Assembly: GCF_002113885.1 (NCBI RefSeq)
Contig: NW_018403901.1
Span: 162,742-226,741 of the forward strand
DNA from: Mizuhopecten yessoensis
Taxonomy: Eukaryota
Reading direction: 5' to 3'
DNA: 64,000 bases
Within the stretch, counting starts at the first letter, position 1, and each line of letters starts with the position of its first letter. The notes under the pieces are model-generated. The model saw only the letters and a list, made by a program, of their open reading frames with translations, searched no databases and was not told where the DNA came from. This document shows, piece by piece, positions 1 through 64,000 of the stretch. The translations under genes and the position numbers were made by a program.

Positions 1-3000
1 GCACTGTTATAAAGATCTATCCTAGTAGAATCAGTAAGTATACACTGGTACAAATATCCATCGTAGTAGAACCAGGAAGTATACACTGGTACAAATATCC
101 AACCTACCCCACATGACATATACACTGGTACAAAGATCCAACCTACCTCACATGACGTATACACTGGTACAAAGATCCAACCTACCCCACATGACGTATA
201 CACTGGTATAAAGATCCAACCCACCCCAGTGACGTATACACTGGTACAAAGATCCAACTTACCCCACACGACGTATATACTGGTACAAAGATTCAACCTA
301 CCTCAAATGACGTATACGCTGGTACAAAGATCCAACCTACCCCACATGACGTATACACTGGTATAAAGACCCAACCCGTCCCACGTGACGTATACACTAG
401 TACAAACACCCAACCTACCCCACATAACGTATACACTGGTACAAACACCCAACCTTCCCCACATGACGTATACACTGGTACAAAGATCCAACCTTCCCCA
501 AATGACGTATACACTGGTACAAGGATCCAACCTACCCCACATGACGTATACACTGCCACAAAACGTATACACTTGTACAAAGATCCAACCTATCCTACAT
601 GCCGTATACACTGCTACAAAGATCCAACCTACCCCACAAAACGTATACACTTGTACAAAGCTCCAACCTATCCTACATGCCGTATACACTGGTACAAAGA
701 TCCAACCTACCCCACATGACTTATACACTTGTACAAAGATCCAACCTATCCCACATGACGTATACATTGGTACAAAGATCCAACCTCCCCACATGACGTG
801 TACACTGGTACAAAGATCCAACCTAACCCACATGACGTAGACACTTGTACAAAGATCCAACCTATCCCACATGACGTATATATTGGTACAAGTATCCAAC
901 CTACCTCGCATGACTTATACACTTGTACAAAGATCCAACCTATCCCACAAGACGTATAAACTGGTACAAAGATCCAACCTACCCCCACATGACGTATACA
1001 CTGTTATAAAGATCTATCCTAGTAGAACCAGTAAATATACACTGGTACAAATATCCATCGTAGTAGAACCAGGAAGTATACACTGGTACAAAGATCCAAC
1101 CTACCCCACATGACATATACACTGGAACAAAGACCCAACCTACCCCAAATGACGTATACACTGGTATAAAGATCCAACCTACCCCACATGACGTATACAC
1201 TGGTACAAAAACCCAACCTACCCCACATGACGTATACGCTGGTACAAAGATCCACCTACCCCACATGACGTATACACTGGTACGAAGACCCAACCTACCC
1301 CACATGACGTATACACTGGTACAAAGACCCGACCTACCCCACATGACGTATACACTGGTACAAAGATCCAACCTACCCCACATGACGTATACACTGGTAT
1401 AAAGACCCAACCCGTCCCACGTGACGTATAAACTAGTACAAACACCCAACCTAACCCACATGACGTATACATTGGTACAAAGATCCAACCTACCCCACAT
1501 GACGTATACACTGGTACAAAGATCCAACTTACCCCACATGACGTATACACTTGTACGAAGATCCAACCCACCCCACATGCCGTATACACTTGTACAAAGA
1601 TTCAACCTATCCCACATGACGTGTACACTGGTACAAAGATCCAACCTACCCCACATGATGTATACACTGGTACAAAGATCCAACCTCCCCCACATGACAT
1701 ATACACTGGTACAAAGACCCAACCTACCCCAAATGACGTATACACTGGTACAAAGACCCAACCTATCCCACATGACGTGTACACTGGTACAAAGATCCAA
1801 CCTACCCCCACATGACGTATACACTGTTATAAAGATCCATCCTAATAGAACCAGGATGTATATACTGGTACAAATATCCATCGCAGTAGAACCAGGAAGT
1901 ATACACTGGTACAAGTATCCAATCTACCTCACTACCCCACATAACGTATACACTGGTACAAAGCCCCAACCTACCCCAAATGACGTATACACTGGGATAA
2001 AGATCCATCCTAGTAGAAGCAGGAAGTATACACTGGTAAAAAGACCCAACCCGTCCCACGTGACGTATACACTGTTATAAAGATCCAACCTACCCAAAAT
2101 GACGTATACACAGGTACAAGTATCACATGACGTATACACTAGTACAAACACCCAACCTACCCCACAAGACGTATATACAGGTACAAGTATCCAATCTACC
2201 TCACAAGACCCAACCTACCCCAAATGACGTATACACTGTTATAAAGATCCAACCTACCCAAAATGACGTATACACAGGTACAAGTATCTAATCTACCTCA
2301 CATGACGTATATACTGGTATAAAGATTCAACCTACCTCACATGACGTATACACTGGTACAAAGACCCAACCCACCCCAATGACGTATACACTGGTACAAC
2401 GACCCAACTTACCCCACAAGACGTATACACAGGTACAAGTATCCAATCTACCTCACAAGACGTATACACTGGTACAAAGATTTAACCTACGCCACATGAC
2501 GTATACACTGGTGCAAAAATCCAACCTACCCCACATGACGTATACACTGCTACAAAGATCCAACCTACCCCACAGGTCGTATATACTGGTACAAGTATCC
2601 AACCTACCTCACATGACGTTTACACTGGTACAAAGATCCAACCTACCCCACATGACGTATACACTGGCACAAAGATTCAACCTACGCCACATGACGTATA
2701 CACTGGTACAAAAATCCAACCTACCCCACATGACGTATACACAGGTACAAAGATACAACCTACCCCACAAGACGGAAACACTGGTACAATGATCCAACCT
2801 ACCCCACATGACGTATACACAGGTACAAAGATACAACATTCGTATAAACTGGTACAAAGATCCAACCTAACCCACATGACGTATACATTGGTACAAAGAT
2901 CCAACCTACCCCAAATGACGTATACACTGGTACAAGGATCCAACCTACCCCACATGACATATACACTGGTACAAAGATCCATCCTAGCCCACATGAGGTA

Positions 3001-3560
3001 TACACTGGTACAAAGATCCATCCTCCCCCACATGACGTATACACTGCTACAAAGATCCAACCTACCCCAAATGACGTATACACTGGTACAAGGATCCAAC
3101 CTACCCCACATGACATATACACTGGAACAAAGACCCAACCTACCCCACATGACGTAAACACTGGTACAAAGATCCATCCTCCCCCCCATGACGTATTCAC
3201 TGGTACAAAGATCCAACCTAACCCACATGACGTATACACTGGCACAAAGATCCCACCTACCCCGTGGACACTGTTATAAAGATCCATCCTAGTAGAACCA
3301 GGAAGTATACACTGGTGCAAAGATCCAACCTACCCCACGTGACGTATAGACTGAAGTATACACTGGTACAAAGATCCAGCCTACCCCACATGACGTATAC
3401 GCTGGTACAAAGATCCACCTACCCATAAAGATCCATCCTAGTAGATCCAGGAAGTATACACTGGTACAAAGATCCAATCTACCCCACATGACGTATACAA
3501 TGGTACAAAGACCCAACTTACCCCACATGACGTATACACGGGTACAAAGATCCAACCTAC
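1..3560 (-). repeat. 39-bp minisatellite built from the SLC5 paralog A exon-4 tail plus splice donor (about 90 copies, runs off the left edge)
   Basis: Minus-strand unit GTAGGTTGGATCTTTGTACCAGTGTATACGTCATGTGGG matches the last 39 nt of exon 3561-3620 with the donor GTAGGT. It is interspersed with about 41-bp units carrying the exon 5' half (TACTTCCTGGTTCTACTAGG). Confidence 0.95.
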
Positions 3561-5287
3561 CCCACATGACGTATACACTGGTACAAAGATCCATCCTAGT
3601 AGAACCAGGAAGTATACTGCCTGCAAAACAATGCTCACATAATGACAATATCCCGAATTGCAAAACAAGTAGTGTTTTTTGTTCTTTTGATATTAACTTT
3701 CATTTGTGTTACTTCTTGGAACTGCCATAACTGTGGAAAAGAATATACATTGGTTTGACAAGCTCCTTATGTATTTACATGTCGACGCTTAGTTTTTATT
3801 TTGAACAGAAAATGATAAATCATTTAAGCCGACGTAACACGTATACTGACAATCCACTCGTAGATGATGACAGCGATCCCTGAGGCAGCAGCCGATCCAG
3901 CTATCCCTATAAACATCGGGGCTCCAATGTTACTTGCGAATATAGAGGCGCCAACCTGTGTACGTTCAAAAGGAGATAAATCTATGTTTACAATTGTAAT
4001 TGCTTCCAAAGCACTAAGGAAAATGTTAATGGAAGTACTTGAAATCGTTCAGTACATCATTTTAATTCATAGATCTCTATCTGTTTAATAAAAGAAAGAA
4101 AAAGCAAAAACTTGGGAATGAAGTAATAATGAAACTTTCGGACAAACCCGTCCCTTTTAATTTATGGTAGAATATATGTTTTATGAAAACCTTATGAATT
4201 AACCAAATATGGATATCGTCCTTGTTTTCTTGTAAATGCGAAATAGTTTAGCTGCCTTCCAGGAAACCCATACAATAACTTAATAAATGCTTATTAAAGG
4301 GACATAACTCATAACGTTATATTGTATAGGTTTGTACAACACTATCTATTAGGTTGGCCATACAATGAATTACCGACATACAGGTATCCAGTGAATGTTC
4401 CTTCCCGCCAAAAAATAGCCATGAGCCGATCCTTTGTTAGAGCGACAGGTCGACTGTAACACAATACAGTGTAATCAGTCATCAAAGTACGACATTTAAA
4501 CGTTTTTAATTGATTATATAACAAACAATATCTAAATGTAACACAGCGAGTATATCATTTGTATAGCTAAATCTAGATATTCGAAGGTCGGAAATATTTT
4601 TATTTTAACATATGAACATTCTGAGTTATTTCTTTAGATCACTAGTATCATATTATTACAGTATGCATTGCAATAGCTAATTAAAATATTATTTTGCACA
4701 ACATTCTAATTTCAATTCTGAAGCACCAGTTTAAAACGGTATAATTAACTTATTAATCATTACTACATACAGGTTGCTATAACGATATTATTCGTTTATA
4801 ATTTTAATAATACTAGATGACAAGGTAAACATTTATTGACAACCAGATTTCTTTGGCATTTATTGGATATGAATTCAAATTTGACGGAATCCGTTGTTAA
4901 TTGAAGCGACAATATTGTAATACGATGAGCCGTGTAACACCCGATAGCATGTCATTAGGGGTGGCCTTTCGTACCGCCCAGTGGAGAGAGATTTCTATCT
5001 GACACTGACCGGGATCTGACCCATACCATCACTCTTATCTCTCTAGTAAATACAGTATATTACCTTTTTATTCCGGAAACTATTGTTCAATTGTCTACCC
5101 TCAAATGTATATCAGATTTGCAATCTGTTTGTGAGACGTATCTAAATTGTTTTCTTGCAATGAAAAGATAGCGAGGTAGAGACTACCGGTTACCTGACTA
5201 CTCACTCACCCATAATCCAACACCAAGGACTAACACAAAATATATCCCCATTGTTAAGTAGTCCTCCCATCCTAAATATTCCGCCAT
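3561..5287 (-). CDS. SLC5/SGLT-like sodium:solute symporter, paralog A (coding exons 1-4; gene continues off the left edge)
   Basis: Four GT-AG-bounded exons: 5287-5210 (MAEYLGWEDYLTMGIYFVLVLGVGLW), 4453-4382 (STCRSNKGSAHGYFLAGRNIHWIP), 3955-3851 ([35 protein letters not shown]), 3620-3561 ([20 protein letters not shown]). GYFLAG, ASNIG, EW and GWIFVPVY are SLC5 motifs. Exon sizes 78/72/105/60 are identical to the plus-strand paralog. Confidence 0.93.
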
Positions 5288-5797
5288 GTCAGCAAGGGGC
5301 CGCAGCACACACATACACTCTCAGATACGACGAGACTTAGTCGCTGATAACACTGATAAGACTCGAGGGCTATAGACTTACCTTCCATTACAGCACATAG
5401 TTCAAAATCAAAATACGGAGTTCGGTTGTTAAACATTGGGAAAAGTACAGTGTTCGAGATATCGAACCTCTGTTTGCACGTAGATAGGCTAGTAGGTGTA
5501 CGTGAATCAATACGAATCCAGTGGAATAGATCGAGCATCTAACAAAGAGGGGTGTTCACAAGAGTATATATATCACATATATGACTCACTTTATATGACA
5601 GTGCATCTTGCGCAAGAATAGGTCCTCTACATCAGCGTTCCTTGTCCGCGCTGCTCTCAGCTTAATTGCTGCCTTCGGCTGTCTTTAGCCGAGGGGACTA
5701 TTGGTTTTATATAATAGCTATATTTTCAATTATAGTATATCAATTCTATCTTCTTGTAATATGATGTATATGTGCATGTAACTGTTCTGCTTCACTG

Positions 5798-5836
5798 TGT
5801 CTTGAAAAAGGAGCGGATCGCTCCGAAAATTTGACA
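5798..5836 (+). other. Hammerhead-like motif with an atypical core, possibly a Penelope-like element terminus
   Basis: TGTC-TTGAAAAA-GGAGCG(GAT)CGCTCC-GAAA-ATTT-GACA: perfect 6-bp stem II followed by GAAA, palindromic AAATTT in place of stem III, TGTC/GACA closing stem I. The core deviates from CTGANGA. Confidence 0.4.
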
Positions 5837-6828
5837 ATCTAAACTTGTCCACACTGTTGGAATTACTTCTTTGCCCCATATACTATTTTAAGTAATTCGT
5901 ATCCTACGGACATACCTCCATTAGGATCCAGTGTTATATGGGATTTTACCGTCTATATTACTTCTTTGACCCATATCACATATATAATGTGTACTATCCA
6001 TGTATCCATGCCCTGTACCTTAATGGGCGGGAGGAGGGGGGGGNGGGGGGGAGGGGGGCTAAAACAAGGCCATTTGATGGCCAATGGGACCTAAGTCGAC
6101 GTTACGTTAGCGCGGGTACGCAGGTCGACCCTGTCCAAATAATTACAGCAATGCTATGTTAGCGCGGACGCACATGTCCATGTGTTTATAATAACTGACA
6201 AAATGGCAAAACTGTACAACACACTGGGACAGACAATTCGTCCACCTAATTTAACAACGTCTGTCAGCTTCATTTACTGAAATGAAGTAGCAACCGGCTG
6301 AGTCAACAATAAACCGATCTGTCAAAAAGCACCAGGTAGAAAAAGAAAATTAGAACAAAATCTTATTCGTTCATACCTTGAAAGTTACGCGGGTTTGTAC
6401 ATATGATGATGATCCAATATCTTTCCCTTGTGCGTCGTCTTTATTCATTCTGTGTTCGGCAATGATATAAGGCAACCACCTGCATGTTCTCCTAACTATG
6501 GCTATGCGTATTAAAGTACATTGCCACATGGACATCAGGTTTGATTTGCTTAATGGAGAAACGGAGCTCTTGATTTCGATACTGAGCTTTGTACCACATA
6601 CTGTATATGGTACACTTAACTGTGGGGGGTGTATAGACACAGTATGCACATATAAATGTTGCGTGTTCCAAAGAGTCTGTACTGCAGCAGAGGCGGTGTA
6701 GATGGATTGTTACCTTACGTAAGGATACTTTATATAATTTCGTCTGCGATATGCCATATGGGAAGATCTGACATGGCTTTGCTGAAAACTCAGCCAGTTT
6801 GCTTTCAAAATTGATAGAAATGTCGAAA

Positions 6829-8010
6829 TGTTACCGGGCCAGAAACAACACTAACAACTCAGTTGGTTCGAATTTTGTGGTCCTTTATTTCAGGGCTTAA
6901 CCCGAACAAGAAAACCTAAAAATACAAATAAAAATGAACAGTTACACACGGTTACACACAGCCACTCACATACCTACATATGTACCAAGGGAAATAACTC
7001 CTACTTGGTAAATTTACAAGTTTACCCTATTTCTATAAAATCCTTATATTTTCACGTAACGTTTATATATATAAATGTTACCATATTCCTTACATTTATT
7101 ATTAGATACATTTAACAGAACTTGACAGAATAAAGTTATCTTTCATTATTGAATATAATTAATGATGATACAGAATATGGTAATTTACACAGAACTTTCT
7201 CTATAAATTCTCACCATTGAATGCATATATACATGTACTTCTATACCTTATTGTATTTCAAATAAATAAATTATAATCTTAAGATGAAACATATATAGTA
7301 CATACCCTGCATAATTGGGCAAGGTTCTCAGTGCCAATTCCATTCTCACTTTTCCAACCATACAATATAAGCTAAATGAAAAATAAGGTAACTATGAAAA
7401 CTCATTGTAAAATGACATTTACCAATAACCTATACATTAGTTATTTTTGAGTCTCAATATTTTACTGAACAATATTGACTGGCGACCTTCAATGTCCTTG
7501 AAATAATTTACATATTCACATGGCTATTTTGTAGCAAAAATACCATAATTATCCTTAATTTAAATATTAATAATATCGACACTTTACATTTACTGCATAA
7601 AGCTTGCTGCAATAACAGGATGGTTACTTGTAAATAATCACTACCAATTTGAATAAAATATCAAGCCTTGGAATGACTTACCGGTTAATGTCCTGACTGT
7701 GGAGTCCCGCACACGTGCCCACCTGACTGACTATCCAGGTACATGCATTACCTAGCCTACCCTGATCTTAACACACGTCTTATTTAGACCAATCAAATGT
7801 CATTCTGTCTGTCAGGTGTCATATCAAGTACAGTGCTCACAGGTACAGGTAACACACAAACATTAAGGAAGAATTCTCCTTCATGTCCATGGTAATATTA
7901 TATTGGTACACCAGTAAAAGTATTTAAACAATATATATACATCTAATCAATATAAGCACACCCTATACATATACATAACACATGATTACTAAAATTATCA
8001 TACTGCCACA
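6829..8010 (-). mobile_element. LTR-like segment (possible solo LTR)
   Basis: Minus-strand termini TGTGGCAGTA...CCGGTAACA, with AATAAA about 60 bp from the 3' end. The termini resemble those of 25901-27257. No target-site duplication found. Confidence 0.3.
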
Positions 8011-9573
8011 TTGGGATGGTATGTAACTTCACAAGGTACCTTCTGTGTTCGAAATGACTTTTTTCTTTTAAGCTGACCTGTCAAGCCAAGTGTCCTGAGT
8101 TTGTCTATTACCCGATCTATGAAAGAAGATTTGTATCTTTTGCTTTCGAAGGTGACTATACGTCTGATGCACAGGTATTGAGATGCTCATTGTTGTGTGC
8201 AAGGGGTGACAACAGGATTAACGGATTAACTAGTGTATTGCAGTTGGTTTGCAGTGTAGGTCCTCGCTGATCTTTCCATCATTTACAGTGGAACGCGGAA
8301 CCGGTGGCTAAACAAATGACAGTGTCCGTTATAATATCCACTGTAAATTTGATGGTAGACCGGAACGCAAAGGAGTCCGACGAATATGTCCCAAAAATAC
8401 AACAGTATTGGGCCATCTTTGTGTGAAAGATGAAAATCTGACTTGTATTTAATTTGTTTTCGCGTTAAATATGAAGATTTTCAGTGTGAATACAAGTTTT
8501 AGTAAGTCCATTAGGATATCAGTCGATGGGTGTTTATCGTTCCAATGCATCTCAACTAGCAGCAATGTCGTCGTCATCTGTTATGATCGTGAAGAGGACA
8601 ACGACGTCCATCGTGACTAACAGGTTACCTTCTGGATGTTCCTGTTGGAAGTGTTGTTTAGATATATGTTGTACCATTTATATTCATAGCCGTAGATTTC
8701 CGACATTTGGTCGAAGATAGGAGTTTACATACATGGATGCATTAATGATGGGTGTACCTGAATTCCCAGGTTTATTGGTCTTTGGAAGGAATTGAAAAAA
8801 AATCCTGCTTTCGGGGGAAGATAGGGGGCGAGCGCAGGTTGTACATGTAAATAGTGTCTTGATCAAAATCTCTCTCACTTTATAGCCTCGTTTACCTGTC
8901 GGGCGTATTCAAGCGTCAGATCGATATCGACGATGTTTCGTTTGAACGCTGTCGCTATTCATATTGTGATGGGGAAACAAAACAGGGGACTATGTATTTA
9001 CACAGCTTAAAACAAATCTATATCATTTGTAGTTTGGAATTGCTGTGGAAACATGAAAAAGTACCAGGTGCACGAATGGCGTTGGGCTTCGCAATGTAAA
9101 TAATAATGTAAATAAACAAAAGAATAGTGTAATATATATTTTTTCATTTTTTTAAAGGTAAAAACAAAATTTATATATGGAAATATTAAGAAAACTGTTT
9201 GATTAACATTTTTTGTATAAAAATCTGAAGTGTCATCATCCGGAGGATATCTCAAATATACAACCATACATGTATGTATAAATGTATGTGAGTTTTAACT
9301 TTACAGCTTTACTGTTATAACAGAAATTGTATCTGTATGTAAACATATCTGTATGTAAACTCGATCTACAACACAACGATAACTGTTCAGTATCAAGCGA
9401 GATTTCCTTATGATGAACGTTGGTACGATTGACTCACACAAAATACACTAGAGCGTGACGATCGACCTTAACACGGGGGTTATATGATGTTTACCTACGC
9501 AGTGGATGGCCAGGGAAGTATCGGCTCACCTGAGTATATACCTGCCTCCTAATAATATGTAAATTTTGGAGGA

Positions 9574-9608
9574 TATATAAATCGCCCCGGTATATTCCTG
9601 GTCACTTT
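9574..9608 (+). promoter_or_regulatory. Putative TATA box and initiator of SLC5 paralog B
   Basis: TATATAAA at 9574-9581, Inr-like TCACTT about 28 bp downstream, ATG at 9700. Confidence 0.45.
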
Positions 9609-9699
9609 GTGTATACATGCGTCTGTACATTTTATCACTGATGTGCTTCAGCTGTTTAGAAGTGGCGAGACTACGAATCCACCTCAACTGATACCTAAG

Positions 9700-12600
9700 A
9701 TGACGGAAACACTCGGTTGGGGAGATTATCTTACCATCGGAATATACTTTGCTATTGTGCTTGTCGTCGGAATCCTGGTACGGTATGATTATAATACTCT
9801 TTCATGTTACATTGTTTTCCATTTTATGCATTACATATCCAGACGACAAGTTCCCTGAATAGAAAGGAGCCTTGTTCCTTTTATATACGTAATATGTGTG
9901 TATGGTTACGTGTTACCTGTGTGCAATGGACGTAACAGGTGTTTTGTTTCTGTATTATCATCACGTTAATAATCAATGACTACAGCTAGTCGCGTTGATC
10001 ATAATTTAAATACATGAGCTTTAATTTTGGAGACAGCGAAGGCGTTTAAGGCGTGTAAGGTCCTCCTGGTCCCTCAAAAAGAACAGAATGAAAGCACGGA
10101 CGATCACATGTTGTGTGTAAACAGTGTAGTAAAGGCATTGTGGCGTCCATTAAAATTGATGCTAGCCTTGTTGATTCAAAACAAATTTCGTTAATGGTAA
10201 AAACAGGAAAAAATTCCATATCCCCTTGACACTATCAAGCTTTATATCGTGGGTTTGTTATTCTGTATGGTCTGGATAGCATTTTTAAAGCATAGCCATA
10301 AATCTAAAGATTATGTGACGAAAATGCATGGATGCATGTTTTATAAGTTTGATTTAGTAATGTCATATATTTAAGATTGTCCATGAACCCTCACACTGAG
10401 GGCACCGATACAAACAGGATTTATATGTAAACCTGTCTCGCACTAGGATGGTCCATTGTTACCGTTCGCATGGTTACCGACCTCTACCCATTGTCAATAC
10501 ATGTGTTTGAGTCATCCTGGGCACAGGTAAAGCCCTAAACCATAAGTGTTATTGTAAACTCTTCACCATGCTATTCATTTCTTCTAATCATACATTTTAA
10601 AATATATCAATTACAATATGAATGTAAAAAAGATCGGTCATTGTATTGCAGTCAACATGTCGACCAAACAGAGGGAGTTCACAAGGCTATTTTCTGGCTG
10701 GCAAAGACATGCACTGGATACCGGTATGGTATTTCATATATACCTTAGTATCATGAAGTTAAATATAATACTCACATGATTATTTATTGGATGCATTGTT
10801 TAATATATAAAAAATAGCCATTACAGATACGATACATTACTGATTGAACTGATTATTATTGGACTAGAAGTTATATAATAGTCGCTCAATATTTCAACAC
10901 AGACATGTAAATGATATCAACATATTTCATTTCATCATATTTTATTGAGTAAACAATAGGATTGAACAGTAGGCTAGGACTATATAAGTTATCTCCTTAG
11001 GTTGACATGACAAAGACAAAGATGAATGAAATGGTTTGTAAGAAAATATTGATGCAAATTATATATAATAAGTAGCATAGACATATATATATATATATAT
11101 ATAGCAGATGGTATAGGGGAGATAATTCCATGTATGTTTCAATTACATATAAATATTTAATTGATATTTTTAGCTATACAATGCTCATATTAAAAAGTCA
11201 ATCATAATTAATTAGTAATAGGAAAGCAATGCCCTAATGATATATTAAACAGAGAAATTGCTACAATTGTTTTTTTGTTTTTTGTTTTGCAAGTCATTAG
11301 TGCCCCCTGTTCATACCCTGCTGCTGTTGCATGAAGTANTTTTACTTTATTGCACCCATCAGTAAAAACAGCACACAAAGCTTAATCCCTTAGGTGTATA
11401 ATATTAAAACATCAATGTATATATAACAATCAGAAGAATCACATAATGGTTTAAGGACAGTATTTTATCAGTTATGACTATATATAACAAAATTTATAGA
11501 TTGTTTTGATTAATTAAACAAGTCTTCTTGTGTTGTATATATATTTAAGAACACTATCAAGTATAGATTTATTTTCAGTATTGTTTAACACAGTGCTTCC
11601 ATTAAGAAGTGTTTTAGTATCAATATCAACATATCAGCTTCTATTATTGGTATTGGCATGTTTACAAAGTCAACTATGATAACTCTGATATTGCATTATG
11701 TGTATTATCATTAATGTCCCAATTACCATATATTTTAGATTGGAGCATCAATCTATGCCAGCAACATAGGCGCTCCGATGTTCATAGGTTTAGCGGGTTC
11801 AGCAGCAGCCTCTGGTCTAGCTGTCACGATATATGAATGGCATGTAAGTTTAAAGCACGGCAAGTACCATACAGAATCCTAACGTCTTTTTTCCCCATTA
11901 ACATGTCAATAAATTGAGAATAAAAATTACATGATTTAAATGTCCTTACAATATCATCAACTATATAAATATGAGTTGAAAACGTTTTGCCTGCATGAAA
12001 ACTGTACCTGAAATAAACCATTTCCGGAAAGAAACCAATCATTATGGAACTTTTGTATGAAAAAGAAGTAAATGTGAAATGAACAACAATAGATATCAAC
12101 TTTTATGTTCAGGGATAAAATAGAATAGTTGTACAACGGGCCAGGTCCTGGACCTTCAATAACGATACAGTCACTCTTACCACACACCAACGGAAATTCC
12201 TGTTCAGCGTAGCTCATCAGTCGAGTCCCTCTGCAGTAATATCAGAGACAAAATATAGGGGAGGCAAATGTATGCATATTGGGGCAGAGTCTTGGAACTA
12301 AACTATTGTTAAATAGTCTTCCATATCAAAGGGGAACTTTATATTGTAATGCATTGGTGGATCTAACATTCAGTTATTGGTATTCTAGCTTTATCGTGTA
12401 GTGAAGATTAGACTTGTTGTCTCTTCGCGATAATAAAAACTATATGAATGATTTCCACTGCATATTAGTTCGAATGAGTATGGCTTTTGTTTTGTGGTAA
12501 AAGAGTATCACATATCATTTATAAGTTTCTATGAAATTGAAAACTTATGTTTGCAAATTTTATAAAATCTATCTATGTTATATATAAACAGAAATAATCT

Positions 12601-15600
12601 ATCACTCGTATATTTACACTGGTAAACTTCGTAAACATTAAGTCAGATTTGAAAAAAATATACATATATTTAATTTCAGGCAGCGTTCTTTCTCATCGCT
12701 CTTGGCTGGATTTTTGTACCTGTGTACGTCTCATGTGGGGTAGGTGTCATTTGTTTCACATAAAAAAATCCTATTGTATATTGAATGTCGACAATTCTTT
12801 ATGGGAATTGATATAAAATGTTAATAAAAACCATGGTACTATGTAGCGAGCCCTGTTTCATCTGTATTGTAATTATGTTTTACAACTGGAAATGTTATTT
12901 ACGGTTGTTTTAATCAAACTATTTTCTTGCACATGACACATTGATGCAATGAAACCACTTTTTCATTTGTTTACCATCAAATACCGGCCAGCACTAAAAC
13001 GGCCGCCCTTCCTGGCTTCATTGTCTGTTAAGATTATTCTACCTGTGACCTATTCATATTTGAGACTATCAGATACATCCCTTGCACAGTCAACAAATAT
13101 AGATCTTATATATAGCTTTTATATGGTCGCATATGTAATAACGACAGTATGATCCAATATCAGCACTGGATCCGAACAAATAAATGTTGGTTGGATGCGC
13201 ATTACTTAAATAGATAAATGGGCAAAGAAGTAATACTGACAGTGCAGACGAAGAAATCTGTCACATTTTCAGGGCGATCTGCCTATTGACGTATAACAAC
13301 ATAAAACAGAGAAAAACAATCACCATGAGACAATAATACAATACAAAATATTGTATCTTTTATAAATCTTATACATATCTTTTATATAGCTTATATATAA
13401 ATATTGTTTTCTATCTTTTGTTTTAAAAGGGTACAACAACCGTTCTTAATGCGAGAGCTCACTTTAACACCACGCCAGATTTAGTAATTACTTCTGTAAA
13501 TCTGTACAGTTGATACTAATTCCTATTGATGTCATCATGTAGTGGTTGTACATTACTTGTGTTCTTTAACTGTATATTGTGTATGATGCAACACCTCTAT
13601 TGATTAACCTCTCCATTGGGACGTGTTTGTTTTGTTCACCAGTCCTTTACCACTCCCCAATACTTACGGAAACGGTACGGAGGAAAGCGGATCAGAATCT
13701 ATTCATCTATCATGTCCCTGGTCGGGTACATCCTCTTCAATATCTCGGTATGTAATATTTGTCTGTAGTCGAGTATACTTTCGTCATTACATTCGTGTGT
13801 TTTTTATACATCCGGCCGGCTGATCTTGTCCAACTTGTGTGTGATCAACTGTGTTTTTGTTCTCAGTATTTTCTCAGTAGGTACCATATTACACGTACCC
13901 TACATTCACTAGTTTTTATCCATTTTGTCTTTGAATTGATGTATTTTCGATATATCGGTAAATACTGCATCGTTGACGCAATGTCCCTCGTCGGTATGGT
14001 TCACTTTGATAGTTTTTTAAGTATCCTTACTTCACACCAGATAGTTATCAAATGATTTCTTTTTACGTTAAAATCAAAAATATGTCAATTTATATTTCGA
14101 AAGTCATGCCTTGACAATAGATTTTGAAACATGTTGTCGTTAGCTCATGAAACAAAATGTTAAGTCTAACTTTTGTTACAATGTATTTCCAATTTCCCCA
14201 ATGATCATCTACTAGCTTTTATCATCCCCCACTTATTGTCATGTTTCACACATTGTCGTCTCTAGGTAGTGACATCACTCACTTAATGACAACTTCCACT
14301 TATTTTTAGCTCCAACTTATTGACGTTTTCTACTTTTTATTTGTTTTTAGATTGAAATTTTTACTGGTGCCATGTTCCTGCAGCAAATCCTGGGGTGGAA
14401 TCTCTACCTCAGTGTGGTTATCATACTTACTGTGACGGCCATTTTCACCATTGTCGGTAACTATAAACTCTTAAAGTTTTGTCGCATTACCTTATACAAC
14501 ATTTGTAACTTATCTCACTTCACAACACTCTTGGGCGTCAACTACAAAAACGACATCCCTTATAGCAAACTAAAACTTTGAGCGAAGAGAAAGCCATCCA
14601 GTAAACGTTTATTTGAACCATGCAGTTTGAACACTTTAACCAGACCTTAATCAAGGAAAAAACGAAGATAAAATGACACGAATATTCATATCGATGTCGC
14701 CATACCACTTTGTGATAATTGTTTCTAGCGGAATATGTGTGCAATTACTAGCACAATGTATGTTATAACCACTACGATAACATCTGAAGTGTACCGAGTA
14801 GAACGTTAAACAGTATGCGGTAGTGACCATTAAATTAAATTGGACTGTGTGTCCATGCATACTTGGATATAAATTTGTATGTATGGGCATGAACTAATTA
14901 AGCAGATGATAGGTAGGCTATCTATTCTTGAAGGTTAAGTTCAATTTGGCTGTTATCATGCTTAAGTCCTTAGGTACATTCGTATATGAACTATTCGTAA
15001 ATGTTATCTTAAAAAATGTAGTATCCTCTTTCGAAACATAGTGTTCCTTTAAACTAAATTGTAATTATTTAATCCGTTTGTTTTAAGCACGGTTGTGTTC
15101 AAGCTGTGTAGAAAAAAGGAATATTGAATGATAACATATAATGATATGTACATTTGTTCAATTGTAAACAAAACACTGCATCTGCCATTACTTTACATCG
15201 TATCTTACTGGGTGTATTTGCATTTCTTTTGTTTCATTGGCTATACAATCAGAATTTCAAAACAACATTCAAAACAACATTCAAAACAACATCCCTTCTG
15301 TTGAATGTATGATAATTAAACACCAATATATGCATATAATATATATAAGCTTCCGATTTATGAATATTTTTGTTGTATTATTGATGGAAATAATATCAAA
15401 GACATAAACAAGTGTCATCACACACTGGTATATACATATCAAAAACAGGAAATGTTAGTATATAAAGCATTGCTTCCTAGAGTTGCTTTAGATGTACATG
15501 TATAGTGTAAATACTGCACAGTGTACATATTACATCAAAACATTACCACAGTATATTGCTACTCAAAAACAGCGGAAGGTACATGCTACAGTAACACACT

Positions 15601-18600
15601 AGAACGATACAACGCAATTAAAAGTAAGATATGTAGATTGATACATAGATAAGTTTGTCAATCAACACGCATTCGACACAAAACGAGCATACATTTTGAC
15701 TTCTTTTGTTATTTTTAATATTAATCAATTAATTAATTTATTTATTTCCAATTCAACAGACCCAAGGGTCCACTTACAGAATGGATAACAACATTTCAAC
15801 ACAAGTGTAACAAATCACAGTCAGTTATTCATGTAACACACATTAAAAGATACTCATATGTAAAGCAAAAGGAATTAGTGATACCAAATATTCTTTAACC
15901 GTACTTTGAACTCGGCGAGAGAGGAACGAAACATACCACAGTCTGGAGTTAAAATCACTATCAACACATTTGTAAAGAAATACACAGTCTAAATAATAAC
16001 CCAGGTATGTGGTTTCCTGGGTACGATGATTTACTCTGGTTACTCTCACTGCTAGGGCTGTAAAATATTACTTTCTATTACAGGTGGTCTTGCTGCAGTT
16101 ATCTACACAGACACGTTACAGACAGTTGTACTTATTGTTGGTGCTACCATTCTCTTTGTTACGTGTAAGTCATTGTCACATAACCTCAATGAGTAAACTG
16201 CTTTCAGATCGCAAACGGAATTTCTTGTGTTCGTGTTATGACTGTGTATATGATAACCGCCAAACATGTGTATACATATCGGTAGACACATTTGCCAACT
16301 GATAAAGCAAAACCCTTTGTCGATGGTCCTTTTGTCTAAACACTATTATTGATAATTATAGTATAGATACAGCAGAAAAGTATTTAAAAAAAATATTTTG
16401 TACTATTATTTAAATAAGACTCACATGGATTGTTTTCAGCTTGGGTAGATGTTGGTGGATGGGAAGCAATACACGACAAGTACATGACGTCAGCAGCTAA
16501 CTACACGCTTACAAACACATCGTTATACTCATGTGGCCTACCGAGACAGGATTCATTTCATATTGTGCGTGATGCTGTCACGGGAGATATCCCCTGGCCA
16601 GGTGCTCTTTTGGGACTATCCACCTTGGGCATGTATGTCTGGTGTCAAGATCAGGTAACTCTCAAGGTCTAACATGGACATGTGTTTATAGTGTAAGTTT
16701 CTCGTGTAATTCTCTTGGGTAACGGCAATTGCAGTAAGGTGGTCGGGTGTTTGTGGATGGTGCTTTCACCTTCGGCCAAGATGACAAAGAATCTTGCCCT
16801 CGATCTGTCGTGTATACATGTAGTTATGGGATCATCAGGTCGATCGGCCGTGTATACATCAAGTTATGGGGTTATCAGGTCGATCGGCCGTGTATACATC
16901 AAGTTATGGGGTTATCAGGTCGATCGGCCGTGTATACATGTAGTTATGGTGTTATCAGGTCGATCGGCCGTGTATACATGTAGTTATGGGGTCATCAGGT
17001 CGATCGGTCGTGTATACATGTAGTTATGGGGTCATCAGGCCCATCACGTGGGTTTAATCCGGATACTCTGTTTTTTTTCTTACATCAAGATTTGTTTTTG
17101 TAAAGTTGTCAATAAAGTGCCATTTAATTTTTAAAAGTAACGTTTGTATAGGTTAACAATTGTAGGATTTCATGCATGTTTGTTTCTGTAACAGGTAACG
17201 TTGATGTACTATAGTATTAAATTATCATTGAAAATGCTTAATGCCGCTTTTAAGATCACAAAATTGAATCGTTATCAATTTCTGCATTTGTTAATTGCTA
17301 TTTCCACAGCTTATTGTACAGAGGTGCTTGTCGGCCAGGAACATGAACCACTCCAAAGGGGGAGCATTGCTTGGTGGTTTGCTGAAACTTACCTCTTTTC
17401 TCATGTTCGTTATTCCCGGGATGGTCAGCCGGATTAAATACCCACGTACGTACATGATTAAATAGCTTAAACCTACAGAAATAAGCATTTTAAGATACAT
17501 TTATGTATACTAAGGAAAAACGAAAGCTCTTAAATATCTATGTACCTTATATACACAGTGAAAATACTGCTTGTGTTTTAATATGAAATCTTCCTGCTTT
17601 ATTTAGCCCTCAAGTGACTGATTTTTTGTGTTTCATGTGATCAAACTATATTTACAGAGGAAGTTGCATGTGCAGACCCCGACAAATGTTTTGAGATTTG
17701 TCAAAATAGGGCTGGTTGTTCAAATCTGGCTTACCCACTGCTCGTCCTACGTATTCTACCAGAAGGTATGCACTTAACGTTACAAAACACGTCATTTAGG
17801 TAAACAAACACACACTAACTACGTCATTGCACATTTAGATACTAATAAACCACAATAATTAACAATAGAGAACAAAGCAATGTCGGCGCAATTATAGTGA
17901 TTAAGTTTAGCAACATTTAAATTGATCCCGTTTGTTTATAAACGTTTGATTTACCTTTTTGAGGTATTCGGGGCCTGATGTTGGCTGCGTTACTAGCGGC
18001 GTTGATGAGCTCTCTGACGTCGATATTGAATAGTGCCAGCTCTGTGATAACGTTAGACGTATGGCGCATGTACAGGAAGAATGCCAAGGAAACGGAACTG
18101 ATGATAGTGGGTAGAGTTACGGTGCTGATCCTCGTTGTCACCAGTATCCTGTGGTTACCAGTCATGGAGAAGGTCCAGGGAGGACAGTTCTGGTCATACA
18201 TGCAGTCCATCAGAAGCTACCTCATCCCTCCATGGTGTATACTGTTCGTTCTAGGAGTATTCTGGAAACGTACAACGGAAGCGGTAAGCCATCCTATTAA
18301 GATGATACATTGTAGCTTGTTCTTGTCAAATATTTAAAGTCACGTCTCTTCTGCCTACCCTTTCCCCGTGGAATATCATTAGAATGAGGAGTTATCAAAA
18401 CACTGTAGCACTTTCTCTGATTCTGATCGTCAGAAACAGTTTGTAAATAACTATTAGCCGTACCGGATTGGTGCATTCCATACCTTGTCACAATCTGCTT
18501 TAGTAAGTTTTCATACACTTCAAACATGTTTAAGTTTAAAACTAAATACAGAATATTCTTTCAAAATTTACTCGATAAAAAAGACTTATTTAACAATAAC

Positions 18601-20832
18601 AAAGGCCAGATAGTCGGATCGGTACACTTCGTGGTTTATCAACTTCAGCTATCACAAGTCTTTGCGACACCAGGACACACATGGATAACGAATGAAAGTT
18701 ATTTCCCTTAGCATGCGCGTCTTAATATTAATACACAAGCCTAGCTCAGACTTCTAAACTAATGGACTGAAATCGCGAAATAGAAAGTTAAAACCTTGTA
18801 ATCAACCAATGAAACCCGCTATTGTTGTTTGAGCATGAAAAACATACAGGTGAAATAAAGTAAATTTTAAACGCAGTTGAAAAGATTTAGGAAAATCAAC
18901 AAGCTTTTCATTACACGGACGGAAACTTGCTTATTGCGTGAAACATCAGTATCCACGCATACATGTTTAGCATAAACGTATACCTGTAGCATAAACGTAT
19001 AACTGTAGCATAAACGTATACATGTAGCATCAACGTATACCTGTAGCATACACTTATACCGGTAGTAAAAACCTAAGCATTTACCTGTAAACAGTTTTTT
19101 TGCTATGTATGAGAGTAACTTTTACCAGATTGACAATGTTCTAAAATAGGAAAGGTTTTGTTTTATGAAAGATTAAGACACATTACAGTCGGCAACATGA
19201 CCTGGTACAAAGCTACGGACATTTTTGTGTCTACCTTGTTCAGTGTGTCTTTTATCGTTGATGTTCTGCAAGCACTCCTAGATTTGACGGTGGTTATGAT
19301 ACCGGTTGCTATATGGTGCCGGGAATTATATTTCTGGAGCTCTTGGTGAACCATATGCTTTTTAGGTTCAATAGTGTCTATTTTTGTGGGTCTCCTAGAG
19401 TTTTGTTGAATCCGCTGTGATTTCTTTCTTGTGTTGAAACAATGGTATATTATGTTTTTTAGTTTATACTGCACGATTTAAAAGAAGTCTTGTAATAGTG
19501 TTGTTTCACATTTTAAAGGGAGTGTTCTGGGGTCTGATTATATGTCTGGTGATCGGGGTCATAAGATTGGTGTTGGACTTTATATACTTACCGCCGAACT
19601 GTGGCAGCGGTGAAGCGGATACCAGACCCGACATCGTCACTAAAGTCGATTTTCTCCACTTCGCCACCATCTTGGCTGTCATCGCTACCATTGTGATGGT
19701 GGTTATAAGCCTTTTAACTGAACCAAGACCGGAACGAAAGGTAACTTTCCTTTTCCGGTTATTGCATAACATGGAAGTCTATAGTTTTCATTCTGATAAG
19801 AATTATTTATGTTACCTTAAAACATATTACAGTCCAATACTTAGAAATATATTGCTCAGCAATATCATAGGAACTTAATATGAAATTAATAAGTATTAAT
19901 TACCAAACTTCTGTTTCAGTATGAAAGAGGTGGTTTTAAAAGTACAGTGATTTATAAGATACACATTTCTTTCTATAAAAAACATATTTATCCTTAACGT
20001 TTCATGTTCATTTGGTAGTTTTCAGGAAAGAATAATGAAGTTTTATTCTGTTATTTTAGCTGCGTCGTGTAACGTTTTGGACAAGGAACGATCCTTTAGA
20101 ACCAGAATTAGACTCGGAGGATGATGAAATGGAGGAGGAGGAAGAGGATCCACAAAAGGAGGCAACAGAGGATGCAACAGGTAAACATTGGCAGTGTTAT
20201 GATATATAAATTCATTGTTTTTCATTATGTTAATCAGAACAACATCAATGCTTATATTACATGTACTACCCTATAGAAATTGTTATAGGTATCATTAACT
20301 GAACTTTATGAACAGTTTTGAAAAAGGCCTGGACATTTTTGAATAATTGCTCATAAGTGCAACATTGATTAGATTAATTATTTGGATGATGTAAGACAAG
20401 CGTATAAACGAACAGTAACTATCACGTTTCTAATGTATTTCGCCTGTTTACGGTAAAATTCTGTCTACAAGGAAAAAGTACAATGTATTTCATTTGACAA
20501 TTACAACGTCGCACACTTGAATAAATATTATGAAGAATTAGTGAAATATATGCGACTTATAGCAACTCGTACTTTGTGAAAATGTGTAATGATGTGCTAT
20601 ATAAAGTTCAATCTACATTTTAGGTGCTGTAGGAAACTTCAAGAAATACTGTTACAACTGGGTCTGTGGAACAACAGAAATCCCCAAACAAAAACTAACG
20701 CCGGAACAGAAACGTGTTCTCAGGGCGAAATTAACATCTATACATCAGACAAAATTCTGGAGGAAGACACTGAATGCGGGCGCAATAGTGGTTTCAACAT
20801 TTACTGTATTTCTCATAGGATTTTTCTATTGA
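9700..20832 (+). CDS. SLC5/SGLT-like sodium:solute symporter, paralog B (complete, 14 coding exons, about 645 aa)
   Basis: Exons 9700-9777, 10652-10723, 11739-11843, 12680-12739, 13643-13747, 14351-14456, 16084-16164, 16440-16654, 17310-17445, 17658-17765, 17964-18283, 19519-19740, 20060-20180, 20624-20832. All are GT-AG with compatible phases; total 1938 nt. Motifs include [68 protein letters not shown] and [10 protein letters not shown]. Confidence 0.96.
15722..16050 (-). mobile_element. 5'-truncated non-LTR retrotransposon (LINE) 3' end in SLC5-B intron 6
   Basis: 15778-15935 is nearly identical to 41091-41248, the 3' end of the RT-bearing LINE. It shares the LDCVF peptide and ends in an (AAAT)n-like tail on the minus strand. 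Confidence 0.75.
16735..17090 (+). mobile_element. Decayed tRNA-derived SINE containing an internal 40-bp tandem array (about 6 copies, 16800-17040)
   Basis: A-box-like head GGTGGTCGGGTG. Unit TCAGGTCGATCGGCCGTGTATACATGTAGTTATGGGGTTA. It is followed by CACGTGGGTTTAATCCGGATACTCTGTTTT, resembling the SINE central motif GGTTTTCTCCGGGTACTCCGGTTT. Confidence 0.55.
18965..19090. repeat. 19-bp minisatellite (TGTAGCATAAACGTATACC, about 6 copies)
   Basis: Direct tandem copies in the middle of SLC5-B intron 11. Confidence 0.75.
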
Positions 20833-21536
20833 GGTCATCAAGACATATAAATACAGACTAAGGTCAATTGCAATATATTGGTCATGTTATGTGAAATACG
20901 TTTTTTAGAAACAATACCATATCAAGGAAACAGTATTTGTAACATTTTTGTCACAATCACTTTTGTATATAGAGTTAGGGCAGGAGAAATGGTATGTGCT
21001 GCCATGTTTACCATTGGTTAGTTACGCTAGGAATTCACAATATTTGCTAGTCAGTGATTGATATTGTAACCGCTTTGAATCGGATGTTTTACTTTTTATA
21101 TATTTTTTCAATTATCTGTATGGTTAAATGAACAGTCTTCGATTGTATGTTATGTTACTTAAGATTGAACAAACCCCCGTGTTTGATATGTAATACGGAT
21201 ATGTTGTTAAAATGCTGAACATTTGCTGCGTCAGCTTGGTCATTTATAAAACATGAAAGCTTATGAATATTTAAAGAAAGTAAGTGACATTAAAGCATGT
21301 AAATCGTTTTAACACAACTAATTGTTAGGAAATTAAACATTATATCTATTATTACATCTTAAAACAACGTGTCTGATTGGATGGTACTGGTCACATGACG
21401 GAACAATAAAACAGTTTATTATACCTTCTGTTAAAATCTCGTAATCTGATTGGTTGAGAAAGATGTGAACATTTCCAATGTTACTTGCTCGTTTTACAAA
21501 GATAAAGAAGACAGGGTGACATTCCAAAAAATATCA

Positions 21537-21650
21537 CATGCGCCAAACGTATGCGTGCACGGTTCGTCCCAGTACCAGGGTGTTATTCCAAAAATTGTTA
21601 CATGCGCCAAACGTATGCGTGCACGGTTCGTCCCAGTATCAGGGTGTTAT
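21537..21650. repeat. About 62-bp direct tandem duplication
   Basis: ACATGCGCCAAACGTATGCGTGCACGGTTCGTCCCAGTA(C/T)CAGGGTGTTAT occurs twice. Confidence 0.85.
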
Positions 21651-21783
21651 CAAATCACATTCATGGTTGGTTCATTCGACAATTGTTGAGATGAAGTCTT
21701 GGTTTATGTCAAATCAACACAAGGACCTTTAAAAATGGTGAAGTGGTGAAACACCTAAACATGACACTCGGTATAATAAAATA

Positions 21784-21920
21784 AAAATCCCGTTCATGAG
21801 AGGGCGATATTGCATATTTTCACCCCTCGGAAAGCATTGTTGACCTTGGCTTCGTCTCGGTTAACAATGTTTCCTTGGGGTGAAAATATGCAATATCGCC
21901 CTCTCATAAATGGGATATTT
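21784..21920. repeat. Long inverted repeat (about 137-bp hairpin), probably the end of a non-autonomous fold-back element
   Basis: The perfect 31-bp arm ATGAGAGGGCGATATTGCATATTTTCACCCC pairs with GGGGTGAAAATATGCAATATCGCCCTCTCAT; the inner stem continues to a GGCTTCGTCT loop. Confidence 0.85.
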
Positions 21921-24510
21921 ATATAAGGTCGCACCCATGCGCTCTATCCCCCTGTCACAATTCTCTTATTAGTAGCTTCACTAGAAAATTGGCAAAATAC
22001 ACCATAACCTAGTTCCGAATGACGGAGCTAAATGACACTAACCTCTACTATTGGGTGGGTGTTTTTTTCGGCATTACTGAAATGTTTATTGTTCTTTCAG
22101 TATGGAATAAAGATTCTTTGTTTCTCCTTTTTAAGTCTTGTTTCACTTGGTCTTCGCTTCTGTGAAACATGATCAACCTCGGAGGATAAAACAATCGTGT
22201 TTCCCTTCAGTAAGTGCAATACACGCATAAAATGTCCTTAACATATAAGGTCACGCAGTGGTCGGTTTCTCTTCCAATAGTTATGAAGAAGCATACTAGT
22301 TGGTTGTTGCCATAGGATGAATCCATTCATATCATAGAAAAAAATATCCCGGTATTTCATGAAGTTTTTGTAAATGCGAAACATGAGACCAACTTTAAAA
22401 AGTTAACAATGCGGATTGAATATCATTTATATATAATTCAGCGTATCTGAATGGATTATATTCACCATATGGCAGGGAATGAAAAGTCATACTGATCTCA
22501 TTCAGGACTTAAATATTAACAAGGATAATCACACATGACCTCCGCCTGACTGACGCGACAGGAGTAGACAGCAACAAAGGGGCGCGTGTTTTACTTCTGT
22601 ATAATAAAATACATATTGCCATTGTTTAAATGAATCATAGTTCTTTAGTTGTCCTCGATTTCGTCGTCGGTAAACGTGACTAATCGAGGAGAAATAAATA
22701 TTCCGATATAAAGACATATGTTGGCTCACAAGAACACATTGACATAAGACCAGACGACTACAAGAAGGTCATATATGAAGCGCCGGAAAGTGGACCAATT
22801 TGTTTTGTGTACCAGCTTCATAAGTTTATATAACGTGCTAACACAAATCCATAAGCTCGGGATCGTTCCAATTTTTGCCGTCGAGTGAGTTGTGCTCTGT
22901 CGGGTTAATCATTCTTACAAATGTAATGCATTATAAATTTGGTTTTGTACAATATTAAGATCCCTTTGAAAAGGCATGAGTGGGTGCATGTCATGCGATA
23001 GCCTCTGGTTACCTGTACTTGACATGGATATTCCGTCTTTGCGTATTGCAGAGTTATCTTCTCTTGTGAGCAAGTATTGATTGTTACGTCATTTGTTTGT
23101 GAGAGTAACGTCATCAATTTTTGAGTAAACGACGTATTTTTTTCACACAAACCAATGACGTAACAATCAATACCTGCTAACAAGAGAAGATAACTTTGCA
23201 ATACGCAAAGACGGAATATACCATACATAAGCGGTCCGTGGAATGGGTCCTTTGTGTACATGATTACATGATTGAGATTTGATTCCATAAACGAACAACA
23301 ATCAATTTAAAATTTTGGATATTTTTGTTTATCCGGACTTGTTTTTAAATCATAATCATCATTTTTGATATATGTAAAGGGATATAGGTCGATTGTGTAA
23401 ATTGTATCCCCAATCAGTTCCGTTTTTTTAAGAAAGACAACTCTCTTCAGATCAAAATTATTGTAAAATGTAAAATTAATGAATAATATAGCCTTTGTGT
23501 ATGTTTTGTTCAATTTTTCAATCTTTTTGTATGAAACTATGTCTTGTTTGTTCTAAGCATGTACATATTCACTTTTAACCATCCAATTGCATTACAAAAC
23601 ATTTTGTATAACGATTTTTTATATATTTATTGTTATAGATACAAACGAGGCTACACTAAAAAAAAATGAAATTCAATTGACGAAACTCAATTTTTTAGGT
23701 ATTTTTTTCCAAAACAAGTCCCTAGTCTATTGGAATACTTACAATTACATAAAAGAATCTCGTCATAGTTGCGTAACCATTATTTGAATGTTTTAACGAA
23801 TTTGTGCTGATACAATGTAACTTGCGAAAGGGTGTAACCTCCTAAAATGCGTTTCGTTTTTATTTTCGTTACAGCAATAACAGCAACAAAAATGTAGTTA
23901 TTTTACTGTTCGAATTATTTTGACACGTCATAAACATTAAATGTAGTATATCGTTATTCAGCATAATATCTCGCTTTCAAAATATGTTTGTATATACCTT
24001 CAGTGCATTCATACATGTATGTACTCAATAGGCAGATGAGAGGACTTTACAAGTATCTGGCTCGTGAGACTTAAGTAGTATTTTGTTCATAGTGCTCATA
24101 AACAAATGTATTGACTTGGAGATATGTATTGTCGATGAAATAAAGCACCTGACAAATACGTTTATTGTAACAAAAATAGTCCGTATGTAGCAATATCTCC
24201 TAAATACAGACTTCGTTTATCAATTGGTACTGAAATCAAAGTCGGGTTGATTAGTGCTTTTACGGTTAATAGCTATCAATAAATGTTTAAAAACGATATT
24301 TTATGTTCTCTTTATATTCTGTAAATTATTTACGTTCAACAAAATCCTTGTATTAACGTTTTAAATAGTCTTACAATTTGGTTCGAAATTAATTCTGTCC
24401 TGATCATGTCTTTTTCATTATTTTTTCCGGTCCACATCTTCCTGTCTTGTCAGTGGGTAAATACAAAGATAAATTTGTTATTCATGACATTCTTCATTCA
24501 TTGATGTAGC

Positions 24511-25130
24511 AAATCTAACAATCATAACACTAAATCTAACAATCATAACACTAAATCTTACAGTCATAACACTAAATCTAACAATCATAACACTAAATCT
24601 AACAATCATAATACTTAATATAACAATCATAACACTAAATCTAACAATCATAACACTAAATCTAACAATCATAACACTAAATCTTACAATCATAAAACTA
24701 AATCTAACAATCATAACACTAAATCTTACAATCATAACACTAAATCTAACAATCATAACACTAAATCTTACAATCATAACACTAAATCTNNNNNNNNNNN
24801 NNNNNNNNNNNNNNNNNNNNNNNNNNNNNNNNNNNNNNNNNNNNNNNNNNNNNNNNNNNNNNNNNNNNNNNNNNNNNNNNNNNNNNNNNNNNNNNNNNNN
24901 NNNNNNNNNNNNNNNNNNNNNCACTAAATCTAACAATCATAACACTAAATCTAACAATCATAACACTAAATCCAACAATCATAACACTAAATCTAACAAT
25001 CATAGCACTAAATCTAACAATCATAACACTAAATCTAACAATCATAACACTAAATCTAATAATCATAACATTAAATCTAACAATCATAACACTAAATATA
25101 ACAATCATAACACTAAATATAACTTTAAAT
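24511..25130. repeat. 21-bp minisatellite (AAATCTAACAATCATAACACT)n interrupted by an assembly gap (24790-24921)
   Basis: Highly homogeneous tandem copies on both sides of the N-run. Confidence 0.95.
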
Positions 25131-25900
25131 CACTATATTTCAACTTATAGGATGAATGTATCTTCGAGTTTTGTTCACACACGTATTTAAAAAGAAGGTG
25201 ATAGTATGCATTGTTTTAATACATCAGAGCTGACAAATTCTAAGTTATAAAACATGCTTTAATTCATAAACTAAGCCAATAATCATAGTCATAAAAATGG
25301 ACGAAATCGTGAGATTACTTTAGGTTACTGCGAGGATGGAGGAATAAAAGTAAGTTTTCGAATTGATTGGTAGATTTTACATTTGATGATATGATTGATG
25401 TTTCATCCCATCAATGAACATTTTTGTATTGTCACCCAAAAATGAAAACTCGATATGAACGTCAGACGGAAGATTATGCAATTAATCTGATAAGGTTTTA
25501 ATCATATTCATAACCTTCTTTGTAAAAGTCTTAATTAAAAAAAAAGAAAAAAAAATCGATAATAAAATTAATCCAACTACATACCGATAAATAATAAGTT
25601 TTAACATTTTTTGTTAAGAGTTCAACACTATTTATTTTCAACACTTTCTATTGCAGGGTAAAAACCTTATTCCAGCAGAATAAAAGGTTAAAAGCTGTTT
25701 ACATCGAATTATCGTTTCAACTACTAAAACTAAATTTGATATTTGTTTTGAATTTGTTTCGAATCAAGGAACAGAGCCATGAGCATACATACGACACTCT
25801 AAAAGTATACGGAGACGTAATTAGATACACAAGGTTAGAATGGGTTTAACACCTGTTTCGCTAATATACTACAGTATCTGACCTAATACTGCCACAATTT

Positions 25901-27257
25901 TGCGTTACCGATATTCAATAAATAAACATAATACTATAATTAAACAACAATTAATAACAGAGGTCAGGATTTATCAACAACATTTCTCAGGGATTTCTCG
26001 CAAACTTTATTTCAATACATTCCTCTGTTTTTGTTCTTGTTCTGTAACGGTCTTCGCCCCTGGCTCAACCCTTTACGTGGAGAGCACGACTATTCTAAAC
26101 TGTCACTTATGACAAGCCCCCAGGAAATTATATGGTATTTCCAAACCAAGTACCTAATGACTGACTAGTTCTAAGTAACTAAAGAAGAACCAGAAAGCAT
26201 AAGATAAGTTTACGCACACCTTTACGGTTACTGTTTATTAAGGAACCCAATATCAAATTACAAAGATACAGATACAACAATTCTACTGACTCTCTCCATA
26301 TTCTCTCATCAATATGATGTACAATAAAGGTAGAACTACGTCTGAACCCTGGATACCAGAACCCTCTGATATATGTAGGGGACAAAACAAGTCTATTTAT
26401 CCCTACTGTAGTTTCGATAATAACAGAAACTAAAATCTCCCGTCCATCCCCATATTCTATTCTACGAGTTGCTTTCCTTATCCTACAAACCAAACATACT
26501 GACAGCTCCACGGTTTTGGAACGATCCAAAAGTGTAGTAGCCACCAGCAGCTCAAAAAAAATCATCCCCTAAGAATATCCGATCGCAACTGATTTCCCAA
26601 CGCCCCAAGGAATCTCTACGCCCCTGGTAAGAACACTAACATCGACGGGTCAACGCACGAGCTCAACGGGGCAACACCCGTTCCCCAGCGGACTCTGAAG
26701 AGGTAACGGCGCCACACCCGTTGCTGGCAACGTAGTACCCGTTGAACCCAAATAAAATAAGACGATCTACTTTGGCACTTGTATGAAAAATACTTCACAA
26801 ATCAACATTAATATATAGTATTTCATAGTATCCACATCTACAACTCTTTCGTACCGTTATTCACTCTCTGACTCGCAATCCAATACTTCCAACGCATCCC
26901 ATATTTCCAACAATTCCCGTATTTCCAATACTTTCAATACACAACAGAATAAACACTCAATTGACCCCGACTGACACAGTTCAAGAGGTCACGAGAGTTC
27001 ACAAAATGGCGACGTCCATACACCCTAGAAGGGTATACGTTCTCTGCAAAAACATTACATTTCTCGCTCTCTCCAGACGGTTCTTACCCTGGACTCACGA
27101 TTAACCATGATAATAAAGGTATTTACATCTGCATAATAACCATATTGAACACTGAAAAACACTTGAATAAGAGTAAATACCGTTTGAATGGACATTGTGT
27201 TTAAAAACATGTGTTTGACAACTCCAAGATATTTACAACATTTAAACTACTGTCACA
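25901..27257 (-). mobile_element. LTR-like segment
   Basis: Minus-strand termini TGTGACAGTA...GGTAACGCA, followed by AAATTGTGGCAG (PBS-like, or the start of another copy). AATAAA lies near the 3' end. The termini resemble those of 6829-8010. Confidence 0.35.
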
Positions 27258-28353
27258 CTGGTGGCACTACAGTCAGTGACTATTATTGAACAATTCAGGG
27301 AAATATCATACTTCATGACAAACAATTTAGTAAAATACCACATTTTTACAGTTCATGTAGCAGTGTACTGTTTAAATCAATCAACGACACCCCTGCTGAC
27401 ATTGCAAAGCTTTAGCCTCAATGCACTGATAACAAAATCGTGTGAAGAATTGTGGTATTATGTACAAAGAAGTCAGAAAACAGAAACGTTTGTCAGTTTG
27501 ACTGTTATATCACTTGCTGAAAGTTATCTCCTGTCTTTTATCTTCTTCTGCATGATATATCAGGTGAGGAATTTCAACCATTCTGACGTTTTAGTTTTTC
27601 AGAACTACTCAATATTTCCCATTCTTCGACCTCGTCATAAGCCTAAATTTGATAAATCGCTATTTTTTCTGGACTGAACTCATTCTTGCGAATCAGCCTC
27701 ACACAGCACTTCCATTTCACATAACGAAGCGTAATGTATTGTTAAAGATTTACAATTAAGTTGCAGTGCCACTAGATAACAGTACCAAACTCAAAATGTT
27801 TGCATGATTCAATAAAAGCAAATGTGCAGTAATATTAACAGTACTACATGTACCGTTACCTGACCTATTCTCCAAGATGCGCTAACGGAATGGAATAATG
27901 TTCGAACGAAAATGTGTTGCATAACCTTATAAAGATGTATTTCAAACTTTAATTATATTTTATATGTAACTTTACTATACTAAAAATGCAGTTTAACCCA
28001 AGATGAAAATGTGATTTTTCATGAGCATTTCTAATAAGCCCTAAAAGGCAATCATTGGATGTATAAAATGATGTTTCAAAACGGAAAAAGCAAACATCAT
28101 GGACACTTTGATGCTATACATATTAGCAATGCAACAATTATTAGAAGACTTTATATCATTTTGTGTAGAATTCACGAACTCATAGCTCGGCATCTATCAA
28201 ACAGGCGTATTTCTAAGAAAAAATATCTTGCAGGGATGGATGACACCGATTTTTGACGTCAAAAAGTGTCTCCATTGTCAGAGTTACACAATCACTGTTT
28301 ATTCTTCAAGGGACCAGTTACAATGATATTTTCATATTCCACCATGGATTCTG

Positions 28354-31300
28354 CTAACATGCTGTACTATCTTCCCGTCGCATATTTCGTATCTCCGTCT
28401 GTGATCTGTTCCTTAAACAACATATGACAGCCATGATGATGGACAAAGTAAATATGATGAATAAAATGACCCCCGCGATCACACCAGCAACCGTCGTATT
28501 TGTAAAACGGTGGGTCTTGTCGTCTGAAACATAACAGAAGATTACATTTCAAACAAATGAATAATAATACAAAACATAAATGAAGGTATTTTTGCTTTTA
28601 ATAATCGCCCTCACCGTTGTCCAAAGCGGCATACCAGAGTGTAAATGTATTGGACGTGGTCAATCCCTCAGGAAGCCGCCACACGATGTAGACGTACTCG
28701 TTTGAACTATTGACCACCATTTGCTCTGTCCTGTTGCTGCACTCCTGTCGGAGGAGGAAGTCTGACGGGTCATGACCTAATGACGCAACATAGGAAAATG
28801 TGTTAAAATATGCTAGTAAGGTTATTATGTGAATATCATGAAAAATGAATCATTTTTAATTTCTTGGTATCATTTGGCAAAACTTGTTCGATTCCGGCTC
28901 TCTTAATTGAGGTTTAGATGGGATAAGCAATTTACATTAAGGAAAACAATGAAAGGATTTAATGAGTATGTTTATTTATTTATGAAAAGAAAATTACGTT
29001 ATAGTTGTCAGCAACAGACATAAATTAGTGAATGACAGAGGTGTAAAACACAAGGTTTAATTTGGTTTAGTATTGTTTAACGTCCTATCAACAGTTATGG
29101 TCATTTAAGGACGACCTCCCCTGTGTGCCAGATGTATGCGTTAAGTGTATGCGTGAACGTTTTTGGAGCTCTGGCTATTGTGTTACTGTAGTGTGTATAC
29201 TAGTATTAGGTGTGTATGTGTTATACTTATTATGGTACTATCTATTACAAATGAAATTGCGGTAAAATTACATATTAATTGTATTCTGTAACATTTAGTA
29301 TTGATATGTTTCAAGGGGAAACGTACCGTCATATACCGTTAGACTGGACATGGAGCAGTTAACTTGATGACCTATAAAAACGGACTGCATCGCTACCTCT
29401 ATGGTATACTTCTCATCCTCGGTGGTCAGTCGCCATCGGCAGTGGTAGACACTGAATTTACAAGAGACAGAAACTTGAATCACCAGCTCTTGAACTATTT
29501 GAGCTATTGCAGACACGATAACATGCAGAGAATGGATGAAAAGACCGATATGGCTTGAAGTGTCAGTGACAAAGGGACATGAATACTAAGAGACGTCAGG
29601 ATAGCATATGCAAATATTGGTCAAGACCACAGACTAAAATGTAAAACGTACAACTGCCCAAGGATGTGCAGCAATATCATAAGCATATAGTATTAAACAA
29701 ATGTAGCATTGTAAACACAATTGAAAGAGTACGAGGTTTCTTTTTTGTTTTATTCTGTTTGTTTTATTTCAAATATATGCGAAAAGAAATCACTCTTGTT
29801 GCTCAACGAAACAGATCCATCGACATTTCGGAAAAAAAAAGGGAAAAAAAAAAAAAAAGCGATTTTTTTTTGCAACATGTACCACATATCTTCAATAAGA
29901 TTCATCTGTTTGGAAATATGTGATAAAGGTCTGCTCTGCTCTGCTTCGTGGTATGGGAGTTTTGAACAGGCTAATTCAGTAGCCGTGATGAACTCCTCCA
30001 CTGGCACCTTCTAATGTGTAACTGCGAAGTTGACCCTTTCCTCTACACATTAGTATTTCGGCCAGGATTATAGCACGTACAACAATAAAACAATCACGTA
30101 AAATTTGATGCAAAGAATATATTCAGATTAAGTTGGTCGATACAGAAAGCATACTTACTTAGATCTGCACTGACATGTGCAGATATTACCTTACTGCCTA
30201 ACGAAATCCTGAGGTGACTGTGCACGGTACGATGTAATGTGCGAGCTGTTTTATGGTAGGGGAGAACAGAGGAAAATCTATCAACGATATACACTACACG
30301 TAATTCAACGTAAGGAATATATACACTTTACGTATATGGGGATATCTAAACACTATATAACACATATGACGTGTTATTGTTGTGATATCGGTACTTACTT
30401 GCCACTTGTGTTCTGGTTGCTTGGAAACTCCAGACGCTGTTTTTCCTTTTTCACTTCTATTTCTGATACCTGTGTATCACAGACCCGGCTGCCTGCAAAT
30501 CACAATTCAAACGCCATGTACCTTATATTATATACCTTATCAAGACGAAAACAACATTCCAACGTTTCCAAACAGTTACAAAAAATGATAATGTTGGTTT
30601 TGTTTTCAAATATGTCTTACTGCTGTTTGCTAATCTTATCACTACATAAATATTTAACCACTATTATCTAAATGTTCTTATTACCACATGTATGTGTTTT
30701 TGCTGTCGATTAAAACAACTTTCTCCGCTTAAGGGGTGAGATGGAAAAAAAAGTCAACACAAGGTGTAACATTCTTAAATGTCTGAGCCCGAAGGTGGGG
30801 AAAGATGTTATCAATCATCAAGTTCAATGTGTTATCTTAACATGGAGTTAAAAAGAAACATTTTAGAATATTACCCCTTAGGTTATTTTTTTTCTATTTT
30901 ATAGTGAGGAAGGATTATTTTTCCCCACATCAAATACAAGTGGTAATTTCATGACATGCAAACGTTAATTTCATCATTTCTATCTTCCGTGATTTGCTTT
31001 TGTCGGCGTAACGTCAGTGCATTGTTGACGTGACATCATACAATTGTTAAGTCAGGATAATCCCCCCGTCTGTCTAAGAGTAAGACTAACATATTATTTC
31101 GCAGACCAGAAGTGTTGATATTTCTCTCTGATTGGAGAGAAAACAACTTCTCTTACCCTGGACAGGCGTATCCACACTTCACCTGCTGTGAGATAGCCTT
31201 GTCGTATCCTAATATTAAGGTAGGGATATTTCCCTGTCAGAACAATTGTATGACATCACGACAACAATACAATGATGCTACGTTAACAATCTATTTCGAA

Positions 31301-31513
31301 TGTAACGTCAAAATGACATTATGAATATGAGTCAAAGGGGTAAAACAAAATACCACCTTGAATTGAGACGGGGAGTCACAGCCCTCGGGCAAAGATTCGA
31401 CAAGCCTCGGATTTGTCAACTTAAGAATCTTCATTAAACTTACCATACGCATGCTGGAGATAGACAATAATACATGTAACTATCACAAGGATCCACAGCG
31501 CACCTCTCGCCAT
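28354..31513 (-). CDS. Single-CUB-domain type I membrane protein (about 206 aa)
   Basis: Exons 31513-31444 (signal peptide MARGALWILVIVTCIIVYLQHAY), 30492-30399 (SRVCDTQ...LEFPS), 29451-29327 (VYHCRWRL...NCSMSSLTVYDG), 28776-28615 (LLRQECS...YVYIVW...FTLWY), 28523-28354 (TM VAGVIAGVILFIIFTLSIIMAVICCL, then stop). Phases 1-2-1-1 are compatible; total 621 nt. Confidence 0.75.
29056..29125 (-). mobile_element. SINE 3' end fragment
   Basis: Reverse complement CGTCCTTAAATGACCATAACTGTTGATAGGACGTTAAAC matches the 3' end of the SINE at 59340-59375. Confidence 0.7.
30990..31330. mobile_element. Degenerate fold-back/MITE-like element in intron 1 of the minus-strand CUB gene
   Basis: TTGACGTGACATCATACAATTGTT (about 31025) pairs with AACAATTGTATGACATCACGACAA (about 31241) with 3 mismatches. 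Confidence 0.5.
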
Positions 31514-32289
31514 TGATGTGTATCTCCCAGGGAATCATCTCCATATAAGGAACTAAACGTGAATCAACTCCTAAAACACAAGTGTACTATGTATATATTT
31601 AATGTGTAAAAGTAAATATAACATTGGCTGATTGGGCAGTTGAATCTTTTTAGAATGCGCGTTTAGTTTAAAAAAAACACCTGTATATTATTGTATAATT
31701 TTGATAGGAAGTTTTGGAAATGATACAGAAAAAATATGTTTATCAACTTACCAGTCCATCAAGTTCCCAGAGAGATGAAATTATAACAAGTTTCACCTTG
31801 GAAAATTCTGACTTTGTGTGCAATGGCGGTTGACATATTAGGAAACTAATCTTACATTGGACAAGTCTCGTATATGATCTAGACTATAGGATTAAGATAA
31901 TCTGAGGTGTGCGTGTAAGTTCACTTGTTAATGCGAGTATTTAATTTATTAAACAGAGAGGGAGAGAGAAAGTAAACAATAATTAATCGGCTAATCATTA
32001 ACGGTTTGAATGTCATATGTATGTACATAGACACACTGTATACAGCACACAACTGTATACTCAATACCTGGCCCTTCATTCATCGCTCATTAAAAACCAA
32101 AATGAAAAAATGTACTGTTCTCAATGATCTTTGTATTCTTTGGACCTAAAGGAGTCTTCCCGAAAACTCGCTGCTCTCCATCTAATAAGAACATTGGATC
32201 AAAAAAGGTATAATATGATGCTCTCCAAATAAGTGATCTGTTTAATGTACATGTAATAAATAGGGTCTTTCGTTAGTGGTAATATTAGC

Positions 32290-33260
32290 TAGGGTATCCA
32301 TATTTAGATTATGAGGTACGGGGTTTTCGTATTGAGATTATGAAGTACGGGGTTTCTGTTTGTGTTTGTAATGTGAGAGTTTCTCTTTTGATATTGTAAA
32401 ATGGTTTTTCTTTCGTGAATGTCGAGTAAGGGTTCTGTTTTGACATTGTAAAATGGTTTTGTTTTGTTTGTGGAGAGTAAGGGATCATTTTAATATTGTA
32501 AATGGTTTTCTTTTGCGTATGATAATTTGGGTTTCCGTTTTGATGGTGTTTAAGGGCTTAATTATGTGTGTGAGAGTAAGGTTTTCTGTTTTGATATTGA
32601 AAATGGTTTTCTTTTCTGTTTTGATAGTGTAAAAGGGTTTTCTTTTGCGTATGAGAATCAGGGTTTCCTTTTTGATATGGTTAATAGGGTTACATTTTAT
32701 GTGTGAGAATACGGGTTTCCGTTTTGGGTGTTAAAGTAAGGATTTCTGTTTTGTGTATGTAAAATGAGTGTTTCCGGTTTGTGTGTGTTAAGTAGGGGTT
32801 TCCGTTTATGGTGTGTATAAAAAGGGTGTCCGTTTTGTGTGTGTAATGTGAGGGCTACCGTTTTGGGTGTATAAAGTAAGGTTTCCGGTTTGGGTGTGTA
32901 AAGCGAGGGTTACCGTATTGATATGTAAAGTAAGGGTTTTTGTTTTGGATGTATTAAGAAAGGGTTTTCATTTTGAGTGTGTAAAATGAAAGATTCCGTT
33001 CTGGGTGTGATAAGTAGGGGTTTTCCGTTTTGGGTGTGTAAAATAAGGGGTTTCCGTTTTGGGTGTGAAAAATAAGGGTTTTCGTTTTATGTGTGGAAAG
33101 AAGAGGTTTCCGTTTTGGATGTGGAAAGTAGGGTTTTCCGTTTTGGGTGTATAACATAAAGGATTCCGTCCTCGGTGTTTAGGGTGTACGGACCCGACGG
33201 GTACTTAATGTTCCCGTTAGATGTGTTTATGACGAGTTTCTGTTTTGGGTGTGTACAATA
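32290..33260. repeat. Degenerate G/T-rich minisatellite between the divergent CUB genes
   Basis: Recurring AAGGGTTTCCGTTTTGGGTGTGT-like motif. Confidence 0.8.
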
Positions 33261-34271
33261 AGTGTTCCTTTTGAGGGAAATAAAAGCGTCGGGTCGATCA
33301 ATATCTTTATAATGATTACAGACACACTCGCACAATACAATATACCTAAACCTACTGAGTTGTACCAGACAATATACTAAATAGCACTAGTACTGTTTGC
33401 ACAGCATATTGGCAGTACACTCCTGTGTAAGTAATGTATGCCTTTGGCAATTTGTCATTAAAGCATAGAAAATACATTACCTGCGTTCAAGTTTCCGTAA
33501 ATTTTATTTATAAATTTATAAAACTTTAGACATTGTAATTTCGTTTCACTATCAAATATAAAGAGAAAACAACACGGTGAGGTGATGTCTTATAATAGGG
33601 TAAGAGGACTTATAGCCCATACTGTTAACCGTGTGTGTTTGTAGCCGATACGACCGTTTCTATTGTACTACTTACTGTTGTTGGGATTTGTCGTGGTCAA
33701 CTGGACTGAACACTCTATGGATTTAAACTGGTCATTGTATCGTTGTTCACAAATCAAGCACGCATTTCACTCAAATGACGCTATAAGTATTAATGTAAAA
33801 GACGATCGCGACTAATACTAATACGGTTGTTTCATCATTATGAGAAAGTATTAACGACAAATTCCTCTTGACATTGGCAATATGATAACGACTGTCTGAG
33901 GGTGGTTGGTCGGAGGACTGACCAGTAAATAATAACATAAACAACCAAAACGGTCAGTAACCAGGCTCGGGAAACACAAATAATTGGAGTGACACATATA
34001 TTGTCGGATTTAAATAAGGGAACATGATGTCACCAGGTATGTAAAAAATCTCCTGCTTTATTTTGGAATGAAATTTGTATTGAATTAGTTAAATACGCGT
34101 TAAAAAGGAAGTTCCAGCTCGGTCAGTGGGCTGGTGTAGACGACCTTATTATCAGGTTACTGATATAAAACTTGTAACTTTGTTTGTAACACAAACATAC
34201 ATACATATACAGTGTGCATATTCAGTAAGAACGAACCTTAACTGTTCCTATTATTTATCCCAGGAAGGACT

Positions 34272-37200
34272 ATGGCGGGTTTCGGAGCGGGTTTCGGAGC
34301 GCCAATTATGTTATTGTTAATGATTATCACTCAAGGTAAGTGCTTCATAGAGTCTTGTTCAATAATGACTGTACACGTACATATTATGTACATATTGATT
34401 TAACGTGCCTCTGGTTGCTATCTCATTCATAAACCCTGTGGTTTATTGATTAAATATCTTCATTCATCAAAAGTATAACATGTATATGATTATTACCGAT
34501 ATATTACAAGTTTACAGAGTTGTATTGCTTTACATTAGAAAGTAGGTAAACTACATACATTATAAATTAAGGGGTATACGGTAACGATCCGAACAAAGTT
34601 ATTAGTGGCGTCGTACAACCACAATGTCTTCACAGAACTCCCGAATCTTAAATATGCATAGAACGACCCAATTGTTGTTACTGATATTTGTTTATCATAT
34701 TATTTCATTTATATTAAAAAGTGTTTCGATAATAGAAATGTTTGATATATAATATAAAGTTAACGACCATCTATTGGACAGTATTTGGTGTGTGCGACAT
34801 AGCGAACCGACGAGTAGAGACAGAGTTAATGGCCACACAAGATGTCGAGTACCTCTACTCCCCGGGATGGAGGATATCCTACTACTCGTAAGTACGGGAG
34901 GAGGGGAGGAGAGTTAGGATGTCCTATCCCTGTACATCTGGGGCATTATACTACTCGTAAGTACTGGAGAAGGAGAGGAAGGTAAGGATGTCCTAAATAT
35001 GTACGTCCGGGGTATTATACTCCTCATCGTAAATACTGGTGTAGGTTAGGAGAGTAAGGATGTCCTTTACCTGTATATCCGAGGTATCATACTCCTCGTA
35101 AATACTGGTGTAGGGTAGGAGAGTGAGGTTGTCCTTTACCTGTACATCCGGGGTAGCATGCTCCTCATCGTAAAAACTGGTGTAGGGTAGGAGAGTGAGA
35201 ATGTTTTTACCTGTACATCCGAGGTATCATTCTCCTCATCGTAAGTACTGGTGTAGGATAGGAGAGTGAGGATGACCTTTACCTTTACATCCGGGGTATC
35301 ATACTCCTCATCGTAAAAACTGGTGGAGGGTAGGAGAGTGAGGATGTCCGGTAGGAGAGTAAGGATGTCCTTTCCCTGTACATCCGGGGTATCATACTCC
35401 TCATCGTAAAAACTGGTGTAGGGTAGGAGAGTAAGGGTGTCATTTACCTGTACCCCCGAGGTATCATACTCCTCGTAAGTAATGGTGTAGGGCAGGAGAT
35501 TGAGGATGCCCTTTACCTGTACATCCGAGGTATCACTCTCCTCGTAAGTAATTGTGTAGGGTAGGAGAGTGAGGATGACCTTTACCTTTACATCCGGGGT
35601 ATCATACTCCTCGTAAGTAATTGTGTAGGGTAGGAGAGTGAGGATTCCTTTACCTGTACATCTGGGGTATCCCACTCCTCGTAAGTAATGGTGTAGGGGA
35701 GGAGAGTAAGGAGGTCCTTTACCTGTACATTCGAGGTATCGTACTCCTCGTAAATACTGGTGCAGGGTAGGAGAGTAAGGAGGTCCTTTGCCTGTACATT
35801 CGAGGTATCATACTCCTCGTAAAAACTGATGTAGGGTTGGAGAGTAAGGAGGTCCTTTACCTGAACATTCGAGGGATGACACTCCTCGCAAATACTGGGG
35901 TAGGGTAGGAGAGTGAGAATGTACTTTACCTGTACCGTAAAAACTGATGTAGGGTAGGAGAGTGAGGATGTCATTTACCTGTACATCCGAGATATCATAC
36001 TCCTCATCGTAAAAACTGATGTAGGGTAGGAGAGTGAGGATGTACTTTACCTGTCCCGTAAAAACTGATGTAGGGTAGGAGAGTAAGGATGTCATTTTCC
36101 TATACACCCGAGGTATCATACTCCTCGTAAGTAATGGTGAAGGGTAGGAGAGTAAGGAGGACCTTTACCTGTACATTCGAGGTATCCCACTCCTCGTAAA
36201 TACTGGTGTAGGGTCGGAGAGTAAGGATGACCTTTACCTGTTCATCCAGGGTATCATACTCCTCGTAAGTAATGGTGTCGGGTAGGACATTGAGGATGCC
36301 CTTTACCTGTACAGCCGAGTTATCATACTCCTCATCGTAAGGACTGGTGTAGGGTAGGAGAGTGAGAATGTACTTTACCTGTACCGTAAAAACTGATGTA
36401 GGGTAGGAGAGTAAGGATGGCCTTTACCTGTAAATCCGGGGTATCATACTCCTCGTAAATAATGGTGCAGGGTAGGAGAGTAAGGAGGTCCGTTACCTGT
36501 ACATTCGAGGTATCATACTCCTCGTAAATTCTGGTGCAGGGTAGGAGAGTAAGGAGGTCCTTTGCCTGTACATTCGAGGTATCATACTCCTCGTAAATTC
36601 TGGTGCAGGGTAGGAGAGTAAGGATGACCTTTACCTGTACATCCGGGGGATCATACTCCTCGTAAGTAATGGTGAAGGGTAGGAGAGTAAGGAGGACCTT
36701 TACCTGTACATTCGAGGTAGCATACTCCTCGTAAATACTGGTGCAGGGGAGGAGAGTAAGGAGGTCCTTTACCTGAACATTCGAGGGATGACACTCCTCG
36801 CAAATACTGGGGTAGGGTAGGAGAGTGAGAATGTTTTTACCTGTACATCATACTCCTCGTAAATACTGGTATAGGGTAGGAGAGTAAGGATGACCTTTAC
36901 CTGTTCATCCAGGGTATCATACTCCTCGTAAGTAATTGTGTAGGGTAGGAGAGTGAGGATTCCTTTACCTGTACATCTGGGGTATCCCACTCCTCGTAAG
37001 TAATGGTGTAGGGTAGGAGAGTAAGGAGGTCCTTTACCTGTACATTCGAGGTATCATACTCCTCGTAAATACTGGTGCAGGGTAGGAGAGTAAGGAGGTC
37101 CTTTACCTGTACATTCGAGGTATCATACTCCTCGTAAATACTGGTGCAGGGTAGGAGAGTGAGGATGTCCTTTACCTGTACATCCGAGGCATCACACTCC

Positions 37201-40200
37201 TCGTAAATACTGGTGCAGGGTAGGAGAGTGAGGATGTCCTTTACCTGTACATCCGAGGTATCACACTCCTCGTAAAAACTGATGTAGGGTTGGAGAGTAA
37301 GGAGGTCCTTTACCTGTACATCCGAGGTATCATATTCCTCGTAAATACTGGTGTAGGTTAGGAGAGTAAGGATGTCCTTTACCTGTACATCCGAGGTATC
37401 ACACTCCTCGTAAAAAATGATGTAGGGTTGGAGAGTAAGGAGGTCCTTTACCCGTACATCCGAGGGATCATATTCCTCGTAAATACTGGTGTAGGTTAGG
37501 AGAGTAAGGATGTCCTTTACCTGTACATCCGAGGAATCACACTCCTCGTAAATACTGGTGTAGGGTAGGAGAGTAAGGATGTCCTTTACCTGTACATCCG
37601 GGGTATCATACTCCTCATCGTAAAAAATTGGTGTAGGGTAGGAGAGTGAGGATGTCCTTCACCTGTACATCCGAGGTATCATACTCCTCATCGTAGGTAC
37701 AATGTACTGGTGTAGGGTAGGAGAGTGAGGATGTCCTATACATGTACATCCGGGGTATTATACTCCTCGTAAATACTGGTGTAGGGAAGGAGAGTAAGGA
37801 GGTCCTTTATCTGTACATTCGAGGTATCATACTCCTCATCGTAAGTAATGGTGTAGGGTAGGAGAGTGAGGATTCCTTTACCTGTACATCTGGGGTATCA
37901 CACTCCTCGTAAGTAATGGTGTAGGGTAGGAGAGTGAGGATGTCCTTTACCTGTGCATCCGAGGTATCATACTCCTCCCTCGTAAGTACTGGTGTAGGGT
38001 AGGAGAGTGAGGATGTTATTTACCTGTACATACGAGGTATCATACTCCTCATCGTAAGTAATGGTGTAGGGTAGGAGAGTGAGAATGTTTTTACCTGTAC
38101 ATCCGAGGTATCACACTCCTCGTAAGTAATTGTGTAGGGTAGGAGAGTGAGGATGTCCTTCACCTGTACATCCGAGGTATCATACTCCTCATCGTAGGTA
38201 CAATGTACTGGTGTAGGGTAGGAGAGTGAGGATGTCCTATACATGTACATCCGGGGTATTATACTCCTCATCGTAAGTGCTCGGATAGAAGAGAAAAAAA
38301 ATGGTCTATACCTCTACACTCGCGACAATATATTAACGGGGTAAGTGGGAGGAGAGTATAATCAGGATAGTTTGTTACACCATAAATAATAAGGTCGTTG
38401 GACAGAAGGGTTGGGGGTACGCTACAGACAGAAAGTAGAGTATCGAGTATAGTAAAGGGCTGTCTAAATGTTCAGTACAAAACACAGGTACCTAGGGGAT
38501 GAAATGTAGAGGAATGGTGTCTAAAAGTAACAAACAATGGTGGATTGAGAAATATTTTATCATATGTTGCTAATTAATGTCTGATCCATAGATTCGCAAT
38601 TAAATTAGATTTGTTCCCCTCAGAAATACGGATTGCAAATGGTTGATAAATGGTTCCGACACTGACTCAGCCTTCCGCGTCCTCGTTGACGTAACCTACC
38701 TCAGTATTGAGAACAGTCCCGGGTGTTCGTACGATGGGTTGTCTATCTACGATGGTAAGTTTGATGTGCATTTAATACAAAATTATCAGTTATTTTAGGT
38801 TTAACACACAAAAAATAAGACATTTTTGGCATAGGACATCGACGAAAGATGCCAAAATAAAAATGGCAAAAACGTATAAAAGAAAAAAAAAGAATAAAAT
38901 AACGCCATAAAATATATTTAAGCGTGTATCTGTCCAATTGCGTTACAGGATCGTCGACCAGCGCCACCCTTCTAGGCCGGATATGTAACCGTTTGCCTAC
39001 AGGACGGATGTACCTGATGACTGGTCAGTTCGCCTACCTCAGGCTTAAATCTGATTCCAGTGTACAGGCCACAGGTTTCTCCCTCCGATACCTCAAATAC
39101 AAACCCACCAGTAAGTATCCATTTCATTACTGACAAATATGAACATACCGGTAAGTATGCCTTATAGTACTGACAAATACAAACCTACCAGTAATAAGTA
39201 TGCCTTACAGTACTGACAAATACAAACCTACCAGTAAGTATGCCTTACAGTACTGACAAATATAAACCTGTCAGTAATAAGTATGCCTTACAGTACTGAC
39301 AAATACAAACCCACCAGTAAGTATGCCTTGCAGTACTGACAAATACAAACCCACCAGTAAGTATGCCTTACAGTACTGACAAATACAAACCTACCAGTAA
39401 GTATGCCTTACAGTACTGACAACTACAAACCTACCAGTAAGTATGCCTTACAGTACTGACAAATACAAACAAACAAATAATAAGTATGCCTTACAGTACT
39501 GACATATACAAACATAACAATAATAAGTATGCCTTACACTACTGACAAATACAAACCTACCAGTAATAAGTATGCCTTACCCTACTGACATATACAAACC
39601 TACCAGTTAATATGCCTTACAGTACCGACAAATACAAACATACAAGTAACAAGTATGCCTTACAGTCCTGACAAATAAAAACCTACCAGTAATAAGTATG
39701 CCTTACACTACTGACAAATACAACCCTACCAGTAATAAGTATGCCTTACAGTACTGACGAATACAAACAAACAAATAATAAGTATGCCTTACAGTACTGA
39801 CGTATACAAACATAACAATAATAAGTATGCCTTACCCTACTGACAAATACAAACCTACCAGTAAGTATGCCTTGCAGTACTGACAAATACAAACTTACCA
39901 GTAAGTAGTATGCCTTACAGTGCTGACATATACAAACCTACCAGTAATAAGTATGCCTTACAGTACTGACAAATACAAACCCACCAGTAAGTATGCCTTA
40001 CAGTACTGACAAATATAAACCTACCAGTAATAAGTATGCCTTACAGTACTGACAAATACAAACCTACCAGTTAATATGCCTTACAGTACTGACAAATACA
40101 AACATACAAGTAACAAGTATGCCTTACAGTACTGACAAATACAAACCTACCAGTAATAAGTATGCCTTACAGTACTGACAAATACAAACCCACCAGTAAG

Positions 40201-43200
40201 TATGCCTTGCAGTACTGACAAATACAAACCTACCAGTAAGTAGTATGCCTTACAGTGCTGACATATACAAACCTACCAGTAATAAGTATGCCTTACACTA
40301 CTGACCAATACAAACCTACCAGTAAGTATGCCTTACACTACTGACAAATACAAACCTACCAGTAATAAGTATGCCTTACAGTACTGACCAATACAAACCT
40401 ACCAGTAAGTATACCTTACAGTAATGACATATACAGTAGGCAAGTTTATCCTCACTGACAAATAAAGACCTACCTGTGAGTAAATGTAAATTGTAAATGT
40501 GAATCTATATGTAAGTAACTTTTTCTATAATGACAAATACGAGCCTACCTGTTAGCAAGATTTTCTTACTAGCAAGTACACAAGTAAGATTTTTGTTACT
40601 TGAAAAATACAAGTTTACCTGTAAATACGTTTCTTTAGTGAGAAATATAAGTTAATGTGTTAATATATTTCTATACTGACAATTGCAAGCCTACCTGTAG
40701 ATCATCTTTGATATACTGACAAATACAAGTCTACCTGTAGATAATCTTTGATATACTGACAAATACAAGTCTACCTGTAGATAATCTTCGATATACTGAC
40801 AAATACAAGTCTACCTGTAAACAGGCTTTGACTCACTGTCAAATACAAGTCTACCTGTAAACAGGCTTTGACTCGCTGTCAAATACAAGTCTACCTGTAA
40901 ACAGGCTTTGACTCACTATCAAATACAAGTCTACCTGTAAACAGGCTTTGACTCACTATCAAATACAAGTAAGTCAGCGAGATATCCTTTCTGAATGGTG
41001 GCTTATATACGACATCTCTTCGCTTTGTCGCCCGCGAAAACCCGCCAAAGCAAAATAGCTAAATAACGAAAAGCAGCTGTAATAATGTTAAGAATGGATA
41101 ACAACATTACAACACAAGTATAAAATATCACAGTCAGTTATGCATGTAACGCAGACTAAAAGATACTCATATGTAAAACAAAAGGAATTAGTGATAGCAA
41201 ATATTCTTTAACCGTACTTTGAACTCGGCGAGAGAGGAACGAAACATATAACATCTTGTGCAAAATCAAGATAGTTAAAACTGCATTGAATCCTGTTTAA
41301 AATACTATACTTTCTAACATTTATTCTACTTCTCTGGCAGTAAAACGAATTGATCGTAGATTACGACGTGGGACTAAAAAACACACAATCTAAAAGTGCC
41401 CGCCTATGTTCGAGGCTAGGAAGATTAAAATGCCTACAAGTGTCAGCGTAAAGCATGGAATTGTAGTCGACGTGTGCCTTAAAACATAAACATTTCAAAA
41501 ATTTACGCTGGACAACTTCGACCTGGTGAATTAAATATGTTTGGTAAGGAGACCGGATCTGACAACAGTATTCTAACTGACCCCTGACAAGACTTATATA
41601 TAAAGACCTTAAAACAGGTATTTGTGTAAAACTTTTACATGTACGTTTTATAAAACCGAGCATTCGCATTGATTTGGAAACAGTACGTCTAATGTGGGTA
41701 CTAAAACTCATCGAAGATGTCAGCCAAACACCAAGATCTTTCACACACATTTCATTCTTCAGGTTCTAACCGTTCATAGTGTAATTAAAATTCATACATT
41801 TCTTCTTGTTTGTAAAAATGACCTGGCAGCACTTCTTCACATTCACTTTCATTTTCCAAACATTGCACCAATCATACACTCTATCTATATCGCTCTGTAG
41901 TTGCTCATACCCAGACAACGTTCTTACAGACTTAAAATATTTGCTGTCGTCGGCAAACATAAGAGTTTTAGAAAATTTCACAATAGATGGCAGTTCATTG
42001 CTAAAAACAAGGAAAAGTTTAGGTCCAAGTATCGAACCTTGAGGCACACCGGAAGTTACATCACACCAACCGGATGTTGCCCCATTGACAGTAACACGCT
42101 GGAATCTGTCTTCCAATTTAGTAGTTAACCAATCTAAAATGCTACCTTCTACACCATACAATTTTAACTTATGCAATAATAATCTGTGGTTTATTTTGTC
42201 AAATGCCTTTGAAAAATCAGTATATACAGCATGTAATTCTACTTTTTTTATCAAACATGCAAGGTTTGAAACAGTAGACCTTTTTGGCATACAACCATGT
42301 TGCTCATCGCAGATAAGCGGATTTATAAAATTTGAAAAATGTACGTCAACCAGTTTTTCGAAAACTTAAGATATAATTGGTAGCAAAGAAACTGGTCTGT
42401 AATTAGAGACTTCATTATGTTTACCAGATTTAAAAATGGGAATAACATTAGCCCTTTTTAAAATATTTGAAAAGATACAATGTACCATCTTTCAATGAAC
42501 GGTTGAAAATGTTACACAGTGTACATATAACTCATCAGCACACTCTTTAAAAACTACGCCAGATATGTTGTCGTAGCCACAAGCTTGTTTTACATCTATT
42601 TGTGTAAGTGCCTTCTGAACATCAGTACAATTCAAAACAATATGTAGATATTTAATTCAATCCTACATTGTAATTACAAAATGATATCATTGTCACGGAT
42701 CTAGAAGGTAGGGAATGTGTTGATTATCATACATCATATCATCATAGACATAATTGATTGTGATAGGTACCTTTGAAGTTTAATATTTCTGTTGACAGCC
42801 CCGTCTACAGCGTGTACAAGCACCGTGTCACTGACGGCCAGCACCACGCTGCAATATCTGACGTCACCAGACTTTCCTAGCCAGCAGAACGCGTACGTAT
42901 TTTACGTACTTTCTCAGACAAATGTATTTTTTTAACGGGTAATGTTAACTGATAGTTGTGTTTTATATAACTGTTTTTTATACATTGCTAATATCACTTG
43001 TTACTTTATACTATTCCCGAAATCCACGACTATCTCTAATGTGTAATTCATCGGGACTATGACACATTTGTAAATTTCCTTTAGGCTCCTTAAGTTTAAA
43101 AGATGAATATCGAATTAAAAAGTATTTGATCTAATTGGTTGGTCAAATTTCATCAGATTTGACACCTGTACCTGGCTGATAAGCGCGAGTAGTGGCTCCA

Positions 43201-46200
43201 GTACTCTGACCGTCAATGTTGTGTTCCTGGACATCGATGGAGAGGAGATGCTTTCTATATACGATGGTAAGGGACAACAGGAATGCCTACATTATATGGA
43301 TCAACCAATATAAGATTTTTTTTTAAAGTAGGGCGTAATTACGCCGTCTATTTGTTGTAAGGTAACATTCCGAAGTCAAATACTTTCCATAAAAATGTGT
43401 TTCCCTTGAAGAAACCTGTCAAAATTTTCCAAAAATTCAGAACTAGTTACATATTCGCATTCTTCTATTCAACTTAGTAGAATCAAAATTCGACCCAAAT
43501 TCAACCATACGAAACACATGATATATAATAACTTGTTTATGAAAAGTGCCTATTTCATGGTGAATCGTTCTACATGTACTCTTGTGTCAATCTGGAAATT
43601 TTATAATTTGGTGTTTTTCACAATTTATTATGTCCACATATATTCGCATTCTGCATATAATGCGTCTATGAGACCGATTTTGTTGAAATTGATGAAATTA
43701 ATAATTTTGTACAATATGTATATTTGAGTTCAATACCGGGCGCATTCGGAACCCTTTTGAAACATGGTAATACAAAAAAGCACAGAAGAAATCTGACTGC
43801 GACCGATATTGTGTCGTCATCATAGATGCCAAAGCGCAATAATAAGAAACTGTGGTTTATCTGTTTGCGTCTCTTAAATTTTTGTATATGTATATGTCAT
43901 TAACTGTCAAGGTTCGGACAATACTGCGACCCAGCTGGTCAGCCTCAGCAATGATAGGACAACCTTCACGGACGGGTCAACAGTGACCACCACTGGTGAC
44001 AAGGCCTACATACAGTTTAGCACCGCTGTCATGGATTCCGTCCGGTTAGGGTTCATCGTGTCTTACAACGAGTCGAGCTCCACTGCGACGACAACGGCGT
44101 CCGCGCTGACAACAGGTAAGTAATCAATCGACGTCCACGCTGACAACAGGTAAGTTATCAATCTATGTCCATGCCGACAACAGGTAAGTAATCAATCGAC
44201 GTCGACGCTGACAACAGGTAAGTAATCAATCGACGTCTACGCTGACAACAGGTAAGTAATCAATCTATGTCCACGCCGACAACAGGTAAGTAATCCATCG
44301 ACGTCGACGCTGACAACAGGTAAGTAATCAATCGACGTCCACGCTGACAACAGGTAAGTAATCAATCTACGTCCGCGGTGACATCAGGTTAGTAATCAAT
44401 CGACGTCCACGCTGACATCAGGTAAGTAATCAATCGACGTCCACGCTGACAACAGGTTAGTTAACAATCAACGTCTACGGCAACAACATGTTATTTATCA
44501 AACGATCTCAACAGCTACAACAGGTTAGTACACATTCGCGACCGCGCTGACAACAGGTTAGTAATCAATCTACGTCCGCGGTGACATCAGGTTAGTAATC
44601 AATCTACGTCTGTCTGTAGCAACAATAGCGACAACAAGTAAATAAACAAACAACTTCCACGGCGACAACATGTTAGTTATTAATCTACGTCCACGGCGAC
44701 AACAGGTTAGTTAACAATCGACGCCCGCAGTGATATCAGGTTATTAAACGGTTGACGTCCGCGATGACAACAGGTAAGGCATCAGTGGAACTTTGGAATG
44801 ACGACGAGTATATGATCAGTCGATGTCCCGGGCAACAATAGTCAACATTTTGAGACAGGGGTAACAACTGCTATAGCTTTTCTAGAGTAGCCGTTTAATT
44901 AATACAATCTTATTAAACCACGAGTTAGACGACCTAGGTTATTGTGGATATCAAGCCGGTTTGACAACGAGCACGTTCACATGCATGGACAAATAAATCG
45001 TTTAGTAGCGTCTTGTGTGAATATCAGTGAGGAATGAAATGATCCGGATGAGGATTTTCTTTAAAATAATAAAAAAATAAACAAATATTGCATCGAGAAT
45101 TGACTCATCAAACCCTTCTAATACTTAGTCGATCTCATTCAATAATTCTTTACGGATCATACTTTTAAACTAATATTTCTTTCTCTTTAAGGAATACCTA
45201 TACACTCAAGGGCATACTACAGTATATGCATTATCTCATTTTCTATCTAGTTGCCACCACGTCTGCCGCTCCAGTCGTAGCCACTACAACCTACACGGCC
45301 CCTTCAGCGTGTGACTCCGGAACCATCACCATCACCGCAACGTCCGGGTCATCAGGATACATCACCACACCCGACTACCCGGAGTTCTACGGACAGTAAG
45401 CTATTACTCAAATCTAATTGGTTTGATCATATGTAAATATGTCTGAAAATGACGCATAAAAGAGAAGAACAAGAAGTCAGCCAGGGAAGGGGCACCTTTG
45501 GTTCACATGATTTTGCAAATACTGAAACAAAATGTTGCCAACGAATTTGTACAAATGCTTTTAGATAAAATCATATAAATAGCAATTTACATTTGGGATG
45601 AAAACTGTGTCTGCCTTTTGGTCTAAAATAAAAGGAATGGCCAAGGTTTTGTTTCTCATTATGTTTATGACATTTAGTCAATGGTACCTATTGAAACACT
45701 ACGTGAACTTACATAATAGTTTTCTATGTAGATTTATTGCAGGTTTCTGATGGTACTACTATAACACAAATATAAGCCATTCCGTAACATCGTTTTGTAG
45801 TGTCAAATTTGGGGGGGGGGGGGGGGGGGGNTCTCTTGTTGTGCTCCGGAACTGATCATGCTCTTATTTCTCTTCCGGTTTTCCCAAAAGTGCATGTTCT
45901 GTTATCCCAAAATGTTATATTATTTACTGTTACCGATGCTGACGATGTTGATGTTGTCCACTTCCATAGTAACCTGGCCTGTAGCTGGGTGGTACAGGCG
46001 TCTGCAGGAGAACAAATATCACTGACTGCAGTCGACTCGTCGCTGGAGGACAGTGACGGCTGTAGTGGCGACGTGGTCTCCATCTACGACGGTACGACAA
46101 CAACACAGATAACATAGGTCGTTTTATTGAACTGGTGTTCCGAAACATTTCAGATTTCTATTGGTTACGTCTTGTAACACACCCTGCAGTTACTAATAAT

Positions 46201-49200
46201 GATTAGCCGAAGTCGTCTCCCCCTTCTTACAGTATCACTGAAAAAAACTATTGTATTAGTTGTAGAATGTATTTATTCAGCCTACCTACATTTACTCCTG
46301 GAGATATAAACTAGTTTGTACTAAAACATTTTTAGAGTTGGTCTTTCAGTTGATTTTATTTTCATATATACATGGATGGCACTTGATCTAAACTTATATT
46401 TTGGTATTCTTTTAAAGGCTCCACTACAAGTTATCCTCTCCTGGCTAGTTTCTGCGGAACTACATACCAGAGCGTTAACGGAACCGGAACTAGTATTCTC
46501 GTAGTCTTCACGTCTGACGGATCTTCATCAGATAGAGGCTTCAAGTTCCAGTACACAGTCACTGCTCAAGGTAGGTTTTATGGAATGAATGTAATGGTCT
46601 ATTTAACTCTAAAAATAATTATGCTAGTCTAATAAACTTTTAAAATCAGAATATATATAGCTACCTGCTTAGTGTTATAGGGTTCAACGTCAACGTATCC
46701 GAAACTCTCATTATGACTATTCATCTCATAACATTTTCGACAATATTTGTGCGCAGACCAAAACGTTTAACAGTCTTTAATGCATTGCGAAATTCCATCT
46801 AACGCGTGCGTCTTTAAATATACCTAATTGTAGCACTGATGTAAATGATGCCGAAGTCTGAAGCAATGAGAATAACTTTGCCTTAAGTTCATCTGCTGTC
46901 CGTTTTCTCCTCACATTTTGATTTATTTCCATTATTTATTTTAGCATTTGAAACAGATTTAATTTGATCTTTTTCTTTGGTCAAAATGTGCATATTTCAT
47001 GTTTCAATCATAATTTCAGAAACCCCGACATGCGTAGACAGCGGAAGAAATATTACCAACCTGAACGCCACAACCACTGTTCAATACTTCACCTCCGATA
47101 ACTACCCGAATGACTACACAAGGTAAGGCTGATACTACATTCATTACAGGTATTTAATTGTTGAAATTTGCTTTTATCGCATTCATGCAGTGATGCAATT
47201 TAGTTGGGCTTCAAACAAATGTTAGACAATTAGACATTAGACAATATTCGCACTAGTTTTTATTTAAATATCTTATTAATATAGTTTATCTCGAGCCTTT
47301 GTAATTCTTCAATTAGATCCTTGAATACTGGACTTTTGATGTTCATCAATGTTACATATACATTGTATATTGTACATGTACCTACTGAACACGAAAATAG
47401 CCTTCGTTGTGTCTGTGGTATTTACAAATATATCGTAATCAAATGCTATATCAGTGTGTAAACAGTGTGCCTAGACAACAACTGCATTCGTTGATACAAA
47501 GTTATGTATGCATTTCGGTAAAAATAGTTTTACATGATCACAGTAATGATTGTTGTGTATTCCATTAGCAATGAAGACTCTCACTGGCTGATCTACAACC
47601 CTTCTGGTGTTGGTGTGATCAAGGTAGCGGTGGAGGACTCCCGAATAGAGGCCAGTTATCCATGTTCTTACGACAAAGTCACCCTGTACAAAGGTATGTA
47701 ACACGTAATTGGAGTATTGAACGATAAACGCAATTAATAGTTTTAAATAAATATATTTGAATATAGTAAATTCACCTACGCTACAAAGCCGGAACGTCTT
47801 TGCTTTTACTCTTTATTACCTTGGCATGCTGAATTGCTTTTAGATTCATAACAATTTGCAATCAAATTTTAGATTTGGATACTAGTATTATATATGGAAT
47901 TGTATTGCTATTTTTGTTGTCCAGAACAGGTGGGTTTATTATGTTCACGATACCAAATCGACTGGCTTAAAGATGGTACTTTGCTTACAAAATATCAGTA
48001 TCAACGTCAGCTGTAGATCAGGATAAGAACATAATGCTTCAAATATCGTGACGTTCTTTAGCAAAAAGCATGTTTCAAACTGTTGTCAGTTCCTGCACAG
48101 TTTATAATAGCTATTCGTTCATCTATAACAGGTCCCTGTGAGTCTTACCCTGTCCTAGGGACATTCTGTGGAGAAGAAAAGCCGGTGTACTACCAAGACA
48201 CCGGAAGTTACGTATACGCGAGGTTTGTTTCGGACACCGACTCCAACTACAAAGGGTTCCGAGTCTCCTACGTTCTCGTCGATGGTAAGATATTTAAAAA
48301 CATGTAGCTTTAATATAATTTTTATCAAACAAGCGTTTTCCAAATTTCAAAGATTCCGAAATTCCATAAGATCAATGTGATTTTGATGTTTTGCTTGTAT
48401 AAAAATGAATCTGAGATTGGATTGTGTCGACAGCTTCAATGAATGTTATCTCAATCTGTCCTGTCGGCTAATCTACCCACACATATTATTGTATTAATGG
48501 CTGCTACAAACAACATATGTTGTCATAACTATTTGATGGCCAATAGCCGATGCTTGTCATCTTTTGTCCCTTTTCTGCGACATTGATTTTCCATTACGGG
48601 TATGTCCTATTCGTTAAGCAACACTGGGAAAGCGTGTTCCGTTTGTTCGCCGTTTATTATCCTCGCAAAAGCTAAATTCATAAGACTTGTGCCCGAGGAG
48701 AAAACGACGAAGGAAAAAAAGGTGATAGAAAAGAACGGATATAACTCTATGAGTGGCGATTTTAATGTCTCCTGTGCAGAGAATACAGACAAAACTATGA
48801 GTCTGCAGGGTACCCAAATGGCATACTTTATCATGCAGAAGGATTTCGATACATATAGCTATTGGCTTTGGGCACACAGGGTATTTCTGGTAGCTAAGCC
48901 ATACCCTATGCATAATGATATCAATATAAGTAATTTGTTATAACTAATATGTATGTATTTTATTCTCTTACAGAGGTACCATCTTCAACCAGCACTTACC
49001 TGATAATTGGCGCCATTGTAGGTGGCGTGTTGGGGGCGATAATTTTAGTCGCTATTGGATTTGCCGTTTACAAAGGAATTAAGAAGTACAAGGCTGGAAA
49101 GACGTACAGAACCGCTTCCAAAGTGTCTGTCGATAGTGATGACGAGGAGAACCACACCCCCGCTCGCAAACCAACCAAGGGAGGGGTGAAGTTGGACAGC

Positions 49201-49224
49201 CTCCTCGTACAGAAAAAGTCCTGA
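34272..49224 (+). CDS. 4xCUB-domain type I membrane protein, gene 1 (complete, 14 coding exons, about 640 aa)
   Basis: Exons 34272-34335, 34782-34887, 38624-38754, 38949-39110, 42799-42892, 43157-43266, 43912-44115, 45251-45395, 45970-46091, 46418-46570, 47020-47122, 47569-47693, 48132-48284, 48974-49224. All are GT-AG; total 1923 nt. Each CUB domain spans three exons with motifs such as SP(G/D), CxW, CSYDxLxIYDG, FCG and FxSD...GF. A Thr-rich linker is present, then TM LIIGAIVGGVLGAIILVAIGFAVY and a basic/acidic tail. Confidence 0.93.
34888..38290 (+). repeat. 69/72-bp minisatellite derived from the CUB gene 1 exon-2 tail plus splice donor (about 49 copies)
   Basis: Unit GGAGAGTAAGGATGTCCTTTACCTGTACATCCGGGGTATCATACTCCTC|GTAAGTACTGGTGTAGGGTA aligns with the exon end GATGTCGAGTACCTCTACTCCCCGGGATGGAGGATATCCTACTACTC|GTAAGTAC. 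Confidence 0.9.
39111..40970 (+). repeat. 40/43-bp minisatellite derived from the CUB gene 1 exon-4 tail plus splice donor (about 32 good copies to 40440, then diverged copies)
   Basis: Unit CAAATACAAACC(C/T)ACCA|GTAAGTATGCCTTACAGTACTGA; the exon ends CAAATACAAACCCACCA|GTAAGTAT at 39110. Confidence 0.95.
41091..42650 (-). mobile_element. Degenerate non-LTR retrotransposon (CR1/L2-type RT), 5'-truncated
   Basis: RT motifs NYRPVSLL, YTDFSKAFDKINH, GVPQGSILGP, FADDSK, KDLGVW and LEYC, broken by frameshifts. Confidence 0.93.
44116..44780 (+). repeat. 34-bp minisatellite derived from the CUB gene 1 exon-7 tail plus splice donor (about 19 copies)
   Basis: Unit GACGTCCACGCTGACAACAG|GTAAGTAATCAATC; the exon ends GGCGTCCGCGCTGACAACAG|GTAAGTAATC at 44115. 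Confidence 0.95.
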
Positions 49225-52200
49225 TGACCGCCTGATTGTGAAATATTTTAGTGGAATAGTCATATAACAGAGGACAGTCTGAGTGCAAATTTGTCCTAAA
49301 CAACAATAATTTACATATATTTTTAATGATTTAGTGTCGATGTATGCTGGACATCCAGTATTTATACATATTTCCTAGTTCGATTAGTGTAACTTTGAAC
49401 TGAAAATTAGCTTTTTATACTAGATCAGTGTAAATAATCGTTCAACAGTATGTGTAATAAAATGAGATGAAGAGTTGTGACGAATTCAGAAGGTACTGGT
49501 ACCATGTTACATACGTTACTGGTATGTACAATAAAAGTCTCTAGTTGATACAGAAATAGTTTGGAAGAGTTGTCTCCCTTATTGTGGTTGTTTAATTTAC
49601 AAGAAATAGGACTTATGACTTTGTTTTGTTAAATATCTCTTTGATGTTCGTATTTTAGATAGTAGAAATGTATAATATTGTGTAAATACATTGTATCAAC
49701 ATTCCAAATACATTTACATATTGTACTAACCATTATTTCAATGTTAACTGAAGGCGTTATCACTTTTTGTTCTATGTTATCTGCAAAATGTGGTCGCATA
49801 AATTCTGTGAGATTACTAAAGCATTAATAAACGTTTAATTGTACTTTAATTGTTGCAAATGTACAGAATTTAACTTAAGAGTGTTTATTTTCCGCAATCC
49901 GACTTCATGAATATGTTTTATTGAAAATTAGATAAACGACCTATGCTACATGTATCTTCGGGTGGTGACATACAAAATTATTATTAACAATTAGACTGCT
50001 ATATACTACAGTAATTTGCAAAGTTATTTTATGATCAATGCCTTTTTATAATACATATGTTACTTTAAGATTGAGCAGTTCGGAAAAATGAAATATCAAA
50101 GTGTTACTTTATACACAAACGAGTAACCTATTCTATACAGTGTTTATAAAGTGTCCTATGGAATTCACAACCTCGTCACATAGCTGTACAGGTAAACAAT
50201 ACAAACCGCTCACTCAGTCATAGCTTGACAAAGGGACCAGTTAGGCTTGAAACGTTGGGACACGTTTAATACGTGCATTGTTTGAGTATTAAGTTTAACT
50301 TTGTTCGGTCTAAAAATTACTATTGATGCATACAGAGAGCCATTATATACAAGGGAGATTCCTTGTCGTATAAAATCAAACAGGACATAGAAAGTTCGTC
50401 TGCTAATCTTGTCGTGTTTACATTTGACATTGATGGGATTGATTTTAAAATGTTTAAAATATGATGCGTGAACCGTCCGACGCATACATATAATATTAAT
50501 AGGCTACCCACGTGTTCCTGTTTACAAACAATATGCTTCGTCTTACACTTGGACAGGAACAACAGGGTAAGAGAAAAATAATCATTCACCCCCTCGGGGA
50601 TGAGATAGGGGGATCTCAACCCTTGGGGGAATATTCAAAAAATCTCCCCCCCCCCGCCCCCNNNNNNNNNNNNNNNNNNNNNNNNNNNNNNNNNNNNNNN
50701 NNNNNNNNNNNNNNNNNNNNNNAGTATATTTATATTAATCTATCAAATACTAAAATTAAATAACATAGGTTTAATATATTTTTGGTTTCTTCTGTCTTTC
50801 TAGAATATGGCGACCTCTCGGTTGTAAAACTGGAAGCTTGTCTACTATGCTATGCAGTCAAGATACGTTTGTAGTTTTAACACTTTCTGAAACATTACTG
50901 GTTATACATACATGTACTTTCAAACTGCTCCAACTCCCTAAAGTGACCCGCAACCTATAATAAGTGTCTTTGTCACAGCTAGCTATATAGACACCTGTCG
51001 TGACTGAGAAAAAATACTAATACACTTAAAATAGAAATGTAATGAACTCGTCCATGGCGAAAATACATATATTTTTTAGTTTCTAACTGCTGTAACATCG
51101 GTGGTATTTGGTGGATTTGAGCATACATGGTCTTAAACTGAAGGAGAAGAACCAGTCTTCAAATCAAGCTATAGCATTACAACGGTTCTGGAAAGTGTGT
51201 GCACAAATTCGAAAGTGGAACTTAATAAACATTTCAATTTTGTTTAGTCGGACAACTACACGTAAAAAAAATAGTGTACACTATATGTAACAGGGTCAAC
51301 ACGTTTCGACTAATGGGCACAGTCTCGGATAAGAAATATACTAGGAGACTAGTCTATATCCTTTCTTACACTTATTCGAGAAATTAACAACAACCATTTT
51401 TCCTGGCTTACTTTCAATGTATACGTCTCCTGTCGTTGCCCCCGTGGCTTCTATCAGGGCATAACAAATGAACCAGATACCCAATGTGTATCGAGTATCC
51501 TGAAAAAAAAATCAACGATCAGGCCTACTCAGCGATCGATAGTTTACCTTTCTATTGTTAGTTACGAGTCTTAAATATTCCACGCTTTTAAAATACTATA
51601 GTACTTGCATATGTGGAGCAGAAAAATAGGATGGGGATTCACAAATTGATTTTTTTCATTGTTTTGTTTCTTTGTACAGACCTAACATACAGCGTTTTCC
51701 GAAAGACTTGAGGTAGCCAATTTGTACAGATAACAACAGGACTGCGTTAACGTTTGTATAAATGTGCTTGATTGATTTTAAAGACGATCGACGTAAGCCG
51801 TATGCCAGTTACTATCATCCGTTAGAGCATATAATATATTTAAATGTACTCTCCACATACGTTACAATTATCGATTTGCATTGCATTTATTTGAAATTTC
51901 TTTATAAATGCTAAAAAAAATCTTATTCGGTGGTGTCGCTTTTTAGGAACTTTCAGTTTGTGACTTCCGTATGATTATTGATGGTCAATAGATGGGAGAA
52001 ACAGTTTACATGTGTTGAAAAGGTAAAGAGCATTCCATATGGTGTTAGAAGGCATTTTACTTACATATCCTGTTTTATGTTGACTTAGTTCTCTGAAGTA
52101 TATAGCTGGTGCACAACGTGCATTTCAAATAATGAGTAAAATATGATATACATCAGAGCTGAAGTCAACACGTAATACAAAAGTTACCATGTTGTTGAAA

Positions 52201-53283
52201 AATAATTCTCTAGTCAGGAAAATATGGAAAACAATCACAGTGCATTCGTTCCTGTCCCATTGGACCCTCCTATTAACGTGTACAATGATCTGCTCTGCAT
52301 AGCACAACTGATAGCAATCCCTTTGTTGATTGTATGTTCCAGTCGATATAATCAAATGTACAGTTAAATATCTCTTAGGTATTTAAGTACCACTGGAGAC
52401 GTGTAAGCGGACACAAGTATGCAAGTCACCTTGATATATACATGGTATGTACGAGAAGTCCATTCAGACAAATTATAGGCTATGAATATGTTTTTTAAAA
52501 ATCCATTCCGACGTGATATTCACGGTCGACAGTTCCATTATATAGCACAAAAAGATAGCTACGTGTTTGAAATGACCCAAGCCAGTCAGCGCTTTCTGTG
52601 TTTTAGATAGTCTGCCCGACAGGAATTAGTAGCGGCAGTTTGTCAGACTATATATAATTGACTGAATCGTTTACGCTGCCCTACCTCTGAATGGACAAAT
52701 GGTCGTTTTTGTACAGGTAATTTTAGTTGTTCGAAATAGGTCAGAAACGTAATTAGTTAGAGATATCTAACAACGTCTACGTAAACAGAACGGTGTTGTC
52801 GTAAAATCGATTGGGAGCTGTAGGATAAGTGGATTTCTACGACCATCTTAAAGGCATAGTTTAATTATGTAAAGTTCCTTCTAAAATGTCTGTTTTACAT
52901 TTAACGAAATTTATGTGATTGTTTATAACAGTATTTTGTCACTTTATATATAAACAAACTGATTATGCTGCGAATCTGGTCTGCCAAATGCTGTTGTGGT
53001 TACCATGTATGAAATTGATATGCGTAGTATTTAGGTTTTGAACACGGCATTTGTTCAGAACAGCCTTGTCACACAAATCACAAGTGATTGTGGGACTTTA
53101 TTATATATTCCTGATAAAAAAGAATCCCTTAGCAAGCCTAAGTTTGTGTCGGGTACCAGTAAAGGAGGCAGACTAGCGGTAGCTGTGTGGAGAGAGGACA
53201 TTACCCGACATTAATGTCCTCTCGGCCAACCTTTGTGACACTGTAAACACTCTGTTACTGGGTGATACTTGTTTACACACAGG

Positions 53284-56200
53284 ATGGCCAACTGGAGACG
53301 ACTGCTGACGGTACTGGCATTTCTCTGGAGCGTAACCACCGTAACAGGTACGACTTGCTTCAAATATTTCCTGTTCCTTATTTAAAATTAGAACATATGC
53401 GAAAAAGACCTCTGATCACAACTTAAAATGTATCTAACTTGACTATTGTATTACAACTTTTATATATTGATGTGGATCGTGGCTATCAATGAATCCTGTC
53501 GCATGATTTAAAGTTGGATCCTTTTATATATTCAATTTAAACGTTTTTGATATCAATAGGGTGTTATATGTACCTGGTACGATTTAATGGTGTGAGCATA
53601 AGAATGTATTTTCAATTAAAATTTGTTGATATCTTTTTATTATAGTAAAAGTTATGAACACGTAGAATGGCGTCACCGGTGTATAACATACATACTGTAT
53701 TAGGTCAAAAAGGCATTTATGATTCTGTACACGTTCTTTATATTTTATTAGTGGCAATAAATTATCTGCATATGTATTATCAGGAACAAAAAAAACGTTG
53801 GCAGTAAACATATATGATAAAATATCAGAATAATGGTATACTGACCTTACATGGATGATGTCTACATGCATGTAAAGGTATCTTAGTATTAAGCCAGACG
53901 TATACTGGTACACACGTGTAGTCATGCTTGCATTCCGTCTGACACAGAAAACAATCAGACATAGACACTTTATTTACTCTGTTGAATTAAATTTATTAAA
54001 TAGAGGCTTTTGTACATTTAAACAACAGAATAACACTCGGCTAAAACTCGTTTTCTTTGATAGCTCAAACATGTCAATCGTCGGGTTTCACAATAGCGGC
54101 CACGGAGAAGCTACAGACATTATCGTCTCCTAACTTCCCATCGTCCTATCCGCCGTAAGTATATCAGTTCTACTGATTGATTGATTGGTTTTACGCCCCC
54201 TTCATTACTGAGTAGTTTGGATATCCAGCAGACGAAGAAAAGACTGGAATATGAGAAGAAAGTATACAATATAAAGTAGGGAATAGAAAAGGGAGACAGA
54301 GGTCAGTTCTATATACGTTTCCGGTTTACGTTAAGGTCCTCTCGAATATATCCGTATGTGAATTAAACTTGAAAACTGCAGGTGGCATGCTATTTAAATA
54401 ACATGTATAAAAGGGACAAGAACATGAAAAACGTCTACATTTACTGATGTTATATTTTGTAAGTTAGGTAAACAACGTCACCGAAGCCTCTAAGCTTGGC
54501 ACAGGCTGTAAACATTTAATGCTTTATATTGCTTAAGCACTGATAATTTGATTCTTAACTATGCTAAACTTTGTTATTATTTCTATATTAGCAGTACAAC
54601 ATTTCTTTGGCTGTTTTGGTTGTCATGCTGTACAGTGCTATCTCAGTGATAACACATGTACACATTCACTATTCATTATTGATATTACGACCATAGACCT
54701 GTTTAGCGTATCGATCTTTAGATGAATAGGTTTGTATCGGCAGTCGGGTATTCTATCTATCGATATCAGAAATGTGTATTTATTGACAAAAACTAATATG
54801 TCATTGTACTTATATAAATGTGGGAAAAATACAAAATAATATCATGACATCCCATCAATAATTTATATGAAATACATTATGTTACATGTACAGACACACA
54901 CATTCATGAAATCATATGTGTCAAAAATACACATACATGTACATAGAGTTTAATGTTTTACAAAGACATATATACATGTTTATGAAGTGTAATGTGTTAC
55001 AAAACACATACTTGATAAATACGATATGTTTAAACATTCCCATGCATGATATACTACGTGTACTACTTAACATTATAAGGCTAAGCAAATAAATACTGCC
55101 ACCTCGCGGGATTAATACAGACAATAACGTAATTCAGTTATTTCAATTATTAGAGATGCAAAGCAAAAATACTTTAGCAAATTTCAAAATTCTCTTATTG
55201 ACAAAAATATCCTTCCAGGTAAATGGTGGAGAATTGCCAAATCTGTTCTTACCTCTAAAAATAAAAATTGTACTGATTATCCTTTGGAAATTAATGGTGA
55301 ATTGAAAGTGCATCCTGTAGATAAGGTGGAGTCATTTCACTATTTTTTCATATCTATTTCTACATCAGATAAAACTATTGAAGGCATCCTTCCGAATCCT
55401 ACTCCTTTCCCTCATCAGCTATCTAATATACTGAGCAAGATCTTTATGACCAACTTCAACTCATTAATCCAAAAAAGCCTGCAGGTACTCATACAATTCA
55501 CCCAACATTTATCAAAGGTGTATCTGAATCTCTTGTAAAGCCATTACATATTATTTTTAATAAATCAGTGGAATCCGGTCAATTACCTAAAGTCTTGAAA
55601 TATGCCAATGTCACAGCTGTATATAAGGGCAAAGGTGAGAGAAGTGACCCATCAAACTACAGACCTATTTCTATCACTCCTCTGTTTAGTAAATTGCTTT
55701 AAAGAATTATGTTCAAATATTTGTTTAACTATCTTTCAATAAATCATATAATTTCTAAGAACCAATCTGGATTCCTCCCCAAAGATTCTACAGTTAACCA
55801 GCTATTAGCAATATATGATTCAATTCTTAAGCAACTTGATACAAGAAAAGAGGCCATAATTGTGTTTTGTGATATTATTAAGGCCTTTGATAGGGTCTGG
55901 CATGAAAAAATATGGTATTGAAGACAATTTTCTTAATCGGTTTTCTAATTATTTAACTGATACACAACAAAGAGTAATAATTGATGGGTACAAGTCTTCT
56001 TGGCGTACACTTACAGCCGGTGTCCCACAGGGCTCAGTCCTCGGGCCGTATTTATTTCTTTTATATATAAATGACATAGAAAAAGAAATTGAGTCAAATG
56101 TGAATTTGTTTGCAGATGGTAGCTCAATGTTTTGTACTTATAGAAAATGATAACAATGCTGCTGCTAAAATTTTAAACAATGATCTCAATAAAATATCTA

Positions 56201-59200
56201 TCTGGGTTCATAGATGGGGTATAGTATTCAGTCCTAGTAAAACAGAAGCTCTTCTTGTATCAAATAAATTAAATGCAGATGAAATGCATCCTGATCTCAC
56301 ATTTCTTAACAATTCTGTGGTAAATGTAAAACAGCATAAACATCTGGGTATTTTTTTTAACAGCCATGGTTTGTGGTCTGATCACATCAATTTCTTATAT
56401 AATAATAAATGTAATAAGATGCATATATTTAGGTCACTCAAACACAAACTTGATAGGAAATCTCTGGTAATGATATACAAGTCATATATTCGTCATATAT
56501 TCGTCCAAATCGTGAGTATGCTAGTGTTGTATGGAATAACTGTAATCAAACTGAATCAGATCTTCTTGAATCTATCCAGCTAGATGCTGCTAGAATAGTT
56601 ACTGGTCTCCGAAGAGGTACTAGTCATGAAATCATCTATAATGAAATTGGATGGGATACTCTTCAGAAACGTAGAAAGGATCAGCAGCATATATTGTTTT
56701 TCAAAATAATTAACCATGTTAGTCATAATTATCTTTTTGGAATTGTTGAACTGTAAATAGTCAGCAATGAAGCTATGACCCATCATGTCCGACATCAACG
56801 TATATTTGAACCACCAATTTGTAGATCTAATGCATATTTCAACAGTTTCTTTCCTAGCATAATGTCTTGGTGGAATAGACCTGAATGTAACTATTATAAT
56901 TTGAGATCTATTAGTGAACTCAAAGTACAACTTGTTCATCATGCCATACCCCAATATAATGAAGATATATGTACTAAGTTTTTTAAATATGAAGGGACTA
57001 GATCTTTTAACATAATATTTTGTCAACTCCGAAATCGTGCAAGTCAGTTGATCACTTTAGAGACCATCATAATGATAATCCCTCCTGTATATGTGTTATA
57101 CAATAATGAAGATGTGAGTCACTTCTGTCTGCATTGCCCTAGATATATATGAATCAAAGACAAATTTTATTAATATCTCTGGACCTAAACATTTATGAAC
57201 ATCTAATGTTTAATATTAATATATTGACAAAAGGAAGTAGTTTTCTTAGTGAATATCTTAACTCTGCTATTCGTGTTTGTGTTCAGAGATAAATAGAATC
57301 AACCAACATANNNNNNNNNNNNNNNNNNNNNNNNNNNNNNNNNNNNNNNNNNNNNNNNNNNNNNNNNNNNNNNNNNNNNNNNNNNNNNNNNNNNNNNNNN
57401 NNNNNNNNNNNNNNNNNNNNNNNNNNNNNNNNNNNNNNNNNNNNNNNNNNNNNNNTGTGTAAGTATGGTATATCCTATCATCATTGGCACTGATCTAATT
57501 CGTATGTTTCTAAAGCATGTTCATTGTGTAAATATTCATAGTTCATTGTATTGGTATTGTTTGGCTTGTATAGGCTTTGCCTGTTGCCCAATTCCAATTA
57601 AATCTGATTGATTTAATGATATATTTTGAAATGAAAATATACTACGAGAATAAATACACATATACATGACATTTGTTAAAATCACTCAACCTGGAATAAA
57701 ATGCGTTCCAAACAAACGCATAAAATATAATTTGTAGCAAACATATGGGCACGTATTATACTGTGAAACAAATCCCACATACAACACATGTACAACACGC
57801 ATGTATACAAGACATATATTACACACACATATACACGCATATTGAAACAATGTCTTAAAACCAAATACATTATATGCTATATGTTAAAAACTATCATACA
57901 TGACGTATTATTTGTTGCAAATACAAAGATGTAATATATTGTGCTAAAACAAATAAATACATGAAAATTTAATGAAATATATGGCAAAGACAAACACAGT
58001 TATACATGAAACATGAAATGCATGACATAAACGCAGACATACATTCAATACAATGTATTAAAAACACAGATAAACGTGAATTACAATGTATTACAACCAC
58101 AGATATACATGAAATACAATGTATTACAAACAAAGAAATACATGAAATACAATGTATTACAAACACAGATATACATGAAATTCAATGTATTACAAACACA
58201 GATATACATGAAATATATTGTATTACAAACACAGACAAACATGACATGCAATGTATCACAAACACATGCATACGTGAAATCAAATGTATTACAAAAACAG
58301 ATAAACATGAAATGCTATGTAATACAAACACAGATATAAATGAAATGCTATGTAATACAAACACAGATATAAATGAAATGTTATGTTATTAAAACACAGA
58401 TATAAATGAAATACAATGTAATACAAACACAGATATAAATGAAATGCAATATAATACAAACACATACATACATGAAATGCTATGTAATACAAACACAGAT
58501 ATAAATGAAATGCTATGTAATACAAACACAGATATAAATGAAATGCTATGTAATACAAACACAGATATAAATGAAATGTTATGTAATACAAACACAGATA
58601 TAAATGAAATGTTATGTAATAAACACAGATATAAATGAAATGCAATGTAATACAAACACATACATACATTAAATGCTATGTAAGACAAACACAGATATAA
58701 ATGAGATGTTATGTAATACAAACACAGATATACATGAAATGCAGTGTATTACAAAAGAAATACATGTAAATTGTAAACATCACATTAGTAAAAGATAGAT
58801 TAGTATTTTGTTTGATATAAATATTTTATCAAAGAGTGTGTTCCTTGATTCTATTAGAAACTATTCTTTTATTATTACACTAACTTCACATTATTACCGA
58901 ATATGTCATTATCTGTGTAGGTCTGCTAACTGTAAGTGGTATCTGAATGCTGGGGATGCTGATCACTTGGTGTTTATAGACATAACGTCATACTCGATCG
59001 AGTTCGCCCCAGGATGCTCGTACGACGGATTATTTATCTACGATGGTATGTCTTTCCTGCATTGTGGCTTACAGTACAATTCCCAGAAAACATATATAAG
59101 AAATATGTATAACCATTATAATTCGAATTGAAACCTTTTATGTTTTGGTAAAAGTTCTGTCTTTCACGACTTTTACCGTGGTGGCCAAGTGGTTAAGGCG

Positions 59201-62200
59201 TCTGACATTCTGCAACCACTAGCCTTCTACTACTGGGTCGCGGGTTCGAAACCTACGTGGGGCAGTCGCCAACTACTGGCCGTAGGTCGGTGGTCTTTTC
59301 TTCAGGAGCTCTGACTTTCCTTCACCACTAAAACCTAGCACGTCCTTAAATGACCATAGCTGTTAATAGGACGTAAAATACAAACAAACAAACAAAAGTC
59401 TAATGTTTAAATATGACATGTATTGCGCTAATGAAATTCTCATTTGCAGGACGACAATCGACGCTGCTAAAGGCCGCGTGCGGTTCAGCCTCACATAGAC
59501 AAATAGATTTGTACAAGTCTACCAGTCAGTACGCCACTGCATGGTTCCGGTCAGACTCCAGTGTCCAGCTCCAGGGCGCGACACTCCGATTCTTCCGTTA
59601 CCCAACAACAGTCAGTAGTAAGTGTTGTTTATATTTAAAAAGTACATTGGTTTTTCGTAGTCAAATTAACAATAATGAAGATAGTAGTGTGTTCTGTGTA
59701 TGGGGTACTTTCCATAAAAATAAAATATAAACACAAAATTAAACCGATGATTACACAGCATAATCAAACAATCACCCAAAATGTGGGGAGAATACGATAA
59801 CATCTTAAAACCCTTCCTCAAAGACGTTATTTACATTGAATGCTTATTTTCATTTATTATACGTATATGATGTAATATTCGAATATTGAAAAAATATTTT
59901 TTTCTAGTTAATATTGATTTATCTTTCATCGTTCATTCATGCCAACCGATGCATTCTCACCTGAGGTTTAACCAAGAAACTATAATCACTGAACCAAATA
60001 TACAAAATCGTTCACCATATCAAGATTATACTGCTGAAACAAAAATGACCACAATAAATATAACTTTGTCATAAACTTTTGAAAGCAAAAAATTGGCATA
60101 CACGTTCAAATTATAATAAGAACACATTTACTGACCATCTTTATGACTAGCATATTACACAACGGAGATCTCCCCATCATAACATTTCATTTGTTTATAA
60201 AGCAGACACCACTTATTGATGTTTAAACTATGACCGCTATGTCTTATGTTGTTTCAGCTGTTTGTCCAACAGCCCTGGATCTGGACGCGAACACCACCAT
60301 CCAATACCTATATTCCCCGGGATTCCCTCGACTGGAAGACGCGTAAATATACTAGAAATACGTCTCTACTCAAATAAGCAGATGAACAATCATTAAAATT
60401 ATAATATATTTAATTTTCTACACAAGTTGGATACTAAATGAAACTACCAAAAGTTCGTTGTTTCCTTTGTCCATGAAATTGACCTGATTCTTCACATTGC
60501 ACATGGTTAATTTCACACTGTTCTAGTGTTTATCTGGTACAGTATAACTGTATGGCCCTTTTACGTTTTGACTATGATAGTTCATGTGTTCCATACTTTT
60601 CTTATACCTACTGGATGCCTCATTTCTATCGATTTTAACGGTTCACTTATTATCATACACGTATAACGACTATTAGCCCCCTTTGTTTCAACTCTACTTA
60701 TTCATATGCTTTCCGGGTTTTAGAACGACTGTAAATCCTGTTGGTATCGACTTATACTATTTCTATATTATATATTATAATGTACTTATCACAACTGTAA
60801 ACACATATTTTGCTGATGGCCATTTATGAATATATACAATGCATTTATAATATCAGTCGATAGATAGCAGATTTTAAAAATGTGCAATTACCACACTTTT
60901 GTTCTATAAATAGTATTTTTTTCTATATAGTATGAATCTGTTTGTAATCGCTATTTTTATGATTTAGAGATAACGAGTGTTCCTGGCTAATCACAGCTGT
61001 CTCCGCTCTTGACGACATTATACTGGAGGTGCTGTACTCTGACATGGTATCAGGGGAGGTCTGTTACACTGATATCCTCACAATCTACGACGGTGAGTAT
61101 CCTACCTACAAGTTAACGCTGAACCTTCGCTATGTATAGGTATGATAGTTCGAATTTGAATATGTTCAATGAAAGTTTTATGTCAGAACGTAATGTTACG
61201 ATGTCATTTCATCAATCACAATGTGAGAATGTCGTATCTCGTCGTTGAAATTGCTATTGTGTCATGTTCATCACTAAATATGTACAATGTCACATGTCAT
61301 TCATTGAAGGTATAACTATTGGCGTTATCAATCACTGAAAATGCAAGAATGTAAGAAACAACAATGAAGTTGTGTTAATTTAATGTGAATTCTGAAGATG
61401 TAACAATCTAATATATAATTAACTGGAACTTGTTTAAGTCATGTGTCATCGCTTTAGGTGAAGAAATGTCATATATTATTCACAAAAATGTTAATCTGCC
61501 ATATATAATCGTAGAAGATGTGAGGATAACACCAACTGACATCACAGAAAATATCTCCCTATATCAAGGAAGCTAATTTTTCTTTTTAAGAAGCAATTAA
61601 TAGTAATGTACTGCCATTTTTAAGCACTTGACTGACCGATGGCTCTCTTTTTATAATCAAGACTGAAACATGACCGATTTGTTAGGTGCATTACATGTAT
61701 AATCATTTGATGGAAGTCATATAGCCTTACTGGATATAATAATGTTTTACCTTATTCCTTCGTTGCGTAAATCAGGACCAGACGATAGTGCCACCGAGCT
61801 GAAACAGGTGTGCTCTGACAAGGTGAACTTCGTAAGTGTGGTTGTCATATCGTCGGCAGATAAAATGTTTCTAAAGCTTACTACACAGTTCAGTCTGACC
61901 GCCCGAACTGGCTTCGTCGTGTCGTATAACTCCACTAACAGGGGTAAGTAGTTCTTATATGTATTTTAGTGCATTATACAGTAACATTTGGATTATGTTT
62001 ACGGGGTTGATATATATATAGTCGTAGACAAAACAGATGCCTGCTACTTACAAACATCATGATGCCAACGCCTGTTAAGATTGTGTTTAGAACTGGAATT
62101 ATGTTTTAGTCACTTTTGATAAATAGTCTGTTTTGGTCGAAGCGACAACATCAGATCGAATACAATATAGAAACGTAACTAAGGTATGCATGTCATGCGC

Positions 62201-63789
62201 AATACTATTTTTATCGCTGTGTCTAAAAATGCAAATGGTAAAAACGCCTACATTAAACTTTGCTTGTTTGTTTGTGCTGCTATTTTACAGGACGAACATT
62301 GGCTCTGACAACTACCGTGGCAGCCATCCCGACCTTTTCGGTGTGCGACACAAGCGTGGTGCCAGCCGCATCCTCCCTCCAACAAATTACGTCCCCCAAT
62401 TACCCTAACCTGTATGGAAAGTAAGTCTTATTTCATAATCATATTTAATAACAATATGTTATATTGTATTACTTAGTTCAGTATATATTTAGAGATGTAG
62501 TTATCTGATAGATCAAGAATGTTACCAGTTCTTATGACTTTGAAGTACAAAGGGTTACTTCTTTATCCGCAGCATATATATCTCGTTCTTTTGCTGGAAG
62601 CGAAATTAGATATAGTTCATTTTCATCAGGTTTTTTTTCAAAAAACCATTAACAATTAACATATAAAATGTTATGTTTATAAAGCTACCTGAACTGTTAC
62701 CTGGTCATTGAGGCAGCCGAAGGGGAACAGATTTTTCTGAACCTAGTGGATTCCTCTATACAGAGCAGTACTGGCTGCTCCAACGATGGATTGGCTATCT
62801 ATGATGGTAAGACTTGTATCTTAAATTCAAGCATTTCCTGTTACATTTTGTAATAGCATGTCAGTCTATGCTAGAATTGTATATGCATCTTAAATTAAAA
62901 GGAGAAAAACTAATTATGATGATGACTTAACACGTTCCTTTCAATCCAAATGTTACGAAGACCTCTGGAACACTTCCATAAAATATCACATGAACAATTT
63001 TACCATATTGATTTAATGTTATATCATATCTCGAAGTGAAATATTCATTGTTAGTTCATTTTATTCATGGCACTGCTGTAATGCTTAAAATCGTGAAGCG
63101 CGCAGCTTCTTAATTTGCTTTTTCTGTAACAATAACAGGTCCGTCCTCTAGCTCGGTACAGTTAGGCTCGTTCTGCGGGGAGGATTTGACGGCTAGTATC
63201 AATAGTACTGGCTCCAGTTTGACTCTCTTTTTCTACGCAGATGGTTCTAGTTTAAACAGAGGATTCAAGGTGCAGTTCATATCTGCACCCCACGGTAAGA
63301 TGTAATATATATGTATCTTATAAAATGTAGATATTGTGTAAGTTTTATAAGGTTAATTTGTCCTTACCGTTCGGAGTATACCGTGTTGTTCTTTCATTGT
63401 TGACGAACCGTTGAGGTGTGTATATCACCTGCCAAAAAGACGATTATTTCTTAAATACATACACTCATTCATATAAATTCATTTTTTTGCAAATATATAA
63501 CAAACCGTATTTAGTTTTTTAATATGGTTTCTGTAAAACGAGAACTATTCTGAAAAATTTAAATGTCTTAGATGATGTAAAAGGTAGATAACAAATAATA
63601 TTGTTTTATCCTTAAGTCTTCCCTTGCGTGAACCGCGTTTGTATGGTCACTTAACCAGTGATAACATGTGTTTACCTGTATTGCAGTGCTTCCTAGTTGT
63701 ATTGACTCCAGTGTCAACATAACGTACCTCAACGCGACAACATCTGTTCAATACCTAACATCTCCCAACTACCCCGCCAATTATAATCT
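53284..63789 (+). CDS. Multi-CUB-domain protein, gene 2 (tandem paralog of gene 1; exons 1-11, continues off the right edge)
   Basis: Exons 53284-53347 (signal peptide MANWRRLLTVLAFLWSVTTVT), 54064-54154, 58921-59045, 59450-59617, 60258-60342, 60968-61092, 61776-61943, 62291-62420, 62685-62806, 63139-63294, 63687-63789. The phases repeat those of gene 1. Motifs include SPNFPSSY, CKW, PGCSYDGLFIYDG, FRSDSSVQ, FCG, RGF and NITYLNATTSVQYLTSPNYP. Confidence 0.92.
55050..57640 (+). mobile_element. Degenerate non-LTR retrotransposon (RT plus a C-terminal H-x3-HCP motif) in CUB gene 2 intron 2
   Basis: NYRPIS, NQSGF, FCDIIKAFDRVWH, GVPQGSVLGP, LFAD, HKHLG and SHFCLHCPRY, with frameshifts and stops; the 3' end spans the gap at 57311-57455. 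Confidence 0.93.
57950..58765. repeat. 33-bp minisatellite (AAACACAGATATAAATGAAATGCTATGTAATAC, about 24 copies)
   Basis: Direct tandem copies that decay leftwards; source of the 11-aa periodic ORFs. Confidence 0.92.
59176..59397 (+). mobile_element. tRNA-derived SINE, near full length
   Basis: A box GTGGCCAAGTGG, B box GGTTCGAAACC, central GGTCGGTGGTCTTTTCT...ACTTTCC domain, 3' CGTCCTTAAATGACC...GGACG hairpin and (CAAA)n tail. Confidence 0.85.
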
Positions 63790-64000
63790 GTAAGTTAACA
63801 CTAAATCTGGTTGTTATACACAGACGCAACTTCGGTTGTTATCATAGTACAGTGGATTAAAACAAATCATTTTATACTTTAATTAATCATGCGTATATTG
63901 TTTCAATTGAAAAAAGTACAAACGTTTACGTTACTACGTCCTTTTAAAGATTATATATAGCGCAATCTTGTATACATTTACAACAACAAAGTAAACTTTA

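Follow-up and report, generated by a model that had tools for sequence, protein, structure and literature searches.

Junction-reiterating minisatellites of the mirage type in one SLC5 transporter and one CUB-domain gene of the scallop Mizuhopecten yessoensis

Four minisatellites with unrelated units start exactly at exon ends within a single stretch of the Mizuhopecten yessoensis genome, raising the question of what places such arrays at splice donors and lets them remain there. The window, meaning here the whole stretch analysed, comprises 64,000 nucleotides of contig NW_018403901.1 (positions 162,742 to 226,741). An SLC5 transporter gene (SLC5A) and a CUB-domain gene (CUB1) host all four donor minisatellites, A1 to A4 (Table 1). 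The original prediction located these arrays correctly, with each starting at a true exon end, and offered two readings: a mutational process focused on 5' splice sites, for instance through R-loops or RNA-templated repair, or a selective filter sparing those duplications that leave the first donor in place. In our view A1-A4 are probably mirage-type minisatellites at splice junctions: by-products of a repeat-prone genome that are tolerated and need no regulatory function.

Table 1. Arrays, host genes and related features of the window
Feature	Position	Strand	Remarks
A1	1..3560	-	39-bp unit (exon part 33 nt, intron part 6 nt); ~90 in-window copies; SLC5A intron 4; donor after 3561
SLC5A exon 4, from which A1 derives	3561..3620	-	
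SLC5A (XP_021364343.1), exons 1-3	5210-5287, 4382-4453, 3851-3955	-	exact protein mapping
SLC5B (XP_021364424.1), paralogue of SLC5A	9705..20831	+	exon 4 at 12680-12739 without array
SLC5B interior arrays	16800-17039 and 18955-19072		
Assembly gap within intergenic 21-bp array (24511-25123)	24790-24921		same 21-bp unit on either side
CUB1, host of A2-A4	34024..49224	+	gene of a multi-CUB single-pass membrane protein (638-639 aa in Ylistrum and Pecten)
CUB1 exon, parent of A2	34782..34887	+	
A2	34888..38290	+	69/72-bp unit; ~49 copies; donor after 34887
CUB1 exon, parent of A3	38949..39110	+	
A3	39111..40970	+	40/43-bp unit = 17 exon + 23/26 intron nt; donor after 39110
CUB1 exon, parent of A4	43911..44115	+	
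A4	44116..44780	+	34-bp unit = 18 exon + 16 intron nt; ~18-20 copies; donor after 44115
CUB2, paralogue of CUB1	53283..64000	+	runs beyond the window end; equivalent exon ends 54154, 59617 and 61943 without junction array

Mapping of the units agrees with the predicted composition of exon tail, donor and some intron. Compared with 78 junction windows, each of the A1-A4 units finds its best match at its own junction, exceeding every one of 200 shuffles (p=0.005), and the terminal unit is an authentic exon end with its splice site, as given by the mapping of XP_021364343.1 and by exon ends conserved in orthologues and paralogues. The A1 consensus reproduces the real exon tail exactly, with a mean copy identity of 92%. 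The exon-derived part of the A2 unit corresponds to the last 47 exon nt minus an 8-nt deletion, is followed by 30 intron nt and has 57-66% identity to the present exon. A3 comprises ~32 homogeneous copies up to 40435, a degenerate stretch and a 40-bp sub-array at 40672-40970, which is a diverged sub-array of its own unit. The predicted ~190 donor units over ~9 kb become ~200 over ~9.5 kb in the window. Some units lack the donor GT, which is retained in 117/154 (A1), 47/49 (A2), 37/42 (A3) and 18/18 (A4) of the copies scored (76-100%). Dispersal of units away from their exons, an outcome that would have spoken against the idea, is not seen: in the window and nine loci, A1-A4 units have no match outside their own locus and orthologous or homologous exons. 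The other arrays of the window (16800, 18955, 21512, 24511, 32381-33169, 54916 and 58011) match junctions no better than chance; that at 16800 weakly resembles its own upstream donor (single-test p 0.014) and was rejected as a copy of it.

Window position 1 adjoins a gap of 2718 Ns, beyond which A1 continues with 75 further copies to give at least ~165 units. They fill a 9.4-kb intron that measures 153-882 bp in three other scallops, and inflation of introns by the arrays reaches 60-fold. The break in A1 and the gap-rich assembly mean that copy numbers may be wrong, and could suggest that the assembler created or multiplied the arrays. Such an origin is nevertheless extremely unlikely, since nearly all units are distinct variants (71/74, 49/50, 27/32 and 17/18), the longest exact in-window repeats are 45-138 nt, and arrays of the same kind are found in the independent Pecten, Ylistrum and Argopecten assemblies, four of them at orthologous donors. 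The gap inside the window overlaps no exon and none of A1-A4, and is therefore irrelevant to the donor arrays. Arrays of this type also have a practical cost: they break assemblies, as within A1, and mislead gene callers, OWF55618.1 being A1 read antisense (~540 aa) fused to SLC5B.

The arrays extend only downstream of their exons, as had been observed in the original prediction, but this polarity is no evidence for a transcription-linked process, because the tandem duplication of a segment that spans a donor can place its copy only 3' of the functional exon end. The explanation that we favour begins with a short local tandem duplication that would span the donor by chance, produced by replication slippage or microhomology-mediated repair. 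Its putative footprint is seen in A1 only, where a 4-nt exon/donor match is spaced by exactly one period (39 nt); breakpoint microhomology, clear in 1/8 arrays, was dropped as a general feature. The anatomy shows that both the exon and its first donor, together with 6 or more intron nt, remain intact, so that the extra copies are all intronic and downstream only; the duplication would be tolerated because that donor is preserved. Unequal exchange and conversion then expand and homogenise the copies, as unit variants, divergence from the exon and higher-order periods show, in a pattern of concerted evolution. Boundary units are less homogenised, namely the first units of A2, the first copy and 3' sub-array of A3, and the first units of the Pecten A3.

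In 89 copies of A1, 13 of A2, 13 of A3 and 8 of A4, the donor equals the authentic one in strength. In the human F7 gene, selection of the upstream-most donor of such a series was shown experimentally (PMC1557585), and amphioxus 'mirage' minisatellites are reported without disturbance of splicing (PMC3087553, PMC3902484). By analogy, the first donor would be the one used in M. yessoensis. The gene models are consistent with this: in NCBI models of four scallops the end of SLC5A exon 4 is identical and the length near-equal with the array present or not, and an Argopecten transcript contig has the same exon 4-5 junction. Read-through from later donors of A2-A4 meets a stop within 1-7 codons, so that leaked transcripts should be degraded. 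A different reading is that decoy donors tune splicing or mRNA level via nonsense-mediated decay, or that A1 gives an in-frame ladder of SLC5A isoforms. The abundance of strong donors fits it, as do the first A1 copy, in frame and with a better consensus hexamer than the authentic donor, the use of proximal pseudo-sites in human CBS and 6-16 (PMC1557585), and the persistence of A2 over three species. An in-frame product is possible from A1 copies 1-2 only (+13/+26 aa), and the insertion is predicted to fall in or beside a hydrophobic membrane segment. A1 is moreover free of coding constraint, with no codon-position bias among its copies (mismatches 138/121/162) and in-frame stops in 16/163 units, while published mirages leave splicing undisturbed. 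Array unit and copy number vary widely among species, and several orthologues have no array. A functional role is very improbable against this evidence, and nothing points to a function of the arrays.

Orthologous introns, whose comparison across species had been proposed as a check, carry arrays at 4/7 orthologous donors versus 3/111 unselected donors; no interior array is common to orthologous introns. The CUB orthologues were reached via the flanks of the SLC5 loci, which end before A4 and leave it outside the comparison; searches with single CUB exons gave no match, a result with no bearing on longer proteins. A2 has an identical 47-nt exonic breakpoint in three species, shared with the Ylistrum and Pecten arrays, and is equidistant from all three exons. 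The common breakpoint argues that A2 is old. Similarity of intron heads is weak as proof of this common origin, ordinary orthologous intron heads aligning in 5/13 cases, and the argument is therefore built on the breakpoint. At the SLC5A exon 4 donor, by comparison, A1 (33+6) and a Ylistrum array (45+6) each resemble the exon of their own gene, an indication that arrays arose there twice. The paralogous exon ends put forward as an internal control are indeed free of arrays, but the control is weak because orthologues have arrays at the same donors.

Tandem repeats make up 19% of the window, 21.7% of the Amusium genome (PMC10225492) and 11.3% of the Chlamys genome (PMC5700196), in line with the repeat-prone genome of the favoured explanation. 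In so repeat-rich a setting uniform seeding with tolerance could also suffice, the window having been picked since four arrays coincide. Among 111 unselected scallop introns, 4/10 arrays span a junction versus 0.6-1.4 expected (P 0.002-0.04) and 3 arrays are at donors versus 0.4-0.7 expected (P 0.005-0.03), in a small sample from a single gene neighbourhood. Junction placement of arrays is a few times above chance across scallops, a modest excess that bears out the earlier suspicion of more than coincidence. Chance can still appeal to the selection of the window, to a P of just 0.04 under the most generous null and to the absence of junction arrays from SLC5B, SLC5C and both Argopecten SLC5 genes. 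It remains an unlikely explanation, as the excess holds in introns not picked for arrays and recurrence at orthologous donors is far over background. The predicted specificity for donors does not hold: the window has no acceptor arrays, but Pecten has one at exon 2 of its orthologue of the same SLC5A gene (34 bp x 18). The pattern is therefore junction-linked and not donor-only. With all events counted, the ratio of donor to acceptor arrays is 8:1 (p 0.02-0.07, in a partly selected sample); in unselected introns it is 3:1 (p 0.31).

A selective filter agrees with the anatomy and with the analogues in the literature, and it accounts for survival and polarity. Taken alone, it should leave junctions no richer in arrays than intron interiors, and the observed excess counts against it. 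One way to supply what is missing is that pausing, R-loops, nucleosome or methylation edges, or U1-linked repair raise the birth of duplications at scallop donors, with filtering and unequal exchange acting afterwards. The excess in unselected introns agrees with this, as do the two apparently separate origins at one SLC5A donor, the donor:acceptor ratio of 8:1 and the fact that each of the four scallops has young donor arrays with homogeneous copies; one of these, in an SRCR gene of Argopecten, repeats a 28-bp unit at least 247 times. The small sample from one neighbourhood tempers the argument, and acceptor arrays do occur; tolerated acceptor duplications need more intron signal, which by itself predicts fewer of them. 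The units contain intron sequence and hence are not mRNA-templated, and neither R-loop nor RNA-templated seeding has positive evidence here. Donor motifs are not enriched in interior arrays (combined p 0.57), and old shared arrays raise standing counts without any bias of birth. We hold junction-focused mutation to be a possible but rather doubtful source of the excess. Under the preferred explanation of tolerated by-products, the several-fold excess would mainly reflect longer survival beside a conserved exon and donor, where old remnants persist and re-expand, as for A2 and probably A3; the case for persistence as its cause draws on two arrays only.

Since the architecture is already known, the locus as such is no discovery. 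Its value lies in scale and comparison, with many large cases in several assembled scallop species. The origin of mirages is called unclear by their source, and scallops could separate biased birth from longer survival; they also allow a test of whether, faced with a hundred identical donors, the spliceosome invariably chooses the first. Should a scallop mutational process, against our expectation, seed tandem duplications with a preference for 5' splice sites, with genome-wide and lineage-wide intron growth and recurrent birth at particular donors, anecdotal mirages would tie splicing signals to germline mutation in a way that can be measured. They would also provide, in an invertebrate, hundreds of natural experiments on whether the upstream-most donor is chosen.

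The original prediction knew of no named system of this kind, but one exists, in the mirages of amphioxus and the donor VNTRs of human genes. The Adh3 mirage of amphioxus was reportedly first described by Canestro et al. 2002. Mirages are known in amphioxus from Adh3, the globin genes BflGb6 and BflGb9, troponin C and PGBD5, at both 5' and 3' boundaries (PMC3087553, PMC3902484). They share the architecture of the scallop arrays; their length polymorphism and normal splicing have been demonstrated, and the copy-number variation seen in scallops is between species. Copy numbers reach at least 165 (A1) and at least 247 (Argopecten) in scallops versus 3-6 in BflGb6. None of the papers covered by our literature search deals with mirages in molluscs, and an amphioxus SLC5 gene has none in 14 introns, a comparison of low power. 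Human donor-reiterating VNTRs occur in F7 intron 7 (37 bp), CBS intron 13, 6-16/IFI6 intron 2, LMNB2 and PDGF intron 4 (PMC1557585). As in scallops, their first unit spans the exon-intron boundary and the donor is reiterated 3', with units of comparable length (37-100 bp); splicing takes the upstream-most donor, either by itself or together with one or two proximal copies. They are scattered single loci of 5-25 copies, in contrast to three arrays in one scallop gene and kilobases filled, and the human F7 unit has 4 exon nt versus 17-47 in scallop arrays.

Introns are also said to be gained by tandem duplication (the Rogers model; Zhuo et al. 2007; Gao and Lynch 2009). As in that model, internal tandem duplication with splice signals makes intronic sequence in scallops; unlike it, the scallop arrays enlarge existing introns only. 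SLC5A has the same 14-exon structure in four scallops and CUB1 exon ends are equal where comparable, with no new intron position relative to these orthologues. The scallop arrays, boundary-spanning and locus-specific with 34-72 bp units and splice signals in many copies, are mirages or junction-reiterating minisatellites. What they add to the amphioxus cases, and what is new here, is a measured junction excess across scallops and the persistence of arrays at one donor through several species.

The four splice-donor arrays of the window, A1 to A4, are all recovered by Tandem Repeats Finder, and each starts at a true coding-exon end followed by the donor of that exon. Among 78 junction windows, every unit finds its best match in its own junction and outscores each of 200 shuffles; the eight other window arrays tested in this way show no junction match. 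Repeat detection, exon ends and junction matching thus agree with the original prediction that the four arrays begin at exon ends and have units made of exon tail and donor. Dispersed copies of the units, which it had named as evidence to the contrary, are not found outside the arrays' own loci in the window and nine comparison loci. Assembly artefact is an unlikely source, since nearly every unit is a distinct sequence variant and such arrays occur in independent assemblies, although exact copy numbers may be off. A1 is truncated at the window edge, which adjoins a gap of 2718 N; beyond it the array resumes with 75 further copies, stopping about 180 nt short of the next acceptor. The gap at 24790-24921, within an intergenic 21-bp array, has no relevance to the donor arrays.

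Genes and junction arrays of the window and of the comparison loci (L numbers)
Feature	Location	Strand	Unit or remark
SLC5A, XP_021364343.1 (sodium:solute symporter)	5' half of gene inside window	minus	
SLC5B, XP_021364424.1 (SLC5A paralogue)	whole gene in window	plus	
Small CUB gene, third CUB gene of window	28346-33730	minus	
CUB1 and CUB2, two multi-CUB genes		plus	
A1 (SLC5A intron 4)	1-3560	minus	33 exon + 6 intron nt
A2 (CUB1)	34888-38290	plus	from last 47 exon nt (8 nt lost since) + 30 intron nt
A3 (CUB1)	39111-40970	plus	17 exon + 23 intron nt
A4 (CUB1)	44116-44780	plus	18 exon + 16 intron nt
M. yessoensis SLC5A exon 13 donor (fifth donor array)	L001:33713-34152, outside window		57 bp x 3
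Pecten maximus SLC5A exon 2 acceptor	L002:10617-11236		34 bp x 18
Pecten maximus SLC5A exon 6 donor	L002:12847-14045		40 bp x 30
Pecten maximus paralogue exon 5 donor	L008:14658-15579		53 bp x 17
Argopecten irradians SRCR-domain gene donor	L004:1-6884	minus	28 bp, at least 247 copies

The first unit of each of A1 to A4 carries the functional exon end and at least 6 intron bases; additional copies are therefore intronic and necessarily downstream. The downstream-only polarity pointed out in the original prediction adds nothing beyond this. Splicing at any later donor of A2, A3 or A4 leads to a stop within 1-7 codons. Copies 1-2 of A1 are in frame, the frame closes after 40 codons, and the copies lack coding constraint. 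Its first spare donor (window 3522) lies 39 nt downstream, in frame, with a consensus hexamer better than that of the authentic donor, and is the best candidate site for leaky donor use. The upstream-most donor is probably the one used, as in human F7 (PMC1557585). The SLC5A exon 4-5 junction of the NCBI models and of a transcript contig of Argopecten is consistent with this, but Argopecten has no array there. The 1190-aa GenBank model OWF55618.1 (window ~1650-20831) is almost certainly an artefact of annotation: it joins SLC5B to ~540 aa of repeat read antisense from A1.

Over positions 1-15287 the window sequence is identical to that of M. yessoensis scaffold NEDP02000574.1 (GCA_002113885.2). 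SLC5A and SLC5B are divergent in M. yessoensis and a same-strand tandem in Ylistrum and Argopecten (window 1-20831 versus L003, L004 and L009); M. yessoensis has a local inversion at these genes and an additional paralogue, SLC5C. The small CUB gene, absent from the original prediction, encodes a signal peptide, one CUB domain and one membrane helix (206 aa in Pecten and Ylistrum); none of its junctions has an array, and the arrays at 32381-33169 (28- and 51-bp units) are interior ones. Judged by eye, decayed LINE-type reverse-transcriptase-like fragments lie at ~41600-42600 (CUB1 intron) and ~55300-57250 (CUB2 intron), a tRNA-like, SINE-like insertion at ~59170-59370 (CUB2 intron), and two similar copies of a ~150-bp dispersed repeat at ~15780-15935 and 41090-41240. 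A short MITE-like element, bounded by long terminal inverted repeats, is found at ~21790-21910 and at L009 ~26720-26870.

The orthologous introns of other scallops, whose comparison had been proposed as a check, carry arrays at four of seven orthologous donors. SLC5A has 14 exons in all four species; its intron 4 is 9385 bp long in M. yessoensis, against 153 bp (Pecten maximus), 238 bp (Argopecten irradians) and 882 bp (Ylistrum balloti). In Ylistrum this intron begins with a donor array of its own (51-bp unit, 45 + 6, three copies). Ylistrum and Pecten also have arrays at the A2 donor, with 7.5 units of 76 bp and 2.3 units of 87 bp, respectively. The A2 arrays of the three species share the same exonic start base and their units are 57-66% identical to all three exons, the own exon being no closer, which points to a single old origin. 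One paper places the Pecten-Amusium split at ~130 million years (PMC10225492); the age of the A2 array would be tens of millions of years at the least. Pecten also carries an array at the A3 donor, made of 33-bp units whose 16-17 nt exon part is similar; no array is seen within the 108 nt visible in Ylistrum.

The tabulated junction arrays of M. yessoensis SLC5A exon 13, Pecten and Argopecten were met without being sought. The exon 13 array is followed by a derived 32-bp unit without donor (nine copies), and the Argopecten array extends over more than 6.8 kb directly 3' of an SRCR exon. A Pecten interior array (35 bp x 106, L008:18968-22831) fills nearly a whole 4-kb intron, from 77 nt past the donor to 78 nt before the acceptor, copying neither junction. 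The 40-bp x 6 array at window 16800-17039, 146 nt 3' of the donor at 16654, bears a weak resemblance to the exon end there, with p 0.014 in a single test but no significance over all junctions, and is possibly a decayed, displaced junction array.

In the window, picked for this pattern, donor-spanning arrays make up 4 of 9 intronic arrays versus 0.4-0.5 expected (P < 0.001). A set of 111 introns not picked for arrays, leaving out A1-A3 orthologues, holds 10: three donor, one acceptor and six interior. Under uniform seeding on array-collapsed introns, 0.6-1.4 junction arrays would be expected; the four observed are a ~3- to 6-fold excess (P 0.002-0.04 by null used) in a small sample from a single gene neighbourhood.

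Unit variants, higher-order periods and the drift of A2 from its own exon are as expected for unequal exchange and conversion. Birth would occur by slippage or microhomology-mediated repair, whose footprint is seen in A1 alone. Several species share junction arrays and none of the interior arrays is so shared; we therefore privilege the hypothesis that junction arrays survive longer beside constrained sequence, which would generate their excess. The main rival, that duplications are born preferentially at donors, appears rather improbable. A bias of donors over acceptors is suggested by their 8:1 ratio overall (3:1 in the unselected set, p 0.31, not significant), and interior arrays show no enrichment in donor motifs. 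The few-fold excess at junctions can be put to further test, as can its cause.

The literature search, mostly outside subscription papers, turned up no account of such arrays from molluscs. The amphioxus mirages, minisatellites whose units (10-160 bp) span 5' and 3' exon-intron boundaries, leave splicing undisturbed, undergo concerted evolution and were suggested to be one way in which introns are gained; how they arise was termed unclear (PMC3087553, PMC3902484). Intron gain is ruled out for the scallop arrays, as they create no new intron position. A donor version of such repeats is described in five human genes (PMC1557585). The scallop arrays agree with mirages in every structural feature tested and are real, well-formed cases of an already known kind of repeat.
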